DNA from: an uncultured Candidatus Saccharibacteria bacterium
GTDB lineage: Bacteria; Patescibacteriota; Minisyncoccia; Phycocordibacterales; UBA2100
Direction of reading: 5' to 3'
Length of the DNA stretch: 64,000 bases
Assembly: GCA_964437185.1 (NCBI GenBank)
Contig: CAYTFU010000002.1
Coordinates: 41,296 to 105,295 of the forward strand
Part shown: positions 1 through 64,000 of the stretch, one piece after another
Layout of the letters: every line of letters begins with the position of its first letter
Position numbering within the stretch: the first letter of the stretch is position 1
The notes under the pieces: generated by a model
The model's input: only the letters and a program-made list of their open reading frames with translations
The model's database searches: none
What the model was told of the DNA's origin: nothing
Position numbers and translations under genes: made by a program

Positions 1-87
1 CGCGGCGGGATGGAGCGAAAACGCGAACTGCTGAAGAGTGAGGGTGCGCTCTAGCGATGTTGGCGCAAATTTCAGTATACTGGCGAA

Positions 88-810
88 ATGGACGCCGCAG
101 ACAACATTAAGATCGAGCCGTCGTGGAAGCGCGTATTACTGGATGAATTTGGTAAGAACTATTTCAAAGAACTGGCGGAGTTTGTGCGTGGAGAGTATGA
201 ACACGCAATCGTGTATCCGCCGCCAAAAAATATATTTCGAGCGTTCGATCTTTGCCCTTTCGACCAAGTAAATGTCGTAATACTCGGCCAAGATCCCTAC
301 CATGGACCCCGGCAGGCCAATGGCCTCTGTTTCGCTGTCACTGAAGGCTTAGTCTTACCGCCGTCACTCCAGAACATTTTCAAAGAGCTTCAAAATGATC
401 TAAAACTGAGGGTCGGTGGCGGCGACCGAGCGTCGAGCGAGGAAGTCCCTCGGCCAGCAGGACGAGGGAGCGATCTGGAGCATTGGTCCAAACAGGGTGT
501 CCTTTTGCTTAACGCGACACTTACCGTGCGTGCGCATAGTGCCGGTTCGCATCAGAAGAAAGGGTGGGAAGAATTTACGGACGCGGTGATACGAAAACTA
601 TCCGAGGAGCGTGAGCATCTCGTATTCATACTCTGGGGCAACTACGCTAAGGCCAAAGGCGCCCACATCGACCGCTCGAAACACCTCGTGATCGAATCCG
701 CGCACCCGTCGCCACTCTCGGCTCACAATGGCTTTTTTGACTCTAAACCGTTTAGTAGAGCAAACGTATACCTCGCGTCACACGGGATCAGCCCTATTGA
801 TTGGGCCTAA
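88..810 (+). CDS. ung: uracil-DNA glycosylase, family 1
   Basis: GQDPYHGP, GVLLLN and HPSPLSAHNGFF motifs; collinear with E. coli Ung; ~13 aa extra loop before GVLLLN. Confidence 0.9.
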   Translation: MDAADNIKIEPSWKRVLLDEFGKNYFKELAEFVRGEYEHAIVYPPPKNIFRAFDLCPFDQVNVVILGQDPYHGPRQANGLCFAVTEGLVLPPSLQNIFKELQNDLKLRVGGGDRASSEEVPRPAGRGSDLEHWSKQGVLLLNATLTVRAHSAGSHQKKGWEEFTDAVIRKLSEEREHLVFILWGNYAKAKGAHIDRSKHLVIESAHPSPLSAHNGFFDSKPFSRANVYLASHGISPIDWA

Positions 811-822
811 CGCAAAAACCAC

Positions 823-1794
823 ATGATACGCGTCGTAAACATCGTTTTAGCTGTCTTCGCGATTGTGCTGACTGCGGCCATTGTTTTGTCAGGTAACACA
901 AAGAATCCCTCGTCACGCATTCTTGCCGGCACGGGCGCAGAATCAAAACGAGCGTTAGTGAATGTTATAAACGATGTTGGTGCGACTAATGCATGGCGCA
1001 TCTTGAAGGAAGCTTATTTGACCGATGGTCAGTTGCAGCATAGAAACATCGACCCGCATACTCTGGCTCATCAGATAGGCCGTGCGATATACAAAGAGCG
1101 TGGGATCAACGGACTCAGTATTTGTGATGATGCGTTTACCGGCGGGTGCTTTCATGGCGTCGTGGAGGAGGTTTTAATACTAGATGGGGTTGGCGCATCT
1201 GCTCGGATCGGCAGACTTTGTTCAACGCTCGATAATCCGTCTGGCTGCGCGCACGGCGCGGGCCACGGTCTAAACGAGGCCTCCGAGAGAAATTTATCGA
1301 ATGCCATGCGCAGCTGCGCTACGTTTCCCGAATCTCTGAAACCAGACTGTATCGAGGGCCTTCTTATGGACAATCTTTGGTCCTGGAAAGAAGCTGACGT
1401 CCGAAGGAAGTTGTGGGCGATTTGCGAAGGTCTGTCTCCGGAGTATCACGTTGCGTGCGCGTCTAGTTTGGGCAACTACTTTAGCGAGCATAAAAGCGTA
1501 GACGTGCATAGTTATGAACCAAGCACAATTGCCGCTGTTTGTGGTACGGCGCCAACCGAAGAGATGTCTAATCGATGCTTACTACGGCTCGGCCAAAGTA
1601 TTACGAGGCGAACCAATGGACACGTGGAGCAGATTATTCTTGAGTGCGGCCGATTGTTCACCGATCAGCAAGACGACTGCTTGAAGAACGCCGTTTCTTT
1701 CGCCATCAGTGCAAAATACATCGATCCCTCGATTTCGCGACTCGACATTTGCGCAAGATATTTTGGAGAAAAAACTCAGCATTGCCCGATCTAA
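823..1794 (+). CDS. hypothetical Cys-rich membrane-anchored protein
   Basis: N-terminal TM helix (VVNIVLAVFAIVLTAAIVL), many Cys pairs; no recognisable family. Confidence 0.5.
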   Translation: MIRVVNIVLAVFAIVLTAAIVLSGNTKNPSSRILAGTGAESKRALVNVINDVGATNAWRILKEAYLTDGQLQHRNIDPHTLAHQIGRAIYKERGINGLSICDDAFTGGCFHGVVEEVLILDGVGASARIGRLCSTLDNPSGCAHGAGHGLNEASERNLSNAMRSCATFPESLKPDCIEGLLMDNLWSWKEADVRRKLWAICEGLSPEYHVACASSLGNYFSEHKSVDVHSYEPSTIAAVCGTAPTEEMSNRCLLRLGQSITRRTNGHVEQIILECGRLFTDQQDDCLKNAVSFAISAKYIDPSISRLDICARYFGEKTQHCPI

Positions 1795-1830
1795 GGTCGG
1801 TGGCGGACGAGGCGCTTTTGACATGATAGT

Positions 1831-2742
1831 ATGAATAGCATGATTAAATTCACACTCGGATTTTTAGCAGCGGCTGTGCTTGCAATTGGCGCTTATTTCT
1901 ACCTCACTCCTCGGCAAGCTGCGCCTCCGCAACCAGATACGGCATCCGAAAATTCTTTGGCTGGAACGACGGCTACGAATACACAGCCAGTCGCGGATTC
2001 CACAAAAACCGTCATCGGTACGTCAGTAAAGGGAAATGAGATCGTGGCGTACCATTTCGGCGAGGGTTCAAAGAACGTGTTGTTTGTCGGCGGCATACAT
2101 GGCGGATATGAGTGGAACACTGCGCTCCTCGCGTACGAAATCATGGACGAACTGAAGAAAAATCCAAACATCATTCCTACAGGGGTGCGCGTAACGATCA
2201 TACCGGTACTCAATCCCGACGGTCTTGCGATTGTCGCGGGTACGTCGAGTCGATTTGCCGCATCTGATGTTTCTACCTCAAAAAGCGTGCAGGTATCGGG
2301 TCGCTTCAATGCAAACACAGTAGACCTGAATAGAAACTTCGATTGCGACTGGAAGGAGGCCGGGACTTGGCAAAACACCCGCGTAAGTGGTGGTAAATCG
2401 GCGTTCTCAGAACCCGAAAGCATCGCAATGAAATCATACATAGAATCGCTGAAGCCAGATGCTGTTGTCGTGTGGTACAGCGCTGCAGGCGGTGTGTATT
2501 CTTCAAGTTGTCACGACGGCGTATTGCCGCAAACGAGCGCGCTTACCGCCCTGTATGCAAAAGCCGCGTCGTATCCCGCGCATGAGGTGTTCAATTACTA
2601 CGACATCACGGGCGACATGGTAAATTGGCTCGCAAAAATAAAGATCCCCGCTATTAGCGTGCTCCTCACAAATCACACCGACATTGAGTTGAGCAAGAAT
2701 CGTGCGGGCGTACAAGCCGTCTTAGAGTACATTTCGAAATAA
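1831..2742 (+). CDS. M14-family zinc carboxypeptidase-like protein (paralog 1), N-terminal signal anchor
   Basis: GGIHGGYEWN, IPVLNPDG and VDLNRNFDC motif order typical of M14; tandem paralog of next gene. Confidence 0.65.
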   Translation: MNSMIKFTLGFLAAAVLAIGAYFYLTPRQAAPPQPDTASENSLAGTTATNTQPVADSTKTVIGTSVKGNEIVAYHFGEGSKNVLFVGGIHGGYEWNTALLAYEIMDELKKNPNIIPTGVRVTIIPVLNPDGLAIVAGTSSRFAASDVSTSKSVQVSGRFNANTVDLNRNFDCDWKEAGTWQNTRVSGGKSAFSEPESIAMKSYIESLKPDAVVVWYSAAGGVYSSSCHDGVLPQTSALTALYAKAASYPAHEVFNYYDITGDMVNWLAKIKIPAISVLLTNHTDIELSKNRAGVQAVLEYISK

Positions 2743-2743
2743 G

Positions 2744-3619
2744 ATGCGCTTTCTTTCGTCTCGACAACTCGTTATTTCTGTAGCGGTGATTGCGTTGCTC
2801 GCGACGTACGGAGCCTACTTCTATTCACGTGAAGAGCCTCCAGAAGTGCAACAAGAGGTCGTCGCACCTGCTCCCGCCTACACGCGTGCGGTTATCGGCC
2901 ACTCCGTGGAAGGTCGCGCTATCGAAGCGTTTACATACGGCGCCGGTGCGAGGCAACTTTTGTTTGTCGGCGGTATGCATGGGGGATACGAGTGGAACAG
3001 CGTGCTTCTTGCGTACGAAATGATGGATTACCTCGTGCAACATCCGGATTTCGTCCCGAGTGGCATGAGCGTTACCATAATCCCTGTAGCCAATCCCGAT
3101 GGTCTCTATAGAATCGTGAACAAAGAGGGGAGGTTTACGCTCACCGACGTTCCATCGGACACAGATCAATCGCCCGGCCGATTCAATGCCCATGAAGTCG
3201 ATCTCAATCGCAACTTCGACTGCAAATGGCAGCCTGAGAGCATGTGGAAGAGTCGCACTGTGAGCGGCGGCACAGCGGCATTTTCTGAGCCTGAGAGCCG
3301 CGCCCTTCGCGATTTTGTTCTCACGCACAAACCTGTCGCCGTCGTCTTTTGGCACAGTAAGGCAAATGCTGTGTATGCGTCGGAGTGCGAGAATGGGATT
3401 TTGCCCATCACGCGCGACATTATGAGCGCCTACGCAGGCGCCGCTGGTTATCCTGCAGTCGATAGCTTCGATAGCTACTCGGTGACTGGAGACGCAGAAG
3501 GGTGGCTCGCTTCCATTGCGATACCAGCGATAACGGTCGAGCTTAAGACACACGAAGATATCGAGTGGGACAAAAATCTTTTGGGAGTGACTGCGCTCGT
3601 CAAATATTTTTCAAAGTAA
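2744..3619 (+). CDS. M14-family zinc carboxypeptidase-like protein (paralog 2)
   Basis: GGMHGGYEWN, IPVANPDG, VDLNRNFDC; collinear with 1831..2742. Confidence 0.65.
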   Translation: MRFLSSRQLVISVAVIALLATYGAYFYSREEPPEVQQEVVAPAPAYTRAVIGHSVEGRAIEAFTYGAGARQLLFVGGMHGGYEWNSVLLAYEMMDYLVQHPDFVPSGMSVTIIPVANPDGLYRIVNKEGRFTLTDVPSDTDQSPGRFNAHEVDLNRNFDCKWQPESMWKSRTVSGGTAAFSEPESRALRDFVLTHKPVAVVFWHSKANAVYASECENGILPITRDIMSAYAGAAGYPAVDSFDSYSVTGDAEGWLASIAIPAITVELKTHEDIEWDKNLLGVTALVKYFSK

Positions 3620-3653
3620 TCTTACAGTGAGTGTGACGTGCTATAAATAGCGT

Positions 3654-4604
3654 ATGGACCAGGTAGGCGCTCCTCATCCAAATGCAGTCCACAAAAAACA
3701 TCTGTGGATGTTTGGCGCCATACTAGCGATCGTTGTCGGCGGTGCATTTGTGTTTACGGGGGTGAAAATCGTATCGCTCAACACAGAAATTGCGCGTCTC
3801 ACGTCGGATATCGCCTCAACCACTTCGGTGCTCTACGGGACAGCGGGCACGCTCTCCAAAAATATTTCCGATTTGAGTACCGAAACAAAGGGGATATCGC
3901 AAGATCTCTCGAATACCAAAGAAAATATTGCAACGGTCAAAGATCAGGTAGGCGGCGTGCAGCAGACGCTCGGCTCCGTTTCGGGCACCGTTTCTACACT
4001 TCAAAAGCTTTCTACTATTGATGCTGAGCTTTTGAAAAAATACTCAAAGGTGTATTTTCTCAACGAAAATTACACGCCCGCCCACCTCTCTGTACTGCCG
4101 CAAGACATAATCTACAGTAATACTCGTCCCGAAAGCTTTCTTACCGAAGCCGCGCCTGCACTCGTCCGAATGATGACGGCGGCGAAGGCCGATGGCGTCT
4201 CAATGTATGTATTTTCTGCGTTTCGATCGTTCGCAAAGCAGCAGACTCTAAAATCTCAATACACATTCACCTATGGCGCCGGCACCGCGAGCACTTTTTC
4301 GGCAGATCAGGGCTACTCTGAACACCAACTCGGGACAACGGTCGATGTCATCGCGCCCGGCCTCGGTGGAGAATTGACCGTCGCTTTTGAAAAAACCCCG
4401 GCGTTTGCATGGCTTATGGCCAATGCGCACAAATTCGGATTTCACCTCTCCTATCCGCGCAACAATACATACTACGTGTACGAGCCCTGGCACTGGCGCT
4501 ACGTGGGCGTAAAACTTGCCACGTACCTGCACGAACAAAACCTCAATTTCTACGACATGGATCAACGCACGATTGATACTTATCTGGCAAATCTATTCGA
4601 CTGA
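3654..4604 (+). CDS. D-alanyl-D-alanine carboxypeptidase, VanY/M15B family, N-terminal TM plus coiled coil
   Basis: SAFRS, SEHQLGTTVD and EPWHWRY motifs of VanY-type peptidases. Confidence 0.75.
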   Translation: MDQVGAPHPNAVHKKHLWMFGAILAIVVGGAFVFTGVKIVSLNTEIARLTSDIASTTSVLYGTAGTLSKNISDLSTETKGISQDLSNTKENIATVKDQVGGVQQTLGSVSGTVSTLQKLSTIDAELLKKYSKVYFLNENYTPAHLSVLPQDIIYSNTRPESFLTEAAPALVRMMTAAKADGVSMYVFSAFRSFAKQQTLKSQYTFTYGAGTASTFSADQGYSEHQLGTTVDVIAPGLGGELTVAFEKTPAFAWLMANAHKFGFHLSYPRNNTYYVYEPWHWRYVGVKLATYLHEQNLNFYDMDQRTIDTYLANLFD

Positions 4605-4658
4605 CGAGTACTTTACTGCTGTCCATTAGCGAATCTACCGTATAGTTTCCACATTCTT

Positions 4659-5660
4659 GTGAATACTCAAAATCACGGTATTCTGAGTAGTGTGTTTCCG
4701 CATACACGGCTGCGCCGTTTGAGAAAAACTGAGGCACTGCGAACGCTAACCCGGGAGCAGAGGCTTTCTATCGACGATTTGATTTATCCGATTTTCGTCG
4801 AGGAAAATATACAAGCCCCTATTCCAGTAGAGACGATGCCTGGCGTGTTTCGAATTCCGGAGAGAAATCTAGACGATGAGGTGCGAGCGATCGCATCAGA
4901 TGGAGTGAAAGCAATTATGATGTTCGGTGTCTCGCACAAAAAAGACCCCACGGGAAGCGATTCTTTGAGTCAAAGCGGTCTCATGGCGCGCATGATTAGG
5001 TGCGCAAAAAAAGCGGCTCCAGAGATGATCGTGATTTCCGACAATTGCTTTTGCGAATACACTGATCATGGACATTGCGGCGTAGTTCGTGACGGTTATG
5101 TGGACAACGACCTTTCGATTAAAAACCTAGCGCGTCAGACTGTCGTAGCTGTCGAAGCTGGCGCCGACATGGTGGCGCCCTCTTCGATGTTGGACGGCCA
5201 AGTACAGGCGATTCGGCAGACGCTCGACGCAGCGGGCCATGGCGACATCCCGATTATGGCGTATTCTACGAAATTCGCTTCCTGCTTTTACGGTCCTTTT
5301 CGCAACGCCGCGGGATCAACACTACAAGGCGACCGAAAAACCTATCAGATGGATCCCTCGAACACTCGAGAGGCAATACGAGAATCCTTGCTAGATGAAA
5401 GCGAGGGCGCGGACATTCTTATGGTAAAGCCTGCACTTCCGTATCTCGACATTCTGTCGAAACTGCGAAAACGAAGCCTATTACCAATAGCCGCTTATCA
5501 AGTAAGTGGTGAATACGCAATGATCAAATTTGCTGCCCAAGCTGGTGCCATTGATGAGCGGCGCGCGGTACTTGAAACGCTCGGGGCGATACAAAGAGCT
5601 GGTGCCGATATTATTCTCACATATTTTGCTCGTAGTCTCGCTCGAGAAGGTATCATATGA
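4659..5660 (+). CDS. hemB: porphobilinogen synthase (delta-aminolevulinate dehydratase); GTG start
   Basis: [26 protein letters not shown] and SMLDGQV motifs. Confidence 0.9.
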
Positions 5661-5706
5661 ATAATGCCCGTTATGTACTGAATGATCGAAGGGAAAAGCA
5701 GCAATA

Positions 5707-6612
5707 ATGAAAACAATTCTGATTAAAATTGGTTCTCGTGGAAGCGAACTTGCACTTAAGCAAACAGATATCGTATTCGCGGCGCTTAAGGCAGCGGACC
5801 CATCTGTTTCCGTCGAGGTGCACGTAGTCCAAACACGCGGCGACGTTGACCAGCAACCGATTCCTCTCGACACCATAGGCAAGGGGTGGTTCACGAGAGA
5901 AATAGAAGATGAGCTTTTGCGGGGTGAAATCGACATCGCTGTGCATAGTCTCAAAGATATGGCGGAAGGCATGCCGCCGGGCCTCATGATTGGAGCATAT
6001 CTTCCGCGTGAAGACGCGCGCGATGTTCTTATTACAAAAAACGGCGTGTCATATCAGGAATTAAAGCGGGGAGCAATAATCGGTACCGACAGTTCGCGCA
6101 GGCAGGTACAAATGCTTGCCCTCCGACCTGACGCACGGATGAAAAGCATACGCGGGAATGTGCCGACGCGTCTCCAAAAGCTACAATCTGAAGAATACGA
6201 CGCAATTATTCTTGCTGCAGCGGGTTTAAAACGTCTTGGAATGGAAAAAAAAATCACTCATTATTTTGCCTTGACGGATATCATTCCAGCGCCCGGGCAG
6301 GGAATTCTTGCCGTACAAACACGAAGGGACGACACCGAGTTGGAACAAATACTCGCGCGAATCAACGATCTTGAGGCGGCGCAAGCGGCAACTTTGGAGA
6401 GATTGTTCTCGCGTACCGTCGGAGGCGGATGCAAAGCTCCGACAGGAGCCTACGCCGTAAAGGGACCAGAAGGATGGACATTGACGGCAATGATTGCTGC
6501 AGCAAATGGCCGAATCATCCGGGGAGAAATGAGTACCCAATTAGATGGCGATTTTCAGATCGGCCAACAGCTCGCGAAGAGTCTTCTTATTACCCGTGAT
6601 GCGGAAAAATAA
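5707..6612 (+). CDS. hemC: hydroxymethylbilane synthase (porphobilinogen deaminase)
   Basis: IGSRGSELALKQT...VQTRGD N-terminus, cofactor-binding Cys region; full-length collinearity. Confidence 0.9.
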   Translation: MKTILIKIGSRGSELALKQTDIVFAALKAADPSVSVEVHVVQTRGDVDQQPIPLDTIGKGWFTREIEDELLRGEIDIAVHSLKDMAEGMPPGLMIGAYLPREDARDVLITKNGVSYQELKRGAIIGTDSSRRQVQMLALRPDARMKSIRGNVPTRLQKLQSEEYDAIILAAAGLKRLGMEKKITHYFALTDIIPAPGQGILAVQTRRDDTELEQILARINDLEAAQAATLERLFSRTVGGGCKAPTGAYAVKGPEGWTLTAMIAAANGRIIRGEMSTQLDGDFQIGQQLAKSLLITRDAEK

Positions 6613-6613
6613 A

Positions 6614-7159
6614 ATGGAAATAGGCATAGATATTAAGGCGCTGTCGCTGTCGCGAAGCACAATTAGCGTTCTTCGCAATATTGCTCGATACGACCTCATT
6701 GTTTTTACAAGCAAAAATGCACAAAACTTCTTCAAGAGAGCACTCTCGCGGCTTCAAATAAAGCTGCCGAGGAGCAGCGGGATTGTGCGAGTGGGGCCCC
6801 GAAATGATCTTCTTAAACTTGCCGTGCGGGGGAAGCGGATACTATTTCCGCGCTCCGCTCTAGCTCCGCATGACATTATCAGAGGCTTGCGGTCTAAAGG
6901 ATGCTCGGTACGTGTCATTACTCTATACACAGCACATGGCACAAAATTATCCAAAAAACAAAGACAATTGATACTTAGCGGGAACATTGAGAGATTGTAT
7001 TTCAAAAGCCCTTCTGGCGTACGAGGACTTTTGCAGCAAATGCGGGGACGAAATAAAAAGTTAGTACTTTCAATTCTTGCAGAATGCCTCGGCAAAACTA
7101 CCGCAAGTGCGGCAAAAGCGGAGGGCTTTAAAAAAGTGGTAGTTGCAGGCATACTGTAA
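6614..7159 (+). CDS. hemD: uroporphyrinogen-III synthase, short form (181 aa)
   Basis: IVFTSKNAQNFF and YFKSPSGVRGL (two HemD TSxNAV/SPS-like half-motifs); ATG 2 nt after hemC stop; only ~3/4 the usual length. Confidence 0.6.
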   Translation: MEIGIDIKALSLSRSTISVLRNIARYDLIVFTSKNAQNFFKRALSRLQIKLPRSSGIVRVGPRNDLLKLAVRGKRILFPRSALAPHDIIRGLRSKGCSVRVITLYTAHGTKLSKKQRQLILSGNIERLYFKSPSGVRGLLQQMRGRNKKLVLSILAECLGKTTASAAKAEGFKKVVVAGIL

Positions 7160-7164
7160 GACCT

Positions 7165-7821
7165 ATGCGATACCACAGCTATATTTTTTTCGATGTATGC
7201 CAGAGCTTCCCTGTACCGTCGGCTGCAAAAATCAATACGTACAAAAAGGGTTTTGCTGCGATAGTGGAAAACAATGTCGATGTTGGTGTGCGAGCCTACG
7301 GGACACTAGCACTTAAATCCGGTACGCGATTTATGTTACACATGAATGCAGGTTCTCCCGATGCGATACAGCTTCTTACGCGAAACTTATTGCACTCCGA
7401 GCTCGGGAGGCTTCTCACGATACGCTACACGCTCATGGGCATAACCCGATCATCGCAGTACAATCCAAAATCGGCCCCAAAAGAAAGCGTGCCAGATATG
7501 CCTCATCGCTATCTTGTGGTGTATCCATTCACGAAAACTATCGAATGGTATTTAATGCCGTACGATGAGCGACGGGGTATCATGAAGTCCCACGTTGATG
7601 TCGGCCGCAAATTTAGCAAGAACATATCGCAGCTTCTCTTGTACTCATACGGCATAGACGATCATGAATTCATCGTGTCATACCAAATGAGTGATCTGGA
7701 AGAATTCCAAACCCTCGTGATGGAAATGCGTGAGACCGAAAGCCGTCGTCACACGAAAAATGACCTGCCAATATTCACCTGTATACACATGTCACTTCCC
7801 GAGGCACTCGACATGGTATGA
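7165..7821 (+). CDS. hemQ: coproheme decarboxylase (chlorite-dismutase-like HemQ/ChdC)
   Basis: YLVVYPFTKTIEWYLMPYDERRGIMKSHVDVGRKF region matches HemQ core. Confidence 0.7.
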   Translation: MRYHSYIFFDVCQSFPVPSAAKINTYKKGFAAIVENNVDVGVRAYGTLALKSGTRFMLHMNAGSPDAIQLLTRNLLHSELGRLLTIRYTLMGITRSSQYNPKSAPKESVPDMPHRYLVVYPFTKTIEWYLMPYDERRGIMKSHVDVGRKFSKNISQLLLYSYGIDDHEFIVSYQMSDLEEFQTLVMEMRETESRRHTKNDLPIFTCIHMSLPEALDMV

Positions 7822-8825
7822 ATGATACATTTCTCCGTGCGGCAAGAGGAGAAAAAACGGAGCAAATCCCGATTTGGTTTATGCGCCAGGCTGGACGATC
7901 GCTTCCTGGCTACCGCAAACTTCGCGAGAAATACAGCGTGCTGGAGCTCGCGCAGACGCCGGAACTCGCAGCGCAGGTCTCAATCGAGCCAGTAGAGCGA
8001 CTGGGAGTGGACGCCGCGATACTCTTTGCAGACATTATGCTTCTGCCTTTGGCGCTCGGTGTAAAACTCGAAATTGTGGATTCTGTGGGCCCTGTTATAG
8101 ACTCACCGATCGAGAGCAGAGCAGATATAGAGCGCCTCCTACCTTTTAAGAAAAGCAATATAACGTACCTGGGAGACACCATTAGACTCCTGCGGCAACG
8201 TCTTGATGTGCCGGTCATCGGTTTTTCTGGCGCTCCTTTCACACTGGCCTCCTACCTCATAGAAGGTAGGCCGACGCGCGACTGGAAGAAGACCAAGAAA
8301 TTCATGCTCGAGGAGCCGGAGTTGTGGGAGCTTTTAATGCGAAAACTTTCGGATTCAGTCATTGGCTACCTAGACGTACAGATACAGGCAGGAGCGCAGG
8401 CAGTGCAACTTTTCGACAGTTGGGCGGGATGTCTTTCGCCAACTGACTACAGGACGCACGTGCTACCGCATGCTCGGAAGATATTTTCCGCCCTGAAAGA
8501 ACGTAAGGTGCCGCGGATACACTTCGGCACGGATACCGGCGCCATGCTGGAGGATTTCGCCGATGTGGACTGCGAAGTCATCGGTGTGGATTGGCGAGTA
8601 GATCTCTCAAAAGCGAGAGAATTGGTCGGCAAGAAAGCGCTGCAAGGCAATCTCGACCCGGCAGTGCTTCTGTGCGATTGGTCTGTAGTCGAAAAGAAGG
8701 TAGACGAGATGCTTTTCAACCTTGGGAACGCGAAAGGTTACATATTCAATCTAGGGCACGGTGTATTGCCTCAAACCGACGACAAGCAGATCAAGCGGCT
8801 TGTCGAATACGTGCATGGTAAATAA
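7818..8825 (+). CDS. hemE: uroporphyrinogen decarboxylase
   Basis: IPIWFMRQAGRSLPGY and ILFADIM motifs; 4-nt overlap with hemQ. Confidence 0.9.
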   Translation: MNDTFLRAARGEKTEQIPIWFMRQAGRSLPGYRKLREKYSVLELAQTPELAAQVSIEPVERLGVDAAILFADIMLLPLALGVKLEIVDSVGPVIDSPIESRADIERLLPFKKSNITYLGDTIRLLRQRLDVPVIGFSGAPFTLASYLIEGRPTRDWKKTKKFMLEEPELWELLMRKLSDSVIGYLDVQIQAGAQAVQLFDSWAGCLSPTDYRTHVLPHARKIFSALKERKVPRIHFGTDTGAMLEDFADVDCEVIGVDWRVDLSKARELVGKKALQGNLDPAVLLCDWSVVEKKVDEMLFNLGNAKGYIFNLGHGVLPQTDDKQIKRLVEYVHGK

Positions 8826-9732
8826 GATCGGCGTGGTTCTGATGACGTACGGTTCCGCTAATACCTCGGCCGGAGTCGAAGCGTATTTCAGGCATATCTA
8901 CGAGAATCCTTCGCCGGAAGCTATTGCAGATTTCAAGAATCGTTATGATCTGGTAGGCGGCTCGCCTCTGGTACGCATCACCAAGCATCAGGCCGTGCTT
9001 CTCCAGAAAAAACTCGGTAAAAAGTACGTAGTGCGCTCCGGGATGCGGCACTCGAAGCCCTTTATCGCCGATGCGGTTGCCAGTCTGAAAAAAGCCAATG
9101 CAAATGAGATTCGCAGCATAATCCTTTCTCCGCAATTCTCATCTTTTATTATGGAGGGCTACAAGAAAGACTTTACGGAGGCCGCAAGAGCAAATGGATT
9201 TACAAACTACATGATCGCAGGGCCATGGCCTGCTGATGAACATTTTGTCAAACTTTTCGCAAAGCGCATAAAGGTAAAGCTCTCCAAACTCGGCAAAGAT
9301 ACACCAGTCGTGTTTACGACTCACAGCTTGCCCCAACGAGTCGTCGATACAGATCCGAGTTATTTAAAACAATTAGACCAGACTATCGTCGCAGTGAGAA
9401 AGCAATTGCCAAAAATAAATTGGTACCAGGGATACCAGAGCGCGGGCCACACGCCCGAGGAATGGCTCAAGCCCGACCTCACCGACATTCTTGCCGACCT
9501 CGCCAAAAAAAGACAAGACAAAGTCCTGATAGTACCGATACAGTTTCTCTCCGACCATTTGGAGATCCTCTATGATCTCGATATTGCTGCACGCGAGCAG
9601 TGCAATGAATTCGGAATAGACTACCATCGTATCGAGTTACCGAATACCGATCCGCTGTTCATACGATCGCTTGAAGAAATCACAAAAAAAGCTGCTCCGC
9701 GATTGCGTGGTGCGCGAGGACGACGCATATAA
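8815..9732 (+). CDS. hemH: ferrochelatase / coproporphyrin ferrochelatase
   Basis: IGVVLMTYGS N-terminus, collinear with HemH/CpfC; overlaps hemE 3' end by 11 nt. Confidence 0.85.
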   Translation: MVNKIGVVLMTYGSANTSAGVEAYFRHIYENPSPEAIADFKNRYDLVGGSPLVRITKHQAVLLQKKLGKKYVVRSGMRHSKPFIADAVASLKKANANEIRSIILSPQFSSFIMEGYKKDFTEAARANGFTNYMIAGPWPADEHFVKLFAKRIKVKLSKLGKDTPVVFTTHSLPQRVVDTDPSYLKQLDQTIVAVRKQLPKINWYQGYQSAGHTPEEWLKPDLTDILADLAKKRQDKVLIVPIQFLSDHLEILYDLDIAAREQCNEFGIDYHRIELPNTDPLFIRSLEEITKKAAPRLRGARGRRI

Positions 9733-9810
9733 TGCTCGAGTCCGTGCCGATTATCGTCGGCGAGCGCGATTTGAAACTGCAGGGCTTCTTTGCTCTAAAT
9801 GGCTACGATA

Positions 9811-11094
9811 CTAGATTCGCAGCAGTTTCTGCAAGGCGGCTTTGTGGAGGTGGGGGCCGATGATAGCGAGGTTAAGTGAGGAAGTTTTGAGGATGTCATT
9901 CGCGACGCGCGCTATGTCGTCGGATGTTACTTTGTCCACGCCCTTCAATATTTCATCAAGAGGGCGTATGCGACCGAGGTTTATGAGCGAAGTGGTGGCA
10001 TTTTGAGCAATTTCATCGCTCGTCTCGAGCGAGAGCGTCATGGTGCCCTTAATGTACGACTTGGCTTTGCGAAGCTCCTCCGCCGAAACTTTCCTCTTTT
10101 TGATTTTTCGGAATTCGGCGAGAATCGTTGAAATGGCTTTCTCCAGTTTGCCGTGCTCCACGCCCGCCTGAACGACGAAATACCCTGTATCGGGGTATTT
10201 GTCTGCCCACGCGTGCACGGAGTAGGCGAGGCCGCGTTTTTCACGAACTTCAAGAAAAAGTCGGCTGCTCATGCCGCCACCGAGAATCGTAGAAAGAACC
10301 GCGAGCGCGTATTCATCCTTGTGTGCGTACGGATACGCGGGCACTCCGACCATTAGTTGCGTCTGATCGGTTTTCTTCTCCTTAATCGCGATGCGTGGCG
10401 CAGTCTGTGTGCCAGAGTACGCGGCAAATGTCGGCGCTGGTGCAGGCTTTAGTTGACCGAATTCCTTCTTTATTTTCGCCAAAACCTTTGCGCTGGAAAA
10501 ATTGCCGGCGATACAGACCACCGTGTTTGCGGATACGTAATTGCGTTTCAGATAATCAGCAAAATCTTTGCGTGAAAAGGATCGAATATTTTCCTTGGGT
10601 CCGAGAATAGTCCGACCAAGCGCGTGATTACCAAAAATAAGAGCGTCGAATACGTTGTCGACCGTGCGCATCGGTATATCTTCATACATGTCGATTTCTT
10701 GGATGATTGCGCCACGCTCTTTCTTGATTTCAGCAGCAGGCAGAGTGGAATTGAGAAAAATGTCACCGATCACATCGAGCGCCGTATCGACGTATTGTCG
10801 ACTCACCTTCGCGAAATAGGCAGTGCGATCTTTGGAGGTAAATGCGTTATATACAGCGCCCACGCCATCAAGCTCTTCGCTTACAGCGCGCGCCGACGGG
10901 CGCTTCTTTGTGCCTTTAAAAAACATGTGCTCAAGAAAGTGTGCGAGGCCGTTTTCGCGCTCGTTTTCGTACCGAGAGCCGGTGCCGCTCATCACGACGA
11001 CGGTGGCGGTAGCGCTATCAGGCATCGGCGCAAGGACTACCCTGAGGCCATTTGGCAACGTGTGAAGGTCGTATTTCACCCCGTTAGAAGCCAT
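9811..11094 (-). CDS. M16 (pitrilysin/insulinase) family zinc peptidase
   Basis: inverzincin HFLEHMFFKGT (HxxEH) motif, ~430 aa. Confidence 0.85.
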   Translation of the reverse strand: MASNGVKYDLHTLPNGLRVVLAPMPDSATATVVVMSGTGSRYENERENGLAHFLEHMFFKGTKKRPSARAVSEELDGVGAVYNAFTSKDRTAYFAKVSRQYVDTALDVIGDIFLNSTLPAAEIKKERGAIIQEIDMYEDIPMRTVDNVFDALIFGNHALGRTILGPKENIRSFSRKDFADYLKRNYVSANTVVCIAGNFSSAKVLAKIKKEFGQLKPAPAPTFAAYSGTQTAPRIAIKEKKTDQTQLMVGVPAYPYAHKDEYALAVLSTILGGGMSSRLFLEVREKRGLAYSVHAWADKYPDTGYFVVQAGVEHGKLEKAISTILAEFRKIKKRKVSAEELRKAKSYIKGTMTLSLETSDEIAQNATTSLINLGRIRPLDEILKGVDKVTSDDIARVANDILKTSSLNLAIIGPHLHKAALQKLLRI

Positions 11095-11226
11095 GGCATA
11101 TTGGTCTAGTACTCATATTAAAATATTGTGAATATTAATTAGGCGGCTTCTAACGGGGTTCTTCCGGTGAGCATAGTACCTTTCGCTCTGTTGCACAAAC
11201 GGAGCGGACGCGTTACGCTCTTTTGA

Positions 11227-13152
11227 ATGACTATCAATGAAATTCGAGCAAAATATTTTGAGTACTTTAAGAAAAACGGGCACACCATCATTCCCTCAGC
11301 CTCGGTAGTTCCGCAAAATGATCCGACTACGCTCTTCACCGGTTCGGGCATGCAACCACTCGTGCCATACCTCCTTGGGGAGCCGCATCCCGAAGGTAAC
11401 AGACTTGTAAATAGTCAAAAAAGTTTTCGCGCGGAGGATATAGAGGAGGTCGGCGACAACCGCCACACGACCTTTTTTGAGATGCTCGGCAATTGGTCGC
11501 TCGGAGATTACTTTAAGAGAGAGCAGTTGCCTTTCTTTTTTACATTTCTTACGGAGGAAATTGGTCTCGATCCGCAGAAGCTTTACGTTACGGCCTTTAT
11601 TGGAGACGAAAAAAACAGCGTCCCGCGTGATACTGAATCAGCAGAAGTTTGGACAAAACTCTTTGCGGAAAAAGGCATTGATGCAAAAGTCGTCGCGATA
11701 GGATCTGAGGCAGATGGATATCGTCTCGGAATGCAGGGCGGTCGGATATTCTACTATGAAGCAAGAAAGAATTGGTGGAGCAGAGCAGGAGTGCCAGAAA
11801 ATATGCCACCTGGCGAGCCCGGCGGACCGGATTCGGAAGTATTTTACGACTTCGAGACGCCCCACGATCCCAAATTCGGCGCCGAGTGCCATCCCAATTG
11901 CGATTGCGGCCGATTCTTGGAAATTGGGAATTCGGTATTTATGCAGTACATCAAGAAGCCTGACGGCTCGTTTGCGCTTTTACCGAAACAGAATGTGGAC
12001 TTTGGCGGTGGCCTTGAACGCATCGCGGCCGCAGCGCGAGGGAATCCTGACGTATTTCAAATCGATGTCTTTGCGGACGTCATCGGAATGCTCGAACATT
12101 TCTCGAAAAAAGATTATCTCGACAGCCGCTTCACGCGATCATTCCGTATCATCGCGGATCACATGCGCGCCGCCACCATCATGCTCGAAGCCGGAGTGCG
12201 GCCATCAAATACCGAGCGCGGTTACGTTCTCCGCCGCCTGCTCCGTCGCGCAGCACAGCACGCGCTAAAACTCGGCGTTGCCCGCGGACAAGAGGGAGAC
12301 AGCATGCTGGTGCGTTGCACCGTAAATTACATAGAAAAATACAAACAGGCGTACCCGGAGTTTTCTGGAGACGACGTGTATCAAATGATTTCAGAAGAGA
12401 TCTGGAAGGAAGAGCGACAGTTTGCGCGAACACTCGAAGCGGGCATGAAAGAATTTGAGAAGGTCGCCGAGGGCGGACACATATCGGGCGCGCAAGCTTC
12501 AGTGTTATTTACCACCCACGGTTTCCCGTTTGAGATGACGACTGAATTGGCGCATGAGCGAGGGATCGATGTCGACGAAGACGGCTTCAAAAACGAAATG
12601 AAGAAACACCAAGATCTTTCGCGTGCGGGCAGTGAGCAAAAGTTTAAGGGGGGACTCGCCGATACTTCGGAGCAAACGACGCGACTCCATACAACGCACC
12701 ACATTTTGCTGAAAGCTCTACAAATCGTCCTCGGGCCATCCGTCAAGCAGCGGGGAAGCAACATTACAAAAGAGCGCCTTCGTATCGACTTCTCGCATGG
12801 CGCGAAAATGACACCCGACCAGATTAAAGACGTCGAACGTATTGTGAACGAAAACATTCAAGAGCACCTCCCCATGATCCGCTCCACTCTTCCCAAAGAG
12901 GAGGCCGAAAAACTTGGTGCTGAGCATGAATTTGGTGCTAAGTACCCCGATGTCGTATCGGTGTATTCACTTGGCCCCGTGGGAGCTACCGTGGAGGATC
13001 CGCAGTTTGATCGCGCATTTTCCATCGAGTTCTGCGGAGGACCCCATGTCTCGAACACATCTCAGATCGAAGAAGGGGGGTTATTTAAAATTTTGAAAGA
13101 GGAGGCGGTAGCATCGGGCATCCGCCGCATCAAGGCGGTTTTGATAACATAG
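11227..13152 (+). CDS. alaS: alanyl-tRNA synthetase, short form lacking C-Ala domain
   Basis: N-terminal class II core (FTGSGMQP, FFEMLGNWS), editing HxxxH and CGGPH motifs; ends right after editing domain (641 aa). Confidence 0.9.
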   Translation: MTINEIRAKYFEYFKKNGHTIIPSASVVPQNDPTTLFTGSGMQPLVPYLLGEPHPEGNRLVNSQKSFRAEDIEEVGDNRHTTFFEMLGNWSLGDYFKREQLPFFFTFLTEEIGLDPQKLYVTAFIGDEKNSVPRDTESAEVWTKLFAEKGIDAKVVAIGSEADGYRLGMQGGRIFYYEARKNWWSRAGVPENMPPGEPGGPDSEVFYDFETPHDPKFGAECHPNCDCGRFLEIGNSVFMQYIKKPDGSFALLPKQNVDFGGGLERIAAAARGNPDVFQIDVFADVIGMLEHFSKKDYLDSRFTRSFRIIADHMRAATIMLEAGVRPSNTERGYVLRRLLRRAAQHALKLGVARGQEGDSMLVRCTVNYIEKYKQAYPEFSGDDVYQMISEEIWKEERQFARTLEAGMKEFEKVAEGGHISGAQASVLFTTHGFPFEMTTELAHERGIDVDEDGFKNEMKKHQDLSRAGSEQKFKGGLADTSEQTTRLHTTHHILLKALQIVLGPSVKQRGSNITKERLRIDFSHGAKMTPDQIKDVERIVNENIQEHLPMIRSTLPKEEAEKLGAEHEFGAKYPDVVSVYSLGPVGATVEDPQFDRAFSIEFCGGPHVSNTSQIEEGGLFKILKEEAVASGIRRIKAVLIT

Positions 13153-13185
13153 CTACTCACAGACCCGCAGAAATCGCGCACCTAT

Positions 13186-14370
13186 GTGGAGCGTGTTCGC
13201 GATATACTTGAGAGCATGCGAGGCTTGTTTGGAAAGCATTCACACGATAAAACAGTGGGCGTCATCCGGCTCGATGGCGAGGCGAGCGTTGCGATTGTGC
13301 GGCAGAGAGATGAAGTCCCCTCTGAAATTCTTGCTGCCGAGCTCAGTCCCGTCACATTTGAAGAGCGCCCTCCAGAGTCGGTCGCTGCGGGGACGCCCGC
13401 TATTTCTGCGGTCTTTGAGGCGATGCATACCAAGTACGCGGCACTCGTCGCTCGCGGAATTCCACCTGTGAGTGAGGTGCAGGTAACTCTCGGCGATCCA
13501 TGGAGCACATCAAAGGTCGTCCGCGCAACCAAAAAATTTGGTAGCGACGTCATCATTACCGAAAAAATGATTGCCGACCTCGCCAAAGAACTGCTCGCCG
13601 AAAATTCGACTAAAGATCAGGATCTATTCGAGGCCAGCGTCGTAAGAACGGAGTTGAATGGGTACAACTCTGGCAAGCCGGAGAGGAAACGTGCTCGGCA
13701 ACTCTCGCTTTCAGTGCTGATGAGCACATTTCAGAGTGGTTCCCGAGCGTCAGTACAGCGAATCGTTGAAAAACTCTTTCCACATGTCATTCCGACCTTT
13801 CGATCATCTATCCGCGCCAACACGACAGTGATTCAAGAGGTGATTCCTGACTCAAAAGATTACCTTATCGTAACGATCTTAAGCGGGGCCACAGCGTTCA
13901 CCGTAGTCCGCGACGGCACAATGGGTGAATCTTCGATATCAGAGATCGGGATGGCCAGCATCGTAAAAAGAATATCCGCGAGCGGAATGCCTGAAGAGAC
14001 TCTCACAACACTCAAGATGCTTGCACGAGATCAATGTTCAGAGCCCGCATGCGATATAATCCGTGCGTCTATGGGTACGATTGAGCCCGAGCTTGTGCGT
14101 GATTATGGCGAGGCACTCGGTAAGTGCGCATTTGAGCGGCGGGTACCCAACACGCTCGTGTTGTTATCACATCCCGATATATTGCCCTGGATGGCGCGCT
14201 TTTTTGCACGCATCGACTTTGCACAATTTACTCTCACGACACAACCCTTCGATGTGCGCGGGGTCCAAATTGGAGATCTGTCGAAATTGATTTCTCGAGC
14301 CGATGGGGTAGTGGTCGATTCGCCTTTGGCGACGGCATGCGGACTTGTCAACATCGAGGCGAGTCGGTAG
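13186..14370 (+). CDS. hypothetical protein
   Basis: 394-aa ORF with good coding density; no confident family match (weak actin-fold-like VGVIRLDGEASV). Confidence 0.5.
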   Translation: MERVRDILESMRGLFGKHSHDKTVGVIRLDGEASVAIVRQRDEVPSEILAAELSPVTFEERPPESVAAGTPAISAVFEAMHTKYAALVARGIPPVSEVQVTLGDPWSTSKVVRATKKFGSDVIITEKMIADLAKELLAENSTKDQDLFEASVVRTELNGYNSGKPERKRARQLSLSVLMSTFQSGSRASVQRIVEKLFPHVIPTFRSSIRANTTVIQEVIPDSKDYLIVTILSGATAFTVVRDGTMGESSISEIGMASIVKRISASGMPEETLTTLKMLARDQCSEPACDIIRASMGTIEPELVRDYGEALGKCAFERRVPNTLVLLSHPDILPWMARFFARIDFAQFTLTTQPFDVRGVQIGDLSKLISRADGVVVDSPLATACGLVNIEASR

Positions 14371-14402
14371 GCTGGTCCTCGTTGTATACTCTCTTGTACA
14401 AT

Positions 14403-15791
14403 ATGGCCAAAGACTATTTCCAAGACATATTACCGCCTTCCGACGATTCCACGATCAGGTCTTCGGCGACTGGGCATGACGACCCGATCGCGGACACCGG
14501 TGCAGAGCAGGGGCGCAGCATTCGCGATATTCAACCGCCTGTGCGTCGTCCGGCGGCGCGCGTTACCACGATTCCGCCTCGCCCAAGTTCTCGAACTAAT
14601 GAATCGTTCGAAAACGGGGAGCCGATCCACAAAGTCTCGATGGTCAGGCACCTTACGTCGTGGTGGATATGGGTTCTTGCGGCAGTTGCCATTCTGACGA
14701 TCTCTGTTCTTCTTATTTTTGCCTACCGACCCACGACTATCACTCTCACCCCAAAGTCTCGCACCGTGACTCTCAATGAGACCGCATCCTTCACCGCGTT
14801 TCCGACTTCTGAGTCTTTCGATGGGCTTACATACACCACCCACGCTTTCGACATCGAAGATTCGGAAGTTATAGCCGCGCAGGGTACGAGGCATGTCGAA
14901 AGCAAGGCATCGGGCAGCGTGACCGTCTACAACGAGTATTCAGCAACCAGTGTCAAACTCATCAAAAACACGCGCTTCGAGACTCCCGATGGCCTCATTT
15001 TCAGGACTCCCGCAGACGTTGTCATTCCAGGCAAGTCTGGATCAACGCCTGGTCAGATCAGAATTACCGTGATTGCCGATAGTGCGGGAGAGAAATACAA
15101 TGTGGGGCCGATTTCCCGATTCACGCTTCCAGGTCTTAAATCTGGCGATATGTACTCCAAAGTCTACGCGAAATCCACCATCCCCATGAGCGGAGGAATA
15201 ATCGGTGAAGAGCCCGCAACCGCCCCAGGCGTCCTGACGTCTGCAATTTCCGCCGTTCGCGGCCGCCTCGCCGAAAAGGCGCGGGAGATGGCACTCGCGC
15301 AGTCAGGTGATTCAGGTACGACCTTTTTCCCGCAACTCGCACAAGTCACCTATCAGTCTCTTCCCAGCACCACCGAGGCAGGTTCCTCGGTTCGAATCCA
15401 TGAGCGTGCTCATGTAGAAATGCCCGCAATGCCGACCGATCAATTCGCGCATGCCATCGCGCGCGCGAGTGGCGAGGACGTCGCTCCGGGATCTATCCGA
15501 ATGCTTCCCCTCGACGGATTCACCGCGCGCATCGCGACAAGTTCTGCGATCGCGTTTGGTTCGGATGCGATTCCTTTTTCACTCGTAGGCGAAGTGCGCC
15601 TCATCTGGAACATCGACACGGCCGCTCTTTCAGCCGCAATCGCTGGCAGAGAAAGTGCTGCGTTTCAAACAGTGGTTGATGGTTTTTCCGGAATTCAGGA
15701 GGCCCGCGCGCGCATTATGCCCCCGTGGAGTAAATCGTTTCCGAGCAATGCGCTAGACATTCAGATCGTTCTGGCAGAGGTCTCTGAATGA
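14403..15791 (+). CDS. hypothetical bitopic membrane protein with Pro-rich N-terminus
   Basis: ATG at 14403, single TM (WWIWVLAAVAILTISVLLIFAY), long extracytoplasmic domain. Confidence 0.5.
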   Translation: MAKDYFQDILPPSDDSTIRSSATGHDDPIADTGAEQGRSIRDIQPPVRRPAARVTTIPPRPSSRTNESFENGEPIHKVSMVRHLTSWWIWVLAAVAILTISVLLIFAYRPTTITLTPKSRTVTLNETASFTAFPTSESFDGLTYTTHAFDIEDSEVIAAQGTRHVESKASGSVTVYNEYSATSVKLIKNTRFETPDGLIFRTPADVVIPGKSGSTPGQIRITVIADSAGEKYNVGPISRFTLPGLKSGDMYSKVYAKSTIPMSGGIIGEEPATAPGVLTSAISAVRGRLAEKAREMALAQSGDSGTTFFPQLAQVTYQSLPSTTEAGSSVRIHERAHVEMPAMPTDQFAHAIARASGEDVAPGSIRMLPLDGFTARIATSSAIAFGSDAIPFSLVGEVRLIWNIDTAALSAAIAGRESAAFQTVVDGFSGIQEARARIMPPWSKSFPSNALDIQIVLAEVSE

Positions 15792-15864
15792 CGCCACACA
15801 ACCCGATCACCCTCTGCCATGCACGCTTTCATTCTTCCGCATTCCCAGTTCGTCACCCAGTGAT

Positions 15865-15893
15865 TTGACTGATTATTGTTAAGCTGCTATATT
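15865..15893 (+). promoter_or_regulatory. sigma70-like promoter TTGACT-17-TATATT driving infA/ribosomal operon
   Basis: consensus -35 and -10 hexamers with 17-nt spacer, 16 nt upstream of infA ATG. Confidence 0.6.
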
Positions 15894-15909
15894 TCTGAGC
15901 GCAGATCAT

Positions 15910-16116
15910 ATGTCAGAACCAGTGGTAGTAGGAGGAGTCGTCGATGAGGCGCTCCCCAATACGCTGTTTCGAATAAAGCTCGAAGACGGCGCAAATGTAC
16001 TCGCGTACCTTGCCGGCAAGATGCGACTGCATAGAATTAAAGTACTTGTTGGTGATCGTGTGGAGGTTCGCTTGGATCCATATGGAGGACGAGCGCGCAT
16101 CACAAGGCGCCTATAA
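15910..16116 (+). CDS. infA: translation initiation factor IF-1
   Basis: 68 aa S1-like, LFRIKLEDG...RIKVLVGDRVEV. Confidence 0.95.
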   Translation: MSEPVVVGGVVDEALPNTLFRIKLEDGANVLAYLAGKMRLHRIKVLVGDRVEVRLDPYGGRARITRRL

Positions 16117-16134
16117 AATGTTTGAGATGTTTTC

Positions 16135-16248
16135 ATGAAAATTAAGTCATCCGTTAAAAAAATCTGTCCTCACTGCGAATCGGTGAAGCGAAAGGGTCGC
16201 TTGTGGGTCATCTGCAAGAATCCTCGCCATAAGCAGCGACAAGGATAA
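16135..16248 (+). CDS. rpmJ: 50S ribosomal protein L36 (not in ORF track, 37 aa)
   Basis: [37 protein letters not shown] translated by hand; zinc-ribbon CxxC...C...H. Confidence 0.9.
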
Positions 16249-16258
16249 TCACATACTC

Positions 16259-16639
16259 ATGCGCATTGCCGGAATTACAATACCAGAAGAGAAAAGGCTC
16301 GAGATCGGGCTTACCGCGATTTACGGTGTCGGCCGCGCGCGCGCTCAGAGCACCCTTGCCGCTCTTTCTTTAGACTTCGGTATCAGACCAAAAGATCTGA
16401 CCGATAAGCAGGAGGGAGCGCTTCGAGATGCCATCGAGAAGTTCCAGCTGGAAGGGGAGTTGCGCCGCGATATCAGCAGCAACATTCGTCGCCTCAAAGA
16501 CATCAAGTCATACCGAGGCAGCCGCCACGCAAAGCACCTGCCAGCCCGCGGCCAGCGATCCAAGACCAACTCTCGGACAGTTCGCGGGAATGTGCGTAAA
16601 ACCATGACGAGCGGCAGACGTAAGTTGGAGAAGACATGA
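16259..16639 (+). CDS. rpsM: 30S ribosomal protein S13
   Basis: MRIAGITIPEEKRLEIGLTAIYGVG. Confidence 0.95.
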   Translation: MRIAGITIPEEKRLEIGLTAIYGVGRARAQSTLAALSLDFGIRPKDLTDKQEGALRDAIEKFQLEGELRRDISSNIRRLKDIKSYRGSRHAKHLPARGQRSKTNSRTVRGNVRKTMTSGRRKLEKT

Positions 16640-16653
16640 TGTAAATAATTTAT

Positions 16654-17088
16654 ATGGGAAAAAAACGAATCATACGAAAAAGCGGGGGCTCCGTAGACCA
16701 GGGACTGAAGTCACGTTCGCTTGCGCGCGTGGCCAAGAAAAACATCGTCGTTGGAACGCTGCATATTAATGCGACCTACAACAACACGAAGGTAATGCTC
16801 ACCGACCGCAACGGCAATGCTGTTGCGTGGTCGTCCTCTGGATCACTGGGATTTGCCGGCGCTAAAAAGGGCACGCCGTTTGCCGCTGCCAAAGTAGGGG
16901 AACTCGTCGGTGACAAAGCTGCGATTATTGGAATAAAAGAGGTGGATGTCATAATCCGCGGCGTAGGAGCTGGACGCGAGTCTGCGCTTCGAGGCTTTGC
17001 GGGAAAGGGCATCGAGGTGGTGCGCATTGCAGACGACACTCCCGTGCCTCACAATGGCCCCCGACCGCCTAAGCCGCGCCGAATATAA
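16654..17088 (+). CDS. rpsK: 30S ribosomal protein S11
   Basis: GTLHINATYNNTKVMLTD...GAKKGTPFAA. Confidence 0.95.
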   Translation: MGKKRIIRKSGGSVDQGLKSRSLARVAKKNIVVGTLHINATYNNTKVMLTDRNGNAVAWSSSGSLGFAGAKKGTPFAAAKVGELVGDKAAIIGIKEVDVIIRGVGAGRESALRGFAGKGIEVVRIADDTPVPHNGPRPPKPRRI

Positions 17089-17090
17089 TT

Positions 17091-17705
17091 ATGTTGCTCA
17101 TCAAATCAAAGTACAAAATTGCGAAGCGGCTGGGGGCAGCGATATTTGAAAAAACGCAATCTCAGAAATTCGCACTTTCGGAAGCTCGATCGCCTCGCAA
17201 GACTCGCGGGGGACGCGGCGGAGGAAGTGACTACGGCAGACAATTGTTGGAGAAGCAGCGTGTTCGCTACACCTACGGCCTATCGGAAAAGCAACTCTCG
17301 CGGTATGCGCAGGCCGCGTTTGCCGAGCCGGATCCTTCAAAGAGCCTTCATACGCTACTCGAAATGCGCGCTGATTCGGTGGTGTACCGCGCCGGATTTG
17401 CACCCACTCGACGCGCCGCTCGGCAAATGGTATCGCACGGCCACGTCACGGTGAATGGTCGGAGAACTACCGTTCCGTCTCACCAGGTCCGAAAGGGAGA
17501 TGTGATCGGGGTGCGCGAAGGAAGCCGTGGAAGCGCCCTTTTCACCGTTCTTGCAGAGAAGAATTCTGAATCGCGACCCAACGTGCCCTCGTGGATCAAC
17601 GTTTCGGTTGAGAAACTCACCGCCGAGGTATCGGGCGTGCCGAGCTACAATGCCGTAGAAGCAGGCCTTGATTACGCAACAGTATTTGAGTTTTACAGCA
17701 GGTAG
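17091..17705 (+). CDS. rpsD: 30S ribosomal protein S4
   Basis: KYKIAKRLG..., S4 domain RQMVSHGHVTVNGRR. Confidence 0.95.
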   Translation: MLLIKSKYKIAKRLGAAIFEKTQSQKFALSEARSPRKTRGGRGGGSDYGRQLLEKQRVRYTYGLSEKQLSRYAQAAFAEPDPSKSLHTLLEMRADSVVYRAGFAPTRRAARQMVSHGHVTVNGRRTTVPSHQVRKGDVIGVREGSRGSALFTVLAEKNSESRPNVPSWINVSVEKLTAEVSGVPSYNAVEAGLDYATVFEFYSR

Positions 17706-17754
17706 TGTATAATTGCGAACGATTTTTACTAGAACTTGACGAATTTTTAATTCT

Positions 17755-18732
17755 ATGTCCGATTACCACATCGCCCTCCCCAGCAAGCCACGAGTCGTAA
17801 GTGAATCAGAGAGAAATGGTATCTACGAGGTCGATGGCCTCTACCCAGGGTACGGATTCACACTCGGAAATTCGCTTCGTCGCATCATACTTTCGTCCCT
17901 CCCGGGCGCAGCAGTGACGCACGTCAAGATTCCAGGTGTATCTCATGAGTTTTCCACGATCGAAGGCGTGAAGGAGGATGTGGTTACGATTCTGCTCAAT
18001 ATTCGAAAAATACGATTTAAGATTCTGACGGACGAGCCTCAGAACATTACGCTCTCTATCAAGGGCCCGAAGGCGGTGACCGCCGCAGATCTCAAACTCC
18101 CCGGCCAGATAGAAGTCCTCAATCCTGATCAGCACATTGCCGATGTTACGGGCAAGGCCTCGTTTGAACTCGAGCTTCGTGCAGAGCGCGGGCTTGGCTA
18201 CATTCCTAAGGAGGCTCACCAAAAGGAGCGCGTAGAAATCGGCACCATCGCGCTTGATGCAATCTTTTCTCCGATTCGACGAGTGAACTACGAAGTGGAA
18301 AACATGCGCGTCGGTGACCGCACGGACTTCAACAGACTTCGCATTGTCATCGAGACCGACGGAACGCTCGCGCCGCGAACCGCTTTTGAAAACGCCATTG
18401 AAACTATGATTCACCAGCTTCGAGCCATTGTAGGCTTCAAGGAGGAAGAGATATCGGACACCCCATCGTCTGTTGAAATCGGCCGATCGTCGAGCAGAGA
18501 AGACCGTTCTGCGCCCGTGGATTCGGAGCAACTCAAGACTCGTATCACCGAACTCAACCTGCCTCAGCGCGTGGAAATGGCGCTCGATAACGCGTCTATC
18601 CGGACGGTCGGCGGCCTTGTGCGCAAGCGCGAAGACGACCTTCTCAGCATCGAGGGTCTCGGTCAGAAAGGACTTCAAGACATCAAGCGCGCGCTCTCAA
18701 ATATGGGTCTCACGCTTCGCACGGATAAGTAA
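17755..18732 (+). CDS. rpoA: DNA-directed RNA polymerase subunit alpha
   Basis: GYGFTLGNSLRRILLSS N-terminal domain and C-terminal CTD. Confidence 0.95.
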   Translation: MSDYHIALPSKPRVVSESERNGIYEVDGLYPGYGFTLGNSLRRIILSSLPGAAVTHVKIPGVSHEFSTIEGVKEDVVTILLNIRKIRFKILTDEPQNITLSIKGPKAVTAADLKLPGQIEVLNPDQHIADVTGKASFELELRAERGLGYIPKEAHQKERVEIGTIALDAIFSPIRRVNYEVENMRVGDRTDFNRLRIVIETDGTLAPRTAFENAIETMIHQLRAIVGFKEEEISDTPSSVEIGRSSSREDRSAPVDSEQLKTRITELNLPQRVEMALDNASIRTVGGLVRKREDDLLSIEGLGQKGLQDIKRALSNMGLTLRTDK

Positions 18733-18743
18733 ACGCTTTTGGT

Positions 18744-19097
18744 ATGCAGCATCACAATAAAAACAGAAAGCTGGGCCGAGAAAAGGGACAGCGCACGGCG
18801 CTTCTCAGAAGCCTCGCGCGATCCCTCGTGCTGCAAGAGGGCATTACGACAACCGTAGCGAAAGCGAAGGAGCTTCGGCCGTTCGTTGAGCGATTGGTGA
18901 CAGCGAGCAAGAATAATTCACTTGCTTCTCGTCGTACCATATCGAGTACGATGGGTGGCGCAGCGGATGTCGTGAAGAAGCTGCACAGCGATCTCGCCGT
19001 TCGGTATGCAGAGCGGGCGGGCGGATACACTCGGATCACACTCTTGGGCAAAGTCGGCAAGCGTGCGGTGGATTCGGCGCGAATTGAACTCGTCTAA
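18744..19097 (+). CDS. rplQ: 50S ribosomal protein L17
   Basis: MQHHNKNRKLGREKGQRTALLRSLA. Confidence 0.95.
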   Translation: MQHHNKNRKLGREKGQRTALLRSLARSLVLQEGITTTVAKAKELRPFVERLVTASKNNSLASRRTISSTMGGAADVVKKLHSDLAVRYAERAGGYTRITLLGKVGKRAVDSARIELV

Positions 19098-19104
19098 TAA
19101 TAGT

Positions 19105-19458
19105 ATGGAGAAGCGAACACACACGATCGATGCAGCAGGCCGTACACTTGGCCGCATTGCCTCTGAAGCAGCGAAGGCGCTGATGGGTAAAATGTCTCCC
19201 GACTACACGCCGCACATTGACTCCGATATTAAGGTAACGATTACCAACGCGTCAAAAATGTATGTTCGAGACCGAAAGAGTCTTGCAACCATCTATACTA
19301 CCTACTCCGGTTTTCCTGGCGGACAGAAGCGTGAAAGCATGTCGTCGCTCGCAAAGCGCAAGGGCAGGGGGGAGGTAATTCGCCGCGCCGTCAGCCGAAT
19401 GTTGCCACGCAATACCATGCATACAGCTCGTTTGAAGAATTTATCGATTAGCGAATAG
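19105..19458 (+). CDS. rplM: 50S ribosomal protein L13
   Basis: ATG at 19105 (MEKRTHTIDAAGRTLGRIASEAAKAL); ORF-track start 19006 is an upstream in-frame extension overlapping rplQ. Confidence 0.85.
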   Translation: MEKRTHTIDAAGRTLGRIASEAAKALMGKMSPDYTPHIDSDIKVTITNASKMYVRDRKSLATIYTTYSGFPGGQKRESMSSLAKRKGRGEVIRRAVSRMLPRNTMHTARLKNLSISE

Positions 19459-19501
19459 TTCGACGTGCTCACTATAAATAACTCAATAACCCTACATTTT
19501 T

Positions 19502-19897
19502 ATGGCAAAGGATAAGGAATACCGAGAGGCAGTTGGCCGACGAAAGACGGCCACAGCGCGCGTGCGAGTTGTACCCGCAAAGAGCGCTTCCATGATCGTC
19601 AACGGAAAAGATGCGGCATCGTATTTTCCGCTCGACATAATGGTAAAGACTGCGTATGCGCCGATGAAACTCTTGGGCGCTACCTATGCCGTGTCTGCGC
19701 ACGTGCGGGGCGGAGGCTTGAAAGCGCAAGCTGAGGCGGTGCGACACGGTTTGTCGCGCGTCATGAGCGAGATTGTACCTGAACAGCGCAAAGACCTGAA
19801 GATTAAGGGTTTTTTAAAGCGCGATCCGCGGGCAAAGGAGCGCAAGAAGTTTGGCTTGAAGGCGGCACGACGTGCCCCGCAGTGGTCGAAGCGCTAG
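19502..19897 (+). CDS. rpsI: 30S ribosomal protein S9
   Basis: RRKTATARVRVVP...ends PQWSKR. Confidence 0.95.
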   Translation: MAKDKEYREAVGRRKTATARVRVVPAKSASMIVNGKDAASYFPLDIMVKTAYAPMKLLGATYAVSAHVRGGGLKAQAEAVRHGLSRVMSEIVPEQRKDLKIKGFLKRDPRAKERKKFGLKAARRAPQWSKR

Positions 19898-19923
19898 CTT
19901 CGAGCCTGCGTGAGGAGGGGGTC

Positions 19924-19943
19924 GGGGAACCCGCCGGTTCCCC
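19924..19943 (+). repeat. perfect hairpin GGGGAACC-CGCC-GGTTCCCC
   Basis: 8-bp stem read directly; first of two related hairpins between rpsI and its duplicated 3' end. Confidence 0.7.
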
Positions 19944-19957
19944 GTGAAGGAAGAAGT

Positions 19958-19977
19958 GGGAAAACCGTGGGTTTCCC
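19958..19977 (+). repeat. hairpin GGGAAA-ACCGTGGG-TTTCCC
   Basis: 6-bp stem; similar sequence family to previous hairpin. Confidence 0.6.
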
Positions 19978-19981
19978 AGAA

Positions 19982-20003
19982 CCGCGAGTGGTCGAAACGC
20001 TAG
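19982..20003 (+). repeat. imperfect duplicate of rpsI 3' end (CCGCGAGTGGTCGAAACGCTAG vs CCGCAGTGGTCGAAGCGCTAG at 19877..19897)
   Basis: 20/22 nt identical incl. stop; encodes EWSKR* vs QWSKR*. Confidence 0.6.
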
Positions 20004-20010
20004 TCGTTCG

Positions 20011-20038
20011 TTCCACTTTTAAGAGCGAGTGATATACT
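20011..20038 (+). promoter_or_regulatory. candidate promoter TTCCAC-16-TATACT for grpE-dnaK-dnaJ
   Basis: hexamers with 16-nt spacer 8 nt upstream of grpE ATG; no CIRCE inverted repeat found. Confidence 0.35.
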
Positions 20039-20046
20039 CGTTGTCT

Positions 20047-20592
20047 ATGAGTGACTCCGATCATGTAACCGACGACGTCGACTTCGAGTCAGAGGACGAT
20101 CTTGGCGCCGTCGCTGCACTAAAGGTTAAGATTCGGGCACTTCATCAATCGCTTGAACAGTGCAGAAAGGAGCGCCAAGAATACCTCGATGGCTGGCAGC
20201 GATCCAAAGCAGACGGCATAAATGCGCGTAAAGAAGCGATAGCCTCTGCGGATCGTTTGGCTACGCGATCTAAGGAGACGCTTATCGAAGACATTATCCC
20301 TACTCTCGACGCTTTCGACATGGCGATGAATAACGAATCCTGGAGCAAAATGGACTCGCAGTGGCGCTCCGGTATTGAATTTATACGCAATCAACTCTCC
20401 GACGCACTCACGCGCAACGGAGTTGAGGCGTTTGGGAAGGTTGGAGATCCTCTCGATCACAATCTGCATGAGGTAGTGAGTGAAATCGCCGATGATGAAG
20501 GGGATTCCCAGGCGATCGTCCGCGTCGTACGCAAAGGATACAAGGCGAGTGATCGAATCTTGCGTCCCGCTCATGTCGTTATTAAAAAATAG
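20047..20592 (+). CDS. grpE: nucleotide exchange factor GrpE
   Basis: coiled-coil N-term then GrpE core (IIPTLDAFDMA, VVRKGYK); start moved to ATG 20047 (MSDSDH). Confidence 0.9.
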   Translation: MSDSDHVTDDVDFESEDDLGAVAALKVKIRALHQSLEQCRKERQEYLDGWQRSKADGINARKEAIASADRLATRSKETLIEDIIPTLDAFDMAMNNESWSKMDSQWRSGIEFIRNQLSDALTRNGVEAFGKVGDPLDHNLHEVVSEIADDEGDSQAIVRVVRKGYKASDRILRPAHVVIKK

Positions 20593-20629
20593 CGCCCGCC
20601 CAACTACCAATTTCTCGCGCAAGCCAGAC

Positions 20630-20657
20630 TTGCACCGAGGCGGGAAAAAAATATAAT
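20630..20657 (+). promoter_or_regulatory. candidate internal promoter TTGCAC-16-TATAAT upstream of dnaK
   Basis: consensus-like hexamers 40 nt upstream of dnaK ATG. Confidence 0.4.
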
Positions 20658-20697
20658 TCGCTTGAAAAGACCAAAGTTATCAAATAATCTAACCACT

Positions 20698-22548
20698 ATG
20701 TCAAAAATACTTGGAATTGACCTCGGTACGACAAATTCCGCTATCGCGATCGTGAGAAGCGGCGAGCCAGAAATACTCGAAAATGCGGAAGGTGCTCGAA
20801 CCACACCATCGGTCGTCGCGGTATCAAAGACGGGCGAGCGCCTTGTGGGCCTTTTGGCAAAGCGCCAGGGCGTCACCAATCCCAAAAACACGGTCTACCA
20901 AATTAAGCGATTCATCGGACACAACTACGACGAAGCCGCAGCGCAGTCCGACAAGGCGGCTGTACCATTTGAGATTCAAAAATCGGCAAACGGTGGCATT
21001 GAGGTAAAGATGGCTGATAAGTGGCACCGACCAGAAGAGATTTCTGCGATGATACTTCAAAAACTGAAGCAGGACGCGGAGGCGCGCATCGGCGAGACCA
21101 TCACCGAGGCCGTCATCACGGTGCCTGCGTACTTCAATGACTCGCAAAGGCAGGCGACCAAAGACGCGGGCAAAATTGCAGGACTCGACGTGAAGCGCAT
21201 CATCAATGAACCAACCGCGGCAGCACTCGCGTACGGTTTCAACAAAAAGAAGAATGAAAAGATCGTCGTGTTTGACTTTGGAGGCGGTACGTTTGATATC
21301 TCGGTCCTTGAGGTAGGCGACGACGTGATCGAGGTACGATCTACCGACGGCGACGCGCACCTCGGCGGCAAGGACATTGATCAGAAGATCATGAACTGGA
21401 TAGCCGATGAGTTTAAGAAGCAATCCGGCGTCGACGTGCGCAACGATTCGCTCGCACGCCAGCGGCTCGATGAGGCGGCGGAAAAGGCCAAAATTGAGCT
21501 TTCAACTGCTCTGGAGACAGAGATCAACATCCCGTTCATCACTTCGACAGACGCAGGCCCGCAACACTTGCTGGTGAAAATGACGCGGGCCAAGCTTGAG
21601 GAACTCACAAGCGAATTTTTGGATCGCGCGATGAATATTACGAAGCGTGCCGTGGCTGCGTCGCCGTTCAAAGTAAGCGACATCAACGAAGTCGTGCTCG
21701 TCGGCGGCCAAACCCGCATGCCGGCAATCCAGAAAGCTGTTGAGACATACTTTGGAAAAAAGCCAAACTTAAGTGTCAATCCAGACGAAGTGGTTGCAAT
21801 CGGTGCTGCGATTCAGGGCGGAATCTTGCAGGGCGACGTGAAGGACGTGCTCTTGCTCGACGTGATTCCACTTTCTCTTGGCATTGAAACAATGGGGGGC
21901 ATTGCGACGAAGCTCATTGAGCGCAATACCACCATTCCGACGTCGCGCTCGCAGACATTTTCAACGGCCTCGGACAATCAGCCGTCGGTCGAGATTCACG
22001 TCGTGCAGGGTGAGCGACCGATGGCGGGAGACAATAAATCGCTTGGTCGCTTTAATCTCGACGGCATTCCACCAGCACCGCGCGGCACTCCGCAGGTCGA
22101 AGTATCGTTCGACATCGACGCCAACGGCATACTTTCTGTGAAGGCAAAAGATAAGTCTTCTGGCAAGGAGCAGTCCATTCGTATAGAAGCCACTTCGGGC
22201 CTTTCGGACGCTGAAGTGGAAAAGATGCGCAAGGATGCCGATCTCAATGCGGAGGCGGATAAAAAGAAACACGATGTAGTGGAGGCACAAAATGCAGCAG
22301 ATCAGGTAATGTACGCCGCCGAAAAAGCGCTCAAAGAACACGGCGACAAGGTTGGTGACGACATAAAGAAAAATGTGCAAGAAAAAATAGATGCACTGAA
22401 GGCGGCTCGCGCCGGCACCGATCTCGAGGCGATCAAATCGGCCTCAGACGCGCTCTCGACAGCTATGAGTGCAATCGGAAATGCAATGGCAAAGGCAAAC
22501 CAGACGCCGCCACCGAGCGAGCCAACGCCGCCCGAAGCAGACAAGTAA
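20698..22548 (+). CDS. dnaK: chaperone DnaK (Hsp70)
   Basis: [28 protein letters not shown] motifs; start at ATG 20698. Confidence 0.95.
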
Positions 22549-22625
22549 TCTGGTGTCAATCCAAAGAGCGATCGCACATGCGATCGCTCTTTGCTTTACA
22601 CGTTCTAATCACTATAATGAAAGCG

Positions 22626-23687
22626 ATGAAAGATTATTACGAAATTCTCGGAGTCGCAAAAGGCGCGAGTGAGGAAGAAATCAAGGTTGCATTTCGCAAG
22701 CTTGCGCACAAGTACCACCCCGACAAAAAAGGCGGCAACGAGGCCAAATTCAAAGAGGTGAGCGAGGCGTATTCTGTACTTTCTGATAAAAAGCGACGAG
22801 CGGAGTACGACACCTACGGGAGCGCGCATGCGGGAGGCGGCCACCAAGGTTTCTCCGGATTCGACTTTTCAAATTTCCAAGGCTTCGGACAGGGCGGGGG
22901 TGTCGAATTCGATCTCGGCGATATATTCGGCGAAATGTTTGGCGGGGGCGGCGGCTCGCGAGTACGTCGTGGCCGAGACATTTCTATCGACCTTGAGTTG
23001 TCCTTTCGCGAATCTATCTTCGGAACAGATCGCCGCGTACTTATAGGTAAGGTCGGCGCCTGCGACACCTGCGCCGGAAGCGGCGCGCGCAAGGGCTCGA
23101 AACTTATCACGTGCACCTCGTGCAATGGGAAGGGCGAAATACGCGAGACGAGGAACTCCTTCTTCGGCACATTCGCATCGTCGCGATCCTGTCCAAAATG
23201 CCACGGAAGAGGGCAAATACCGGAAGCGTCGTGCGACGCATGCAGGGGAGAGGGCGTGCGCAAACGACAGGAGGAAGTGCATATCGTCGTACCAGCTGGT
23301 GTCTCTGACGGCGAAATGATACGGATGCCCGCACGGGGCGAGGCGCTCGCGGGCGGCACGGCGGGAGACCTCTACGTAAAGCTTCACGTTAAGACTGATC
23401 CCAAGTTTTCCCGAGAAGGCAACAATCTCGCTACCATACTCTCAATCAAGCTTTCCGACGCGCTCTTAGGCGGTGAATTCCGAGTGACGTCGCTTGATGG
23501 AGAAGAGGCGATCAGTATTGAAAGTGGCGTGGTCCACGGCGATATTCTGCGCATTCGCGGCAAGGGCGTACCGCACGGGCGCGGCACTCGCGGCGATCTG
23601 CTCGTAAAGGTCAACATCCAGTTCCCAAAAAAGCTCTCTCGCCAAGCGCGAGAATTGGTAGAAAAATTACGCACAGAGGGTGTGTAG
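22626..23687 (+). CDS. dnaJ: chaperone DnaJ
   Basis: J-domain KDYYEILGV...HPDK, G/F region, four CxxCxGxG repeats. Confidence 0.9.
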
Positions 23688-23727
23688 CAATCAATTGCCG
23701 CTTGCAAAAGCGTAGTAGAATTACCGC

Positions 23728-24216
23728 ATGGACCTCAATGCGTGGTCAAGCGTTCTTTCGTCGTGGCCGCACGACTGGATTCTTATCGGCGGCATCGCAA
23801 TTTTCGTCTCGCTCGACGCGATGCGCTCTGGCTCTGCCCGCGCGGCGTCGATCGCGCTAGCCTTGCCTGCAACTCTTTTTGCCTTCAACGCAATTCCTCA
23901 GGCTTATTTTTTGGGGCCATTGCTCGCTGAATACACCGCACCAATTGTCCACATTGTTTTATTTGTCGTGTTCTTCGCACTCATTTTTTTCACTACATAT
24001 CGTACCGTCTTTGGCGCATCGGATGGGGGGCGGGTCTTACAATCGCTCCTCATCGGCCTCGCGGCCACGGCCGCTATTGTGCTCGTATGGATTCAGGTGC
24101 CAGCTCTTGAATACGCATGGCATTTTGGCGACCAAGTGCAGGCCGTCTTCGCCCCTGCGCTTAGGCTGTGGTGGTATGTCGCAATTTTCACTTCGCTTGC
24201 GTTTGCGCGGAGTTAA
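23728..24216 (+). CDS. hypothetical polytopic membrane protein
   Basis: 4-5 predicted TM helices; C-terminal 19 codons duplicated at 25779..25834. Confidence 0.6.
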   Translation: MDLNAWSSVLSSWPHDWILIGGIAIFVSLDAMRSGSARAASIALALPATLFAFNAIPQAYFLGPLLAEYTAPIVHIVLFVVFFALIFFTTYRTVFGASDGGRVLQSLLIGLAATAAIVLVWIQVPALEYAWHFGDQVQAVFAPALRLWWYVAIFTSLAFARS

Positions 24217-24222
24217 AAGGTA

Positions 24223-24251
24223 TTGGTAAATCCGCGCGAATGTGGCATAAT
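24223..24251 (+). promoter_or_regulatory. promoter TTGGTA-17-(TGg)CATAAT for mntA-hepT
   Basis: extended -10 TGGCATAAT, 8 nt upstream of mntA GTG/ATG. Confidence 0.5.
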
Positions 24252-24259
24252 GCGATCGT

Positions 24260-24667
24260 ATGGTAGCCAATTTTACACTCACAGAAACTCAACGATCGGC
24301 TATTGAAAAGCTTGGCGTTGTCCTTTTGTATCTACATGGCTCGGTGGCTGCTGGCACCGCGCGCGCAAACAGTGATGTAGACATTGCTGTTTTATTTGAA
24401 ACTACGCCGCGGGACTCGATTAGCGCGACGACCGCGGTCACGGAGGCTCTACGCGGATTGGTACCGCAACGTGAGATGGATATCGCCATACTCAATGAAG
24501 CAAATCCGCTGCTGAAACAAATAGTCGCCTCGACCGGCAATCTCCTGTACGCGCGTACAACTGACGACGCATTGAAATTTGAGCTGCGCGCCATGCACGA
24601 TTACGAATATTCTCGCCATGTCGTCCGTCTGGGGCAGGAACTTATTTTGCGCAACGTGAGCGTATGA
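24260..24667 (+). CDS. mntA: minimal nucleotidyltransferase antitoxin (MntA-like)
   Basis: GSVAAGTARANSDVDIAV = GSxxxGxxxxxSDxD NTase motif; 4-nt overlap with hepT. Confidence 0.8.
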   Translation: MVANFTLTETQRSAIEKLGVVLLYLHGSVAAGTARANSDVDIAVLFETTPRDSISATTAVTEALRGLVPQREMDIAILNEANPLLKQIVASTGNLLYARTTDDALKFELRAMHDYEYSRHVVRLGQELILRNVSV

Positions 24668-25095
24668 CCGAATTTTCTCGAGAATTACTCATGGGCAAAT
24701 TGGTGCAGTGCAGCGAGGCACTCACCGATCTGCAGCGATACCGCGAGGTCGGAACTTTGGATTACCTGCGCGACCACCAGGACATATATTACGCTGTATG
24801 TTATCGGTTTATCGGTGGCATCGAAGCCTTATTTGATGCTGGCCAAATAATTCTGGCGAGCCACGGACAGCATGCAGCCGGTGACGGCGACATACCCGTA
24901 CTTCTTGGGCGAAGGAAAATTATATCTGACGAGCTGGCTAGTGCATTCACCAATATGTACGGTTTTCGCAATCGGCTGGTGCACGCCTACGGCACGCTCG
25001 ATGATTCCAAGGTGGCCGAGTACCTTCAGAGGCATCTTGTAGATATCGAGGAGCTTATCAGTGTATTTCGAGACACGGTGACAAGCTCGGAGTGA
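24664..25095 (+). CDS. hepT: HEPN/DUF86 toxin (HepT-like RNase)
   Basis: RNRLVHAY (Rx4-6H HEPN motif) near C-terminus; classic MNT-HEPN pair. Confidence 0.8.
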   Translation: MTEFSRELLMGKLVQCSEALTDLQRYREVGTLDYLRDHQDIYYAVCYRFIGGIEALFDAGQIILASHGQHAAGDGDIPVLLGRRKIISDELASAFTNMYGFRNRLVHAYGTLDDSKVAEYLQRHLVDIEELISVFRDTVTSSE

Positions 25096-25128
25096 AGGCG
25101 AATGAGGATCAGATAGTAAATAGTCATT

Positions 25129-25608
25129 ATGGGGGAGATCGAGATACAGTCCTTGGTGGCTGAGGTCGATCGGGAGGCGGTAGAGTTTTGCCGCGAGATT
25201 TATTCTGAAATGGGATGGCCTGAACATGCCCTAGGTTCAAGCGTCGCGGCACTATTCAGTGAACCTGGTGATGCTTTTGTGACCATCAAGCAGGCCGGAA
25301 AAATTATCGGTACCGGTGGTTTTCTACGACTCTCAAAAGAAGAAGCGGTATTAAAAAGGTTTTACCTCGCAAAACATGTACGCGGTAGTGATCTCGCGCC
25401 GCGATTATTTGCCGATCTCGTAGATAGGGCGCGAGTCATTGGGTACTCCGTGCTCCTTGTGGATGTTTCTTCAACCAACGTACGTGCGATACGATTCTAT
25501 GAGAAGGAGGGTATGAAGGAGTTTTTTGGTGTCTCACCCCACCCGCGCTGGGAAGGATCCTCACCCGAAAGGCAGAAAACTGACCGATATTTTCGCTTAA
25601 AACTCTAA
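25129..25608 (+). CDS. GNAT family N-acetyltransferase
   Basis: acetyl-CoA binding-like region RLFADLVDRARVIGYSVLLVDV...RFYEKEG. Confidence 0.7.
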   Translation: MGEIEIQSLVAEVDREAVEFCREIYSEMGWPEHALGSSVAALFSEPGDAFVTIKQAGKIIGTGGFLRLSKEEAVLKRFYLAKHVRGSDLAPRLFADLVDRARVIGYSVLLVDVSSTNVRAIRFYEKEGMKEFFGVSPHPRWEGSSPERQKTDRYFRLKL

Positions 25609-25856
25609 TTCAACCTGAGGTGATCCATGCTTCATTTTCACATTGTCGCCCGCAAGAGAGCGGAGTAGTTCCGTCAGAGAAACAGAGAATTTACCACAGC
25701 CCTCTCTTGCCTTATCGACAGCAAGGTTTAGAGTACACCCTATGGGTGCGTTTTCATGGAGACTTCTCGAGGACGCACTAAGACGGTGGTGGTATGTCGC
25801 AATCTTCACTTCGCTTGCGTTTGCAAGAAGCTGAGAAAATCAGCGCCTCCATACCT

Positions 25857-25884
25857 TTGCACTGGCTGATTTACGTGTTATAAT
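25857..25884 (+). promoter_or_regulatory. promoter TTGCAC-16-TATAAT upstream of EamA transporter gene
   Basis: consensus hexamers; -10 ends 6 nt before ATG (short leader). Confidence 0.45.
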
Positions 25885-25890
25885 CTGAAT

Positions 25891-26787
25891 ATGCATGCTG
25901 AGCTTATCGTCGCAGTACTCGCAGGAATGGGCGGCATGTTCGGATGGGGATTTTCAGAATTTGGAGCAAAAAAATCCGTTGATGACATAGGAGCAATTTC
26001 CAGCCTCGTGTGGGCGCATGTCTTTGGCACGGTGATTCTTTTTGCGCTGCTTATAGCCCGGTCCTCCTTCACGCATGAATCCGTTTATTTCCCGACAGAT
26101 TCCGGTGTATGGCTGGGTCTTATTTTTTTTGGAGCTCTCCAAGCTGCCGTATATTATTTTGCTTATAAAGGTTTCGGAGAGGGTGAGGTTTCCATTTTGA
26201 GTCCTATTTTTGCATCGTTTGCCGGTCTCGTCGCACTGCTATCTGTCTTGGTATTTGGGGAGATTTTGAGTGTAGGTATGGTGCCCGCTTTAGTAATTAT
26301 TTTTGGGGGCGTGATACTGATGAATCTTGATCTAGGAAGATTCCGAACGGCGGGTGTTCGTATCAAAGCTGTCGCCGGATTGAAAGCAATCCTAGTAGCT
26401 ACGGCACTTGCGACGATTTGGACCTTGGGGTGGAACACATTTTCGGGAACTCAGGACTGGATAGTTTACACGACCTTCATGTTTGTATTTATGACACTTG
26501 CAGCATTTGGTATGGCACGGTTGGCAAAAGTTAATTTAATGGAGGTTAAACCACGAGCATGGAAATTCTTATGGCTCATAGCTGTGGGAGAGGTTGTTGC
26601 GTATTTGGCAATAACGTTGGGTTATGCAAATACCTCGTATACCAGTGTCGTTGCAATATTGAGCGGTGCCTCTTCTTTACCGACCATACTGCTCGCTCGT
26701 ATCTTTCTAAAGGAACAAATGACGAAGACGCAAGCGGTTAGCTGCGTCGTCATCATCGCAGGTATCGTCATCTTGGCTGTATCATAA
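25891..26787 (+). CDS. EamA/DMT superfamily transporter
   Basis: 10 predicted TM helices, two EamA-like halves. Confidence 0.75.
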   Translation: MHAELIVAVLAGMGGMFGWGFSEFGAKKSVDDIGAISSLVWAHVFGTVILFALLIARSSFTHESVYFPTDSGVWLGLIFFGALQAAVYYFAYKGFGEGEVSILSPIFASFAGLVALLSVLVFGEILSVGMVPALVIIFGGVILMNLDLGRFRTAGVRIKAVAGLKAILVATALATIWTLGWNTFSGTQDWIVYTTFMFVFMTLAAFGMARLAKVNLMEVKPRAWKFLWLIAVGEVVAYLAITLGYANTSYTSVVAILSGASSLPTILLARIFLKEQMTKTQAVSCVVIIAGIVILAVS

Positions 26788-26789
26788 AT

Positions 26790-28247
26790 ATGCAGCCAAA
26801 ACACCCAAAATCCCATCTTACGCACGCGCTTAATCACGTGACGCATAAAGCGATTCGCTGGTGCACCCCCTCGATTGATCTGACATTCGCTCAGGTTAAA
26901 AACCCCTATGCGAGCGACACGTCGACATCTTTCGAATCGCTGGGGTATCCTTCTGACCCATCCGGCGTTTTTAAAAAAGTGTACGAGCATGCTGCTAGCG
27001 CATATGGGGCGCAGCACACTCTGTTCTCCGTGAATGGCACTACCGGTAGCAATTTCATGGTTTTGCGAGCTTTAAGCAAACAAATTCCAAATCTTCGGAT
27101 GCTCGCCCAAAGAAATGTGCATAGATCAATTGTCGCGGCATGTGAGGATTATGGAATAAATCTTTTCTTTCTGGAACCCAATATCGATCAAACTCACCAA
27201 CTTTTTCTTCCAAACACGGTAGAGCAAATATGTGAGGGGATTGAGCGGATCAAGCCGCAAGTGCTGCTTCTTACTAATCCTACCTACGAGGGACTTTGTC
27301 TCGACTTGAAACACGTCATTGCGACTGTGCGGGAAAAATCCCAAGAAATGATAATGTACGTCGATGAGGCGTGGGGCGCTCACTTGCATTTTTCCGATAA
27401 GCTGCCCATCTCTGCTATGGATGCCGGAGCGGACATTTGTGTTCAAAGTACTCATAAGCAAGGCGGGTCTCTTCAGCAGTCAGGCATGATTCATTGGAGA
27501 GAAGGGAGAATTAACAACGACCTGCTCGTCGAGTCCTATCGAAGCCTAGGAACCAGTAGTCCGTCCTACTTGCTTCTTGCGTCTTTGGATGCCGCGAGGG
27601 AAACTATGCAAAAAAAGGGCAAGAAAAAGATAGACCACATACTGACAACCGCAAAGCATTTGTCCGACGAGACAAGTAAAATCTCCGGTTTGCATGTGAT
27701 CTCAGTAGACGACCTGACGACAAACTATTCATCAGTGCGCGATAGAGATAATTCAAAAGTAATTGTTGACGTTACCGGTACGGGGTTTAACGGATACGAT
27801 GTGGCAAATATTTTGGACAGTAAGTATAAAATTTTAGTTGAATCGTACAACCTAAAAACGATTCTTTTTCTTGTCCCATTTAGGGCAACGGCCGCTGATG
27901 TCCATACGACGGTAGCGGCCCTTAAAGAAATAGTTCGTAAACCTAAAAAGAACGGCGTCGCGATGGAATACAATTTAATAATCCCGACAAATATTCCTAA
28001 AATTTTGGACTTACATGAAATGACAAAACTGCAGGTCGATCAAATTGAGCGCGTGCCGTTGGACAGGGCTGTCGGACGAATAGCGGCAGAGCATATTACT
28101 CCATTTCCACCAGGTATTCCAATCACTATTAAGGGCGAGGAATTGACGAGGGAAATTATCGAATATTATATTGCATTAAAGGCGTACCCCAATGTCCACA
28201 TAGCGGCGCGCGACAAATCAGTAGAATATGTATGGGTTGTAAAGTAG
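26790..28247 (+). CDS. PLP-dependent Orn/Lys/Arg decarboxylase family protein
   Basis: FSVNGTTGSN and VQSTHKQGGSLQQSGMIH (PLP-lysine STHK motif) of OKR_DC_1 major domain. Confidence 0.75.
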   Translation: MQPKHPKSHLTHALNHVTHKAIRWCTPSIDLTFAQVKNPYASDTSTSFESLGYPSDPSGVFKKVYEHAASAYGAQHTLFSVNGTTGSNFMVLRALSKQIPNLRMLAQRNVHRSIVAACEDYGINLFFLEPNIDQTHQLFLPNTVEQICEGIERIKPQVLLLTNPTYEGLCLDLKHVIATVREKSQEMIMYVDEAWGAHLHFSDKLPISAMDAGADICVQSTHKQGGSLQQSGMIHWREGRINNDLLVESYRSLGTSSPSYLLLASLDAARETMQKKGKKKIDHILTTAKHLSDETSKISGLHVISVDDLTTNYSSVRDRDNSKVIVDVTGTGFNGYDVANILDSKYKILVESYNLKTILFLVPFRATAADVHTTVAALKEIVRKPKKNGVAMEYNLIIPTNIPKILDLHEMTKLQVDQIERVPLDRAVGRIAAEHITPFPPGIPITIKGEELTREIIEYYIALKAYPNVHIAARDKSVEYVWVVK

Positions 28248-28274
28248 CCTTACGTTTTGTTGTATAATGATTGC

Positions 28275-29792
28275 ATGAGGAAATTCAAAACGGTCTTCGA
28301 GCAGTTGCCCACGCCCGTTAGCATCGCCGTTTTGCTCGTCATAATTGTGATTGTTATTACCACCTCGTGGACGCTATACAATCACACGGTCGACATTCTC
28401 ACGCAGAATTTAAGAGACCGTTTGCAGACTATCTCTGTTACCCAAGCGGCCAATGTCGATGCCTCGGATATTGAGGCACTTCAGGTAGAGGAGGATTGGA
28501 AAAAACCAGAGTGGGAACATCTGGTAAGTAAATTGCACAAAGCAAAGTACAGTAATGGTCAAATTGTTTTTATATACATTTTCCGAAAAACCAAGGATGA
28601 CCCGACCAAAATGGAATTCGTTGCAGACGCTGATTCAATTGACCCATATGCAAACATTAACAATAATCCAACCGGAGAAATAGTTTCCGCATCAACATGC
28701 CCTTTGTGCGTTGACTCCAACAGAGATGGAAAAATCGACAGAGAACATGCTGATAGGCTGCAGTGGCCCGGCATGCTGTTCCCCGAAATAGAAGGTGTGC
28801 CGGAAGCTTTTGCGGCATATAACGGCCCGATTACTGTGCCGGATATTTACACGGACGAATACGGCTCAGTTCTTACGGGCTTTGCTCCCATCACAAACGC
28901 AAGCGGGACTGTCGTAGCGATTCTGGGAACCGACATAAAAGCCGACGACTTTCTCACAATCACAAGGCAGACGCTGTATCCGTTTCTTGCGTTTATCGCC
29001 GCGCTGACGCTGATTATCGCCGTTTTGGCGGCATCGCTCATTTATATTTGGTCTCGACGTGCAAACATGTTAGCAAGACTTTCGCGTAGCCTAGAAATAG
29101 CTAATGCCCAGCAGGAAGGCCTTTTGCACTTTATTAGTCATGAGATCAAGGGCTACCTTACCAACAGCGAAGCAGGGTTTGCTTCCATCGCGGAGGGGGA
29201 TTACGGAGAGGTTACCCCTCAATTGAAAACCATGGCCACAAGCGCCCTCGCGAATGTCCGCAGGGGAGTGAGCACGGTGGTCGACATACTTCGTGCGGCG
29301 GATATGAAGCGAGGCACGGTCTCGTACAGAAAAGACCCTGTCGACGTGCGAGCGGTCGTCGAGAATGTTATCAACACACTTCGACCAAACGTCACAGAAA
29401 AAGGCCTAACTCTCGAGACCAACATCGCAGATGGGTCGTACACCACCTCGGGCGATGAGGAGAAACTTCGCAACAACGTCCTCCGCAACCTCATCGACAA
29501 CGCCATCCGATACACGCCGACCGGAACGATTACCATCAGCCTTTCCAACGCTGGCGGTACAATACGTTTTTCGGTAAAGGACAGCGGTGTCGGAATTACT
29601 GAGGAGGATAAGAAGCGATTATTTACTGAGGGTGGGCACGGCAAAGAATCCATAAAAACCAACGTCCATTCCACCGGCTACGGCCTCTTTATCGCAAAGC
29701 AAGTAGTAGACGCCCACGGCGGCAAAATCTGGGCCGAATCGGAAGGGGAGGGCAAAGGCTCCACGTTTGTTGTAGAGCTCCCCACTGCATAG
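28275..29792 (+). CDS. sensor histidine kinase with extracytoplasmic Cache-like domain (no adjacent response regulator)
   Basis: TM-periplasmic domain-TM, H-box HEIKGYLT, N/G boxes DNAIRYTP, DSGVGI, GYGLFIAKQVV. Confidence 0.85.
   Translation: MRKFKTVFEQLPTPVSIAVLLVIIVIVITTSWTLYNHTVDILTQNLRDRLQTISVTQAANVDASDIEALQVEEDWKKPEWEHLVSKLHKAKYSNGQIVFIYIFRKTKDDPTKMEFVADADSIDPYANINNNPTGEIVSASTCPLCVDSNRDGKIDREHADRLQWPGMLFPEIEGVPEAFAAYNGPITVPDIYTDEYGSVLTGFAPITNASGTVVAILGTDIKADDFLTITRQTLYPFLAFIAALTLIIAVLAASLIYIWSRRANMLARLSRSLEIANAQQEGLLHFISHEIKGYLTNSEAGFASIAEGDYGEVTPQLKTMATSALANVRRGVSTVVDILRAADMKRGTVSYRKDPVDVRAVVENVINTLRPNVTEKGLTLETNIADGSYTTSGDEEKLRNNVLRNLIDNAIRYTPTGTITISLSNAGGTIRFSVKDSGVGITEEDKKRLFTEGGHGKESIKTNVHSTGYGLFIAKQVVDAHGGKIWAESEGEGKGSTFVVELPTA
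29722..29792 (+). repeat. HK 3'-end copy 1 (direct repeat with 30095..30165)
   Basis: first 44 nt identical to copy 2, remainder differs mostly at codon third positions. Confidence 0.7.
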
Positions 29793-29806
29793 TAGAATGC
29801 GTTGGT

Positions 29807-30055
29807 ATGTTGACGAACAAAGATATAGACAAGATGATAAAGGTTTTCGCTACTAAGGAAGACATCCGGAGCGTCACCGATAGACTCGACAGGCTGGAAT
29901 CCTTGGTTCGCGGTCTTCTAACTGGGGTGGACAAACTCGCGACGAGTGTCGACAAATTGCTTTTGGAGTATGCGGCAGTCAGCGAACAACTTACGCGCCA
30001 CGAGAGGTGGATCAAACAAATCGCAAAAAAGTCTGGCGTGATGCTCGCGGACTAG
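29807..30055 (+). CDS. small coiled-coil protein, family copy P1 (82 aa)
   Basis: paralogous to 60378..60653 (shared EYAAV..QL.RHE.WIK.IAKKSGV) and weakly to 53139..53399. Confidence 0.7.
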   Translation: MLTNKDIDKMIKVFATKEDIRSVTDRLDRLESLVRGLLTGVDKLATSVDKLLLEYAAVSEQLTRHERWIKQIAKKSGVMLAD

Positions 30056-30094
30056 CAGTGCATTAGACTTGATTCTTTTCTATAAAAAGTAGAC

Positions 30095-30165
30095 ACTCGC
30101 AAGTGCAAAATCTGGGCCGAATCGGAAGGGGAGGGCAAAGGCTCCACCTTCATTGTCGAACTTCC
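30095..30165 (+). repeat. HK 3'-end copy 2 (encodes KIWAESEGEGKGSTFIVELPAA*)
   Basis: in-frame pseudo-C-terminus of histidine kinase with conservative changes V>I, T>A and TAG>TAA. Confidence 0.7.
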
Positions 30166-30207
30166 CGCAGCTTAAAATATCGACGATTTTCTGCTATCAT
30201 AGGTCGC

Positions 30208-31143
30208 ATGACACGCCTTTTTACTGGCCTCCAGCCATCTGGATCGCTTCATATTGGCAACTATTTTGGCGCACTGAAGCAGACCGTCGAGCTTCTTCGA
30301 GACGCGGACGGATTGGTGATGATTGCGGATTACCATGCCCTCACGAGCCTCAAAGATGTACCCGCGCTTCGAAAAAATATTGGAGATGTGGTGCGCGATT
30401 ACGTGGCGGTGGGAGTTGATCCAAAGAAGGCGGTGATCTTTCAGCAGTCCTCCGTTTCGGCGCACACTGAGCTCGCATGGATTTTTGATTGCCTCGTCAC
30501 AGTTCCATTTCTCATGCAGGCCCACGCATACAAAGATAAAGTAGCAAAAGGATTGGAGGCCAACGCCGGCCTCTTCACATATCCCATGCTCATGGCTGCG
30601 GATATATTGCTCTACGACACCGACGTCGTACCCGTGGGCGCCGACCAGAGGCAGCACGTCGAGTACGCGCGCGAGGCCGCGACAAAGTTTAACAACGCAT
30701 TTGGCGAGACGTTTAGAATTCCGCAAGAAAAGATTCTTGACTCAGTCGCAATTGTGCCTGGTACCGATGGCAAAAAAATGAGCAAGAGCTATGGCAACAC
30801 TATCCCGCTGTTCGGTACTAAGGACGAAATCCAAAAAGCGGTGATGAGCATCGTTACCGACTCAAATGCAGAGAGCCCTGAAAACGTATACAACATTCAC
30901 CGACTTTTTAGGAGGAGGGAGGAGCTTTCCGTACTTTACACAGAGAACAAAGGGAAATATAAGGCTCTAAAAGACGCGCTCGTCGAGGATATTGAAGGCA
31001 TGATCGCCCCGATGCGCGCGCGACGCGAGAGTCTTACCGATGAGGATGTGCGGGCGATTCTTAAGGATGGGGGCGATAGGGCGCGTGAGCAAGCCGACAA
31101 AAAAATGTCTATTATTCGCCAAGCGGTCGGCGTGGCAATATAA
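30208..31143 (+). CDS. trpS: tryptophanyl-tRNA synthetase
   Basis: start ATG 30208 (MTRLFTGLQPSGSLHIGNYFG), KMSKS present. Confidence 0.9.
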   Translation: MTRLFTGLQPSGSLHIGNYFGALKQTVELLRDADGLVMIADYHALTSLKDVPALRKNIGDVVRDYVAVGVDPKKAVIFQQSSVSAHTELAWIFDCLVTVPFLMQAHAYKDKVAKGLEANAGLFTYPMLMAADILLYDTDVVPVGADQRQHVEYAREAATKFNNAFGETFRIPQEKILDSVAIVPGTDGKKMSKSYGNTIPLFGTKDEIQKAVMSIVTDSNAESPENVYNIHRLFRRREELSVLYTENKGKYKALKDALVEDIEGMIAPMRARRESLTDEDVRAILKDGGDRAREQADKKMSIIRQAVGVAI

Positions 31144-31166
31144 CGATTTACGAAACCACTAATTTT

Positions 31167-32573
31167 ATGGCAAGAACGTTCATCAAGGATTTGCAAAACG
31201 CTGTCGACACGACGGTACTCATCAAGGGCTGGGTGTCGGTGCGGCGAGATCAAGGCAAGATGGTCTTTTTCGATTTTCGCGATATGACAGGCACGGTACA
31301 GGGCGTCGTCCTGCCGGGAAGCGCAGCGATAGAGATTGCAAAAAACACGAGCCGCGAGAGCGTGGTCTACGTGACGGCTGAGGTCAAACAACGGCCTGAA
31401 AAGAATAGACAACACGGTAAACAAAACGGCGACATTGAACTGGTCGTTACCGAACTTACCGTGGAGAGTCCGTCGGCGGTCCTGCCGTTTGAGGTTAATG
31501 AAGATACGTTTGGCATCGGGGAAGAAACTCGGCTCGAACACCGCTACCTTGATCTCCGAAGCGAGCGCATGCAGCGCAATCTGCGCCTGCGCAGCGAATT
31601 CGTGCGACGCTGTCGAGACTTTCTTTTTGAAAATTTATTTACAGAAATCGAGACGCCGCTTCTTACCGAATCTACTCCCGAAGGCTCTCGAGATTTCGTG
31701 GTGCCCTCGCGCCTTCATCCAGGCAAATTTTATGCGCTGCCGCAGTCGCCGCAACAATACAAACAATTGCTTATGGTAGGCGGCTTCGAGCGCTATTTTC
31801 AAATCGCGCGAGCAGTGCGTGACGAAGACCTGCGGGCGGATCGAGGATTTGAGCACACCCAGGTAGACATTGAGATGTCTTTTGTCGACCAGGAAGAGGT
31901 CATGCAGACGATAGAAGCGATGATCACGACCTCGGTGGAGGCGATGGGATTTACTGTGAAGCAAAAACCATTTCCTCGCCTTACTCACGCCGAATCAATG
32001 GAACGATATGGAGCCGACAAATTTGATTCGCGCACAGAGGAGGAAAAGAAAGAGGGGATACTTGCATTTGCGTGGGTCTATAAGTTTCCTTTCTTTGAAA
32101 AAACTCCTGAGGGCGGATGGACCTTTACACACAATCCGTTTTCAATGCCTATTGCCGAGCACATAGACAATGTCTTGCAAAAGAAAGACATTGGGGAAAT
32201 CTTAACGACGCAATACGATCTTGTGTGCAATGGATTCGAATCGGGTGGGGGCAGCATACGATCACATCGAGCCGATATACTGCGCGCGACCTACGAGATT
32301 ATGGGGTATTCGGAGAGCGAGACGGACGAGCGCATCGGGCACATGCTTCGCGCGTTTGAGTACGGCACGCCGCCACACGGCGGCATTGCGATTGGCGTCG
32401 AGCGCATTATCATGAATCTGACAGGGGAGTCGTACCTGCGAGAAGTGCAGGCATTTCCGATGACGCGCGGCGGCCAAACGGCCGTTATGAGCGCCCCGAA
32501 GCCGCTCACGAAAGAGCAGCTCGCAGAATTGCATATCTCAATTCAACCAGATAAGAAGCATGGAACGATTTGA
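31167..32573 (+). CDS. aspS: aspartyl-tRNA synthetase, GAD-domain-less form (468 aa)
   Basis: LPQSPQQYKQLLMVGGFERYFQIARAVRDEDLRADRGFEHTQVD motif 2; segment where bacterial GAD insertion sits is absent. Confidence 0.85.
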   Translation: MARTFIKDLQNAVDTTVLIKGWVSVRRDQGKMVFFDFRDMTGTVQGVVLPGSAAIEIAKNTSRESVVYVTAEVKQRPEKNRQHGKQNGDIELVVTELTVESPSAVLPFEVNEDTFGIGEETRLEHRYLDLRSERMQRNLRLRSEFVRRCRDFLFENLFTEIETPLLTESTPEGSRDFVVPSRLHPGKFYALPQSPQQYKQLLMVGGFERYFQIARAVRDEDLRADRGFEHTQVDIEMSFVDQEEVMQTIEAMITTSVEAMGFTVKQKPFPRLTHAESMERYGADKFDSRTEEEKKEGILAFAWVYKFPFFEKTPEGGWTFTHNPFSMPIAEHIDNVLQKKDIGEILTTQYDLVCNGFESGGGSIRSHRADILRATYEIMGYSESETDERIGHMLRAFEYGTPPHGGIAIGVERIIMNLTGESYLREVQAFPMTRGGQTAVMSAPKPLTKEQLAELHISIQPDKKHGTI

Positions 32574-33285
32574 GGTTGCTACGCCTACATTTGCAGGCCC
32601 CTTAGAGGCGCTGCTCAATCTGATCGAGGATCGGAAGATGGCGGTATCAGACATATCACTTGCCGAAGTCGCCAATTCGTATCTTTCCTACGTCGAAAAA
32701 CTCCCGGAACTACCGCTTGCCGAGACTTCGCAATTTATCCTCGTCGCATCGACACTGCTCCTCATTAAATCGAGATCACTTCTTCCAACGCTTGAACTTT
32801 CCGAAAGCGAGCGAGAAAGCGTGGAAGAGCTCGAACGAAGGCTCGCGCGCTACGCGCTGTACCGCAATGCCGCAAAGACTCTGCGGCAGCATTGGATGAA
32901 GCGACCCTTTCTTTTCGCGCAACGAGCTCCTGCGCGCAGCGCTGTATTTAGTCCGGCCAACGCGGCGCGTGATACGATACGTGCGGCGGCCGAGCGGTTG
33001 ATCCACGTACTTCCAAAGCCAGAATCGCTTGCCCGAGCCGCCGTAGCACCTGTGCTCGCGCTGGAGGAAGTAGTGACGCATCTCAAGCAACGACTTTCCG
33101 CCGCGTTTAAAGCTCGATTTAGCGAGCTTACAGGATCGCGGCCGAAAGCCGAAGTGATCGTATACTTTTTGGGAATTCTCGAACTCGTACGATCGGGTTC
33201 TGCAAGCGTTACGCAGGATGCACTTTTTGAAGATATGATGATCGAAGTCGAGGGAATGGCTTCTACGCCACAATATGGGATCTGA
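32560..33285 (+). CDS. scpA: segregation and condensation protein A
   Basis: FAGPLEALLNLIEDRKM...LVASTLLLIKSRSLLP. Confidence 0.85.
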   Translation: MERFEVATPTFAGPLEALLNLIEDRKMAVSDISLAEVANSYLSYVEKLPELPLAETSQFILVASTLLLIKSRSLLPTLELSESERESVEELERRLARYALYRNAAKTLRQHWMKRPFLFAQRAPARSAVFSPANAARDTIRAAAERLIHVLPKPESLARAAVAPVLALEEVVTHLKQRLSAAFKARFSELTGSRPKAEVIVYFLGILELVRSGSASVTQDALFEDMMIEVEGMASTPQYGI

Positions 33286-33865
33286 CGAGACGCGCACACT
33301 ATCCAACAAAATTCACGCCTTTTTGTTTAATGAAGGCGGGACTTTGACATTAAAAAAACTCATCCGGCTTACGAATGCGAGTGAGGCGGCGGTGCAGCAG
33401 GCGCTCGCAGCGCTCGCAGCGCAACTCGAAGGGACTGGATTAGCCCTCGTTCGCACCGACATGGAAGTAACACTCGCAATCGACGGCGCGACATCGCTGA
33501 GCGTTACGGAGGCGCTTGGCCGCGAGCAGAGCAGCGACATCGGCGATGCCGGACTCGAAGTTCTCGCAATACTGCTCTACCGCGGGCCTTCTACCCGTGC
33601 GCAGGTGGATTATATTCGCGGCGTCAACACGAGCTCAACAATGCGCGCGCTTCTTTCGCGCGGTCTGATCGAGCGCAGCGGAAATCCCGAGGATGGCCGC
33701 GAGTATCTCTACAGACCGACTGTCGATCTTCTTACGCACCTTGGCGTTCGCCATACAAGCGAACTTCCCGAACGCGAACGCTTTGCTGCAGAGATTGCCC
33801 TTTTTGAATCATCACAGCCCGCAATCAGCGATTCGTCAGGGACTGAAAATGCAGATACTGCCTAA
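33275..33865 (+). CDS. scpB: segregation and condensation protein B
   Basis: two winged-helix repeats (LEVLAILLYRGPSTRAQVDYIRGV). Confidence 0.85.
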   Translation: MGSDETRTLSNKIHAFLFNEGGTLTLKKLIRLTNASEAAVQQALAALAAQLEGTGLALVRTDMEVTLAIDGATSLSVTEALGREQSSDIGDAGLEVLAILLYRGPSTRAQVDYIRGVNTSSTMRALLSRGLIERSGNPEDGREYLYRPTVDLLTHLGVRHTSELPERERFAAEIALFESSQPAISDSSGTENADTA

Positions 33866-33868
33866 TCT

Positions 33869-34858
33869 ATGCCACCTCAAGACACCGAATCACCAGCATC
33901 GCCCGAAGATCCAATAGTTGCGCCTGGCGTTCGACCAATCCACAAGTATGCCGGTCTCGTGCTGATCTTTTTGCTATTCATCGCGAGTGCATGGTTTACC
34001 GCGACGTTTCTTTCGGATTCGCCAGGACCGATTCAACAAGTCGCCGCAGCGGCGATCCCCGATCCGTTTGATTCGGTAATGATAGAGGCCGAAAGTGCGT
34101 ATGTGCTCGACCTGAAGACCGGACGAGTGCTGTTTTCAAAAAACGCCGACGCTCAGCTTCCGCTCGCCTCGCTCACCAAGGTCGCGCTCGTCCTTGCGGT
34201 GCGCGACGCGCTCGCGGACACATCTCTTTTGATTCCTGAGCACGTTACTCCCGACGGCGCCCCGATCCGCCTTCCCTCACAGTGGCGCTTTGATGCGAAG
34301 GACGTCATGGACTTTACGCTTGTCGCATCGTCCAACGAAGGAGCGGAAATTCTTGCGAGCGCGGCTCGCGAGAGCGTGCGGCTCCGTTACCCACAGGCGT
34401 CACCACTACAGCCGGTCCTCTGGAGAATGAATGATATTGCTCAAAATCTAGGGCTTGCACATACGTACTTCTTGAACGTCACGGGCCTCGATCTGAGCGC
34501 CACGCAAGCGGGAGCGTACGGTTCAGCACATGATATGGCACTTCTCTTTGGGCATGCGGCATCCACCTCGGCGCATACGTTTGAACCCACGACCAAAGAC
34601 GAGTTGCAAATCAGGGCACTTTCGGGGCAATTGGTAACCGCGGAAAACACCGATTCTGCCTTGCCAGTCATACCTGGGATGATAGTGGGAAAGACGGGGT
34701 ACACTGATCTTGCGGGAGGGAACCTCGCCGTCGTGTTTGAGATAGGTCCCGCGCACCCTATTGCCGCTGTGGTGCTGCGCTCGACGCAAGAAGGTCGTTT
34801 TTCCGACATTGAGAAACTTATTACCAAAGCACAAGAAGCCATTGCCCTTGGCCACTAA
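33869..34858 (+). CDS. serine-type D-Ala-D-Ala carboxypeptidase (S11, PBP5/6-like)
   Basis: SAYVLDLKTGRVL...LASLTK (SxxK) active site. Confidence 0.75.
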   Translation: MPPQDTESPASPEDPIVAPGVRPIHKYAGLVLIFLLFIASAWFTATFLSDSPGPIQQVAAAAIPDPFDSVMIEAESAYVLDLKTGRVLFSKNADAQLPLASLTKVALVLAVRDALADTSLLIPEHVTPDGAPIRLPSQWRFDAKDVMDFTLVASSNEGAEILASAARESVRLRYPQASPLQPVLWRMNDIAQNLGLAHTYFLNVTGLDLSATQAGAYGSAHDMALLFGHAASTSAHTFEPTTKDELQIRALSGQLVTAENTDSALPVIPGMIVGKTGYTDLAGGNLAVVFEIGPAHPIAAVVLRSTQEGRFSDIEKLITKAQEAIALGH

Positions 34859-34863
34859 ATTTT

Positions 34864-35928
34864 ATGCTGACCACATCGATCGTAATTATCCTCATTCCCG
34901 CTACAATCGCATTTATCGCGGGCATGCTTGGCGCGCCGATACTCATTAATTACCTCTACGCACAGAAGGCGTGGAAAAAAAAGGCGGGTAAGCAAGCGCT
35001 TGATGGCAACATTGCGCACGAATTTAATAAACTTCACATCCACAATGAGGTACGAGCGCCTCGCATGGGCGGGATTGTAGTGTGGGCGAGCGCGACCGTG
35101 ACGATCATGATGCTCTCGCTGCTTTCATACCTTTTTCCAAGCCCCGTCACAAAAGAACTCGATTTCTTAAGTCGCGGACAGACCTGGATCCCGCTCGCGA
35201 CCCTCCTAATCGGCGCGTTCGTGGGACTTATCGACGACCTGCTGGTGATACGGCCGTCGGGCGAGGGCTTGCGGCTGCGATATCGGCTGATAACCGTCGT
35301 TGTGTTATCTACCTGCATCGCATGGTGGTTTTGGGCGAAGCTCGGGGTGACGGCGATCAACATTCCTTTTTCTTCACCTCTCGAAATTGGCTGGCTGTTG
35401 ATACCATTTTTTGTTTTTGTGTCTCTCTGCCTCTACGCCTCAGGGGTTATTGATGGGGTTGATGGCCTTTCGGGGGGCGTATTCGCGACTATTTTTGCTT
35501 CTTACACGATTATTGCATTTGCTCAAAATCAAATCGACCTCGCGGCGTTCACGGCGTCGATCGCGGGTGGTCTCCTCGCGTTTTTGTGGTTTAACGTTCC
35601 TCCCGCGCGATTCTACATGAGCGACACCGGCACGATGGCCCTCACCCTCACGCTCGGGGTTGTCGCGCTGATGACAGACAATCTCGGGGAAGGGATCGGT
35701 ATTGCGGTGCTCCCGATTATCGGGATGCTCCTTGTCATCACCGTGCTTTCAGATATCGCCCAAGTTATTTCCAAAACATTTTTTGGGACCAAGCTGTTTC
35801 GCATCGCTCCGCTCCACCACCATTTCGAGGCGATCGGTTGGTCGAGCGCCAAGGTGACCATGCGATACTGGATTCTTTCCGTTATGTTTTCGTTTCTTGG
35901 CGTAATCCTCGCACTGCTCGCCATCTAA
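34864..35928 (+). CDS. mraY: phospho-N-acetylmuramoyl-pentapeptide transferase
   Basis: RAPRMGGIVV, GLIDDLL, VDGLSGG motifs, 10 TM. Confidence 0.85.
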   Translation: MLTTSIVIILIPATIAFIAGMLGAPILINYLYAQKAWKKKAGKQALDGNIAHEFNKLHIHNEVRAPRMGGIVVWASATVTIMMLSLLSYLFPSPVTKELDFLSRGQTWIPLATLLIGAFVGLIDDLLVIRPSGEGLRLRYRLITVVVLSTCIAWWFWAKLGVTAINIPFSSPLEIGWLLIPFFVFVSLCLYASGVIDGVDGLSGGVFATIFASYTIIAFAQNQIDLAAFTASIAGGLLAFLWFNVPPARFYMSDTGTMALTLTLGVVALMTDNLGEGIGIAVLPIIGMLLVITVLSDIAQVISKTFFGTKLFRIAPLHHHFEAIGWSSAKVTMRYWILSVMFSFLGVILALLAI

Positions 35929-35955
35929 GCGCAACGGGGGTGGTACTATTTCGGC

Positions 35956-37053
35956 ATGCGTCAGGGGAAAATCGATAAACCACTACTTCTTCTTCTCATT
36001 GTACTGGTACTTGGGGGCGTCGCTATTTTTGCTTCTGCCGCGTTTGGACTTCTCGCGAGAGGTCAAGACGGAATGAGTTCGGTGGCCTTCAACCACCTCG
36101 TGCTGGGCGTGGGCCTCGGCATGGCTGGACTCGCCGTATTCGCGCACGTGAATTACCGCCACTCCAAACCATACGCGCTACACCTCTTTGCGTTCACCAT
36201 CTTCGGCACCGCGCTCGTATTCATTCCGCAAATAGGCTTCTCTCATGGCGGTGGCACGCGCTGGCTCGACATCTTCGGACTCTCAGTTCAACCCTCTGAG
36301 GCACTCAAGCTCGGGGCAATTATCTTCACTGCGGCGTATTTTTCAGGAGCCAAGGGCCGTGCGGAGTCGCTCACGTGGGGACTCGGCGGTTTTTTTGCAA
36401 TCATTTCACTTCCGACCCTCATACTACTGTTACAGCCCGACATCGGTACGCTCATAATCGTGTGCATGCCTATTTTTGTTATGTACCTTCTCGCTGGCGC
36501 TCGCCTTCGACATGTGGCGATTGCGATTATTGTGGCGCTTTTGTGCTTCGGCGCCATCTTGATTGTAAAACCGCACGCACGCGCCCGCGTCACGACATTT
36601 CTCAACCCTGCCCAAAATCAACTTGCCTCGGGATACCAAATACGGCAATCCCTCATCGCCATCGGATCGGGTGAATTTCTCGGCCGTGGGCTCGGGCAGG
36701 GCGTGCAGAAATTTACTTACCTACCGGAGCCAATGGGGGATTCAATTTTTGCCGTTGCGGGTGAGGAATTTGGGTTTGTGGGCGCTACCACCATCGTGCT
36801 GCTTTTCTTGGGGTTTGGACTTCGCGGCTTCGGAATCGCAGCCCGCACGAGCGACCTCTTCGGGGCGCTGCTCGCTGTCGGCATTTCGACCTACCTTGTC
36901 GGTGAGGCGTTCATCAATATCGCCGCAATGCTCGGCCTTGCACCCCTTACAGGAGTCCCACTAACCTTCGTGAGCCAGGGAGGGAGCGCCATGCTCGTTT
37001 CCCTTGCCAGCGCGGGTATTCTTCTGAGCATCTCTCGAAATCAGAGAAAATGA
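35956..37053 (+). CDS. ftsW: SEDS-family peptidoglycan glycosyltransferase FtsW/RodA
   Basis: 10 TM, FtsW/RodA/SpoVE signature near C-terminus (PLTGVPLTFVSQGGSA). Confidence 0.85.
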   Translation: MRQGKIDKPLLLLLIVLVLGGVAIFASAAFGLLARGQDGMSSVAFNHLVLGVGLGMAGLAVFAHVNYRHSKPYALHLFAFTIFGTALVFIPQIGFSHGGGTRWLDIFGLSVQPSEALKLGAIIFTAAYFSGAKGRAESLTWGLGGFFAIISLPTLILLLQPDIGTLIIVCMPIFVMYLLAGARLRHVAIAIIVALLCFGAILIVKPHARARVTTFLNPAQNQLASGYQIRQSLIAIGSGEFLGRGLGQGVQKFTYLPEPMGDSIFAVAGEEFGFVGATTIVLLFLGFGLRGFGIAARTSDLFGALLAVGISTYLVGEAFINIAAMLGLAPLTGVPLTFVSQGGSAMLVSLASAGILLSISRNQRK

Positions 37054-37118
37054 GCCAACAGGTTGTGCACCGTACAAGCTTGACGATATGACATACAATG
37101 TATATCATACAGACATCC

Positions 37119-37382
37119 ATGAAGTTCTTTGAATGGGACACCCGAAAGAACGAGTGGCTTATTAAAAATCGTGGGATCTCGTTTGAGATGTGCATCACGT
37201 GCATAGAGCAAGGGCACCTGTTGGCCGACACCTACAACGAACCGGCCCGTCCGCTCCAAAGGGTGTTTATTATCAACATTGAGGGATATGCGTATAAGGT
37301 GCCATACGTAGAGGATGAGGAGAAGATCTTTCTCAAAACAGCCTTCCCAAGTCGAGACGCAACGAGACAGTATCTGCGCTAA
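37119..37382 (+). CDS. brnT: BrnT-family toxin (DUF497, RelE-like RNase)
   Basis: MKFFEWDTRKNEWLIKNRGISFEM N-terminus typical of BrnT. Confidence 0.75.
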   Translation: MKFFEWDTRKNEWLIKNRGISFEMCITCIEQGHLLADTYNEPARPLQRVFIINIEGYAYKVPYVEDEEKIFLKTAFPSRDATRQYLR

Positions 37383-37400
37383 ACATCGCATAACACAAAT

Positions 37401-37664
37401 ATGAAGCCAAAAAATAACGTGCGACTAACCAAAGAAGAGCGGGAGATGGAGGCCGCATTTGCACGCGGAGAGTACAAGTCCATGCCGAATTTTAAAGCAG
37501 CGAAGACGCAGTATGAGGCTGCGGCACGTTATACGCTCACAAAAACACGCACCATCACGGTACGCATGACCGAGCGTGACATGATGCGACTCAAAGCAGC
37601 TGCCGCCCGCGAAGGCCTGCCGTATCAGACGCTCATTACCTCCATCCTGCATAAGCATGTGTAG
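37401..37664 (+). CDS. brnA: BrnA-family antitoxin (RHH/CopG-like)
   Basis: small basic protein immediately downstream of brnT, C-terminal ribbon-helix-helix-like (RMTERDMMRLKAAAAREGLPYQTLITSIL). Confidence 0.7.
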   Translation: MKPKNNVRLTKEEREMEAAFARGEYKSMPNFKAAKTQYEAAARYTLTKTRTITVRMTERDMMRLKAAAAREGLPYQTLITSILHKHV

Positions 37665-37697
37665 GATTTAAGCTCTCGCTCGTGATAAAATGACCCG

Positions 37698-38840
37698 ATG
37701 CGTATAGCACTTGTCGGCGGGGGATCAGGGGGGCATTTTTACCCCCTCATAGCGGTCGCTGAGGCGATAGAAGACATTTCTAAAGAGAGGACACTCCTCG
37801 AACCCGACCTTGTGTACATTGGCCCGCCCGCTTTCGACCCGCAATCCCTCCTTGAACACGACATCCAATACGTGGCTGGAAGCGCCGGACCCATCCGAAG
37901 GTACTTTAGCGTGCTCAATGTTTTTAGCGTATTTTTGAATGCTTTTGGCATCATTAGATCGACGATGACCCTTTTCCGACTCTATCCGGATGTTATTTTC
38001 TCAACAGGGGGATTCGCAGCGTTCCCCACGCTTTACGCTGCACGCCTCCTCCAAATACCGGTCGTTATTTACGATGCCGATGCCTCGCCCGGGAGAGTTT
38101 CCCTCTGGTCGGCGAAATTTGCGCAATGGATTGCAGTGGCGCATCCTGATGCCGCAAAGCAATTTCCAGAAAAGACGCGATCAAAGGTTGCTCGCACGGG
38201 CCATCCGATCCGCAAAGAGATTGTTGAACCATCCAAGCAGGGAGGTCACGAGTTTTTAAAACTTGATCCCGCCGCCCCGACCATCTTCATCATGGGCGGC
38301 TCGCAGGGCGCGCGCGCGATCAACGAAGCGGTGCTCGACGCACTCCCGCAACTCGTGACGCGGTACAACGTCGTCCACCAAGTGGGATCCGCGAATCTCG
38401 AAGAGGTGAGCGGCATCTCCTCCGTTTCGCTCAAAAATTCAAACTTTGCCAACCGCTACAAAGTCTTTGGGCTACTCAACGTCCTCGCGATGCGCATGAC
38501 TGCGGGCATCACTTCCGTCGTCGTGGCTCGCGCGGGGTCCGGAACAATTTTTGAAATTGCGAGCTGGGGCATACCCGCGATCATTATTCCGATTCCAAAA
38601 GACGTGTCACACGATCAGCTGGACAACGCGTTTTCTTATGCACGCGCAGGAGGTGCGGTGGTTATCGAACAAAATAACCTTTCGCCTCATCTTCTCATTT
38701 CCGAGATCGACCGCCTGATGAGCGATCCCGAGCAGCGGAGCTCTATGACAAACGCTGCTCGCGCCTACGCGCGCCCCGACGCAGCTCGCGCCATTGCGAC
38801 CGCGCTTCTTGAGATTTCTATTGAGCACGAACCGGCCTGA
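37698..38840 (+). CDS. murG: undecaprenyldiphospho-muramoylpentapeptide beta-N-acetylglucosaminyltransferase
   Basis: MRIALVGGGSGGHFYP N-terminus, GT28 architecture. Confidence 0.9.
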   Translation: MRIALVGGGSGGHFYPLIAVAEAIEDISKERTLLEPDLVYIGPPAFDPQSLLEHDIQYVAGSAGPIRRYFSVLNVFSVFLNAFGIIRSTMTLFRLYPDVIFSTGGFAAFPTLYAARLLQIPVVIYDADASPGRVSLWSAKFAQWIAVAHPDAAKQFPEKTRSKVARTGHPIRKEIVEPSKQGGHEFLKLDPAAPTIFIMGGSQGARAINEAVLDALPQLVTRYNVVHQVGSANLEEVSGISSVSLKNSNFANRYKVFGLLNVLAMRMTAGITSVVVARAGSGTIFEIASWGIPAIIIPIPKDVSHDQLDNAFSYARAGGAVVIEQNNLSPHLLISEIDRLMSDPEQRSSMTNAARAYARPDAARAIATALLEISIEHEPA

Positions 38841-38928
38841 TCCGCGACAAAACTGACATGAACCTTTCCTCACATATCATCTCTACAAACCACAACATGT
38901 ACATCCGAGCAAGCATATGGAGCGGGTT

Positions 38929-40272
38929 ATGAGTATCGTTAAGGTGCGTTTCCCACCGAGCCCGACGGGCTATTGCCATGTCGGCACCGCTCGAATGGCG
39001 ATTCTTAATTATTTATTTGCGCGAAAACACGGCGGGAGCATTGTATTTCGCAGCGAGGACACCGACAAGGAGCGCAGCCGCGCGGAGTACGAAGACGACA
39101 TTCGAGAAAGTCTTAGCTGGCTCGGACTTTCGTGGGACGAGTTTTATCGCCAGTCTGAGCGCACCCACGTATACACTACCGCGCTTCTACAACTCATCCG
39201 CGAGGGGAAAGCATACGTCTCCGAGGAGGAGAGTAAAAAAGAACCTGGCGTACGCGTGCGTCCGGTACGACTCAAAAACCCGGGCACCGTTATCACGTTT
39301 GCAGATGAGATCCGCGGTGAGATTACGTTTGATACGGCAGAACTCAAAGATTTTGTCATTGCGCGCTCGATCAACGATCCGCTGTATCACCTTGCAGTGG
39401 TCGTCGACGATCACGATATGGGGATCACGCACGTGATTCGCGGCGAAGATCACATCTCAAACACACCTCGGCAAATTCTGATTCAGGAGGCGCTTGGATA
39501 TTCGCGGCCCGTGTACGCGCACTACCCGCTGCACCTTTCAGCAGACAGAGCGAAGCTCTCTAAACGCACGGGCGATGTGGCCGTCCGATCGTATCGAGAA
39601 AAAGGATACCTGTCCGGAGCACTACTCAATTACCTCGCGACACTTGGCTGGACGCCACCATCGGGTAGGGAGATATTGAGTCTTGATGATATGGTCAGCG
39701 AATTTGAACTCAAAGACGTGCACAAAAGCGGGGCAATTTTCGATCTCGAAAAGTTGCGCTGGTACAACAGACACTACTTGCACGAACTTTCACCCGGAGA
39801 ATTTGCCGCAGAAGCGTCGATTATCCTCTCCGAAGAAATGCACACTCGCGGTATTACGGTCACAGACGACCTTGTACTAAAATTATGGCCGATTATACGC
39901 GAGCGAATAGGCGTGTGGGAGGATTTGCGTGAGGCGATTCGCGATGCCGAGTTTGATTTCTTTTTCAAAGACCCGGTATTGGATTCCGCCCGTATATCGC
40001 AAAAAGGAGTCGAGCCAAACGTGACGCTGAAGCACCTCGCCGCTTGTGCGGAGATGCTGACCTCTGTCACCGAGGAGGATTTTACCGAGTCACACATCAA
40101 GGATCGGCTGTGGCCCTACGCAACATCAGAGGGTCGCGGGGCTGTTTTATGGCCGCTACGATACGCGCTCTCGGGCCTCGAAAAATCACCGGACCCCTTT
40201 GTAATCCTCGGGATCATAGGGAAAGAGACGGCACTGAGGCGTATTGAGGCAGCTCGATCGCAGCTTGTATGA
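38929..40272 (+). CDS. gltX: glutamyl-tRNA synthetase
   Basis: RFPPSPTGYCHVGTAR (HIGH-class), KLSKR; start could also be 38917. Confidence 0.9.
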   Translation: MSIVKVRFPPSPTGYCHVGTARMAILNYLFARKHGGSIVFRSEDTDKERSRAEYEDDIRESLSWLGLSWDEFYRQSERTHVYTTALLQLIREGKAYVSEEESKKEPGVRVRPVRLKNPGTVITFADEIRGEITFDTAELKDFVIARSINDPLYHLAVVVDDHDMGITHVIRGEDHISNTPRQILIQEALGYSRPVYAHYPLHLSADRAKLSKRTGDVAVRSYREKGYLSGALLNYLATLGWTPPSGREILSLDDMVSEFELKDVHKSGAIFDLEKLRWYNRHYLHELSPGEFAAEASIILSEEMHTRGITVTDDLVLKLWPIIRERIGVWEDLREAIRDAEFDFFFKDPVLDSARISQKGVEPNVTLKHLAACAEMLTSVTEEDFTESHIKDRLWPYATSEGRGAVLWPLRYALSGLEKSPDPFVILGIIGKETALRRIEAARSQLV

Positions 40273-41564
40273 ATAGAGGACTCGCCGTTATCTCGGTACT
40301 CTGCGTACTGCTGTGCTTACCGTCCAATTCCTTCGCCCAAAATGCGCCTGCCTCAGAGGAGCGCATCAACTCCTTACAATCGCAGATTGACACCCACAAA
40401 TCTGAGATCGAAAAAATTGACCGGGAAATTGCGCAATATCAACAGCAGCTTGACGCTGTCGGGACCAAAAAGAAAACACTTCAAAACACACTTTCGCAGC
40501 TGGATCTTCAGATAAAAAAAGCGACTGCGTCGATAAACGTCACAAAAAATAAAATTAGTGCAACGCAGCTCGAAATTCTCCAGCTTGAGAAGGGAATTGC
40601 AGGCAAAGAAGTTTCTATCGAAACGGGGAACCAGGGCCTGCGAGAGTCCCTGCGTCGACTCAATGAGATTGGAACCAATCCTCTTGCAGTGCAAGTGCTT
40701 TCCTCAATCGACATCTCCGAAGCGTGGGAAGACGCGGACGCTATTCAAGAACTCCAAGTGGCAGTGCGCGATCAAATCGCACGACTCGCTTCGGAGAAAC
40801 AATCACTCACGGAGACAAAAAACCAGACCGAGGCGAAGCGCGCGCAATTGGTGAAGCAAAAGGATACTCTGCTTGCGCAGCAAGGCTCGCTCACGGCTCA
40901 AAAAAAGGCGCAGAACGAGCTTCTCGTTCAGACCAAATCACAGGAATCCACCTACCAATCAATTTTGAAACAAAAACAGGCGGCAAAAGCCACGTTTGAA
41001 GCAGCGCTTGGTGATCTTAAAATCCAGTTCCAGAGAGCTATTAGGCCCTCGGAAATTTTGGCCGCCGGAAAGGGGATATTGCGCTGGCCGCTCGACAACG
41101 TGCGCATCACACAGCAATTTGGAAACACCGCCTTCGCGGCTTCTGGTGCATATAATGGCAAGGGACACAACGGCATCGACCTCGCCGCTCCCGTCGGCAC
41201 ACCGCTGAGAGCGGCTCTTAATGGCGTAGTTTTGGGGACGGGCAACACGGATAGCATAAAGGGCTGCTACTCATTTGGACGGTGGGTGATGATTAAGCAC
41301 CCCAATGGGATCAACACCATGTACTCGCACCTCTCCCAAATCAACGTTGCAGAGGGCCAAAACGTCGATACAGGGCACATAATCGGCTACAGCGGGGAAA
41401 CGGGCTATGCCACAGGCCCACACCTTCACTTCGGCGTGTACGTCAGCTCGGCAACGGCAATCATTCGCCTCGGCGCCGCGAGCAATTCGACCACCCCGTG
41501 CTCAAACGCCGTCATGCCCGTCGCACCCCTATCGGGATACTTAAATCCGATGAATTATCTCTAG
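40269..41564 (+). CDS. M23 family metallopeptidase with N-terminal coiled coil (EnvC-like)
   Basis: signal peptide, long coiled coil, C-terminal LytM domain GHNGIDLAAP...PHLHFGVY. Confidence 0.8.
   Translation: MNRGLAVISVLCVLLCLPSNSFAQNAPASEERINSLQSQIDTHKSEIEKIDREIAQYQQQLDAVGTKKKTLQNTLSQLDLQIKKATASINVTKNKISATQLEILQLEKGIAGKEVSIETGNQGLRESLRRLNEIGTNPLAVQVLSSIDISEAWEDADAIQELQVAVRDQIARLASEKQSLTETKNQTEAKRAQLVKQKDTLLAQQGSLTAQKKAQNELLVQTKSQESTYQSILKQKQAAKATFEAALGDLKIQFQRAIRPSEILAAGKGILRWPLDNVRITQQFGNTAFAASGAYNGKGHNGIDLAAPVGTPLRAALNGVVLGTGNTDSIKGCYSFGRWVMIKHPNGINTMYSHLSQINVAEGQNVDTGHIIGYSGETGYATGPHLHFGVYVSSATAIIRLGAASNSTTPCSNAVMPVAPLSGYLNPMNYL
41520..41564 (+). repeat. M23 gene 3'-end copy 1
   Basis: 45 nt; direct repeat with 41620..41664. 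Confidence 0.75.
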
Positions 41565-41597
41565 TACCGAGATACTCCTAACCTGAAATGAGTCTAG

Positions 41598-41620
41598 CCC
41601 CGTGGTGAAAACGCACGGGG
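41598..41620 (+). repeat. hairpin CCCCGTG-GTGAAAACG-CACGGGG inside 55-nt insert
   Basis: 7-bp perfect stem. Confidence 0.6.
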
Positions 41621-41664
41621 TCGCACCCCTATCGGGATATCTAAATCCGATGAACTATCTCTAG
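41620..41664 (+). repeat. M23 gene 3'-end copy 2 (encodes identical VAPLSGYLNPMNYL*)
   Basis: 3 differences from copy 1, all synonymous third-position changes. Confidence 0.75.
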
Positions 41665-41765
41665 TGGGGCGGAGCCTGCTTGTAATACAGTTCGCCTGAC
41701 ACTAACTCTAGCCGATGGCGTGAAGTTAGTGTCAGTGTGCACCAAGTATAAGATGTGAAATAGAT

Positions 41766-41790
41766 GAGGCGGCACCGCGGGTGCCGCCTC
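41766..41790 (-). terminator. GC-rich hairpin GAGGCGGCACC-GCG-GGTGCCGCCTC, likely intrinsic terminator for minus-strand genes 41803..42740
   Basis: 11-bp perfect stem; on minus strand followed by ATCTATTTCACATCTT (T-rich). Confidence 0.5.
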
Positions 41791-41802
41791 ATTGAGGGAA
41801 GA

Positions 41803-42030
41803 TCAGCCATCAGATATGGACTTCAGCGCACCAAGATTGATTGGACCTCGGTGACCTTCTATCCACGCTGAATCATTTTGAATTTTGGTGATTTTCCCCC
41901 TTACGCCTGGATCGTATATGGATTGCACCAGCATTCCAATAGCAAACTTCTCACCGAGCTGACCAGTAGATTGAAGACCCGGAATTCTGCCGCCAACGTT
42001 GACTGGTGCCCACGGTCGAAATGTAGACAT
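41803..42030 (-). CDS. hypothetical small protein
   Basis: 75-aa ORF, no family recognised. Confidence 0.35.
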   Translation of the reverse strand: MSTFRPWAPVNVGGRIPGLQSTGQLGEKFAIGMLVQSIYDPGVRGKITKIQNDSAWIEGHRGPINLGALKSISDG

Positions 42031-42089
42031 GCGTTACCCCCAAAAGAACAAGTGACGATTATCACACAGGCAAGTGGATTTTTCGAGGG

Positions 42090-42740
42090 TCATATTTTCT
42101 TTCCACGCTTGGACCACTCAGTTGTTTTCATGGCGCGCAACTCGACAGGCGCTGCGCGACGTAATGTGCGTAGATTTTTTTTGGGAGCGACAGGGAAGTG
42201 GCGCGAATCGTCAAGAGCCTGTACGAGCCAAGTCAGTTCTTTGTCAGACGTAACCCAACGACTGGGTGTAAATTTTGAGAGATCATACGGTGCCGAATAT
42301 TCCCGCAGCGACTTCTTTCCATTCCACTCTAAATATTCGTGAAAATATGACATCGCAAGCTCGCGCGGCGACGCGTACACTGGATCTCTGTACCGAAGAA
42401 TCGAGTGATTGGTCTTCGATATCGCGCCCCAGCGACCGCCTTGCATAAATAATGCGACGACGTGATCCTCGTCTGTCGGCGCTGTTCGAAAATCCATTAA
42501 CAACGGCGGGGCACCATGGTACGCGAGTGCTGCGGCAGCCAAAAGGGCACCCTCAAAGCAGTGAGCAGTATTTTGCTCGATAACTCGTCTCGGCGACATG
42601 TATGTCTCGCCCGAGATCTCGAAGTTTATTGGGAGCGTGTCCAAGAAATCCTGAATTTTAGTGGGTGTCGACAATTTCGATAGCAGCGAGCGCTCGAGGG
42701 GAAGAAGGATAGACCGCAGGGTGTCACGATACGTGGCCAT
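42090..42740 (-). CDS. transglutaminase-like superfamily protein (putative Cys protease fold)
   Basis: AHCFEGALLAAAAL (Cys) ... DEDHVVALFMQGGRWGAI (His/Trp) resembles TGase core. Confidence 0.45.
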   Translation of the reverse strand: MATYRDTLRSILLPLERSLLSKLSTPTKIQDFLDTLPINFEISGETYMSPRRVIEQNTAHCFEGALLAAAALAYHGAPPLLMDFRTAPTDEDHVVALFMQGGRWGAISKTNHSILRYRDPVYASPRELAMSYFHEYLEWNGKKSLREYSAPYDLSKFTPSRWVTSDKELTWLVQALDDSRHFPVAPKKNLRTLRRAAPVELRAMKTTEWSKRGKKI

Positions 42741-43056
42741 ACAAGCATTCTAGCGCCTTGTGGGGCACAATGCGCGCCTCAGACGGTTGCCCTGGTCATG
42801 AGAGCTGCTCAGGCGTCTTGACGAAGGCATACGTCGCAAAAGATATATTGTGCGACGTTGCCATTCTCGGCCACCCTATGCGGGTAAATATTAGACAACA
42901 AAAATGCGAAAGAATACAAGCGTTAGAAAGTGTTACAGAAAAATCTCAAGTCGCTTGATCTGTCTTGCCGCTCGTCATAAATGTCTTGCATAAATATTGC
43001 CGCATTTACTCGCCCCAAAAGGCCCTACCCTATCGGGGGAGACCTCGATGCTATTT

Positions 43057-43659
43057 TTAGACGACCTTCCACGGAATATCGAACTCTGTAAATTCTGGTA
43101 GAAGTTTTCTTCCGTACAAAAGTCGCGACACAACTTCTGCGTGCGAAAGTGCGCCAGTAAGTGCGTTGTGCGGCTGCGGCTCTTCTGGTATTCCGCAATA
43201 GTTGAGCACGGCGTCGAGGTCAAGTGCGCTTCGGCGATGTCGCACAGGCGGCTGAAGACCCCTGTTGATCATATGCATGTAGCAGAGCGTGTGAGTGTCG
43301 ATAGTTCGGTATGCAAAGGGCCACTCCGTATGCCCTGCTCGCTCTGCGGCGGCCTTCAAAAAATCACGATCAAAGGAAACATTCTGTCCCACGAGCGTCC
43401 GCTCCCCTAATGAATCGCTCCAATGCAAAAACGATTTTACGAGATCGGCCTCGGTCTGCTTTTTCGGGTCGAGTAATTCCTTTTTTGTAAAGCCGTTGAC
43501 TGCAAGCGCACCATCCATAATATGTGCTCCATCCCATACCCTGCACTCTTCATAAAATCTATTGGAAGGTTGAGAAAAATCGAGCGCGCCGACACTCACT
43601 ATGGAATGCTTCTTCGCCTCTGTCCCCGAGGCCTCAACATCTACGATCAGCATGCTCAC
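43057..43659 (-). CDS. DEDDh 3'-5' exonuclease (DnaQ-like)
   Basis: LIVDVEASG (Exo I), QNVSFDRDFL (Exo II), HNALTGALSHAEV (Exo III). Confidence 0.75.
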   Translation of the reverse strand: MSMLIVDVEASGTEAKKHSIVSVGALDFSQPSNRFYEECRVWDGAHIMDGALAVNGFTKKELLDPKKQTEADLVKSFLHWSDSLGERTLVGQNVSFDRDFLKAAAERAGHTEWPFAYRTIDTHTLCYMHMINRGLQPPVRHRRSALDLDAVLNYCGIPEEPQPHNALTGALSHAEVVSRLLYGRKLLPEFTEFDIPWKVV

Positions 43660-43689
43660 AGTATAGCGCGGGTCCCACTCAGTGAGAAA

Positions 43690-44052
43690 TCATTCAAGCC
43701 CTGTGCAATTCTTTGCTGGCTCGTACCCTGCAGCACGAGCTTGATCCGCCGTCGAATACCACACGCGATTCGCCGGCAAAATTCTGTTCACGCCCGAACA
43801 CCAAGGATAACTATAGGTCTTCCCCTCGCGAGAGGCCACGTACATGCCGCCTAGGCTCCTCGGTACGACTTTGCTCGCAGAAATCCTTTCTGAAACGATC
43901 ACGGCGGTTTTTGAGTCCTCTAGGGCCGAATACCTGCCGAGACCGAAGGACGCGAGGCAGGCGGCGATGACAATGGCCGCCATCCCCCACTCTGCGAGCC
44001 ATCCGTCAAGACCTCCCTTGATTCCGTGCCAACTTTCAGGTATAGTGGCCAT
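43690..44052 (-). CDS. membrane-anchored protein with C-terminal Ada-like zinc-binding domain
   Basis: YSYPWCSGVNRILPANRVWYSTADQARAAGYEPAKNC resembles Ada N-terminal metal-binding motif. Confidence 0.45.
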   Translation of the reverse strand: MATIPESWHGIKGGLDGWLAEWGMAAIVIAACLASFGLGRYSALEDSKTAVIVSERISASKVVPRSLGGMYVASREGKTYSYPWCSGVNRILPANRVWYSTADQARAAGYEPAKNCTGLE

Positions 44053-44081
44053 GTTAAATCATCATACATTGAGTAACCACT

Positions 44082-44354
44082 ATGGCCCATACAAAAGCAG
44101 GCGGAACAGCGCGCAACCTAAACGACTCTAATCCCAAGTACCTTGGGGTTAAGCGAGCGGATGGTCAGAAGGTAGGCGTTGGAGAAATTATCGTTCGACA
44201 GCGCGGTACCGCCATCATGGCCGGAAAAAATATCGGTGTTGGCGTTGACCATACCCTCTTCGCGCAGACTGCTGGCACCGTAAAATTTCGAAGCACTCGC
44301 AAGACTAACTTCGACGGTCGTTCGACCACGCGTCGCATCGTAGACGTTGTATAG
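44082..44354 (+). CDS. rpmA: 50S ribosomal protein L27
   Basis: [24 protein letters not shown]. Confidence 0.95.
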
Positions 44355-44364
44355 TTGACTGCGC

Positions 44365-44808
44365 CTAGGCAGCAATTATCGCGAGCGTAATTTTGCTTTG
44401 CGCGCCTCCTGCACGAATACTGAGCACGTGCTCCCCTACCTCTTTGAGAGGTTTTTCGAGTGTTATCAAATCTTCGTCAATTGCAACATTTCTTTGAGAT
44501 GCGATCGCTCGCACGATATCCGCGGCCGTTATTGATTTAAAGAGGCCGCCCTTCTCCGTCGCGCGCGCTTGTATCTCAACACGCGCACCCTCAAGACTCT
44601 GAATGCTTTTTGCGCGAGCCGCATCATCCCTTGCGCGCGCCTCCATGTGCTTCTTTTGCTCAGCCTCCCACGCAGTGATCTTCTCGGGAGTCGCCTGCAC
44701 CGCAAGCCCTCGTGCGATCAGAAAATTGAGCGCGTAGCCATCGGCAACGTCTTTGATTGTCCCGTGTTGTCCCACCTTTGCCACGTCTTTCAGAAGAATG
44801 ACTTTCAT
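44365..44808 (-). CDS. rplI: 50S ribosomal protein L9
   Basis: [30 protein letters not shown]; start at internal ATG, not ORF-track 44910. Confidence 0.9.
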
Positions 44809-44818
44809 TGCTATGAGA

Positions 44819-46066
44819 CTACTCCGTACCGCGCAAAATCGCAACTGCCTTTTCAAGCTGCACATCTTTACCAGCGGCACGATCTTCGTCGGTAACTTCA
44901 ACCACAACATCGGGAACGATTCCGTCGAGCGGAATTTGCTTGCCGCTCGGGTCGAGCCAGCGCGCCACCGTAACCTTTAGAGACGTCTCTGGGGTGATCT
45001 CGACGAGCTCCTGCACAGAACCCTTACCAAACGTATTGGTACCCACAAGTTGCGCGATTCCGTGCGCGCGCAGCGCACCCGCAAGAATCTCCGAAGCAGA
45101 CGCCGATCCCCCATCGACGAGAATAATCATTTTGAGATCATCGCTGAAGACATTGCGTCCCGTGGAGCGATGAACGATGTTGCGCGTATGACCCGCATAA
45201 TCCTCAGTGACAACGATTTTGCCCGACGGCAAAAACCAACTCGCCATATCTACGGCCGCTTCGAGATATCCGCCCGGATTCCCTCGCACGTCAAGAATCA
45301 ACATGGAGTTCCCTGATTCCGCAAATTCCCGCAATGCGCCGCGAAAGAGATCCGGCGAATTCGAAGTAAAGCTTGCGAGATGAATGACGAACACTCCGTC
45401 AGGCCGCGCTTTCGTAATGAGTATGGGGACGTTGATGACATCGCGAACGACTCGTATTTCCTTCGGTTTATCCCAGCCTTTCCGCGCAATGAGAAACACC
45501 ACTTCCGTCCCCTTCGGGCCGCGGATCTTTCGCACCGCGCTCGCCACATCGAGGCCAGCCGTATCAAGGTCATCAATCTTGAGAATAAGATCCTGCGCTT
45601 TGAGCCCCGCCTTCTCAGCGGGTGTCCCCTTGAGCGGGGATACTACCGTGAGCACTTGGTCACGCACCGCGACCTCCATTCCCACTCCCTCAAAACTCCC
45701 GCTCATGTCTGCTGCAAATTCCTCATTTTCAACCGGAGGAAGAAAGAAGGTGTACGGATCCTTCATAGACGCCGCAAGGCCCCCGATCATTCCCCATACG
45801 CGCTCCTGATTCTTCGCAAGCGTGGTGGTGGCCTGCTCGGTCGATGTGGCGACGGCGGCCGGAACAAATTTTTCATCGAGCACTTGCCACGCCTTCCAGA
45901 CGGGAGAGAAATCTACACCTTCAGGCCCGCTCGTTGATGCGGCAGCGCCCGCGACGGTTCGTGACCCGACCACATATCCGCCGGAAAACGCCGCAAAAAG
46001 AAACGCGAGACCGAGCGCCGCGAGTGTTACAAAATGGAGTGGTCGATGCTCTGCAGCTGTGGGCAT
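44819..46066 (-). CDS. ctpA: carboxyl-terminal processing protease (S41) with PDZ domain
   Basis: PDZ region then S41 core ([14 protein letters not shown], catalytic Ser/Lys region). Confidence 0.85.
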
Positions 46067-46140
46067 TATGGGATTATCGCATACCAGCGCTCCCCCTCAA
46101 ACCATTCCCCGTTCTCCACAGCCATATTTGTTGCGCTATA

Positions 46141-47061
46141 ATGTTCTCTATGCGGTCACAATATCAGCACGAGGGCCTCGTATGGATAGATCTGGAATCT
46201 CCCAGCCAGGACGATGTACGTGGAATTATTGAAACCTATCATATCGCGCCACTTATCGCCGAAGAGCTTCTCGTGCCATCGTCGAAGCCGAGAGTCGTGT
46301 TTGAAAGCGATTATGTATATCTCGTCCTTCACTTTCCTGCGCTCCGGCACAGCCACAGCAGCACGGAACAGGAGATTGATTTTATCATCGGCAAAAATTT
46401 TCTCATTACGACGCACTACGAGACAATTGATCCCCTTCATAATTTTTCTAAGGTATTTGAAGTGCATAGCGTGCTTGAAAAAAGTCGCTTCGGAGAACAC
46501 GCGGGTTTTATGTTTTATTACATGCTAAAGAGCCTGTATCAAGCGGTCGAAAACGAGGTCGAATACGTTTTGCGAGAGCTGCGTCATATTGAAGAAGATA
46601 TTTTTGCCGGTCACGAAGTACACATGGTTGAGAGTATATCGAACAGTTCGCGCGACCTCCTTACGCTTCGCCAGCGCATGGAGCCTCACCGAGAAGTTTT
46701 GCGTGATTTTGAGTCAGTCGCCACGCAACTTTTCGGTTCTGATTTCGCACCTTTTGTTCGATCGCTTACCGACGACTACTACCGCGTTCACAACCACATC
46801 ATGCGAGCTACCGAGTCTCTCCACGAGCTTCGCGAAACCAACAATTCTCTACTCACGACAAAACAGAACGAGACGATGCGGGTGCTTACACTCATGGCGC
46901 TCCTCACCTTTCCCCTCGCGCTTCTCGTCGCCGTTCTCGATAGCAATACTATATCGAACCCCATTGTCGGTCATCCATACGACTTCTGGATTATTCTTGC
47001 GCTCATTCTTGCTCTCGGAGGCGCAATGCTTTGGTATTTTAAGTACAAGCGGTGGATGTAG
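46141..47061 (+). CDS. CorA-family divalent cation transporter-like protein, non-canonical (no GMN)
   Basis: CorA-like N-terminal (GLVWIDLESPSQDDV...IDFIIGKNFLITTH), two C-terminal TM helices; GMN position reads LDSN. Confidence 0.6.
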   Translation: MFSMRSQYQHEGLVWIDLESPSQDDVRGIIETYHIAPLIAEELLVPSSKPRVVFESDYVYLVLHFPALRHSHSSTEQEIDFIIGKNFLITTHYETIDPLHNFSKVFEVHSVLEKSRFGEHAGFMFYYMLKSLYQAVENEVEYVLRELRHIEEDIFAGHEVHMVESISNSSRDLLTLRQRMEPHREVLRDFESVATQLFGSDFAPFVRSLTDDYYRVHNHIMRATESLHELRETNNSLLTTKQNETMRVLTLMALLTFPLALLVAVLDSNTISNPIVGHPYDFWIILALILALGGAMLWYFKYKRWM

Positions 47062-47202
47062 GTTCGGCGAGCACGGTTCTATATGTCTGATTTATTTGAA
47101 CTCATAGGGACCATGTACGTTGGGGCAGTCGATGTCGTATCTGCGCTTATACCGAGATCTTCGCGAAAATCCGCTGCCCACCCTCTGCGGCTTTACAACA
47201 CA

Positions 47203-48609
47203 ATGAGTGGTGCCATTGAGCTATTTAAGCCACTTCGAAAGGATGCGGTCAAAATGTACAACTGCGGTCCGACTGTCTACGGCAGGCAGCATATCGGCAA
47301 CCTTTCGATGTTTATCTTTACGGATACGCTTCGCAAGGTACTTCTGTACAACCACTTCACCGTTAAGCAGGTCATTAATTTTACCGACTTCGGCCACCTA
47401 TCATCCGACAACGACGAGGGCGAGGACAAAATGACGAAAGGCTTAAAGCGCGAAGGAATGGCGCTTTCTATAGAGAACATGCGCGTGCTCGGAGAGAAGT
47501 ACGCGAATATCTTTCTCGAAGACCTTCGCCAGCTCAACGTTGACGTTGATCACGTTACCTTTCCGCGCGCGAGTGACTTTGTATCCGAGCAAATAGCGAT
47601 GATCCGAACCCTGGAAGAAAAGGGCTACACCTACCAGTCGCACGGGTGCGTGTATTTTGATACTTCCCTCTTACCGGACTATGGCAAGCTCGGCAATATC
47701 AATCTGGAGGGATTAATATCGGGCGCTCGCGTCAAAGATAGCCACAAAAAACACCCCACGGATTTTTTGCTCTGGAAAGCGAGTAGGCGCGTGGGATGGA
47801 TGAGCCCGTGGGGCAAAGGATTTCCCGGGTGGCACATTGAGTGCTCTGCGATGATTAGAGCGACGCTCGGCACTCAAATCGATATTCATACGGGGGGAAT
47901 CGAGCACATACCCATCCATCACAACAACGAAATAGCGCAATCTGAATCTGCGACCGGCAAAAAACCCTTTGCTCAGTATTGGCTGCACCGCGCGCATATT
48001 CAACTCGAGGGTTCAAAAATTGCGAAATCTGGCGGCAACGTTATTTACCTCAGCGATGTTATCGAGCGCGGTTTTCACCCACTTGCACTTCGCTACCTTT
48101 TTTTGACCGCTCATTACCGCACTCCCTCAAACTTTACTTGGGAAGCACTCGGGGCCGCTCAAACCGCGTTCGCGAAGCTCGTCGGCTTCCGATTGTCACT
48201 CGCAGACGCTGAAAAAGACGCTGTATCAACCCATTGGAGATCGGCATTTGTGAGTCGACTTAACGACGATCTCGAAACTCCGGCAGCCATCGCGGTGGTA
48301 TGGGAAATGGTTTCGGATAAGTTGCTTAGTAGTGCACAAAAACTTGCTACGCTCCTTGACTTTGATTCTGTACTTGGGCTTAACCTCGCGGAACCCGATG
48401 AGCACGCTCTCCGGCTCGCGCGTGAACACACGAGAGAAGAGGTAGTGGCCGGCGATCTACCCGACGCTATCGCCCACCTCGTCAGAGAGCGCGAAGAGGC
48501 GCGAGATGCGAAAGATTGGTCCAGGGCAGATGAACTGCGGATCCGAATTCAGTCCGAAGGATACGCGCTCGAAGACAAAGATGGCGCTACAAAAATACTC
48601 AAAATCTAG
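47203..48609 (+). CDS. cysS: cysteinyl-tRNA synthetase
   Basis: MYNCGPTVYGRQHIGN (HIGH), KIAKSGGN (KMSKS variant), Zn ligand Cys; start ATG 47203. Confidence 0.9.
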   Translation: MSGAIELFKPLRKDAVKMYNCGPTVYGRQHIGNLSMFIFTDTLRKVLLYNHFTVKQVINFTDFGHLSSDNDEGEDKMTKGLKREGMALSIENMRVLGEKYANIFLEDLRQLNVDVDHVTFPRASDFVSEQIAMIRTLEEKGYTYQSHGCVYFDTSLLPDYGKLGNINLEGLISGARVKDSHKKHPTDFLLWKASRRVGWMSPWGKGFPGWHIECSAMIRATLGTQIDIHTGGIEHIPIHHNNEIAQSESATGKKPFAQYWLHRAHIQLEGSKIAKSGGNVIYLSDVIERGFHPLALRYLFLTAHYRTPSNFTWEALGAAQTAFAKLVGFRLSLADAEKDAVSTHWRSAFVSRLNDDLETPAAIAVVWEMVSDKLLSSAQKLATLLDFDSVLGLNLAEPDEHALRLAREHTREEVVAGDLPDAIAHLVREREEARDAKDWSRADELRIRIQSEGYALEDKDGATKILKI

Positions 48610-48614
48610 CCTTC

Positions 48615-51600
48615 TTATTCCTTCACAACGAAATTGACCAAGCGGCCTGGCACGAGGATAGTACGTACAATTTCTCTTCCAGCAACGCGCTCGCTCACTG
48701 CCTTCCTCGCTTCCCCTTCTATTGCTGTCTTATCCGCATCAGACGCAACATCGATCTGCGCGCGTGTTTTGCCGTTGACTTGCACTGCAATTGTCATCGT
48801 CTCAGATTTAAGATATTCCGCTTTGTAAACGGGCCACGTTTGTAAGTGGACGGACGACTTGTGGCGCTCCGACCAGAGTTCTTCCGCCATGTGAGGGGCA
48901 AACGGCGCCAGGATTTTCAAGAACGTGTCCCACTGTACTGCGCCAATTTTACCCTCTGACTCAATGGCATTGAGTAGTATCATGAGCTGACTAATGGCGG
49001 TGTTAAATTTTAGCGCCGCGATGTCCTCCCCTACTTTCTTTATCGCTTTGTGCAGAACATTCTGGAGCGCATCAACCTCCCCTTTCGCAACCATAAACTG
49101 GATTTTCCACGCACGCTCCAAAAATCGCCTCACCCCCACCACCCCATCGGGATTCCATGGATAGCTCGACACTTCGTTGTATGGCCCGATAAACGCGAGA
49201 TACATGCGCACCGTATCCGATCCGAGCTGCGCGACTACGGCATCTGGATCGATCACATTCCCGCGTGATTTACTCATCTTTTGACCGTCGGGGCCCATGA
49301 TGAGGGATCGGTTCATGCGACGCGTATACGGCTCTTTGTCTTTCACCAAGCCGAGATCGTACATGGCCTTCTGCCAAAAACGGCTATACAGCACGTGCAT
49401 AGTCGTATGTTCAGCGCCTCCCGAATACAAATCTATCGGCATCCACTTCGCAAGTTTTTTCGGATCTGCAAATTTCGATCTGTTTTTTGGATCACAGTAG
49501 CGCAAAAAATACCACGAAGAGTCTATGAATGTATCGAACGTATCAGTCTCTCGCTCCGCCGGCTTTTTACATTGCGGGCACTTTACCTTCACCCACTTCG
49601 TAGCCTTCGCAAGCGGCGACTTGCCACTCCCCTCCGGTAGATAGTCTTTGACCTCCGGCAACTTCACAGGCAAATCTTTATTCGGCACCGCGACAGGCCC
49701 GCACACGGCGCAGTGAATAATCGGTATGGGCACTCCCCAATATCTCTGACGCGACACGATCCAGTCACGAAGTTTGTAAGTCGTCTTTACTCGTCCATAC
49801 TTTGCCGTAATTCTTCCGATTGCTTCGCGATTCATGAGGCCAGTAAACTCTCCGGAGTCAACAAGTATTCCCTCCTCTGTATATGGCTGGTATCCGGTCA
49901 CGCGCTTCCAAGCAATCATCACATCGGGACGATTGATAAACCGAGAAAATTCTTCGGGCCCGTACCAACCCACATCATGACGTGACTTTTCGTGCTCGGA
50001 AACAATATCTTGCTCGCCGTTTTCTAGACTGTACAAAAGCGGCGTAAAATCTACGAGACGATTTACCTTTTTCTCTACGCTGTAATATTTTCCCCATATA
50101 TGACCGCCGAGAGATCGCACAAGCTTTGCGCTCCGATATCCAGTCTCCTCGCGAATTTCGCGTATGCCAGCCTCCACGGCATCTTCTCCTTCTTCAATAC
50201 CACCCGAGACGCACTCATTGACCTTCGTCGGTTTGAAGTGCACTCCGAGGTATTTGTCCTCCGACCAGTGCTTTACAATCGCAAACACAGATTTTCGGCG
50301 CTCAAGCGGTTCTCCTTCGCGTACCGCATCAAGCCCGCCCTTGAAAAGCGAGAGTGGTTCAACCACCTCCTTAATTGGTAGTTTAAACTTAGTAGCAAAC
50401 TCATGGTCGCGCTCGTCGTGCGCAGGGACTGCCATAATCGCGCCTGTACCGTAGTGGGCAAGCACATAATCTGCTATCCAAACGGGGATCTTCTCTCCTG
50501 TCGCCGGATTGATGGCTCTCACACCCTTCAACTCCACTCCCGTTTTCTCTTTCTGGTCTGCCATCCTCTCCAGCTCCGTCTTTCGCTTTGATGCCTCAAC
50601 GTATGTTTTTATTTCGTCAGCGTTTGCGCACAGACCACTCCGTATAAAATCCGAGACCCAACGGTGCTCAGGAGCCAATACCAGGTACGTCGCGCCGAAA
50701 AGCGTGTCCGCGCGCGTGGTAAAGACTCGCATAGTAGGCCTGAGCCACATAAGCACGTCTGGCTCAGTGTCACCTGTAAAGTGCGTCGCATTCGATACAC
50801 CTAGCTCAACGCGCGTACCGAGCAAATCCGCAAGGGCTTGCGCCTGTTGATCTGAGATGGCGTGATCGCGTGGATCGTGCAAAACCGTAAATGAACCAAC
50901 GTTTCGCTTAATAGCTTCAGAATCAAATTTCCACGACCACGTTTTTTCAAACAGTCTCTTTTTGTCTTTAAACTTCGTATCCACAAAGCCCCCGATGGTT
51001 ACCAGCCGCGCAACGGGCTTCGTAAGTTGCTCCGCCACTTTGAGCGCGAGCACGGCCCCGAGACTGTGGCCAACGATCACAGTGCGTTCATCGTACGTCG
51101 TCGCGCTTATTGCGTACTCGACCTGCTCGCGCTCCGTGGGATTATCAGTGTTGGGAAGGCGCGGAATAACTACTTCGTGACCCATTTTTTCCAGCTCCGC
51201 CTTCACCCACTTCCACCGCGGCGCATCAGGAGTTCCGCCAAATCCGTGAAAAATCACAAACTTGTACTTCTGACCAAGATCGAGGACAAAATCTATCTCG
51301 GCTCCTTCACTTCGACCAATCCAATTTCTCTGAGATTCTTTGATCTGCTCCGGCCAGTCCAGTCCATCGAGGTCGTCGATCAGTCGGTCTGCATAATCAG
51401 TAATCTTTATATTCCACTGCAACATTTTCCTCTGCACGACTTCGCTGTCGCATCGCTCACATCTTCCAGAAACCACTTGTTCATTTGCGAGTACCGTCTT
51501 GTCCTTCGGGCACCAGTTTACCGCGGTCTCTTTACGATATGCGAGCCCCTTTTTGAAAAATTCGAGAAAAAGCCATTGCGTCCATTTGTAGTACGCCGGA

Positions 51601-51986
51601 TCACACGTAATCACTTCTCTCGACCAATCAAAGGATGTGCCCATGGAGCGGATCTGCTTCTTCATGAACTCGATATTCCTGTACGTCCATGTACGCGGAT
51701 TTATGTTGTTCTTTATGGCAGCGTTTTCGGCGGGCAAACCAAACGCATCGAAGCCGATCGGATAAAGCACATTTTTCCCCTGCATCCGCTCCGCGCGCGC
51801 AAAAATATCTGGTACAGCAAATGCGTACCAGTGACCGACGTGCAGATTTCCCGAGGGGTATGGAAACTCGACGAGTAGGTAGGAATTTTTCTTCCCTTTT
51901 ACTGAATCTCGGGTCCTGTAAAGTTTCGATTTATCCCATCGCGCTTGCCACTTTCGTTCAATTGCCCGATGATCATATTTTTTCAT
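48615..51986 (-). CDS. leuS: leucyl-tRNA synthetase with two inserted hydrolase domains (Ser alpha/beta-hydrolase and Nudix), 1123 aa
   Basis: HVGH and QKMSKS, editing TTRADTLFGATYLVLAPEH / AHDERDHEF; extra GHSLG hydrolase (aa ~236-415) and GX5EX7REUXEEXGU Nudix box (aa ~596-618). Confidence 0.9.
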   Translation of the reverse strand: MKKYDHRAIERKWQARWDKSKLYRTRDSVKGKKNSYLLVEFPYPSGNLHVGHWYAFAVPDIFARAERMQGKNVLYPIGFDAFGLPAENAAIKNNINPRTWTYRNIEFMKKQIRSMGTSFDWSREVITCDPAYYKWTQWLFLEFFKKGLAYRKETAVNWCPKDKTVLANEQVVSGRCERCDSEVVQRKMLQWNIKITDYADRLIDDLDGLDWPEQIKESQRNWIGRSEGAEIDFVLDLGQKYKFVIFHGFGGTPDAPRWKWVKAELEKMGHEVVIPRLPNTDNPTEREQVEYAISATTYDERTVIVGHSLGAVLALKVAEQLTKPVARLVTIGGFVDTKFKDKKRLFEKTWSWKFDSEAIKRNVGSFTVLHDPRDHAISDQQAQALADLLGTRVELGVSNATHFTGDTEPDVLMWLRPTMRVFTTRADTLFGATYLVLAPEHRWVSDFIRSGLCANADEIKTYVEASKRKTELERMADQKEKTGVELKGVRAINPATGEKIPVWIADYVLAHYGTGAIMAVPAHDERDHEFATKFKLPIKEVVEPLSLFKGGLDAVREGEPLERRKSVFAIVKHWSEDKYLGVHFKPTKVNECVSGGIEEGEDAVEAGIREIREETGYRSAKLVRSLGGHIWGKYYSVEKKVNRLVDFTPLLYSLENGEQDIVSEHEKSRHDVGWYGPEEFSRFINRPDVMIAWKRVTGYQPYTEEGILVDSGEFTGLMNREAIGRITAKYGRVKTTYKLRDWIVSRQRYWGVPIPIIHCAVCGPVAVPNKDLPVKLPEVKDYLPEGSGKSPLAKATKWVKVKCPQCKKPAERETDTFDTFIDSSWYFLRYCDPKNRSKFADPKKLAKWMPIDLYSGGAEHTTMHVLYSRFWQKAMYDLGLVKDKEPYTRRMNRSLIMGPDGQKMSKSRGNVIDPDAVVAQLGSDTVRMYLAFIGPYNEVSSYPWNPDGVVGVRRFLERAWKIQFMVAKGEVDALQNVLHKAIKKVGEDIAALKFNTAISQLMILLNAIESEGKIGAVQWDTFLKILAPFAPHMAEELWSERHKSSVHLQTWPVYKAEYLKSETMTIAVQVNGKTRAQIDVASDADKTAIEGEARKAVSERVAGREIVRTILVPGRLVNFVVKE

Positions 51987-52166
51987 ACGATTTCTGCTTG
52001 CCCGTCCGAAGCTTTCCTGACCTTCGTAGCTTTAGCGAAGTAGGTAGCGAAGGAGGGCCACTTTTTCTCAATTTTGGTATGGTCGTACTTCTTCATTGGA
52101 TGAGCGTATCATATCCCTCCGCAAAGGAAAAACCTCTGCACCAACGGTCCTCTCGCCTCTGCAGCC

Positions 52167-53132
52167 TTACAAATTCTTCATTTTAGAGTACGGAGGGTAC
52201 CGCTCCGGGTCTATGGTACGTTCAAAACATACTCGGCCTGCGGCATGATGCCATACGTCGTTTTCAAGGCTCGCTGCCTTCCCCTCAATCATCGGTGCTG
52301 AGACTGGGCGCGCTCCCATGTAACTATTCAACTGACCCTCGGCATTGAACACTGCGCAGAGCTCGAAGATCATGCTACCTTTTGCCGAGTACTCATAACT
52401 TTCTCCCGTCTGCGGGTCGCGCGGTACAATTGTGCCGCTGATAGGATCGTGCAGGTCGCTAAGTAACGAGGGCATTCTTTCTTTACTCTGCCAGTAATTT
52501 ACGATCATGGATTGTATCGAGACAAGATCATTCAACTTCTGATCATCAAGACGCTGCAAGCGAGCCTGAGCCGGAGATCCTACAATAAAGAAACCAGCGA
52601 TAACAGTGCAGAAAACCAGAAGCAACGTAGCGACACTGACATAGCGATTGCGCTCAGGGTACTCACTCCAGTAGTTCCAAATATCTGCCAAGAAGTGCAT
52701 GAGGCCAACCGCGGCCACGAGCAGCACAACGAGCGCCTTAAGAATAAACCGAGTCGTTATCTCTTCTCCATTCAGAAATGTATAAAGAACAAAAATCAAA
52801 TCACCGACAATCGCGGCGCCGGCTACGAATACGGTCAGGTAGAGCGCCCACCTACGAACCCATATCTCCTTACGTGACTGATCCTTTCTCATATCGCGGC
52901 GTATGAGGTACATCAGCGCCAAAAAGGCTGGAGTGAGGACAATAAGTGCAGCCATCTCCCAGCTTATCCCGCTCTGGTACGGGTCCGAGGGATAGTAATC
53001 CAGAGGATCCGGCATTGCATAATCCACGTAGTTCCACACGAGCGCGATGTAATTAAAAACCGCCACGTAGAGCGCTATAACAGCCCCGGCCCACAGGAAG
53101 AAATCCTTTGGTGTTACTTTTGAGGTATTCAT
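52167..53132 (-). CDS. hypothetical polytopic membrane protein (DUF5671-like)
   Basis: multiple TM helices followed by soluble C-terminal domain; architecture typical of DUF5671 proteins. Confidence 0.5.
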   Translation of the reverse strand: MNTSKVTPKDFFLWAGAVIALYVAVFNYIALVWNYVDYAMPDPLDYYPSDPYQSGISWEMAALIVLTPAFLALMYLIRRDMRKDQSRKEIWVRRWALYLTVFVAGAAIVGDLIFVLYTFLNGEEITTRFILKALVVLLVAAVGLMHFLADIWNYWSEYPERNRYVSVATLLLVFCTVIAGFFIVGSPAQARLQRLDDQKLNDLVSIQSMIVNYWQSKERMPSLLSDLHDPISGTIVPRDPQTGESYEYSAKGSMIFELCAVFNAEGQLNSYMGARPVSAPMIEGKAASLENDVWHHAAGRVCFERTIDPERYPPYSKMKNL

Positions 53133-53138
53133 GTTCGT

Positions 53139-53399
53139 TTATTTAATTGTTAAACGTGCCTCTATGCGAGATATCCGCTTATCGTGTTGAAAAACTGCTT
53201 CTGCATCCTTATCGACAGCCTTCGAAATAATCTTTACTTCACGAACAATCTCGTCAATCTTTTTTAACTGACCATTAGTACTAAAAGCCCTTTCAATCAT
53301 CCTCTCAACATCATTTTTTGTTGGCAACTCTGCCACCTGCTCTCCCAGAGAAACAACCGCCTTCAATACCGACCCTAGCGATGCCTTCGGCTTTACCAT
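53139..53399 (-). CDS. small coiled-coil protein, probable divergent family copy P3 (86 aa)
   Basis: start at ATG 53399 (ORF-track start is TTG); TKND..ERMIERAF and HDKRISRIEARL align weakly with P1/P2. Confidence 0.45.
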   Translation of the reverse strand: MVKPKASLGSVLKAVVSLGEQVAELPTKNDVERMIERAFSTNGQLKKIDEIVREVKIISKAVDKDAEAVFQHDKRISRIEARLTIK

Positions 53400-53471
53400 A
53401 AAGGAATGGTATATCGCCCGAAACAAAAGTCAAAGTGCAGACTGCGCGTGCAGGCATGAGCACTACAGACA

Positions 53472-54572
53472 CTAACTATGCAAGAACTCCATCACGTCGC
53501 CGTCCTGTACGATGTATTCTTTACCCTCGGTACGCAAGACTCCCTTATCCCGCGCCTTTGACCACGATCCGGCTCCGAGCAAAACGTCCCATTGCACCAC
53601 CTCGGCGCGGATAAACCTGTCTCGAAAATCGCTGTGTATCGCTGCGCCAGCCTCTGGCGCGGTCGAGCCTCGATGTATCGTCCAGGCGCGCGTCTCTTTC
53701 TCTCCTGTCGTAAAGAATGAGATAAGATCGAGAAGTGCGTACCCTCCCTTGATGAGCGCATCAAGTCCATCGTCGGCCACTCCGAGCTCGCGACGAAAAT
53801 CCCCCTTTTCGTCTTCATGCACATCCGAGAGATCATTTTCAACACCCGCGTCCACGACAACGTATCCCGCGCCCTCGCCATCAAGAAATTCTTTCAGCTC
53901 ACGCCAACGAGGTCCGCCTTCCGCATCCACATTGACCGTTCCACTTTTTCTGTTGAGCACGTACAAAATCGGTTTCATAGTGAGTAACTGAAAACTCTTA
54001 GCGACCTCTCCCTCACGCTCATCAAGCAATACCGTTCGCGCAGCCTTACCCGCCTTAAGTGAAGGCACAATTTTTCGGAGCACGTCGCGCTCGGTAATTA
54101 ATTCTTTATCTCCCCCCTTGGAATCGCGCTCCAGACGATCGAGCCGCTTTTCGGCGCTCTGGAGGTCGGCGAGCACGAGCTCCATGTTGATGATTTCGAT
54201 ATCGTGCCGTGGATCTACTTCACCTGCGACATGATGCACGTCTTCGTCATCGAACATCCGCACCACCTGCGCAATTGCATCAACCTCTCGAATGTGTGTG
54301 AGAAATTGATTACCGAGTCCCTCCCCCTCCGAAGCCCCCTTTACGAGCCCCGCAATATCCACGAACTCAACTATAGCGGGGACAATTTTCTGAGTGTTAG
54401 ACATCTTTGAGAGAGCCTGCAATCGATGATCCGGCACAGCAACAACACCCACCGAAGGATCAATGGTGCAAAAAGGGTAATTCTCGGCAGGTACGCCCTT
54501 GCGCGTGAGCGCATTAAAAAGGGTCGATTTGCCAACGTTTGGCAATCCCACAATTCCAATTGAAAGCCCCAT
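53472..54572 (-). CDS. ychF: ribosome-binding ATPase YchF
   Basis: GIVGLPNVGKSTLFNALT P-loop, TGS C-terminal domain. Confidence 0.95.
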   Translation of the reverse strand: MGLSIGIVGLPNVGKSTLFNALTRKGVPAENYPFCTIDPSVGVVAVPDHRLQALSKMSNTQKIVPAIVEFVDIAGLVKGASEGEGLGNQFLTHIREVDAIAQVVRMFDDEDVHHVAGEVDPRHDIEIINMELVLADLQSAEKRLDRLERDSKGGDKELITERDVLRKIVPSLKAGKAARTVLLDEREGEVAKSFQLLTMKPILYVLNRKSGTVNVDAEGGPRWRELKEFLDGEGAGYVVVDAGVENDLSDVHEDEKGDFRRELGVADDGLDALIKGGYALLDLISFFTTGEKETRAWTIHRGSTAPEAGAAIHSDFRDRFIRAEVVQWDVLLGAGSWSKARDKGVLRTEGKEYIVQDGDVMEFLHS

Positions 54573-54617
54573 AATCGGCTCATCCTAACAGTTTTCCGGG
54601 ATTTTTCTATGTCGGCG

Positions 54618-55211
54618 CTATCGGCCGAGACGACCGAGCTCCTGGACTTCAGCGAGCCAACGAGCCTTCCGAGAAGCTGGAATATTTTCTGAAGGGCCAA
54701 ACCAGGTAGATCGGACGGAAAATCCCGCAAACCAAAGAATCCCCCACCGTAGCTGCGCGTTTACATTGCCCGGCAGAAAACGAACAAGCCAGGGGGGCGT
54801 ACCACTCGTGAGAATAGTCCGAGCCGTCTTGCCTCTGAAAAGACGATGCCAAAAAATTGTTCGTCGACCCGCCGGCGTTTTGATGTATCGAAATGCCGAT
54901 CCGGGAAGCCACGCGCGGTCAAACAATCCCTTCAAGAGTGCAGGCATCCCCACCCACCAGACAGGGTAAATGATTACAAAGTGATCCGCCTCGACAAGAA
55001 GACGTTGAAATTTTTGCAGATCAGGTTCGAGCGCTTGCATCGCACGGTAACCCTTGTGCAGTACGGGATCAAACTGCATATCGCCGAGGTTGAGTCGATT
55101 TACCGTGTGGCCCGATTTTAGAGCGGCCGCACAATACTCATTCGCAATTTCTCCGCAAAATCCAGACGAATCCGAGTGCCCGAGAAGCACGAATATTTTC
55201 TTATGATTCAT
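54618..55211 (-). CDS. flavodoxin-like NAD(P)H dehydrogenase (quinone) family protein
   Basis: KIFVLLGHSDSSGFCGEIANEY ... ADHFVIIYPVWW Flavodoxin_2-like. Confidence 0.7.
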   Translation of the reverse strand: MNHKKIFVLLGHSDSSGFCGEIANEYCAAALKSGHTVNRLNLGDMQFDPVLHKGYRAMQALEPDLQKFQRLLVEADHFVIIYPVWWVGMPALLKGLFDRAWLPGSAFRYIKTPAGRRTIFWHRLFRGKTARTILTSGTPPWLVRFLPGNVNAQLRWGILWFAGFSVRSTWFGPSENIPASRKARWLAEVQELGRLGR

Positions 55212-55214
55212 GGG

Positions 55215-55742
55215 TCAGAGTGTATCACGCCGCACCATGGTCTCTCGCTCTAACTTTTCCGCACGCTCTTTCTCTGCTTCTGTTTCAAATTCATCCACAA
55301 CATCATGCTTTCCGATCTGGCCGAGCCGGAACGCTCGCACTGTTTTTAAGCTGAAATAAAAGGAAGACAAAAATATTATTGCAATGGTGAGTCGGAGGAT
55401 AAAGGATATTGGGCTAGATGTATCGTACTGCAAAATGCCCCACGTGCCGTACACGAGGACTCCCACTCCAGAAGCAATAGTACTTCCCATAGAAACAGCC
55501 GGATCCTTTGGACTGGTTAACGCTGCAAGAGCGACAATAACCAACGCGCCCACCACCATGAAAGGAAACTCGACGCGCAAGTTACTTCCGTAGAGAGGCG
55601 CGCCGATAAGCATAAGCGTCGCGGCCCCGATCAAAAGTTGCCGAGCGTATGAACCGTAGTAGTGAGGAATATGCTCAAAGTGCCCAAGGCCTGGCATGTT
55701 CCATATCGAATCAACACGGCCGCCGTCTCCACCTTCTGACAT
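55215..55742 (-). CDS. hypothetical membrane protein
   Basis: start set to ATG 55742 (MSEGGDGG) to avoid overlap with upstream gene; 4 TM helices. Confidence 0.45.
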   Translation of the reverse strand: MSEGGDGGRVDSIWNMPGLGHFEHIPHYYGSYARQLLIGAATLMLIGAPLYGSNLRVEFPFMVVGALVIVALAALTSPKDPAVSMGSTIASGVGVLVYGTWGILQYDTSSPISFILRLTIAIIFLSSFYFSLKTVRAFRLGQIGKHDVVDEFETEAEKERAEKLERETMVRRDTL

Positions 55743-55759
55743 GTCACAATGATGACACG

Positions 55760-56053
55760 CTATTGTTTTCCCGCAAGTGCGAGTATTGCCTTTGTATCGT
55801 CTTCGCCTTTCACCGCATTGCGGTGGGTGTATCCACAGCTCTCGCATAGGTGGATAATCCGATATTGATTCGTTGAGCCCTCTATTCTCAAAGGCTTCAT
55901 CATTCCCCCACAGGTAGCCGCTCTGTCGCCAGGATGAACGTCTACGTGCTTACTCCAAAGGCATCGTGGGCAATGATTTGTGTATCCGCTCCCCTTCACT
56001 TGCGCGCCACAATGTTCGCACGCAAAATTCTCGACCGTTTTCGTAAAACTCAT
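55760..56053 (-). CDS. RNHCP-domain zinc-ribbon protein
   Basis: CEHCGAQV...YTNHCPRCLWSKH...CESCGY matches RNHCP signature. Confidence 0.6.
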   Translation of the reverse strand: MSFTKTVENFACEHCGAQVKGSGYTNHCPRCLWSKHVDVHPGDRAATCGGMMKPLRIEGSTNQYRIIHLCESCGYTHRNAVKGEDDTKAILALAGKQ

Positions 56054-56088
56054 TGGTAGAAAGTACCCCGATATCGGGCGGCCCGCAA

Positions 56089-57312
56089 CTACTGAATCGT
56101 TACCACCGTATTTTTACTCGTCGCGGTGCCTGCGGAGTTGGTGCATTGCAACGCGAGAGAAATAGTGCCCGCGATTGACGTGAGTGGCGCACCCAATACC
56201 TTCGCCCCTTCACCCCCTATCGCAAACGGCTGCCCGTTTTGCGACACAGTGCAAGACCCCGCTTGCATTCCGACGGATGACCAAACGATAAGCGTGCTGC
56301 CATTTCTCGTAACGGTCGGTGATTGCGCAATGATGAGCGATGCAGACGACATTGCAATTTGGGGAGTCGTACTCGATGTTTGACCGACTCCAGGAGAACT
56401 TGTCGCGCCCGTAGATATTCCACTACCTGTTCCAGTCTGCGAACCACTATTGGTACCTGATCCCTGCGTCGAGCCGCCCGTTCCACCCCCGCCGCTTGCA
56501 CCAGACCCCCCACTTGTACTTGTGCTACCAAGGCCAGCCAACCACTGAGCTAGCCCTGCGGCAATACTAGGCGTGGCGGATGTGTTGTAATTTGTTTGAA
56601 AAGTTCGGTATGGATCGGCCGTTGGCGGAATGAAGGTAGGAGGATAGTACTCGTTCATGCCCACATCCGCATCACTGAACGCCAGCGAGATTCCGGATGC
56701 ATCTACATAGTTACCAGGCACGTTCACCGCAACCCCCGCCACTTTCAATTTCGCTGCAAAAGAATTCAAAATATCCGTGTACGTTTTTCCAGCAAAGATT
56801 TTTGGATTGTACAGCGTTTCTTTCACAAACACCGTCGAAGCGAGTGCATTTGGAGTCTGCATGTAGCCAGCAATAAACCTCACCGACCCGGCTTGGCCTA
56901 GGAAATGGCCTAAGTAAAGACCGAGGGATGGGTCAATTTTTGCCTGAATAAAAAGTTTTTCATTTCTGTCTAATGTTTCTCTCAGTGCAAAGGCGGTTAC
57001 CTTGGCGGAGGTCACGGGATCTCGTCGGCTTTCCAATCTAAGCGAGCTACCGTACAGAGCTTTAGTAGCGCGCAACCATGAATCCTCAGTCCATTGGAAC
57101 ATTCCGACAGCGGTCGAAGTAGTATTCGCGATGGTTGCGTTACCGTTACTCTCTATATTTGCAATTTTTCCCAAAATACCTACAGGCAACCGATACTGTT
57201 TTGTTTCCAGTTCAAAAAAGATTTGATTCAGAGATACGGTGATGAGGGCGTTCGCAGACCCGAAAAGAAAAAGAACTACGAGCGCTCCTAAAATAACCGG
57301 TCGCCTTAGCAT
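56089..57312 (-). CDS. secreted lytic-transglycosylase-like protein with G/S/T-rich linker and shared C-terminal domain
   Basis: signal peptide; ESNGNATIANTTSTAVGMFQW resembles SLT ES...GLMQ motif; C-terminal ~90 aa paralogous to 57382..57640. Confidence 0.55.
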   Translation of the reverse strand: MLRRPVILGALVVLFLFGSANALITVSLNQIFFELETKQYRLPVGILGKIANIESNGNATIANTTSTAVGMFQWTEDSWLRATKALYGSSLRLESRRDPVTSAKVTAFALRETLDRNEKLFIQAKIDPSLGLYLGHFLGQAGSVRFIAGYMQTPNALASTVFVKETLYNPKIFAGKTYTDILNSFAAKLKVAGVAVNVPGNYVDASGISLAFSDADVGMNEYYPPTFIPPTADPYRTFQTNYNTSATPSIAAGLAQWLAGLGSTSTSGGSGASGGGGTGGSTQGSGTNSGSQTGTGSGISTGATSSPGVGQTSSTTPQIAMSSASLIIAQSPTVTRNGSTLIVWSSVGMQAGSCTVSQNGQPFAIGGEGAKVLGAPLTSIAGTISLALQCTNSAGTATSKNTVVTIQ

Positions 57313-57381
57313 TTGATCATTATATACTCACTCCTTAATGAAGGATGGAATTGTGTTGAAAACCTTTAGCGATGCGTCGTG

Positions 57382-58689
57382 TTATTGGACGACTATATCA
57401 ACGACACGGCGATTCAAAACGCCACCGAAATCGGTGCAGTCGAACTTAATCGTGGTCGTACCGGATTGTGAAGTGTGTGGGACACTAAGAACCGAACTCC
57501 CCTCCGAACCGACTCCAAAAGGAATGTCGTTTTGGGTAATGGTGCACGATGTAGGGATCATACCGACAGAGGTCCACGCAATAACGGTGCTTCCATTGCG
57601 CGGAATGCTGCGAGTTTGCGCAATGATGAGCGAGGCAGCGGGAATTGACCTCGTTGACGTGGAGTAAATCGGGGTAACCGAGACCGCGGGAGGTTGAGTG
57701 GTTGGCTGAGTCTGCATCGGGGTCCCGCCAGTTGTGTACCCCTGATTTGTCGTCATTGGGTTAAACGCTTGCATCGGCGGCATCGGCGGTGGAGGCGGCA
57801 TAAACGGTGTCGGAGAAAACATCGGCTGGGACATGTATGGCATCGATTGTCCGCATGGCATAAGCATCATCGGGGCAGTGCTCACCATACACATCTGATT
57901 TTGCTGAGTCGGGTTATAGGGATTTCCAAAAGGATTTCCACCCATTACGTTGTTTCCAACGGCCGAATACGCAGTGCCCGTTTCGTCGGATACCCATATT
58001 CCGTTCGGAGGGACGGGTGGCTGCATGCCGCCGATGGTGCCGGAAGGCTCAATGTGCCACGGCTCAACAACCATTGGGTAGCGAAGCCCAAAACCCGAGT
58101 AATTCCGGTGTGCCCATGCACACGAAGATATTTGTGCGATACAATCGGCAGTTGCTTGCGATCCGACTCCCGAACCTTTCAATTTTCCCTCGTAGTGAAG
58201 ATCGGCGGCGAGGCCATAATTGTGTTTTGATTGCCCTGGCGGCGCAACGGGAGCTCCCGTCCTTCCTGCAGCAACATACGTTGCGTACATTTGTTTTTGG
58301 CGTTCAACGGATCTGTATCCCGATACAATAGTGATATTTTTTCCCTCTGCGGCCGCCAGTTTCGTCAACCCATACAGTCTGCAGGCAAATATAGGATTCA
58401 AACCGCTTACATCGGTGGGATAACCGGATCTGTTGATTTGTTGCAGGTACAAAAACGGATTTTCGGTGCAGCCGCCATAGATGAGCGGTTTATCTCTATC
58501 GCAAAACTGCCCACCTGCTGGAATGGTCACGCCCGCCGCCTTCAGGCCTTCTTTTTCTTCCGGAGTAATCTCGTGGCAGCCAGGATCTATCTCCCCATAC
58601 GACGCCGAGGGCAAAATTATTACTACAAGCAGCACCAGACCTGAGAGGACTTTTGCCAAGTTCACGATTAAAAGTGTAGCACACAGCAA
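57382..58689 (-). CDS. secreted M15-family (VanY/YcbK-like) peptidase with P/M-rich linker and shared C-terminal domain
   Basis: SGYRSVERQ, HNYGLAADL, VVEPWHIE motifs; alt (TTG/GTG) start. Confidence 0.6.
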   Translation of the reverse strand: MLCATLLIVNLAKVLSGLVLLVVIILPSASYGEIDPGCHEITPEEKEGLKAAGVTIPAGGQFCDRDKPLIYGGCTENPFLYLQQINRSGYPTDVSGLNPIFACRLYGLTKLAAAEGKNITIVSGYRSVERQKQMYATYVAAGRTGAPVAPPGQSKHNYGLAADLHYEGKLKGSGVGSQATADCIAQISSCAWAHRNYSGFGLRYPMVVEPWHIEPSGTIGGMQPPVPPNGIWVSDETGTAYSAVGNNVMGGNPFGNPYNPTQQNQMCMVSTAPMMLMPCGQSMPYMSQPMFSPTPFMPPPPPMPPMQAFNPMTTNQGYTTGGTPMQTQPTTQPPAVSVTPIYSTSTRSIPAASLIIAQTRSIPRNGSTVIAWTSVGMIPTSCTITQNDIPFGVGSEGSSVLSVPHTSQSGTTTIKFDCTDFGGVLNRRVVDIVVQ

Positions 58690-58694
58690 AAGCT

Positions 58695-58710
58695 CGACGA
58701 CGGCTCGTCG
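58695..58710 (-). terminator. possible intrinsic terminator after atpC (CGACGA-CGGC-TCGTCG then AGCTTTTG on minus strand)
   Basis: 6-bp stem plus short T tract; overlaps start region of next gene so weak. Confidence 0.3.
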
Positions 58711-58748
58711 GTTGAAATTGTGAACTACGCTCCGACTCGTGGGTTCGG

Positions 58749-59000
58749 TTACAACAACACAACCGCCTTGTTACTTGAGCACTCCACAACACCGGATTCG
58801 ATTTGAAATTCCCGCGTTTCGCCCGCAGCGTTGAGCACGCGAATCGTTCCTTTCTTCAGCGTCGTCACGATCGGTTCATGGTGCGGAAGAATGGTGAACA
58901 CACCCGCAGCGCCCGGGAGCGTTGCCGATCGTGCTTGGCTGTCGAAACGCGTCTCGCCGACACTTGCGATCGTAAGCAAAAAAGTGTTTGGCTGATGCAT
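58749..59000 (-). CDS. atpC: F1 ATP synthase epsilon subunit, N-terminal beta-sandwich only (83 aa)
   Basis: collinear with epsilon N-domain; C-terminal helical hairpin absent. Confidence 0.8.
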   Translation of the reverse strand: MHQPNTFLLTIASVGETRFDSQARSATLPGAAGVFTILPHHEPIVTTLKKGTIRVLNAAGETREFQIESGVVECSSNKAVVLL

Positions 59001-59001
59001 A

Positions 59002-60653
<1,652 letters not shown>

Positions 60654-60702
60654 AAATGACGATTATACGCGGTCTTAACAAAATTCCTAGTAGCTCCTTA
60701 CT

Positions 60703-61626
60703 CTATCTCATCGCTTCGATGCCGCTCGTAATCTCCGACACCTCCCGCGTAATCGCCGCTTGGCGAACTTTGTTGAAGGTGCGTGTGAGGTTGTGCGCCA
60801 TCTCCTTGGCCTTGTCGGTTGCATTTTTCATCGCGACCATGCGTGCCGAGTGCTCGGAAGCCTTGGACTCAAGGAGGGCATGGAAAATGCTGATATTAAC
60901 GAGCTTAGGAAGGAGTACACGAAGTATGCTGTCCGCATCGGGTTCTATCGTATACGCCGAAACGCGATGAGATGTCATCTCATCGTGAAGCGGAGCGTAT
61001 TTACCTCGTGCGGGTCTGATGCCAGCGACCATGGATCGTATGATTTCGGGCGTAATAGGGACGATCTGCCGCACTACGGGCTCTTGCTCGAAGGTCGATA
61101 TAAAGTTCTGGTACGCGACAAACACGCTCCCCACCTCGCCGCTTTCGTGCCAGCCAAGAATCTTTCGCGTTACATCCGACATATCCCCTTCAGCGATAGC
61201 GTCCGATTTGTTGTCGGCGCGTTCTCGCACATCGTACCCCCGCGAAGCGAAGTAATCGCTCCCGCGCCGGCCGTACCCCACGATAATTACATCCTCTTTC
61301 TTGAGATCCTTTTCGCGAATCATCTGCTCAACCGCACGTATAACCCCGCTGTTGAGCGCACCCGCGAGTCCTTTGTCGCTCGTGATAACGATGATGCTAG
61401 TTTTTGCTCCGCTGCGATCATGCATGAGCGGATGCTGCGCGGCATCAACAGTGCCCGAGAGTTTCTCCAAAATCGAAAGCGCCGCAGCAGCATACGCACG
61501 GCCTGAGAGCGCTCGTTCTTGCCCTTTGCGCATCTTCACCGCAGAGACAGCCTCCATCGCATGAGTCACCGTGCCCGTCTTTTTATACGAGAGGATTTTC
61601 AGCTTGATGTTTTTCAGCGAGGCCAT
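60703..61626 (-). CDS. atpG: F1 ATP synthase gamma subunit
   Basis: MASLKNIKLKI...ITREVSEITSGIEAMR. Confidence 0.9.
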   Translation of the reverse strand: MASLKNIKLKILSYKKTGTVTHAMEAVSAVKMRKGQERALSGRAYAAAALSILEKLSGTVDAAQHPLMHDRSGAKTSIIVITSDKGLAGALNSGVIRAVEQMIREKDLKKEDVIIVGYGRRGSDYFASRGYDVRERADNKSDAIAEGDMSDVTRKILGWHESGEVGSVFVAYQNFISTFEQEPVVRQIVPITPEIIRSMVAGIRPARGKYAPLHDEMTSHRVSAYTIEPDADSILRVLLPKLVNISIFHALLESKASEHSARMVAMKNATDKAKEMAHNLTRTFNKVRQAAITREVSEITSGIEAMR

Positions 61627-61692
61627 GTTAGATTTTGTTGTGAGCGTTAGCGAACTAGAAAATCTTACATCCTGAGCAAAGTCGAGGGATTA

Positions 61693-63264
61693 TTATTTCG
61701 ATGAGGAGAAAAATTCCGAATGGGCCAGCCTAAACGACTCAAATGCGGCGTTGAGTTCCTTTTTCAAATCGTCGGAGACTGCACCAGCATCTTTAATGCT
61801 TTTGAGCGTCTTCGCGTGTTGATCCTCCAAGTACGCCACGAGCTTTGCTTCCACGTGCGTCACCTGTGCGACGGGCACCTCCAGAAAGAATTTATGATTG
61901 GCAGCGTAGAGCACTGCGACTTGCATCTCCACGGGAATAGGCGCTCCGTTCTTCTGCTTCAGCACCTCCACCATTCGCTGACCCGACGCGATACGATCTG
62001 CCGTCACCTTATCGAGATCTTGCGCAAATTGCATGAACGCCTCCAGCTCTCGAAACTGAGCGAGCTCGAGCTTGAGTCCGCCTGCTACGGATTTCATCGC
62101 CTTCGTCTGAGCCGCAGATCCTACGCGCGAGACAGAAATACCGACATCGATCGCGGGTCGCACGCCTTTGTTGAAGAGTTCTGCGATCAAGAAGATCTGA
62201 CCATCTGTGATCGAAATGACGTTGGTCGGAATGTAGGCCGAAACGTCCCCTTCCTGCGTCTCAATAATCGGGAGTGCAGTGATAGAGCCTCCGCCCTTTT
62301 CCTCACTCAAGCGACACGCGCGCTCAAGCAGTCGAGAATGTAAGTAGAAAATATCTCCTGGATACGCCTCGCGTCCCGGCGGACGTCGCAGAAGGAGCGA
62401 GAGTTCGCGGTACGCAACCGCCTGCTTGGAGAGGTCGTCGTAAATAATGAGTACATCTTTCCCCGCGTCCATGAAGTACTCGCCGATAGCGACGCCTGAA
62501 AACGGCGCGATGAATTGAAGCGCGGCAGGCGCGGATGCTGGAGCGTCCACAATGATCGTGTATTCGAGCGCACCCTCCTTGCGCAATTGCTCGACGATTC
62601 GCGCAGTCTTGGATTCCTTCTGGCCGATCGCGACGTAAATACAGATGGGTCGTTTCTCTTTTGGCTCGTTGCGCTGGTTGATTATCGTGTCGATGGCCAC
62701 GGTCGTCTTGCCGATAGATCGATCGCCAATGATCAGCTCGCGCTGCCCTCGACCGATTGGAATCATCGAGTCGATTGCTTTGATACCGGTTTGCAATGGC
62801 ACCGACACCGACTTTCGATCAATAACACCGCTTGCCTGTCGCTCGACAGGCATCATTTTCGTATTTTTGAAAGGCCCCTTTCCGTCGATCGGCTCGCCAA
62901 GCGCATTCACCACACGCCCGAGCAAATCTTCACCCGATGGGACCGAAAGGATTTTGCCCGTCGATTTCACCGTCATGCCTTCTGCCACGCGCGAGGTCTC
63001 TCCCAAAATCGTTGCGCGCACCCCATCCTCTTCAAGGTTCAAGATGAGACCATAGAGCGGTCCATGTGTTTCCAAGGAGTCCGCGAGCTTTTTACCTTTC
63101 CCTTCTTCAAAATGGATGATTTCGCTCATCACTGCCTTCGACAAGCCATCGATCGCGACCACGCCGTCCCCGACCGAGGTCACGCGCCCCACATGCTCAC
63201 TCTCGTGCGTGGGCACAAAGTGCTCGATCTCGCGTATGATTTTTTCAACTACTGAGTTATCCAT
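61693..63264 (-). CDS. atpA: F1 ATP synthase alpha subunit
   Basis: GDRSIGKT P-loop, full-length collinearity. Confidence 0.95.
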
Positions 63265-63267
63265 AAA

Positions 63268-63654
63268 TTATTGAGTGGTCCGATTATACAGTGTAAGCAG
63301 CTGTTTCTTAAAACTTGCATCGACGAGAACTTCGCGGCCCTCAAGTCGCCACCCCCCGATAAGGGATTCATCGACGATGGTAACGAGGTCTTTTGCAGAT
63401 ACGCTGAGCTCTGAAAGTACTGCGCGAATTTCTTTTTCTGCGACATCACGGTCACCGGCGTGAGCAACACTGACCGTCATTCGACTCTTCTCACGCGCAC
63501 GTTCTGCCGCTTGAGCAAATGCCCGCCCAATTTTCGGAATGAGCATTATTCGGCCGGTACGTTCGAGTGATTTCCGTACCGACGCCACCGCATCAGTAGG
63601 ACTTACGCCTTTTGAAAGAAGTCTCAACAGTGCTTGTGCGTATGCGTTTTCCAT
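63268..63654 (-). CDS. atpH: F1 ATP synthase delta (OSCP) subunit, short (128 aa)
   Basis: OSCP C-terminal region (IVDESLIGGWRLEGREVLVDASFKKQL). Confidence 0.75.
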   Translation of the reverse strand: MENAYAQALLRLLSKGVSPTDAVASVRKSLERTGRIMLIPKIGRAFAQAAERAREKSRMTVSVAHAGDRDVAEKEIRAVLSELSVSAKDLVTIVDESLIGGWRLEGREVLVDASFKKQLLTLYNRTTQ

Positions 63655-63702
63655 AGTTATTTTATAGTGAGTTGCCTGTGGTGAGCGTATCGAACCATCG
63701 AA

Positions 63703-64000
63703 CTATGCGGATTTCTGCCTCAGTATTTTCTCAGCTGCCAAGACAGCAGCCCGCGCAATTTCCTTTTCGCTCTTTTTCAACGCCTCTCTTTGCGCCTCCT
63801 CGGCTCGCTCAGCGGCGTCCTTGAGGGTTGCCGCAGCTCGCGCCTCTGCACTTTGGACAATTTCAACCCCCCTTTCCTCCGCGCGCACTCGCGCTGTGGC
63901 GATAATCCCCTCCGCCTCTCTCCCCGCCTCGCCTTTCATGGAGTCGCTTGTGGTTTTAGCCTCTGCAAGACTTCTTGCTGCGGCTTCCGCATCACGTACC
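63703..64000 (-). CDS. atpF: Fo ATP synthase b subunit, 3' part (gene continues past window end)
   Basis: A/E/R-rich coiled coil; reading frame stays open upstream of the listed Met to position 64000. Confidence 0.75.
   Translation of the reverse strand, partial: VRDAEAAARSLAEAKTTSDSMKGEAGREAEGIIATARVRAEERGVEIVQSAEARAAATLKDAAERAEEAQREALKKSEKEIARAAVLAAEKILRQKSA

Follow-up and report, generated by a model that had tools for sequence, protein, structure and literature searches.

The ends of five genes are found twice around inserted DNA in a 64-kb stretch (hereafter the window, meaning the whole stretch analysed) of a Candidatus Kaiserbacteria (CPR) genome, and we lean, somewhat beyond even chances, towards reading these loci as scars of horizontal DNA import at conserved gene ends. 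A related lineage, already diverged, would have supplied DNA that was joined into the terminal codons of a gene and brought the donor's own gene end (T1) together with adjacent DNA, and the resident end (T2) would have been pushed downstream instead of replaced, remaining on its native intergenic region. Since T1 and T2 would each once have been live coding ends in different lineages, mainly synonymous differences between them, stop codons included, would be expected. The join may have proceeded through the short homology of the gene end itself, with one junction in or next to T and a second junction that duplicated T rather than deleting it; in a compact genome, this duplication would be the only outcome that keeps both flanking essential genes. 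The inserts are unrelated to each other (an MntA/HepT pair with a GNAT gene, a small coiled-coil (cc) gene, 32 nt in M23, 70 nt in leuS and a structured element in rpsI), and that of rpsI stands apart in kind from the other four.

The four duplicated 3′ ends recognized in the preliminary description, those of rpsI, a membrane-protein gene, a histidine-kinase (HK) gene and an M23 peptidase gene, were all recovered in place, and a fifth pair was detected at the 5′ end of leuS, on the minus strand (Table 1). When the first and last 25 residues of every gene were scanned against 3 kb on each side, the best C-terminal/downstream scores (108, 94 and 75) were those of previously claimed loci, over a background of at most 40, and the only other strong matches were a tandem paralogue pair and the leuS 5′ case. 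The repeats range from 17 to 87 nt, with identical blocks placed differently within them, and T1 and T2 are 82–93% identical, with a divergence of coding type; in L016, repeat length reaches up to 144 nt and one identical block measures 51 nt. Third codon positions hold 24 of the 37 base differences at the five loci, and 24 differing codons are synonymous vs 7 non-synonymous (P = 1.6e-10 against random substitution, five loci pooled). The stop codons, which had been said to differ as well, do so at two of the four 3′-end loci, HK (TAG/TAA) and the membrane-protein gene (TAA/TGA), and are TAG in both copies of rpsI and M23.

Table 1. Coordinates in the window of the duplicated gene ends, their inserts and associated genes.
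Feature	Position	Strand	Evidence
rpsI	19502-19897	+	Pfam Ribosomal_S9
rpsI 3′ end, live copy (T1), CCGCAGTGGTCGAAGCGCTAG	19877..19897	+	Repeat
Left arm, nearly the reverse complement of the final 16 nt of rpsI	19898..19910	+	Complementarity
Conserved structured core	19913..19980	+	Covariance model R1
Displaced rpsI 3′ end (T2), CCGCGAGTGGTCGAAACGCTAG, then native rpsI-grpE intergenic region	19982..20003	+	
Membrane-protein gene 3′ end, live (T1)	24157..24216	+	Peptide ALRLWW..ARS, stop
Hairpin arm TAAATCCGCGCGAA	24227..24240	+	
Cargo, three genes	24260..25608	+	Pfam
mntA-like nucleotidyltransferase	24260-24667	+	Polbeta/NTP_transf_2, E = 1e-15
hepT	24664-25095	+	HepT-like, E = 6.5e-22
GNAT acetyltransferase	25129-25608	+	Pfam
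Displaced membrane-protein gene 3′ end (T2); EamA follows after 56 nt	25775..25834	+	Peptide ALRRWW..ARS, stop
HK 3′ end, live (T1)	29705..29792	+	Repeat
Cargo, small cc gene, 82 aa	29807..30055	+	
Displaced HK 3′ end (T2), then native intergenic region and trpS	30088..30175	+	Collinear with L010
trpS	30208-31143	+	
M23 peptidase 3′ end, live (T1)	41494..41564	+	Pfam Peptidase_M23
Spacer between M23 copies, 32 nt	41566..41597	+	
Displaced M23 3′ end (T2)	41598..41664	+	
leuS 5′ end, live, first 13 codons	51948..51986	-	Pfam tRNA-synt_1 and Leu editing domain
leuS 5′ relic (MKKYDHTKIEKKW), 70 nt upstream of live copy	52058..52096	-	Repeat scan

Comparison with relatives identifies the inserts as gains, since empty sites were found at three loci: the rpsI–grpE gap is 17–25 nt in L005 and L182, the membrane-protein gene runs directly into EamA in L009 and L010, and HK runs directly into trpS in the cc-less L010, L011 and L015. 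Gene order is kept across 32 Kaiserbacteria loci. The downstream copy still leads into the native intergenic region and on to the following gene, and is therefore the displaced original end, which agrees with the replacement-end geometry proposed earlier. Among the sampled genomes, neither T2 as a live allele nor T1 without an insert was found; the nearest relatives share about 60–70% protein identity and do not carry such alleles, so that donor and recipient are assigned by inference, using collinearity and a small number of diagnostic codons.

At the HK locus, T1 and its cargo point to another lineage. The cc protein shares 83% identity with P0152 of L045, a genome whose HK reaches only 55%, whereas HK, trpS and asxS are closest to the cc-less L010, L011 and L015 (61–84%) and only 55–71% identical to L045. 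The FVVELP codons of T1 and the following TAGTAGAAT are common to cc-bearing genomes; FIVELPAA of T2, followed by TAAAATATC, is common to L010, and T2, the intergenic region and trpS are collinear with the intact HK–trpS junction of this genome. The cc gene lies between HK and trpS without a relic in L035 and L045–L058, at another site in L016, and in a second window copy at 60378–60653. Judged by these sequence affinities, the cc cargo is shown to be of foreign origin. Both HK copies extend over 87 nt (29705–29791 and 30088–30174) and are 82% identical, with the leftmost 17 nt of the relic scrambled and an identical block of 43 nt at 29722–29764; this block differs at 8–12 positions in relatives, which points to a true target duplication or a later gene conversion. 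A simple single crossover between diverged alleles does not predict such a block, which speaks against the import model.

The membrane-protein gene belongs to a family of 30 members, all from Kaiserbacteria-like genomes. Its cargo consists of overlapping nucleotidyltransferase and HepT-like RNase genes, which by sequence fall within the definition of the MntA/HepT toxin–antitoxin pair, and the GNAT gene. Cargo families change site from genome to genome: in L030, HK and trpS flank homologues of mntA–hepT, and L006 has a GNAT homologue elsewhere (80% nt identity). The hairpin arm TAAATCCGCGCGAA is complementary to GCG CGG, the codons specific to T1, and does not complement GCA AGA of T2, and this locus has the joint top score for complementarity between a gene 3′ end and its downstream sequence among 65 genes. 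At M23, the insert had been described as 55 nt with a hairpin; however, the relic, with indels, reaches 41598 and aligns to 41494–41565, so that the true spacer is that given in Table 1 and the hairpin (CCCCGTG-gtgaaaacg-CACGGGG), formed in the left part of T2 where the indels lie, is partly decayed coding sequence. The three differences between 41520–41564 and 41620–41664 are all synonymous. The leuS relic starts a 37-codon ORF whose TGA overlaps the real ATG, and its copies differ in 5 synonymous and 3 non-synonymous codons.

At rpsI, T1 and T2 differ by one 1-nt indel and one AAG/AAA change, the second WSKR-stop copy is restricted to genomes with the core, and the conserved "tatactcg" region upstream of grpE follows the relic. 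In the relics of four genomes the left part carries the same derived extra G (CCGCGAGTGG) and the right part varies by genome. The left arm forms a hairpin that spans the stop codon (TCGAAGC-gcta-GCTTCGA), and equivalent arms in L026, L161 and L034 each fit their own rpsI allele. The core is ordered as GGAGG-GGGTC, a hairpin GGGGAAC/GTTCCCC, GTGNNGGA and a second hairpin with the loop ACCGWGGGU; it is the sole copy in the window and the only window cargo matched by covariance model R1 (83.4 bits, E = 2e-22), and is 92% identical to that of L026 over 79 nt.

This insert belongs to a conserved family of small structured elements with a core of about 70 nt, a family that is large and has so far gone uncatalogued. 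No Rfam family reached its gathering threshold for the window core, with weak chance matches only (E up to 10), and among 18 element-bearing loci Rfam recognized tRNAs only. A metagenome scan returned at least 116 distinct copies, at more than 120 loci, after tRNA or protein genes and typically laid out as target, inverted target, core and target. A flanking direct repeat is present in 72 of 106 copies (median 27 nt, range 12–86 nt). The left arm complements copy 1 over copy 2 at 91 vs 5 positions (37 vs 17 in the reciprocal test). Where the target is a genuine protein gene, most of the differences between copies are synonymous, about 34 vs 7 non-synonymous for the clear targets in our own tally of the per-case table, and 39 vs 24 for all 16 ORF calls in that table. 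Helix P3 and a 4-bp pseudoknot covary, the core is probably pseudoknotted, and this likely pseudoknot and the conserved loop suggest an RNA. Cores at least 95% identical recur across many different targets, the arms in each case being derived from the target, and many tRNA-target relics have in common an altered T-loop, GTGAGATTCC. No recurrent mobility gene was found within 4 kb on either side of the 116 copies, and no element matched among 2.9 million viral contigs. In 13 of the 72 copies T1 equals T2, non-coding flank included; family members such as L084 (45/46) and L127 (22/22), where the identity takes in non-coding terminator sequence, look like in-place duplication, a pattern that runs against the import model. 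Retargeting of the core needs arms copied from the new target, a replicative step which the import model leaves unspecified.

As a tentative proposal, well short of even chances, the rpsI insert may represent an undescribed class of tiny (about 100–250 nt) non-coding mobile elements of CPR bacteria, in which a pseudoknotted core would be directed by complementarity to the 3′ termini of strongly expressed genes (those for tRNAs, ribosomal proteins and kinases), with one inverted and one direct target copy written beside it. If so, the element would be nucleic-acid-guided and moved by a protein acting in trans, terminating and rewriting gene ends, and the same end-directed process might also carry toxin–antitoxin and small-ORF cassettes.

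The loci had been interpreted as scars of elements that supply a replacement 3′ end from their attP, and part of this stands: the inserts are gains, T1 came in with the cargo from another lineage, T2 is displaced, and the statement that no integrase, transposase or relaxase is present holds for all ORFs of the whole 64 kb (Pfam), where recombinase, transposase and reverse transcriptase domains were likewise not detected. A recombinase or Y1 transposase encoded beyond these 64 kb may nevertheless act in trans. Direct repeats of the target end, a displaced original end and empty sites correspond to attL/attR geometry. Classical site-specific integrative elements, with a gene 3′ end in attP and a recombinase encoded elsewhere (CIME-like, in trans) or later deleted, would explain T1 and T2 as attL and attR, replacement end and displaced original; the extra G common to the rpsI relics, with their variable right part, is what a P-O-B′ hybrid would give, and the T-loop common to tRNA-target relics fits as well. 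The 3′ ends of tRNA genes and of rpsI are, moreover, known integration targets, as in streptococcal IMEs. What is not supported is a single site-specific integrase system, given the variable repeats (17–87 nt, and up to 144 nt in L016), the identical blocks shifting between left, middle and right, five different targets of which one is a 5′ end, and unrelated cargoes. Five targets in 64 kb would need five specificities, no recombinase lies in the window or near the 116 element copies, viral contigs gave no match, and inserts are as small as 32–106 nt. Furthermore, the left arm follows the local T1 allele, and a single core lineage is found at many unrelated targets, where nearly identical cores with target-derived arms are not predicted by a fixed attP/attB specificity. 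This explanation is rather unlikely; we do not think that a dedicated integrase at a fixed att site is involved, and recombination by way of the gene end is a better fit than a classical integrase. The alternative offered in the preliminary description, a distinct and possibly undescribed insertion process, is the more likely half of its interpretation.

Duplication in place, with copies diverging afterwards and T2 perhaps kept by selection for a role in an RNA switch or terminator in which it pairs with the left arm, appears unlikely. The copies with T1 equal to T2, the 43-nt (HK) and 51-nt (L016) identical blocks and the target-copied arms required when a core lineage appears at a new gene speak for it, and restriction-modification cassettes offer a documented precedent for long target duplication in the absence of mobility genes (PMC2853133). 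Nevertheless, free drift of T2 should make roughly half, or a larger share, of the codon differences non-synonymous, which departs from the counts in the window and at the clear protein targets of the family; at positions that distinguish T1 from T2, the left arm does not match T2, so pairing does not constrain T2; and cc and its T1 have other phylogenetic affinities than T2 and the genes on either side.

A further reading, confined to the rpsI-type element, is quite improbable: a REP- or PATE-like hairpin element would be mobilised by an IS200-like Y1 (RAYT-type) HUH transposase that acts in trans and is encoded once per genome. The conserved hairpins downstream of genes are REP-like, and the relative L015 carries a Y1_Tnp gene (18493–19128, Pfam E = 8e-20) flanked by 41-nt direct repeats ending in GAGGGGTCAG, which resembles the core start GGAGGGGGTCGG; directly upstream of the L126 core lies a 40-aa fragment that aligns at 50% to the N-terminus of this transposase, with no Pfam match. 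This is, however, one adjacency among 116 copies, copy number is apparently low, roughly a few per Mb, and target duplication and target-derived arms are not known from IS200/IS605 and REP elements.

An assembly chimera of two co-occurring strains, which synonymous-only differences would resemble and for which repeats do break some Logan contigs (one, at k=31, ends exactly 30 nt inside the 43-nt HK repeat), is effectively refuted and retains next to no probability, because contigs from several other samples and two assemblers (MEGAHIT, Logan) match gapless at ≥99.87% across every locus (rpsI and membrane-protein loci in L001, L002 and L037–L044; HK–cc–relic–trpS in L180 and L181; M23 in L179) and the architecture recurs in unrelated genomes.

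Three further candidates were rejected: a diversity-generating retroelement (VR/TR), as the differences are of all base types and at third codon positions and the window holds no reverse transcriptase (Pfam); a transposon or MITE with target-site duplication, as terminal inverted repeats are absent and the duplications are long (17–87 nt) and diverged; and programmed translational bypass (T4 gene 60, mitochondrial byps), as every gene is full-length and reaches a stop codon of its own ahead of the insert.

Among known systems, the import scars proposed here resemble 3′-end integrative elements (genomic islands, ICE/IME and integrase-less CIME) in the replacement end, the original end left as a far-side direct repeat, the empty sites in relatives and the use of tRNA 3′ ends and rpsI as targets, but differ in the lack of an integrase in cis, in insert sizes from 32 nt to 1.6 kb, in repeats of variable length, in an inverted target copy beside the live end and in one conserved core at many unrelated targets. 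In fungal mitochondrial mobile ORFs (atp6, Allomyces), a foreign C-terminal segment is imported and the original C-terminus is left downstream, and these elements encode a homing endonuclease. The hybrid gene with an imported 3′ end, cargo and downstream relic is alike; the cargo here is toxin–antitoxin, small ORF or non-coding, with no nuclease. REP/RAYT and IS200/IS605-derived palindrome-associated elements share small hairpins downstream of genes without a transposase in cis, and Y1_Tnp genes are present in related genomes; they differ in high copy number and in having neither target duplication nor target-derived arms, and the rpsI-type core has a conserved loop and likely pseudoknot unlike theirs. 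The likeness to guide-carrying elements (homing spacers of CRISPR-associated transposons, IS110 bridge RNA) is functional only, a gene-end copy beside a structured scaffold; none of their proteins or RNA folds was found, and the best-matching arm complements the local allele, not an element-borne copy.

Insertion with long target duplication (Nobusato et al. 2000; Furuta et al. 2010, PMC2853133) involves cassettes without mobility genes between target direct repeats of 46–423 bp, some overlapping a gene 3′ end, mostly in naturally competent bacteria, and cargo is selfish in both settings, restriction-modification there and toxin–antitoxin here. By the definition of such cases (repeats >30 bp that both align to the one target copy, insert absent in a relative, no mobility genes), HK (87 nt), the membrane-protein gene (60 nt) and M23 (about 70 nt) qualify, and rpsI, with a repeat of 21 nt only, does not. 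In the published cases the two repeats hardly differ from one another or from the empty target, whereas those described here differ by 7–18% at synonymous sites and the upstream copy is of foreign affinity.

Judging from the homologues of its small membrane protein, all of which occur in Kaiserbacteria-like MAGs, the window is a core-gene stretch of a Candidatus Kaiserbacteria (Patescibacteria/CPR) genome. The gene order, assigned with Pfam except for the small coiled-coil gene (cc), runs from rplM, rpsI, grpE, dnaK, dnaJ and the membrane protein, through a first insert of mntA, hepT and GNAT, to EamA, an Orn/Lys/Arg decarboxylase and a histidine kinase (HK); a second insert, cc, precedes trpS, asxS, scpA, scpB and further genes up to ftsW, and the last block comprises a CopG-type pair, murG, gltX and an M23 peptidase. 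The genomes of CPR/Patescibacteria are small and highly syntenic and contain few recognisable mobile elements, so that their acquisition of accessory genes is an open question. The window holds no tRNA or tmRNA, and no ORF across all 64 kb matched an integrase, transposase, relaxase or reverse transcriptase in Pfam, confirming the absence of the first three stated in the preliminary description.

The duplication of gene ends is real, and the four 3' cases described previously (rpsI, the membrane-protein gene, HK and the M23 peptidase) were all recovered. When every gene end was compared at the protein level with 3 kb on each side, HK reached 108, the membrane protein 94 and M23 75, against a background of 40 or less. 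In a fifth case, leuS, the first 13 codons are repeated 70 nt upstream, in a relic ORF whose TGA overlaps the true leuS ATG; the signature thus marks gene ends generally, and its description as a property of 3' ends, although correct for those four genes, was too narrow. The M23 relic reaches further to the left, with indels, and its spacer is therefore 32 nt instead of the 55 nt originally given. Divergence between copies, claimed to fall almost exclusively on third codon positions, mostly does so, with 24/37 base differences at the five loci; the differing codons comprise 24 synonymous and 7 non-synonymous cases (P = 1.6e-10 under random substitution), the synonymous changes including CGG to AGA (arginine) and stop-to-stop exchanges, and the stop codons differ at two of the four 3' loci but not at the other two. 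This coding type of divergence rules out the simple decay of a duplicate formed in place. A diversity-generating retroelement is likewise ruled out, as the substitutions are not adenine-specific and a reverse transcriptase is absent, and so is an assembly chimera, every locus being spanned gap-free, at 99.87% or better, by independent contigs that come from different samples and a second assembler. The contig ends at the mntA/hepT overlap (see table) and a shorter hepT call in one MEGAHIT assembly may reflect strain variation inside the mntA-hepT cassette.

Coordinates of features in the window and in related or element-bearing loci (L-numbers) from other genomes and metagenomes
Sequence	Positions	Strand	Feature
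Window	4659-9732		Heme biosynthesis cluster (ALAD, porphobilinogen deaminase, HemD, chlorite-dismutase-like protein, URO-D, ferrochelatase), unusual for CPR
Window	23728-24216		Small membrane protein
Window	24639-24647		mntA/hepT overlap; start or end point of three Logan contigs from different samples
Window	29807-30055	+	cc, between HK and trpS
Window	37098-37664		Small gene pair between ftsW and murG; second gene with CopG/RHH antitoxin matches; flanking repeat not detected
Window	48615-51986	-	LeuS, 1123 aa; alpha/beta-hydrolase (aa 243-449) and NUDIX (aa 591-684) domains in frame inside the synthetase
Window	60378-60653	-	Second cc paralogue, 91 aa, between atpG and atpD, 2 nt from the atpD start; no flanking repeat
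L010	9503-13809		156-nt intergenic repeat, three copies
L012	15280-15870		HK, 102-aa ORF, HK 3'-end relic
L015	18411-19140		Y1 transposase gene with 41-nt direct repeats
L016	17377-18180		Two-ORF toxin-antitoxin-like pair, flanked by a 144-nt repeat (85% identity)
L020	5160-9177		36-nt intergenic repeat, four copies
L023	3089-3298		Perfect 55-nt direct repeats 155 nt apart, gene 5' end
L028	2565-2774		Perfect 55-nt direct repeats 155 nt apart, gene 5' end
L035	1140-6850		~190-nt intergenic repeat before rpsM, rpsK, rpsD, rplQ, rpsI and dnaK
L126	1206-1330		40-aa fragment directly upstream of an element core
L148	720-900		Element copy 9 nt before the HK stop codon

Species-representative genomes, when scanned, yielded 32 related loci in which the gene order is kept, and empty sites are among them for three of the window inserts: EamA directly follows the membrane-protein gene in L009 and L010, trpS directly follows HK in L010, L011 and L015, and only 17-25 nt separate rpsI from grpE in L005 and L182. 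In the closer relatives L182 and L183, the region downstream of the membrane-protein gene is variable and offers no clean empty site. The downstream copy (T2) and the sequence after it are collinear with the native junctions of relatives, which identifies T2 as the original end of the resident gene: the HK relic and intergenic region read cccgcagcttaaaatatcg..ttttctgctatcatagg..ATG in the window and cccgccgcagcttaaaatatcc..ttttctgctattatagg..ATG in L010, and the conserved grpE upstream region comes after the rpsI relic. The preliminary description was right in picturing a replacement end, the live upstream copy (T1), and a displaced original one. As a live HK C-terminus, the T2 allele had no exact match among 120 homologues, with partial likeness only in two of these proteins (P0033 and P0034). 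The layout of the HK locus is also present in a distant relative (L012), where the relic is more diverged and reads FWVESDDGGKGARFIVEFTV* (asterisk, stop), and where the ORF in the position of cc has no similarity to cc by tblastn.

By its sequence affinities, T1 travels together with the cargo. The HK T1 has FVVELP and the following TAGTAGAAT in common with cc-bearing genomes, and the cc protein matches its L045 counterpart at 83% identity, whereas the HK, trpS and asxS of the window are closest to those of the cc-less L010, L011 and L015 (61-84%) and reach only 55-71% against L045; these discordant affinities demonstrate import from another lineage. Sliding-window identity, at 60-80% divergence, was uninformative as to the left boundary of the imported HK segment. 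The cargo families are present at other sites in relatives, and the cc family is conserved in Kaiserbacteria, with no Pfam match. The pair in L016, judged toxin-antitoxin-like from its translated sequence alone, is flanked by a repeat that begins in the last ~35 codons of the preceding gene, crosses the intergenic region and takes in the following gene's ATG; on its left side this repeat diverges synonymously, and its right 51 nt are identical.

The rpsI insert belongs to a structured element. Its centre (79 nt) is 92% identical to its positional counterpart in L026, whose RpsI is 78% and whose membrane protein only 33% identical to that of the window, and L034 carries a diverged copy. A second WSKR* copy occurs only in genomes bearing the insert sequence, and in L026 it differs from the live end purely synonymously (TCG AAG CGT vs AGT AAA CGA). 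When metagenomes were searched for a 22-nt pattern taken from the insert, at least 120 loci were retrieved, with at least 116 distinct copies among the matches listed. These typically consist of T1, an inverted T1 copy, GGAGG plus the core, and a second direct target copy, T2, closing the layout. Very often a tRNA supplies T1 with its 3' half, other targets being rpsI, proteins ending AGAKVTLK* or HKEAKK*, and a histidine kinase; where the target is a genuine protein gene, T1 and T2 differ mostly by synonymous changes. The inverted copy forms a long hairpin with T1, sometimes enclosing a terminator, and complements T1 over T2 at 91 vs 5 of the positions where they differ (37 vs 17 in the reciprocal test). 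After GGAGG, the core contains a hairpin GGGGAAC/GTTCCCC, then GUGNNGGA, and then a second hairpin with the loop ACCGWGGGU, the helix of which covaries; four junction bases are able to base-pair with this loop, one position alternating between U:A, G:U and A:U. Core lineages defined by loop sequences and 95% identity or higher are found at different targets.

A covariance model (R1) derived from 47 cores has a single hit in the window, at rpsI, and in 524 kb of Kaiserbacteria loci matches only L026 and L034, both after rpsI. A single core shared by all window loci is accordingly rejected, the M23, leuS, HK and membrane-protein inserts having no R1 match, and neither is a stop-codon hairpin (left arm) universal, being distinct only at rpsI and the membrane-protein gene and at background level at HK and M23. 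No recurrent mobility gene is linked in cis to the 116 copies listed, and a phage origin of the core was discarded since viral contigs gave no match. The insert sequence matches no known RNA family in Rfam, and literature searches by motif sequence and by concept returned nothing that describes the element; judged by Rfam and by the literature that could be searched, the family is undescribed.

At the histidine kinase of L148 and L154, the ORF runs on across the inverted arm and into the core, acquiring a new tail. The original end (..TFWIELPVK*) is located downstream of it and carries two or three synonymous differences. L015 possesses an IS200-like Y1 transposase gene, whose flanking repeats include its last 9 codons and end in GAGGGGTCAG; the fragment in L126, without a Pfam hit of its own, has 50% identity to the N-terminus of this protein, and no rpsI was found upstream of that core. 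This single adjacency makes the Y1 link to the element no more than a lead. Other repeats in relatives include that of L035, a long hairpin (CCGACACCACTTTTGAAAC..GTTCAAAAGTGGTGTCGG) plus a conserved leader ending at ATG, with its three best-conserved copies 84-93% identical and the others 66-69% or partial, and 23-27-nt direct repeats ~780 nt apart inside an enlarged (~900-nt) grpE-dnaK gap in L015 and L024.

The window loci represent a concrete route of accessory-gene entry, in which cassettes join core genes at their last, or first, codons and bring along a foreign version of that end. The end that was originally there persists, displaced, as a datable scar open to systematic search, and such scars are useful for tracking recombination among diverged lineages. 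The rpsI case, in addition, reveals an abundant conserved structured element outside Rfam, and its target-derived arms suggest a targeting principle independent of a fixed att site; if this is true, the element would represent a minimal mobile element of a new kind and possibly a programmable insertion system, and on a conservative reading it still counts as a new family of RNA or DNA motifs.

The best-supported reading of the loci comprises three parts. DNA from a diverged relative would be joined through the gene end itself, bringing in the foreign end and neighbouring DNA, and a second junction upstream of the resident's end would leave that end duplicated instead of deleted; in a compact genome, only duplication of the end would keep both neighbouring essential genes intact. 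A 43-nt block identical in both HK copies yet variable among relatives, the element copies in which T1 and T2 are identical, non-coding flank included, and the inverted arm tracking the local allele indicate that the target is copied in a replicative step, at any rate where the structured element relocates to another gene. The loci resemble integrative elements known to bring a replacement 3' end with them, but differ from them in the lack of an integrase, the variable repeats, the very small inserts and the many targets. The loci are not uniform among themselves, and a classical integrase is the less likely agent. They also resemble the 'insertion with long target duplication' known from restriction-modification cassettes of bacteria with natural competence (PMC2853133), with the difference that here the repeats are diverged.

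Follow-up and report, generated by a model that had tools for sequence, protein, structure and literature searches.

Because the genomes of CPR bacteria (Patescibacteria) are tiny and contain few classical mobile elements, the way in which they gain genes is poorly understood. The 64-kb stretch of DNA analysed here, which we call the window, brings this problem down to a single gene end: a Kaiserbacteria (CPR) membrane-protein gene carries a 1.6-kb block, with a toxin-antitoxin pair and an acetyltransferase, within its last 60 nt. How could such a block enter at this position, and by what kind of recombination?

A duplicated gene end and what it brackets

The membrane-protein gene, Memb (23728..24216, + strand), encodes 162 aa and was defined through homologues, alignments and synteny. 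Its 30 homologues are nearly all 162 aa long, the nearest one being 68% identical, and no Pfam or NCBIfam family matched it. Upstream lies dnaJ (22578..23687, + strand), the last gene of a conserved grpE-dnaK-dnaJ block that was followed by tblastn synteny in 32 species genomes; Pfam DnaJ domains were found on the called dnaJ gene in L001. Memb comes directly after dnaJ in all the fetched lineages except L043/L044. On the other side there is an EamA-family transporter gene (25891..26787, + strand; assigned with Pfam), which in L009 and L010 lies directly 3' of Memb and thereby represents the empty site.

A direct-repeat search revealed a 50-nt repeat with 90% identity (24157-24206 versus 25775-25824), and the codon-by-codon reading extended it to 60 nt, up to the stop codons of both copies (24157-24216 versus 25775-25834). 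The initial annotation had proposed an insertion at the 3' end of Memb between coding-derived direct repeats of about 55 nt; the insertion and the coding origin of the repeats are borne out, with tails of Memb on both sides, and the length comes to 60 nt. The translations are ALRLWWYVAIFTSLAFARS for the left copy and ALRRWWYVAIFTSLAFARS for the right one, each followed by a stop and each corresponding to the last 19 residues plus stop of the 162-aa membrane protein. By repeat search and codon reading, the left repeat (24157..24216, + strand) is the working 3' tail of Memb, with its last 19 codons and TAA, and the right one (25775..25834, + strand) is an orphan, displaced 3' tail of 19 codons and TGA. 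The latter had also been claimed to be an orphan fragment and not a downstream paralogue, in agreement with what we found: there is no Memb similarity 5' of 25775, and no relative locus has a nearby second copy. The orphan stop is located 56 nt before the EamA start, and the Memb-EamA gap measures 72-73 nt in L009 and L010. Between the orphan tail and EamA there is a promoter-like TTTGCA-17-(TG)TATAAT (25856..25884, + strand), a consensus match only.

The two copies differ at 10 nt spread over 9 codons. Eight of these codons are synonymous or exchange one stop for another (TAA to TGA), including the double change CGG to AGA, and the remaining one replaces L with R; the "eight of nine" synonymous differences of the initial annotation are correct when counted as codons. 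Random substitutions seldom gave equally few amino acid changes with the stop kept (P = 2.5e-5 in 200,000 trials). With 10 nucleotide differences and only one amino acid change, both tails appear to have a past as functional gene ends that predates their joining, and the near-absence of amino acid change would mean, as read from the sequence, that they derive from two lineages. An orphan decaying in place would gain non-synonymous changes; the coding constraint on both tails counts in favour of the insertion proposed below. In composition, each tail resembles its own flank: the GC3 is 0.58 in the left tail and 0.60 in the neighbouring gene, and 0.47 in the orphan and 0.44 in EamA. The same pattern is seen between the species-level relatives L045 and L005, in which the last 22 residues of Memb are identical and nearly every codon is synonymously changed. 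The repeat of the window is a mosaic, in which 8 of 8 edge codons differ versus 1 of the 10 core codons capable of variation; the core comprises 38 nt with one difference between saturated edges, and the longest identical run is 20 nt. We also considered that the orphan might give rise to a small membrane peptide, since an ATG lies in frame 5' of it in the window (25742) and in L052. This was discarded as a general explanation, since the orphan tail of a kinase gene, described below, shows the same synonymous bias and has no in-frame start codon.

The repeats bracket an MntA-HepT pair, a GNAT gene and a spacer of 166 nt, and the gene assignments, already made in the initial annotation, were upheld by Pfam and, for MntA and HepT, by NCBIfam. 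The antitoxin gene mntA (24260..24667, + strand) encodes a nucleotidyltransferase matching Pfam Polbeta (1e-15) and NTP_transf_2 (9.4e-9) and the NCBIfam equivalog MntA_antitoxin (78.6 bits, cutoff 60), and its translation contains the GSx10DxD motif (GS-VAAGTARANS-DVD). The gene hepT (24664..25095, + strand) encodes a predicted HEPN RNase toxin matching Pfam HepT-like (6.5e-22) and the NCBIfam equivalog HepT_toxin (69.9 bits, cutoff 60); its Rx4HxY motif, RNRLVHAY, includes the tyrosine modified by MntA and is invariant among 34 homologues. Both genes are adjacent and co-oriented, with the antitoxin first and the mntA stop overlapping the hepT start (ATGA, 24664-24667), and the antitoxin-then-toxin order is the same in all the related MntA-HepT loci. 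The cargo is accordingly annotated as a putative type VII toxin-antitoxin pair, intact by its domains and motifs. In this system, HepT is an RNase toxin that the adenylyltransferase MntA inactivates by AMPylation (PMC7641770). No relatives of the module were found in viral contigs.

The acetyltransferase gene (25129..25608, + strand; Pfam Acetyltransf_1, 4.9e-11) belongs to a GNAT family of 12 members, all with 62-79% identity, whose named records and genomic surroundings indicate Kaiserbacteria. Where the context was fetched, in four lineages, the GNAT gene is located within a few kb of DnaJ and Memb, together with other partners (X155/208, p317). This distribution suggests that the GNAT gene is a resident of a variable Kaiserbacteria neighbourhood that was carried along, rather than a part of the toxin-antitoxin module. 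The single mntA-hepT-GNAT cassette that had been proposed therefore stands for the MntA-HepT pair and not for GNAT, since the Memb tails of L052 enclose MntA-HepT alone. A decay of GNAT through the change of a conserved glycine (RGSDLA for RGSGLA) was considered and rejected, as the position varies in two other family members too.

The non-coding spacer (25609..25774, + strand), estimated earlier at about 170 nt, was analysed by alignment with relatives. Its first ~20 nt (TTCAACCTGAGGTGATCC, a small hairpin) are kept 3' of the GNAT gene in relatives, and the rest has no clear homologue. An Rfam scan of 23600-26000 gave no RNA family, and a 9-bp stem of the spacer (GCAAGAGAG/CTCTCTTGC) matches no known family. 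With regard to the promoter announced 5' of mntA, TTGGTA-17-(TG)CATAAT (24223..24251, + strand) does match the consensus, and both of its hexamers are conserved in L052 (TTGGTA ... TGTGGTATAGT), but promoter-like matches in the region are no commoner than in shuffles, so it is referred to here as promoter-like.

Relatives and further scars

The initial annotation had proposed to look for the same cassette and repeat elsewhere, and in L052 an MntA-HepT pair (77% aa and 74% nt identity) is indeed found between two Memb tails, although without GNAT. These tails (...LLAAFIGLSFARS) are those of the lineage of L052 itself and, despite being tails of the same gene, are unrelated to the tail of the window at the nucleotide level. 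The orphan of L052 directly follows hepT, and at least 30 nt are identical between its two tails. Duplicated Memb tails were not observed in 32 other species genomes, with one marginal match in L014, and the repeat core had no exact match when JGI metagenomes were scanned. The look-ups of the exact Memb and EamA proteins for a sister strain with the empty site gave insert-carrying contigs only.

A direct before-and-after pair is provided by L011 and L043/L044, strains that are 97-99% identical. In L043, a 2.3-kb block, X155-GNAT-p317, enters 30 nt before the dnaJ stop, with Memb lying downstream of GNAT-p317. The replacement dnaJ tail, of donor type and on the left, differs at 12 of 33 nt with only two amino acid changes, its stop being TAG instead of TAA, and the orphan GAAGGTCTGTAA stays behind. 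The right junction is abrupt; it shares with the empty site GAAAAAT and then GAAGGTCTGTAA, with scrambled bases in between. In addition, 19 nt of the empty site are present in neither junction, which argues that there is no conserved crossover core. The SNPs between L011 and L043 are distributed in dense patches, and L001 is separated from the window by 7 SNPs, which cluster in dnaK; these strains recombine.

The same scar occurs twice more in the window, a point missed by the initial annotation; both were delimited by repeat and codon comparison. In the second scar, the working tail (29721..29792, + strand) of a histidine-kinase gene (28257-29792) and an orphan kinase tail (30104..30175, + strand) enclose p82, an 82-aa gene recognised by its homologues (29807..30055, + strand). 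The first 43 nt of the kinase tails are identical and the last 28 nt contain 10 differences, most of which are synonymous, the stop being TAA instead of TAG; the orphan stop is 32 nt before the TrpRS start at 30208. Homologues of p82 are present at the same kinase/TrpRS site in L035 and L050. For L050, whose tails differ by one codon, the tail comparison is based on protein-level similarity. In the third scar, the working tail (41521..41564, + strand) of an M23-peptidase gene (40269-41564) and its orphan tail (41621..41664, + strand) show 3 differences, all synonymous, and the 56 nt between them contain a hairpin (CCCCGTG...CACGGGG). A simple tandem duplication was rejected for this scar, the sequences 3' of the two copies being unrelated. 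The synonymous bias in the three scars has P values of 2.5e-5, 1.4e-3 and 0.016, respectively, and in all three the repeat ends at the stop codon.

Outside the window, the scar is widespread around related MntA-HepT pairs, which had likewise been overlooked. In this subfamily, 10 of the 15 assessable loci are bracketed by repeats of 27-108 nt; the background in control loci is 8 repeat pairs in 332 kb. In at least nine of the 10 bracketed loci, the stop codon of the reading frame upstream (EF-G, kinase and others) lies within the first repeat. Over all the scars, repeat length ranges from 12 to 187 nt, and the ends of the cassettes are not fixed: the distances from the repeat to the mntA start and to the hepT stop vary between sites. 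L059, L063 and L065 present two-cassette arrays with three copies of the same tail, as repeats of 30-130 nt with ~90% identity. The third EF-G tail of L065 has 50 nt differences but keeps its stop in register, and its synonymous codons outnumber the non-synonymous ones by 26 to 7 (P < 5e-5), the pattern expected of a foreign allele, as which we interpret it. About 9-20 nt of junction sequence outside the tail are common to copies 2 and 3 of L063, which indicates that copy 3 was templated from copy 2. Among the cargoes found in this repeat-flanked state, the MntA-HepT pair is the most frequent. Another point missed before is that, judged by their sequences, the repeats appear always to be the tail of the local gene, with no recombination-site sequence of their own.

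Possible origins of the insertion

We consider it reasonably probable that the block entered the last 60 nt of Memb by a homology-anchored, integrase-free insertion from related DNA, with displacement of the resident tail. The incoming DNA, from a related Kaiserbacteria genome, would carry its own version of the last 20 codons of Memb, and with this gene end brought along Memb stays whole. The resident tail would be displaced downstream, still near its original distance from EamA, and either flank may be the donor. The join would be made by the general recombination of the host, anchored on the homology of the 3' end of the gene and with no site-specific recombinase acting on a dedicated site. 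It could be of the Campbell type, in which a circularised fragment enters through a single crossover, or it could combine a homologous with an illegitimate end (homology-facilitated illegitimate recombination, HFIR). When a circular molecule integrates by a single crossover, part of the homologous locus becomes duplicated (PMC3240628), and orphaned 3' regions made by displacement are known at T6SS and Rhs loci (PMC5361080). Furthermore, Patescibacteria are naturally competent and have kept recombination genes (PMC12455944, PMC10633639). On the other hand, the mosaic repeat calls for crossing-over or gene conversion within its own length, or else for another event; homology arms of 27-108 nt would be inefficient for RecA-type recombination; and HFIR in the laboratory usually produces insertion plus deletion, not duplication (PMC3240628), which also counts against this insertion.

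The restored gene end, the orphan downstream and the near-identical 38-nt core between diverged arms also fit a site-specific integrative element that survives as a remnant or satellite and whose integrase was lost or is encoded elsewhere (CIME-like). The arrays of L059, L063 and L065 resemble tandem accretion at an att site, and the integrase search covered 64 kb of genome, which is a further point in favour of such an element. Within this scope, the absence of a recombinase between the repeats, claimed earlier, was confirmed by the Pfam scan and extends to ~30 other reading frames of the window; the gene tables of the related loci contain no tyrosine or serine recombinase, and an intI integrase was found neither there nor among the tested reading frames of the window. 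That no integrase turned up in or near the bracketed cassettes inspected, or in those reading frames, weighs against an integrative element. No sequence is common to the repeats of different sites (Memb, EF-G, kinase and other tails), not even where the gene is the same (the window versus L052), and the repeats are coding tails that are also conserved in genomes without any cassette. Neither do they form hairpins beyond chance when the two Memb repeats and the kinase repeats, each on both strands, are folded as DNA and compared with shuffles (z = 0.1 to 0.5 for Memb, -1.1 and 0.4 for the kinase). As the variable repeat length, the unfixed cassette ends and the L043 versus L011 junctions point in the same direction, we regard this origin as unlikely.

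A duplication made in place at insertion, by staggered breaks (a long target-site duplication) or by a replication template switch that copies foreign DNA and re-primes upstream, would have to be followed by divergence of the two copies or by the overwriting of one of them through homologous recombination from relatives. The templated copy 3 of L063 and the identical stretches of the kinase scar (the first 43 nt) and L052 (at least 30 nt) are in line with this, and patchy imports from relatives could later give either copy a synonymous-only allelic difference. Nevertheless, simple divergence predicts mostly non-synonymous changes, frameshifts and loss of the orphan stop, and synonymous changes dominate; a repeat that ends at the stop would be a coincidence for a staggered cut and is expected if the insert starts after a donor gene; and each scar would require one extra overwriting step, so that we find this explanation rather unlikely. 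It seems distinctly improbable that the orphan is the remainder of a second resident Memb copy, as would result if an ancestor like L043 (GNAT-p317-Memb-EamA) gained Memb-MntA-HepT upstream and then deleted p317 and most of the old gene. At least two events would be needed where one suffices, no relative within the fetched loci has two Memb copies, and the kinase, M23, dnaJ and EF-G scars and the GNAT-less L052 would be left unexplained, even though Memb does lie downstream of GNAT-p317 in L043 and low GC3 is common to GNAT, the orphan tail and EamA. The spacer, too, speaks for such a remainder: its 166 nt approach the GNAT-p317 intergenic length (142-152 nt), it shares the first ~20 nt of that intergenic region and it weakly resembles its end. 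Finally, a metagenome-assembly artefact joining two strain variants is hardly conceivable. The sources are metagenome-assembled contigs and three assemblies break at 24639-24647; however, the arrangement is 100% identical across assemblers and samples (ENA k141 megahit, Logan k31 and NCBI MAG), independent assemblies whose agreement rules against an artefact, and the longest identical stretch of the repeat, 20 nt, is below any k-mer used.

Flanked as it is by direct repeats, the insert could be excised if these recombined with each other. A cell that lost the toxin-antitoxin pair would be poisoned, and this would account for the persistence of repeat-flanked inserts mainly around MntA-HepT. 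The insert is probably stabilised by this addiction, the toxicity of HepT being a prediction. A broader view, which we put forward as possible but doubtful, is that MntA-HepT modules and some neighbouring small genes constitute a class of integrase-free mobile cassettes in Kaiserbacteria, with the tail copy as a homology "address label" and the pair killing the cells that lose it. A tail-cassette-tail fragment would then insert beside the same gene in any related genome, whatever lies downstream; ordinary host recombination would suffice, the toxin-antitoxin would kill cells after repeat-mediated deletion, and successive insertions would build integron-like arrays without an integrase. The scars would let us read how genes were gained, through recombination with relatives that is anchored on conserved gene ends, and orphan gene tails could serve as markers for dating and polarising horizontal transfers in metagenome-assembled genomes. 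If the cassette plus tail were a self-spreading unit, it would represent a minimal kind of mobile element, one that can do without any enzyme encoded by itself. Toxin-antitoxin pairs would then have a concrete selfish function, that of guarding a repeat-flanked insert from deletion, and the unit would offer a design for gene insertion into naturally competent CPR bacteria.

Comparison with known systems

The arrangement resembles the C-terminal displacement of Rhs and of the T6SS effector-immunity arrays of Vibrio cholerae (PMC5361080), where a conserved upstream homology anchor receives a new 3' end with cargo, the resident 3' end is orphaned downstream, repeated events build arrays and no integrase takes part. 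HFIR has been put forward there as the mechanism. In Rhs and T6SS, however, the displaced ends are different toxins, the cargo is the matching immunity gene and the diversity of the ends is the point, whereas here the genes are of housekeeping type (membrane protein, kinase, EF-G, DnaJ) and their two ends code for one and the same peptide, no more than 12-190 nt are displaced and an unrelated toxin-antitoxin pair is carried. None of the displaced units is a polymorphic toxin C-terminus with its immunity gene, the host genes being those for the membrane protein, kinase, EF-G, DnaJ and M23 peptidase. With HFIR and single-crossover integration (PMC3240628), the scars would have in common the one-sided homology, the foreign DNA beside a conserved anchor and the partial duplication of the locus; the allelic, synonymous differences between the tails are consistent with a donor allele on one side. 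Laboratory HFIR gives mostly insertion plus deletion with 3-10-bp microhomology, while only duplications, with very short arms, are seen here; deletions into the tight downstream intergenic regions are possibly selected against. The minimal mobile elements of Neisseria (PMC3787668, PMC1797815) also occupy a variable slot between conserved genes, hold differing whole-gene cassettes without mobility genes of their own and move by transformation and homologous recombination, the slots here being dnaJ/Memb...kinase/TrpRS. They have two different conserved flanks and no duplicated gene end, in contrast to the tail of one gene on both sides of the cassettes described here, which would make the cassette independent of a conserved gene on the downstream side.

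Several classes of elements show a similar arrangement at gene ends. Prophages and ICE/IME (such as phage 21 and e14 in icd) integrate in the 3' ends of genes and supply a replacement end, and cis-mobilisable elements (CIME) keep the att sites and lack the integrase. As in our scars, the element-borne end differs mostly at synonymous sites and the orphan lies at the far junction, and integrase-less elements are known. Nevertheless, prophages, ICE and IME depend on a dedicated integrase and on a defined att core, whereas in our scars no integrase and no common core were found and the target differs by locus. The arrays of L059, L063 and L065 recall integron arrays and integrase-less attC clusters, with small cassettes in tandem that often carry toxin-antitoxin or acetyltransferase genes. 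Unlike integrons, their repeats are the coding tail of the upstream gene and not attC hairpins, no intI was seen and the cassette has its own promoter-like site. The MntA-HepT module itself, with two overlapping genes, both motifs and both NCBIfam equivalog cut-offs passed, is no different from the known type VII module; what is new is how and where it is inserted.

Insertion of new genes in the tail of a conserved membrane-protein gene

The window represents a Candidatus Kaiserbacteria-like (CPR/Patescibacteria) genome. Several genes for haem synthesis follow one another at 4659-8825 (ALAD, porphobilinogen deaminase, a chlorite-dismutase-like, HemQ-type, protein and uroporphyrinogen decarboxylase); CPR genomes normally lack haem biosynthesis, and such a run is unusual among them.

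A grpE-dnaK-dnaJ block followed by the gene of a 162-aa membrane protein (Memb, 23728-24216) is an arrangement kept across 32 species genomes, many of which carry Kaiserbacteria or Parcubacteria titles. Memb has 30 homologues, nearly all of 162 aa, and no family match was obtained in Pfam or NCBIfam searches. The initial annotation had proposed that a mntA-hepT-GNAT cassette is inserted in the 3' end of this gene, flanked by coding-derived direct repeats. The repeats were confirmed, as the last 60 nt of Memb (24157-24216) recur at 25775-25834 as an orphan tail. Between both copies are located a promoter-like site (24223-24251), mntA (24260-24667), hepT (24664-25095), whose start overlaps the mntA stop, a GNAT gene (25129-25608) and a 166-nt spacer without genes, in which an Rfam search found no known RNA. 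The spacer holds an inverted repeat (25652-25710) with a perfect 9-bp stem (GCAAGAGAG / CTCTCTTGC), also without an Rfam match. MntA (78.6 bits, with a GSx10DxD motif) and HepT (69.9 bits, with a Rx4HxY motif) both exceed the NCBIfam equivalog cutoff of 60, and judged by sequence the module appears to be an ordinary type VII toxin-antitoxin pair. An assembly artefact was ruled out because identical contigs were recovered from different assemblers and samples. It should be noted that three independent contigs (L003, L004 and L049; two Logan, one megahit) end or start at 24639-24647, near the mntA/hepT junction. This points to a k-mer there that is shared with a strain variant or another copy.

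In two contigs fetched for comparison (L009 and L010), a gene for an EamA transporter lies directly 3' of Memb, with a gap of 72-73 nt. In the window, 56 nt separate the orphan stop from the start of EamA (25891-26787). Since this spacing resembles that of L009 and L010, the orphan tail and EamA have probably kept the original contiguous order, and the DNA gained later would sit within the last 60 nt of Memb. Third-position GC agrees with this arrangement, although the samples are small: GC3 is 0.58 in the left tail and 0.60 in its adjoining gene, and 0.47 in the orphan tail and 0.44 in EamA. On a larger scale, the genes of the region 25100-28900 (those for GNAT, EamA and an Orn/Lys/Arg decarboxylase, and the 5' portion of a kinase gene) present a GC of 0.41-0.49 and a GC3 of 0.44-0.48, against a higher GC3 of 0.55-0.63 in the surroundings; this stretch, with the orphan tail in it, may have been imported.

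Tail differences and the genes of the insert

Differences at 10 nt, spread over 9 codons, distinguish the two Memb tails, and the encoded residue changes in just one of these codons (L to R). One codon carries two substitutions and remains synonymous (CGG to AGA), and the stop codon itself is TAA in one copy and TGA in the other. In a Monte Carlo analysis, random substitution gave so few amino-acid changes in 2.5e-5 of the trials. Furthermore, the repeat is a mosaic, in which all 8 edge codons differ and the 38-nt core contains one difference. When the same tail was compared between two other contigs (L045 and L005), the protein was identical and nearly every codon was synonymously changed; therefore, species-level alleles of this tail show just the pattern found at the edges of the window repeat. 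Given the synonymous-dominated differences and the likeness to these alleles, we conclude that both tails were probably once real gene ends in different lineages, joined by recombination. By the same sequence comparison, the orphan does not appear to be a decaying duplicate.

As to the genes carried by the insert, GNAT has only 12 homologues (62-79% identity), for which named records and neighbouring genes indicate Kaiserbacteria. In 4/4 lineages with fetched context, dnaJ and Memb are no more than a few kb away from it, and the partner genes X155/208 and p317 usually accompany it. Conservation covers the gene itself and ~20 nt past its stop, nothing else. Homologues of MntA-HepT (52-77% identity) are present in many contexts, for example directly 3' of a histidine kinase (L030, L050). 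The closest pair (77% aa and 74% nt identity) was found in L052, a 1,053-nt Logan contig, where its own lineage's Memb tail (ending in LLAAFIGLSFARS) and the same promoter-like hexamers lie upstream; the tail appears again (AVFAPAYRFWLLLAAFIGLSF) 47 nt past hepT, with GNAT absent between. At the nucleotide level, this tail is unrelated to that of the window. The same 30-mer is present at both ends of L052 (1-30 and 1024-1053), and each 1,023-nt period holds exactly one Memb tail, promoter-like site, mntA and hepT. In a k = 31 assembly, such ends are expected from a chromosomal direct repeat with 30 or more identical nt as well as from an excised circle of 1,023 bp, and the contig could be either. 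Thus, the proposed insertion at the Memb 3' end with tail repeats stands, but L052, without GNAT, argues against a single mntA-hepT-GNAT unit, and the three genes are better regarded as not forming one cassette.

Scars elsewhere in the window and in other genomes

We call scar a gene tail in two copies, one working and one displaced, that bracket an insert. A scan of the window, in which each long reading frame was represented by its final 16 residues and stop and these were searched for re-occurrence downstream, gave two cases besides Memb; the control on the reversed sequence gave 0-1 matches. The first concerns a histidine kinase, whose working tail (29721-29792) and orphan tail (30104-30175) enclose an 82-aa gene (29807-30055). 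The first 43 nt of these tails are identical and the last 28 nt contain 10 differences, most of them synonymous (P = 1.4e-3). The orphan stop is 32 nt before the start of TrpRS, which is directly 3' of the kinase in many relatives, and homologues of the 82-aa gene (L035, L050) and MntA-HepT (L030, L050) also occupy this kinase/TrpRS site. In the second case, the tails of an M23 peptidase (41521-41564 and 41621-41664) present 3 differences, 3/3 synonymous (P = 0.016), and are separated by just 56 nt, including a terminator-like hairpin (CCCCGTG...CACGGGG).

The state before and after a scar is best illustrated by L011 and L043/L044, strains that are 97-99% identical. In L043 (7228-9530, corresponding to 5924-5944 of L011), a 2.3-kb block X155-GNAT-p317 interrupts dnaJ 30 nt ahead of its stop and supplies a replacement dnaJ tail (12 residues, compared with RELIEKLRQEGL); 12/33 nt differ, TAA being changed to TAG, and a 12-nt orphan remnant of dnaJ (GAAGGTCTGTAA) persists in L043. 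The SNPs between L011 and L043 form dense clusters, a hallmark of recombination with diverged relatives. Between the window and contig L001 (~9.3 kb compared, window 20000-29332), 7/7 differences fall inside 460 nt of dnaK (21864-22320), a recombination patch like those of L011/L043. Another type of insert was noticed in two species, where an IS200-like Y1 (HUH) transposase gene (Pfam Y1_Tnp, 1.4e-10) lies between grpE and dnaK (L015, 2041-2840; L024, 1814-2630) with flanking direct repeats of 27-31 nt.

In contig L041, a direct repeat of 187 nt with 89% identity (6935-7121 and 10748-10934) covers the end of a 344-aa gene together with the next 43 nt. The 3.8 kb between its copies contain a PIN toxin-antitoxin pair, a gene of 77 aa and an X208-GNAT-p317 block in inverted orientation. 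A metagenome scan with the HepT alignment yielded 15 assessable distinct MntA-HepT loci, of which 10 lie between direct repeats 27-108 nt long. At no fewer than nine of the ten, the first repeat contains the stop of the preceding reading frame; these frames are EF-G (two loci), a kinase, Memb (two loci) and others. Control loci totalling 332 kb contained 8 repeat pairs. At three loci, one gene tail occurs three times and separates two cassettes, one being MntA-HepT: L059 (548-633, 1880-1975 and 2841-2930), L063 (547-574, 1458-1492 and 2183-2217) and L065 (2340-2487, 3317-3454 and 4452-4599). Copies 2 and 3 of L063 also share junction sequence outside the tail, and copy 2 of L065 is interrupted by ~25 nt. 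The third EF-G tail of L065 differs at 50/135 nt (26 synonymous and 7 non-synonymous codons), with its stop in register. The layout at these three loci is like that of an integron, but without an integrase.

Possible mechanisms and known systems

The repeats of different sites had no common sequence or structure, their lengths vary between 12 and 187 nt, the cassettes have no fixed ends, and no recombinase was found in the cassette or in the window reading frames scanned. For these reasons, a dedicated site-specific system is unlikely. A recombinase encoded elsewhere and acting in trans is an explanation to which we assign little probability. The two remaining alternatives concern the source of the second Memb tail: a duplication in place with later allelic overwriting is improbable in our judgement, though slightly less so than the recombinase in trans, and a second resident Memb copy, later deleted, seems the least probable of the three.

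The data fit an insertion anchored on homology in the end of a conserved gene. A circularised fragment could join by a single crossover, which duplicates part of the homologous locus (PMC3240628). Another option is a join with one homologous and one illegitimate end, a mechanism put forward to explain the orphaned 3' regions of T6SS and Rhs loci (PMC5361080). From an existing tail-cassette-tail arrangement, a linear fragment may enter a related genome through a pair of ordinary crossovers, both within the one tail resident there, which would give mosaic copies as in the window. Natural competence and retained recombination genes have been described in Patescibacteria (PMC12455944, PMC10633639). 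In genomes whose intergenic regions measure 30-70 nt, selection may permit duplications and not deletions. Addiction may underlie the association with MntA-HepT: an insert between repeats is prone to deletion, and such inserts would persist together with their repeats because losing the toxin-antitoxin pair is presumably harmful.

Insertions of this class are seen here as a repeated occurrence in a CPR lineage. Displacement and homology-facilitated illegitimate recombination (HFIR)-type events are of a known kind, and T6SS and Rhs loci share the orphaned 3' regions; the insertions appear to be a novel form of such events, in which tails of housekeeping genes are duplicated.

Follow-up and report, generated by a model that had tools for sequence, protein, structure and literature searches.

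A displaced second M23 peptidase gene end in a Candidatus Kaiserbacteria genome and its likeness to known recombination scars

Integrative elements that reside in the 3' ends of protein-coding genes include ICESt1 and ICESt3 in fda of Streptococcus thermophilus, the integrase-less derivatives of which are termed CIMEs. The att repeats of this type are identical cores that are recognised by a known integrase. Like the locus described here, which lies in a 64-kb stretch of DNA that we analysed at its full length (the window), these elements are flanked by direct repeats of the 3' end of their target, and non-autonomous, att-bounded remnants of them exist; at our locus, in contrast, neither an integrase nor a conserved core was found. 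MITEs likewise place a short, hairpin-bearing insert between direct repeats, and target-site duplications generally comprise a few bases and are identical when made. The insert at our locus differs from MITEs in being single copy, in having no terminal inverted repeats, and in lying between 46-nt repeats that are not identical. In DGR VR/TR pairs, as behind the M23 peptidase gene of the window, a gene 3' end is repeated shortly downstream in non-coding DNA. However, DGR mismatches are located at adenines of the template and alter the protein sequence, whereas those at the M23 gene are all C/T exchanges, all synonymous, and none of them at an A; in a second case, found at a related locus (L020), the 14 mismatches are of mixed type.

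Two further groups of loci carry displaced gene ends. Where prophage e14 or phage 21 occupies icd of Escherichia coli, leaving the icdC pseudogene, the 3' end of the gene is present twice and in direct orientation, as it is here (PMC13626634). In both settings the first copy completes the working gene, the second is displaced, and the differences between the copies are largely synonymous (PMC13626634). The 46-nt repeat of the window bounds its insert with direct repeats of the target 3' end in the same way. However, e14 measures 15 kb, encodes an integrase of its own and excises precisely, whereas the insert here is 55 nt long, with no recombinase and no evidence of excision; no recombinase was recognised within or next to it, a statement that covers the 55 nt and the insert ORFs at the hotspot described below that were scanned with Pfam or read by eye. 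Another difference from the e14/icd type is that no element sequence is common to the lineages that carry a second M23 tail.

Orphan 3' ends at T6SS effector-immunity, Rhs and CdiA loci have an upstream homology anchor and an illegitimate joint, with the old gene end kept downstream (PMC5361080), and the displaced ends at T6SS and Rhs loci have been attributed to homology-facilitated illegitimate recombination (PMC5361080). The tails at these loci encode different toxins that are accompanied by immunity genes, and such variation is what the system is for, whereas the two M23 tails specify one and the same peptide, belong to a housekeeping-type enzyme, and bring no evident selective payload. 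By analogy, the M23 feature appears to work like these known displaced-tail scars (e14/icdC and the Rhs/T6SS orphan 3' ends) and not as a new system. What it adds is one more instance of a footprint type already described, from a phylum that has received little study and in a genome where such footprints are unusually frequent. It did not behave as a MITE, a DGR repeat pair, an intrinsic terminator or a member of any Rfam family.

The repeated M23 gene end and its surroundings

The gene at 40269..41564 (+ strand) encodes an M23 peptidoglycan DD-metalloendopeptidase of 431 aa, as judged from the ORF list, a PF01551 match and the source names, and it ends in GTCGCACCCC...CTCTAG. Its last 14 codons and stop make up copy 1 of a 46-nt repeat (41520..41565, +), which is the working end of the gene, including the TAG stop and one further T. 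Copy 2 (41620..41665, +) is a displaced M23 tail that is predicted to be untranslated. The matching parts are 45 nt long (41520-41564 and 41620-41664), the shared T extending them to 46 nt, and both translate as VAPLSGYLNPMNYL*. Three mismatches separate them, taC/taT, Tta/Cta and aaT/aaC, all of them C/T transitions and all synonymous; the original prediction of an M23 3' end duplicated 100 nt downstream with three synonymous changes was thus confirmed. A 45-nt match with three mismatches was found in none of 100 shuffles of the window. Copy 2 lies in frame +1 relative to the M23 gene, and the sole ORF across it, read directly from the sequence, has 20 codons and a GTG start. For annotation, copy 2 is best marked as a gene remnant, and neither as a repeat element nor as a small gene.

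This region recurs base for base in a MEGAHIT contig (ENA ERZ27247830) and in a Logan contig from another run (ERR3094293), and the repeat is therefore not an assembly artefact. Both contigs belong to the same organism as the window, a Candidatus Kaiserbacteria (Patescibacteria) bacterium, and carry the arrangement unchanged. A distance of 87 nt separates the variant sites of the two copies, which places them within one read or a k=141 k-mer; from this and the matching contigs it follows that the structure is real. A joining of two strain variants during assembly might have been suspected in a metagenome-assembled genome whose two copies differ at strain-like synonymous sites, but the recurrence of the structure in three assemblies from different assemblers and samples, the short distance between the variant sites, and the fact that the 55 nt share no k-mers with either flank make such an artefact hardly conceivable.

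The spacer between the copies (41565..41619, +; 55 nt) has no detectable relative, and only 41566-41596 of it is surely not M23 sequence. A second copy of it is absent from the 64-kb window, and BLAST found no similarity to it among about 170 related loci or in the rest of the window. The 23-mer of its hairpin had no exact match in 185,579 GTDB species genomes, a collection that evidently lacks this genome itself. Other copies of the spacer or hairpin, which had been proposed as a thing to search for, were accordingly found in none of these places. A degenerate pattern of the two copies had no match in JGI metagenomes, a pattern of the M23 tail matched no IMG/VR contig, and the ends of the 55-nt insert are without terminal inverted repeats. 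The original description of the feature as a solo scar or a miniature element is supported in its first half, given the derived locus and gene-end-like substitutions documented below, and not supported in its second, given a single copy in the sequences searched and no terminal inverted repeats.

The spacer ends in a hairpin (CCCCGTG-N9-CACGGGG; 41597..41619, +) with a 7-bp GC stem formed by arms at 41597-41603 and 41613-41619, the 3' arm of which adjoins copy 2; the insert length and stem had been read correctly from the start. Thermodynamically this stem is unexceptional (z = -1.6; 18 of 200 shuffles fold equally well). The stem of an intrinsic terminator is present, but TCGCACCCC comes next and a U-tract is missing, and the terminator scan called no + strand terminator at 41597-41619. 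The hairpin may serve, or once have served, as a stem-loop at a transcript end; alternatively, it may have arisen as a by-product when the joint formed. The two further inverted repeats that had been noted downstream are real and strong. One has 12-bp arms and a 16-nt loop (41696..41735, no strand assigned; arms 41696-41707 and 41724-41735); the other is a perfect GC-rich hairpin of 13 bp (41764..41792, no strand assigned; arms 41764-41776 and 41780-41792) between copy 2 and a convergent 75-aa ORF. Together they reach z = -7. The 13-bp hairpin looks like a bidirectional terminator; no T-run at 41764-41792 passed the terminator scan. A 311-nt region folds far better than its shuffles (z = -4.7). 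Rfam gave no match in the window at the gathering score and none in 41400-42150 at E<=1, and no tRNA or tmRNA features were found.

In a MAFFT alignment the 5' arm and loop of the hairpin (41597-41613) are collinear with M23 coding sequence at 41493-41508 (14/17 bases), a partner that lies 27 nt further upstream than the start of the repeat. On account of this collinearity, copy 2 may once have reached to about 72 nt before the stop. A longer former copy 2 with an internal, remodelled patch may thus have existed, on an alignment that is not significant: the score of the upstream extension was matched by 103 of 1000 shuffles.

The junction in relatives and second tails at other loci

The nearest M23 homologues bear the names Candidatus Kaiserbacteria or Patescibacteria, and the M23 C-terminus, MPVAPLSGYLNPMNYL, is strongly conserved among homologues. 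Convergent with the M23 gene lies a conserved 216-aa gene with no function assigned (42090..42740, - strand); the 3' ends of the two genes overlap or directly adjoin each other in most relatives and are 525 nt apart here. These approximately 525 nt consist of the 55-nt spacer, copy 2, the two downstream hairpins, and the 75-aa ORF (41803..42030, -), which is part of lineage-specific junction DNA, belongs to no Pfam family, and has no homologue outside this species among 5.8 billion proteins.

Species genomes and metagenomes supplied about 170 loci for a comparison of the junction. In the three closest relatives (M23 protein identity 80%, 74% and 73%), the M23 stop lies within the 3' end of the convergent gene of 216-218 aa, with an overlap of 10 nt. 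Most genomes of the Kaiserbacteria clade that keep the 216-aa gene have a gap of about -13 to +17 nt between it and the M23 gene, and a few have gaps of 67-144 nt. At the same junction L020, L021, L024, L082, L085, L089 and L090 contain 0.7-1.9 kb of unrelated genes, which include NUDIX and HD-domain genes in L024 (Pfam) and ABC-transporter genes in L082, L085 and L089 (by-eye reading); the other insert ORFs have no function assigned. Some lineages have lost the 216-aa gene altogether. Because unrelated inserts and gene loss occur at one and the same junction, it is a hotspot for gain and loss. Pfam recognised no recombinase domain in nine hotspot insert ORFs (L012, L020, L021, L024 and L090).

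This comparison shows that the locus in the window is in a derived state, an insertion relative to the ancestral junction. Comparison of orthologous loci had been suggested at the outset, together with the idea that a one-off duplication would leave no other copies and an identical arrangement in relatives; the arrangement did recur, but trivially, in assemblies of the same species, and more distant relatives lack it. Remnant tails beside the 216-aa gene were considered in other insert-bearing loci, including a by-eye candidate in L090, and discarded as not significant; a third, decayed M23 tail beside the 216-aa gene of the window was also rejected, its best alignments being no better than those of shuffles.

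A scan of all loci for a second tail of their own M23 gene identified only two other, unrelated lineages, L020 and L012, so that the orthologous comparison yielded, besides an insertion relative to relatives, analogous independent tails with unrelated inserts. In L020, whose M23 protein is 70% identical to that of the window, the tail copies are 62 nt apart; the spacer ends in a hairpin whose 3' arm finishes with GGGG against copy 2, and a strong terminator and a convergent gene follow. Upstream of its copy 2, no in-frame ATG, GTG or TTG start occurs after the preceding stop. In L012 (61% identical) the copies are 1.28 kb apart, with two ORFs that have their own terminators between them, and the second copy lacks its stop; Pfam found no integrase or recombinase domain in the ORFs between and just after the copies. 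A hairpin precedes copy 2 in three lineages. The inserts of L020 and L012 and the 55 nt of the window have no sequence in common, and in a distance matrix each copy 2 is nearest to its own copy 1, or as distant from it as from any other lineage. The possibility that the copy 2 sequences are a mobile unit of common ancestry was rejected, since the matrix shows no clustering.

In each of the three cases (the window, L020 and L012), copy 2 is cleanly homologous from one and the same codon onwards, the GTC of V-[A/V]-P-L, 45 nt before the stop and after GGG or GGC. Extension of the homology further upstream was not significant in L020 and L012. Six bases upstream, where the native gene has an in-frame ATG, the window reads ACG and L020 reads CTG, whereas in L012 this codon is frameshifted. 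A conserved nucleotide block serving as a recombination anchor was considered at this boundary and set aside: the nucleotide conservation profile shows nothing special there except ATGCC, which is unconvincing. The longest identical run between the L020 copies is about 5 nt, and they therefore have no shared crossover core. An attempt to polarise the L020 copies by the sister locus L090 was uninformative because both copies are equally far (11 differences) from L090; they differ from each other at 14 positions.

Second tails are not confined to M23 genes. When 2017 ORF tails were tested in all loci and the window, five recurred downstream: those of the M23 gene, a histidine-kinase gene and a 162-aa ORF in the window, and the M23 tails of L020 and L012 outside it. 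The histidine-kinase gene has the same signature at a second locus of the window, with the working tail at 29727..29792 (+) and a displaced second tail at 30110..30175 (+), between an 82-aa gene and trpS. The 82-aa gene has 23 homologues, and its native place in relatives is between the kinase gene and trpS, itself an ordinary orthologue with 70-72% identity to relatives. The extra DNA at this locus amounts to only about 110 nt, made up of the second kinase tail and a second TTTTCT(GC)TAT box. Since the 82-aa gene is natively syntenic and so little DNA is extra, there is no cassette bounded by att-like repeats. The locus looks like the product of recombination between a lineage with the 82-aa gene and one without it, with one joint out of register. 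At the third locus, the 162-aa ORF, a membrane protein as read from sequence alone, has its working tail at 24157..24216 (+) and a displaced second tail at 25775..25834 (+), preceded by three ORFs: a nucleotidyltransferase (Pfam), and a HEPN-like and a GNAT-like protein (by eye). In every case, an ordinary gene-end or intergenic context follows copy 2, consisting at some loci of terminators with a convergent gene and at others of a promoter-like box with the next gene.

Substitutions between tails and the origin of the second copy

The differences between paired tails follow the pattern of diverged orthologous genes. The L020 copies differ at 14 of 45 positions, TAG versus TGA included, with an unchanged translation, a pattern that arose in 0 of 200,000 random placements (p<5e-6). 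All four differences in L012 are synonymous (p = 0.006). The histidine-kinase tails differ by seven synonymous and two non-synonymous codons and by TAG versus TAA, and the membrane-protein tails by eight synonymous codons, one non-synonymous codon, and TAA versus TGA. In the M23 gene of the window, all three differences are synonymous at p = 0.04, that is, 4% of sets of three random transitions in one copy are silent; this value assumes that all of the changes occurred in copy 2, and is higher if some occurred in copy 1, which is under selection. On its own the window's result is suggestive; it becomes convincing only together with the L020 case. Because the L020 copies encode the same peptide across 14 differences, both have evolved as real gene ends in separate lineages. 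A switch from TAG to TGA by way of TAA, combined with purely synonymous change, would likewise be the mark of gene-end evolution and not of the decay of an abandoned fragment. The economical reading is that each tail pair consists of orthologous ends from different lineages that were joined by recombination; the event at the window's M23 gene would have involved a close relative (93% identity), and that in L020 a distant one (69%).

We therefore lean, with somewhat better than even confidence, towards a recombination scar at an insertion hotspot, formed between lineages that differed at the junction. The material to be explained comprises the duplication itself, a derived locus, orthologue-like substitutions, and the recurrence of second tails in other lineages and at two more genes of the window. 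Under the scar reading, DNA of a closely related lineage, different at the junction, would have recombined into the lineage of the window, with one crossover homologous and the other out of register (illegitimate). The incoming and the resident M23 tails would both have survived, 55 nt apart, with copy 1 as the tail in use and copy 2 untranslated. Each copy would have evolved as a genuine gene end in its own lineage before the two met, which would explain why all of their differences are synonymous. The hairpin adjoining copy 2 is most simply taken as a transcript-end stem-loop, with the illegitimate joint at its base; for the hairpins of the window and L020 alike, we infer either an earlier terminator stem at the joint or a by-product of end processing. 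The mechanism would be one-sided homologous recombination with an illegitimate second joint, through homology-facilitated illegitimate recombination or a comparable process, and uptake of DNA would plausibly have preceded it. This mechanism is made plausible by reports that genes for homologous recombination and competence are retained in Patescibacteria and that gene exchange occurs mostly within the phylum (PMC12455944). No parental arrangement, whether an empty site or a donor, was found among the compared loci, where the nearest relative is 80% identical in protein, and this counts against the scar reading. Two further observations do so as well: a start at the same codon in three lineages is unexpected from random illegitimate joints, and the three synonymous transitions of the window, taken alone, are compatible with duplication in situ.

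If displaced tails that differ only synonymously arise in this way, they would be small and easily missed footprints of recombination between diverged lineages. Three such tails in 64 kb and the independent recurrence at the M23 gene in other Kaiserbacteria suggest that homeologous recombination with one sloppy joint is a common route of gene-content change, here in tiny, uncultured and probably naturally competent Kaiserbacteria. Such scars could be counted across metagenome-assembled genomes, which would provide hotspot maps and a rate of lineage-crossing recombination.

The main rival is site-specific integration, of the e14-at-icd type, of an element bearing a replacement M23 tail, in which the copies would be attL and attR and the 55 nt a deleted or non-autonomous remnant; it keeps this place because three cases cannot separate a mechanistic preference, for instance a site-specific enzyme or a cut site in the donor DNA, from coincidence. 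Direct repeats of a gene 3' end with synonymous differences are what icd/icdC displays (PMC13626634), and the common starting codon of the repeat in the window, L020 and L012, the 1.28 kb with two ORFs between the L012 copies, and the short palindrome GGGGTCGCACCCC at the junction speak for it as well. We nevertheless regard site-specific integration as unlikely, given that neither the L012 ORFs nor the nine scanned hotspot ORFs hold an integrase or recombinase domain, that the inserts have no sequence and the second copies no ancestry in common, that the M23 tail is on no IMG/VR contig, that the identical run of about 5 nt in L020 offers no crossover core, and that a natively syntenic gene, and thus no cassette, lies between the kinase tails. 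A one-off local duplication with about 31-55 nt of filler, from an error of replication or repair, after which copy 1 drifted synonymously and copy 2 stayed nearly unchanged, would fit the few differences of the window (three, all transitions, p = 0.04) and the closeness of copy 2 to copy 1, which no other known lineage comes near to matching. It would also fit the possible residual collinear homology up to 72 nt upstream, and the hairpin at the joint could reflect snap-back synthesis. However, what follows copy 2 bears no relation to the 55 nt, so the arrangement is not a simple tandem; the window holds no source for the filler; and a shared process is favoured by the occurrence of three such events within 64 kb. 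Moreover, the L020, kinase and membrane-protein loci show 10-14 differences and stop switches with almost no amino-acid change, and decay in situ therefore cannot be their source. These points leave a local duplication rather improbable.

A directed insertion of DNA behind genes in Kaiserbacteria, and perhaps in Patescibacteria, is decidedly improbable in our judgement; it would be independent of an integrase or dependent on an unrecognised recombinase, would join at a fixed position, and would bring in a piece carrying spare last codons. If it were true, the Val codon that precedes the M23 stop by 45 nt would always be the site of the joint, next to a G-run or a hairpin, and the 55-62-nt inserts of the window and L020 would represent the minimal form of the cassette. 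Retention of the hairpin and second tail as a functional element, selected in place as an M23 terminator or 3' UTR or as a target with which convergent transcripts would pair in antisense, would agree with the folding of the 311-nt region, with the hairpins before copy 2 in three lineages, and with the fact that, ahead of copy 2, the in-frame ATG of the native gene has been destroyed or frameshifted in all of the window, L020 and L012. It is very improbable, since no Rfam family matches, not even at E<=1, a U-tract is missing, the insert hairpin is unexceptional, and the arrangement is missing from nearly all relatives, with inserts whose sequences are not conserved. A miniature non-autonomous transposable element, MITE-like or derived from IS200/605, whose insertion duplicated its target, has in its favour only the form of a small hairpin-bearing insert between direct repeats; the insert is single copy, lacks terminal inverted repeats and is unrelated in sequence to that of L020, and a 46-nt repeat with three mismatches is unlike a fresh target-site duplication, all of which makes such an element extremely improbable.

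An 11-mer, GTGCGTTTTCA, is common to the M23 insert and the membrane-protein locus, in opposite orientations; it was noticed post hoc and is only a lead.

Inserts and second tails downstream of the M23 gene

In most Kaiserbacteria, the M23 peptidase gene abuts, or overlaps by ~10 nt, a conserved 216-aa gene that is convergent with it and for which no Pfam match was found. Comparison of the junction between these genes (window 41564-42090) with its equivalents in L003-L186, a set of loci from related genomes and metagenomes, revealed unrelated inserts of 0.5-1.9 kb at this position in several lineages. The inserts contain NUDIX and HD-domain genes (Pfam), ABC-transporter genes (recognized by eye), and ORFs without an assigned function; two loci, L181 and L183, are without the 216-aa gene. 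In the window, the junction includes a putative gene on the minus strand, a 75-aa ORF (41803-42030) that matched no Pfam family and had no homologues outside its own species.

The last 14 M23 codons, which in the window are doubled around a 55-nt insert (41565-41619), have been doubled independently in two further Kaiserbacteria lineages. In L020 (1621-1772), a hairpin-bearing spacer of 62 nt separates the copies, and their 14 differences are synonymous. In L012, the copies (3740-3784 and 5064-5108) flank 1.28 kb of DNA encoding two ORFs, and the stop codon of the second tail has changed to TGG.

Other doubled gene tails in the window

Two other genes in the window have doubled 3' ends. The first, a 162-aa ORF that we read from its sequence as a membrane protein, has a tail at 24157-24216 and a second copy 1.6 kb downstream (25775-25834); the copies differ by eight synonymous codon changes and one non-synonymous change, and end in TAA versus TGA. 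Between them lie a nucleotidyltransferase gene identified by Pfam (24260-24667) and two candidates recognized by eye, a HEPN-like ORF (24664-25095) and a GNAT-like ORF (25129-25608). The second is a histidine-kinase gene whose tail copies (29705-29792 and 30088-30175) are ~380 nt apart, with seven synonymous and two non-synonymous codon differences and stops of TAG versus TAA. Synteny in relatives L173-L179 indicates that the 82-aa gene between these copies is native; the extra DNA at this locus amounts to only ~110 nt, including a second TTTTCT(GC)TAT box ahead of trpS.

Short motifs and diverged repeats

The 11-mer GTGCGTTTTCA occurs exactly twice within the window: on the minus strand at 41606-41616, where it falls within the hairpin loop of the M23 insert, and on the plus strand at 25746-25756, 19 nt left of the second membrane-protein tail. 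An equally good match arose in 1 of 500 shuffles, for a pair that was spotted post hoc and whose orientations are opposite.

The junction between this hairpin and the second M23 tail (41617-41629) reads GGGGTCGCACCCC, a palindrome of 5 bp. Read on the minus strand, this junction runs on into GTGCGTTTTC and was classed as terminator-like by a terminator scan.

Three further direct repeat pairs (2041-2225/2921-3105, 56266-56354/57559-57647 and 60082-60126/62878-62922) are longer and more diverged, with 70-80% identity and a spacing of 0.9-2.8 kb, and probably represent tandem paralogous genes.

Follow-up and report, generated by a model that had tools for sequence, protein, structure and literature searches.

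An RBBP9/YdeN-type serine hydrolase nested in the CP1 editing domain of a patescibacterial leucyl-tRNA synthetase

The leucyl-tRNA synthetase (LeuRS) encoded in the window (the whole 64-kb stretch of DNA that was analyzed) contains two additional enzyme domains within its polypeptide. The question raised by this locus is whether the first of them, an alpha/beta serine hydrolase located in the CP1 editing domain, is a genuine part of the synthetase, and what it may do there. The editing domains of aminoacyl-tRNA synthetases (aaRSs) known so far comprise, to our knowledge, a handful of folds, none of which is an alpha/beta serine hydrolase. Likewise, we know of no editing domain that works with the Ser-His-Asp triad of an alpha/beta-hydrolase or by way of a covalent acyl-enzyme.

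The leuS ORF (48615–51986, minus strand) reads through without interruption and encodes 1123 amino acids plus the stop codon. It matches the bacterial LeuRS model TIGR00396 (leuS_bact) at equivalog level over the full length (950 bits; cut-off, 548), and the Pfam families tRNA-synt_1, tRNA-synt_1_2, and Anticodon_1 were detected in it. Thermus thermophilus (Tth) LeuRS matches the product with an E value of 3e-222 (phmmer), and a Foldseek search with the full-length model gave LeuRS structures at E values of 1e-79 (5e-79 for PDB ID: 2BTE). The class I signatures HIGH (NLHVGHWY, residues 47–54) and KMSKS (residues 903–907) are invariant in the family, and the editing motifs TTRADT (residues 423–428) and AHDERD (residues 522–527) are present, in agreement with the first-pass annotation, which had taken this minus-strand ORF for LeuS. 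In the alignment with the Tth structure (PDB ID: 1H3N), the leucine-specific domain is absent; residues 899–902 stand in place of Tth residues ~580–636, which have no counterpart. This domain is present in Escherichia coli and T. thermophilus LeuRS but is not universal, and because it is a variable feature, its absence does not affect the assignment to the bacterial-type LeuRSs. No second LeuRS, free-standing hydrolase copy, or free-standing Nudix copy was found within the 64-kb window, and an Rfam search of the window gave no matches.

In the same alignment, residues 1–236 correspond to Tth residues 1–237 and residues 419–543 to Tth residues 243–363, and residues 237–418 (50733–51278, minus strand) stand where Tth LeuRS has a 5-residue hairpin turn of CP1. 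Directly before the insert, residues 225–236 (RSEGAEIDFVLD; 51279–51314, minus strand; predicted strand E225–236), aligned to Tth residues 226–237, form the N-terminal tether and the first strand of the CP1 hairpin. The return strand (residues 418–423) leads straight into the Thr-rich editing peptide. The first-pass annotation had located the hydrolase at 50727–51290 (residues 233–420) and described it as inserted at the hinge into CP1; the location in CP1 stands, but the hydrolase enters CP1 at the tip of its first beta-hairpin, not at the hinge.

The insert belongs to the RBBP9/YdeN (PF06821) family and is a lidless alpha/beta serine hydrolase. When searched alone, it matched Abhydrolase_1 (E value, 1.6e-9) and PF06821 Ser_hydrolase (30.5 bits; cut-off, 22; E value, 4e-7); the latter scores 25.5 bits within the full-length protein. 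Its best sequence matches in the PDB (phmmer) are RBBP9 (E value, 8e-10) and YdeN (1e-4). The insert folds as a discrete domain in the predicted structures, with pLDDT values of 88–96 in the full-length model and 97.5 in the AF2 model of the insert alone. The top Foldseek matches are YdeN (TM score, 0.87; rmsd, 2.3 Å) and RBBP9 (TM score, 0.84), both with E values of ~1e-12, and the next fold is five orders of magnitude weaker (5e-7). A complete RBBP9/YdeN-type hydrolase nested in the CP1 domain of a genuine LeuRS is thus confirmed. The earlier proposal of a PF06821 domain inside LeuS is borne out both by Pfam, in which PF06821 lies within a tRNA-synt_1-type LeuRS, and by the discrete inserted fold of the models.

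The catalytic residues were assigned by alignment to RBBP9. Ser308 (codon 51063–51065) is located in the GHSLG nucleophile elbow (51057–51071, minus strand) and aligns to RBBP9 Ser75; it is Ser in 117/117 family members and in 158 of the 159 domains across all host contexts. The probable catalytic acid is Asp374 (50865–50867) of the DPRD motif (50865–50876, minus strand), aligned to RBBP9 Asp138. This position is Asp in 102 and Glu in 15 family members (135 and 19 of the 159 domains overall). His402 (50781–50783, minus strand) in the THF motif aligns to RBBP9 His165 as the catalytic base and is conserved in 118/118 family members and 143 of the 144 aligned domains over all contexts. The HG oxyanion-hole motif after strand beta1 (His247-Gly248; 51243–51248, minus strand) is similarly conserved: His247 is His in 117/117 and Gly248 is Gly in 114/117 insert-bearing sequences, and the motif His is retained in 152/154 across all host contexts. 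Asp371 (50874–50876) is specific to the insertion-prone subfamily, and most free-standing relatives have Ser there. The intact Ser-Asp-His triad noted in the first-pass annotation is therefore conserved in more than 110 orthologues. The mean pairwise identity is 46% for the insert versus 77–81% for the LeuRS core. The invariance of Ser, His, Asp (Glu), and HG in a segment that evolves faster than the core indicates selection on catalysis, and the nested hydrolase is apparently active. A structural or regulatory module, which docks or senses a partner protein or ligand and for which hydrolysis is irrelevant, was also considered. The initial description of RBBP9 was that of a protein-binding factor (cited as background in PMC8866121), and both inserts of LeuRS are dispensable in some lineages. 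However, a scaffold without catalysis is not expected to keep Ser, His, the acid, and HG essentially invariant over 159 domains that are otherwise ~46% identical, and such a role appears very improbable.

The insert does not replace the canonical editing site. The CP1 editing core (residues 419–543; 50358–50732, minus strand; PF13603) resumes directly after the hydrolase with TTRADT (50703–50720) and AHDERD (50406–50423). The editing site is intact (TTRxDT, GTG, and AHDxRD), and Thr423, Thr424, Arg425, Asp427, Thr428, Gly513, Thr514, Gly515, His523, Asp524, Arg526, and Asp527 are invariant or nearly so. CP1 is followed by the second insert, a Nudix domain (residues 544–700; 49887–50357, minus strand), which replaces Tth residues 364–375. 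It matches PF00293 (33.9 bits; cut-off, 21.1), and the Nudix box (GGIEEGEDAVEAGIREIREETGY; 50136–50204) retains Gly595, Glu601, Arg609, Glu610, Glu613, Glu614, and Gly616, so that a second hydrolase in the same LeuS, as noticed earlier, is also present. The sole sequence match of this insert in the PDB is an Ap4A hydrolase, in the box region only (E value, 8e-5).

Could the architecture be the product of a chimeric assembly or of a frameshift that fused a neighboring gene? Free-standing copies of the hydrolase adjoin leuS in other lineages, which makes a fusion by error imaginable, and nothing else was found in its favor. Besides the uninterrupted ORF, the identical protein was found on four contigs of independent assemblies with the same neighbors. 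More than 110 orthologues (clusters at 90% identity; NCBI, JGI, ENA, and Logan), mostly from Kaiserbacteria/Paceibacterota, share the nested order at 59–75% identity, and the hydrolase-bearing LeuRS occurs in eight GTDB species representatives (eight loci, single-protein scan). The domain is nested within leuS rather than appended, and its GC content (0.52–0.56) is the same as that of the rest of the gene. The search of related genomes proposed in the first-pass annotation thus also speaks against a joining error. An artefact, which is also at odds with an essentially invariant triad and HG motif in the orthologues, is already refuted by these recurrence data, and its remaining probability is negligible. 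The lack of a compositional break also led us to reject recent foreign DNA as the source of the insert. An intein or another self-splicing mobile element was rejected as well: Pfam gave no intein, Hint, or homing-endonuclease matches, the residues at the junctions (...FVLD/LGQKY... and ...WLRPT/MRVF...) are wrong for splicing, and the hydrolase fold accounts for the whole segment.

The distribution of the hydrolase subfamily bears on its relation to LeuRS. A word-index search with the insert alone gave one truncated match, and an exhaustive profile search was used to collect relatives. The same subfamily occupies two unrelated positions in LeuRS, namely the CP1 hairpin (site A) and the Zn knuckle after HCxxC (site B). 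The knuckle turn HCAVCGP is uninterrupted in the present protein (residues 758–764; 49695–49715, minus strand), as found by alignment with P0133, P0179, P0173, P0240, P0187, and P0182, and at least 10 representatives at 50% identity have the site B insertion. One LeuRS (P0191) contains tandem hydrolase copies. Among 10 stand-alone relatives examined from a family of roughly 4900 members, a free-standing hydrolase gene (~180 amino acids) directly adjoins leuS in the same direction in six, and in a seventh, it lies two genes (1.35 kb) from leuS. At one such hydrolase/leuS junction (L009), stop-codon recoding was considered and rejected; TAA is followed 6 nt on by ATG, and these are two genes. 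In one overlapping operon, two hydrolase genes are followed by those of a YbaK-type tRNA_edit deacylase, Ham1, and an archaeal-type LeuRS. The link between the hydrolase and LeuRS therefore spans both LeuRS types and, in this operon, lies beside a known trans-editing factor. The Nudix domain, which like Ham1 is a nucleotide house-cleaning enzyme, is a recurrent partner, and hydrolase–Nudix fusions and gene pairs also occur outside LeuRS. The genomic linkage of the hydrolase to LeuRS and Nudix is a direct observation.

The subfamily is not exclusive to aaRSs, because it is also found inside TsaD, SecA, UvrA, EngA, and a formyltransferase, in addition to ValRS and AlaRS, as rarer internal hosts, and is fused to Adk, peptidase S51, HD, glyoxalase, nucleotidyltransferase, and S33/S9-type peptidase-like hydrolases. 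Several of these non-LeuRS hosts and fusions recur in independent assemblies. In every case, the insertion lies in a hairpin turn at the surface. Most of the hydrolase domains are neutral to acidic (the net charges of the free-standing copies by leuS lie between -5 and -10, apart from one at +6), and their net charge did not indicate an RNA-binding surface. The Kaiserbacteria family shows at least three losses of the hydrolase and at least seven of the Nudix domain, which left ordinary short loops. The hydrolase insert is thus dispensable. A stepwise gain of the two inserts was rejected in favor of repeated loss; variants with one insert occur here and there among relatives with both, and P0097, at a distance of 0.03 from the double-insert P0004, keeps a remnant of the Nudix segment. 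Taken together, the varied hosts and unrelated fusions, the surface positions, the repeated clean losses, the acidic character, and an evolutionary rate above that of the host are what is expected if the domain is a compact, insertion-tolerant housekeeping enzyme (e.g., a general esterase or aminopeptidase) unrelated to leucylation, riding in constitutively expressed essential proteins of streamlined Patescibacteria, with LeuRS as its commonest carrier. This would leave unexplained why six of the 10 free-standing members adjoin leuS, including an archaeal-type leuS, why two unrelated LeuRS sites are used, and why LeuRS is the host in ~45 of the ~53 internal insertions among the best 150 representatives. 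We consider it unlikely, though worth keeping in mind. The two LeuRS sites, the leuS-adjacent copies, and the YbaK operon strengthen a specific link to LeuRS, and the fact that related genomes retain the hydrolase, by several independent routes, within leuS or beside it suggests an undescribed accessory LeuRS activity.

The first-pass annotation knew of no aaRS with this architecture. Within the literature that could be searched (LeuRS with hydrolase, Nudix, Patescibacteria, or PF06821), the architecture is indeed undescribed, but sequence databases hold more than 100 automatically annotated copies. The site B insertion, the leuS-adjacent free-standing genes, the Nudix links outside LeuRS, and the rarer non-LeuRS hosts are new here. 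A class Ia aaRS with an extra enzyme domain is recorded in NCBIfam as NF040702 (ileS_w_GNAT), an IleRS with an N-acetyltransferase; both the enzyme and the host differ from the present case. One LeuRS (P0226) bears both a GNAT and the hydrolase.

Known systems give some guidance to the chemistry. Human RBBP9 (PDB IDs: 2QS9, 7OEX, and 9FCR) has the same lidless alpha/beta fold of ~180 residues, GxSxG, and aligned Ser/Asp/His. Unlike the insert, it is eukaryotic and free-standing, and it is an aminopeptidase with aromatic specificity and a Glu108 anchor; its identity to the insert is ~24%. Bacillus subtilis YdeN (PDB ID: 1UXO), the best fold match, belongs to the same Pfam family and is stand-alone, and its homologue ML-005 is, unlike the insert, stand-alone and secreted. 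We know of no link between RBBP9 and any aaRS, nor of any described association of YdeN or ML-005 with translation genes. As an aminopeptidase, RBBP9 acts on hydrophobic or aromatic N-terminal residues; it cleaves off one amino acid, whose alpha-amine must be free, through an acyl-Ser75 intermediate (PMC8866121). ML-005 is an esterase acting on short-chain, water-soluble esters (PMC6119806). BPHL (valacyclovirase), another alpha/beta serine hydrolase, recognizes a free alpha-amine beside an ester or thioester carbonyl; its substrates are aminoacyl esters of nucleoside analogues and homocysteine thiolactone, which arises as a by-product when class I aaRSs edit (PMC4198189). Specialization in alpha-amino-acid esters of nucleosides and in this thiolactone is thus open to the alpha/beta-hydrolase fold. 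BPHL is an analogue only: its alpha/beta-hydrolase subfamily is a different one, and it is larger, is outside the top fold matches of the insert, and has no aaRS link. It is a mechanistic precedent for what the insert may do. The alpha-amine anchor of RBBP9, Glu108, aligns to Lys343 (HMMER) and is not acidic here. Asp341, two residues upstream, is conserved (Asp in 102 and Gly in 11 sequences), and a WxW motif is common to RBBP9 and the insert.

In terms of architecture, the closest parallels are the LeuRS CP1 domain, ProRS INS with YbaK/ProXp, and the AlaRS editing domain with AlaX, in which a hydrolytic module nested in an aaRS has free-standing homologues. The INS/YbaK and AlaX editing modules have both free-standing and aaRS-embedded homologues. 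As in those modules, the free-standing homologues of the hydrolase are encoded outside the synthetase gene, here mostly in direct contact with that of the cognate synthetase. The fold and chemistry are unrelated. The insert matched none of the known editing families (CP1, INS/YbaK, AlaX, and DTD-like) in searches with Pfam, NCBIfam-type models, and Foldseek, and, unlike those modules, it also occurs in non-aaRS proteins.

The preference of RBBP9 for hydrophobic or aromatic N-terminal residues, the fusions to peptidase S51 and S33/S9-type peptidase-like hydrolases, and the fact that the aaRS hosts all charge an aliphatic amino acid (Leu, Val, or Ala) are also compatible with a role in leucine supply. 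An aminopeptidase or amino-acid-ester hydrolase would free leucine or hydrophobic residues from scavenged peptides and be co-expressed with or fused to LeuRS so that supply matches demand; CPR organisms are generally amino-acid auxotrophs. However, insertion offers no obvious channeling advantage for a freely diffusing amino acid, and the Nudix partner, the operon with a YbaK-type deacylase and Ham1, and the hosts TsaD, UvrA, and SecA would be unexplained. We find such a supply role rather improbable, somewhat more so than a freely riding housekeeping enzyme.

Here, we propose that the insert is a LeuRS-dedicated aminoacyl-(thio)ester/amide hydrolase that provides an accessory proofreading or house-cleaning site, a tentative assignment whose chance we put slightly below even. 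It is based on the complete fold with its conserved catalytic residues, the four independent forms of linkage (site A, site B, tandem copies, and leuS-adjacent genes), the operon with YbaK, Ham1, and archaeal-type LeuRS together with the ValRS and AlaRS hosts, the chemistry of RBBP9, ML-005, and BPHL, and the INS/YbaK and AlaX pattern. We infer the substrate class and the service to LeuRS fidelity as follows. The hydrolase would sit at the tip of the first hairpin of CP1, where the Thr-rich editing peptide is a few residues away in the sequence. Ser308 most likely attacks the alpha-aminoacyl carbonyl to form an aminoacyl-enzyme, and a water molecule activated by His402/Asp374 would then free the aminoacyl group from the enzyme. 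In this way, the hydrolase may clear an aberrant aminoacyl product that arises in the LeuRS reaction and is not handled by CP1; candidates are the 3'-ester of mischarged tRNA(Leu) and small-molecule by-products such as homocysteine thiolactone, a released aminoacyl-adenylate, or an aminoacyl (thio)ester. It would usually work in concert with the Nudix domain, whose insertion lies 125 residues downstream, and may act in cis, from either of the two insertion sites, or in trans, from the gene next to leuS. Several observations argue against this assignment, and the first four also against the simple reading as a post-transfer editing module that the first-pass annotation had suggested as possible. 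The subfamily is also in or fused to non-aaRS proteins, and the insert was lost repeatedly. The intact canonical CP1 site leaves no obvious editing gap to fill. The mostly acidic domains argue against autonomous tRNA binding and favor a small substrate. In addition, the RBBP9 anchor Glu108 aligns to Lys343, and only the nearby Asp341 is conserved.

In its most far-reaching form, the proposal is that CPR bacteria and some archaea possess an unrecognized class of aaRS proofreading, in which a LeuRS-dedicated Ser-His-Asp alpha/beta-hydrolase, paired with a Nudix pyrophosphatase and acting in cis or trans through a covalent aminoacyl-enzyme, clears mischarged tRNA(Leu) or reactive aminoacyl by-products beyond the reach of CP1; this is possible, but doubtful as a whole. 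Even if the domain is only a passenger of its hosts, the data document an unusually promiscuous, insertion-competent enzyme domain in the housekeeping proteins of Patescibacteria. If the link to LeuRS is functional, it would represent a new chemistry for translational quality control or for the detoxification of aaRS by-products, place the bacterial RBBP9/YdeN family in a physiological context for the first time, and show how ultra-small symbionts pack accessory activities into essential enzymes.

The window encodes LeuRS as a single ORF of 1123 aa (48615–51986, minus strand). It was assigned as bacterial-type by TIGR00396 (950 bits; cut-off, 548), and the Pfam domains tRNA-synt_1, PF13603 (LeuRS editing domain), and Anticodon_1 were detected together with the HIGH, KMSKS, TTRADT, and AHDERD motifs. 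An AF2 model of the full-length protein (mean pLDDT, 88.8; pTM, 0.75) superposes on LeuRS crystal structures with an E value of ~1e-79. In a phmmer comparison with Thermus thermophilus LeuRS (Tth), the query formed four collinear blocks, in which residues 1–236, 419–543, 701–898, and 903–1122 correspond to Tth residues 1–237, 243–363, 376–579, and 637–877, respectively. Since these blocks leave out aa 237–418 and aa 544–700, both are extra segments; the former replaces a 5-residue turn of Tth, and the latter replaces 12 residues of a loop in the CP1 editing domain. The query lacks the leucine-specific domain that LeuRS of T. thermophilus and Escherichia coli possess (Tth ~580–636) and has only four residues between the flanking blocks, directly before KMSKS (~aa 898–907; 49266–49295, minus strand). 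The leuS gene is convergent with cysS (47083–48609, plus strand), their ends being 5 nt apart, and the gene order DUF5671, leuS, cysS, CorA, PDZ-S41 peptidase, L9, and L27 is repeated on an independent contig (L013). An Rfam scan of the whole 64-kb window (1–64000) gave no family at the gathering score, and tRNA, rRNA, riboswitch, and RNase P were not detected.

The first extra segment (aa 237–418; 50733–51278, minus strand) matched Abhydrolase_1/6 and PF06821 (Ser_hydrolase) above the Pfam cut-offs. Among solved structures, its best sequence matches are RBBP9 (E value, 8e-10) and YdeN (E value, 1e-4), and Ser308 (in GHSLG), Asp374, and His402 are aligned with the RBBP9 triad (Ser75, Asp138, and His165). 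The segment modeled alone with 28 diverse sequences gave a pLDDT of 97.5 and a pTM of 0.93. A Foldseek search with this model retrieved YdeN first (TM score, 0.87; rmsd, 2.3 Å) and also RBBP9 (TM score, 0.84), both at E ~1e-12, and the next fold appeared only at 5e-7. The YdeN/RBBP9-type assignment in the first-pass annotation was thus correct. Its placement of the insertion in the CP1 region also holds, but the site is not the hinge; more precisely, it is the tip of the first CP1 β-hairpin. The strand of aa 225–236 prolongs the N-terminal tether of LeuRS up to the hydrolase insert, and the return strand (aa 418–423) leads straight into the Thr-rich editing peptide (aa 423–428). The second extra segment (aa 544–700; 49887–50357, minus strand), which takes the place of the 12-residue CP1 loop, has an intact and conserved Nudix box. 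Among solved structures, this Nudix insert is related in sequence only to an Ap4A hydrolase, and the match, confined to the Nudix box, is too weak to be of use.

A full-length search yielded more than 110 clusters (90% identity) from NCBI, JGI, ENA, and Logan, each of ~1120–1150 aa with the nested domain order kept and 59 to 75% identical to the query; the named sources among them are Candidatus Kaiserbacteria, Paceibacterota, or Parcubacteria. A protein identical to the query was found on four contigs with conserved neighbors, and the insert lies inside long leuS frames in eight GTDB species representatives. A chimeric assembly or other artefact is excluded by this recurrence. In an alignment of 120 sequences, Ser308 (117/117) and His402 (118/118) are invariant, and position 374 is always occupied by Asp or Glu (117/117). 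The HG oxyanion motif has His in 117/117 and Gly in 114/117. The mean pairwise identity is 77 to 81% in the catalytic core, 67% in the CP1 editing domain, 46% in the hydrolase insert, and 44% in the Nudix insert; both inserts diverge faster than the LeuRS core yet retain their catalytic residues. Judging from this alignment, the hydrolase insert is under selection. A non-catalytic role of the insert is at odds with the invariant triad and is very improbable. The canonical CP1 motifs (TTRxDT, GTG, and AHDxRD) are intact in the family.

Ten relatives miss one insert and have an ordinary short loop in its place, as exemplified by P0100 (SEGALISFKLKVPNEDAIEVFTTRADT). In the LeuRS-core tree, such single-insert variants are dispersed among double-insert sequences, and one of them, P0097, is at a distance of 0.03 from the double-insert protein P0004 and still carries a remnant of the Nudix segment. 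The dispersion and the remnant indicate that both inserts are ancestral to the clade, with the hydrolase lost at least three times and the Nudix domain at least seven times.

When the hydrolase insert was used as a profile for an exhaustive search, 4934 representatives were obtained at E ≤ 1e-3 (89 at E ≤ 1e-30), and the best 150 of the 4934 were classified using HMMs of LeuRS segments and Pfam. Within LeuRS, the hydrolase was found in the CP1 hairpin (site A) or, in at least 10 representatives, directly after the HCxxC zinc knuckle (site B; query aa 759–762, window 49695–49715; e.g., P0133, P0179, P0173, P0240, P0187, and P0182), and some site-B enzymes have lost the second knuckle Cys. Further LeuRS forms have two hydrolase domains in tandem (P0191, 1169 aa), a GNAT acetyltransferase domain plus hydrolase ahead of CP1 (P0226, 1318 aa), or extra Nudix copies (P0144, P0156, and L008). 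L008 (CAYTUZ010000011.1; L008:2063–6739, plus strand) contains a more divergent LeuRS-like frame of ~1550 aa with HVGHPKGY as HIGH and KMSKR as KMSKS, in which the hydrolase occupies the same CP1 hairpin and, of three Nudix boxes, two are arranged in tandem within the connective region preceding NWIGRSEG; a similar architecture is apparent in P0144 and P0156. Outside LeuRS, single representatives of ValRS, AlaRS, TsaD, SecA, UvrA, EngA/Der, a formyltransferase, and Adk carry the hydrolase as an insertion or a fusion (P0168, P0180, P0178, P0159, P0193, P0200, P0210, and P0234), and several of these combinations recur in independent assemblies. End-to-end fusions involve Nudix (three cases), peptidase S51, S33/S9-type hydrolases, HD, glyoxalase, and nucleotidyltransferase, and many proteins of ~180 aa are free-standing. 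P0124 (350 aa) is a tandem hydrolase as well, in free-standing form. Across these contexts, the triad is kept as Ser in 158/159 domains, Asp in 135 or Glu in 19, and His in 143/144 aligned domains. A neighbor-joining domain tree (178 columns), which is indicative only, split the domains into two groups. One consists mostly of domains that are free-standing or fused at a terminus; in the other, the insertion-prone group, the inserts of LeuRS (sites A and B), ValRS, AlaRS, TsaD, SecA, and UvrA are mixed with ~15 free-standing members. As an insertion-competent enzyme domain, this hydrolase subfamily is unusually promiscuous.

Such host promiscuity would be accounted for if the hydrolase were a passenger domain functionally unrelated to LeuRS, the main rival explanation. 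The gene neighborhoods bear on this. Ten free-standing hydrolases from the insertion-prone group were examined (including P0160, which has no contig DNA behind it); six adjoin leuS in the same direction and a seventh is close by. The TAA stop of P0127 is followed after 6 nt by the ATG of an insert-free leuS (809 aa); P0139, P0154, and P0157 lie 3, 37, and 25 nt upstream of leuS, respectively, the last of these leuS genes having a Nudix insert; and P0169 lies 3 nt downstream of leuS and overlaps a Sua5/TsaC gene. P0146 belongs to an overlapping operon (L017:4001–8549, plus strand; GCA_020049755.1, JAHZTO010004402.1) of hydrolase, hydrolase, YbaK-type tRNA_edit protein, Ham1 ITPase, and an archaeal-type LeuRS (leuS_arch, 751 bits), which resembles an operon for translation fidelity and nucleotide house-cleaning. 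P0163 is 1.35 kb upstream of leuS with two genes between, P0164 is unlinked to leuS in an RmuC operon, and leuS was not seen in the flanks of P0134, which lie on short, largely unannotated contigs. Nudix–hydrolase fusions without LeuRS also occur (P0227, P0233, and P0253), and a free-standing hydrolase of the other group in a clearly archaeal context (P0207) has a Nudix gene directly upstream (L018/L019). The neighborhoods and fusions therefore show that the hydrolase–LeuRS and hydrolase–Nudix pairings recur both ways, across bacterial and archaeal LeuRS types. A passenger domain leaves unexplained both the leuS adjacency of the free-standing copies and the two independent insertion sites in LeuRS, and we consider it unlikely.

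Because the hydrolase is linked to LeuRS, its substrate most plausibly derives from the LeuRS reaction, as a product or by-product. Homocysteine thiolactone is a product of aminoacyl-tRNA synthetase editing. As to the chemistry of related enzymes, RBBP9 is an aminopeptidase that depends on a free α-amine and whose Ser75 becomes acylated with a single amino acid (PMC8866121), ML-005, a YdeN homologue, is a short-chain esterase, and the lidless pocket of YdeN was suggested to accept water-soluble esters or thioesters (PMC6119806). BPHL, an α/β serine hydrolase, can specialize in α-amino-acid esters of nucleoside analogues and homocysteine thiolactone (PMC4198189). By analogy with these enzymes, an aminoacyl ester, thioester, or amide would be the most plausible substrate class. 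An aminopeptidase supplying leucine would agree with the peptidase fusions and with what RBBP9 catalyzes, but it does not fit the Nudix, YbaK, and Ham1 partners and seems quite unlikely. Here, we tentatively propose, at somewhat less than even odds, that the insert may act as an accessory proofreading or house-cleaning site. The mostly acidic hydrolase domains and the Nudix and Ham1 partners lean toward a small-molecule substrate, and the YbaK neighbor and the location beside the Thr-rich peptide of CP1 lean toward the tRNA 3′ end. Against a proofreading or house-cleaning role, the domain also occurs outside aminoacyl-tRNA synthetases, it is dispensable in some lineages, CP1 is intact, and Glu108, the anchor of RBBP9, appears unconserved in the hydrolase insert.

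No description of this architecture emerged from a search of open-access papers and bioRxiv preprints that combined LeuRS with a hydrolase, a Nudix domain, Patescibacteria, or PF06821, and the AARS Online paper does not mention a Nudix or hydrolase domain. Public databases already hold these sequences under automatic names such as “alpha/beta fold hydrolase,” “NUDIX domain-containing protein,” and “class I tRNA ligase family protein.” The query LeuRS is an aminoacyl-tRNA synthetase with an accessory hydrolytic module, which occurs in cis or in trans. If clearance of tRNA or by-products holds, the hydrolase could then count as an editing module of a new class.
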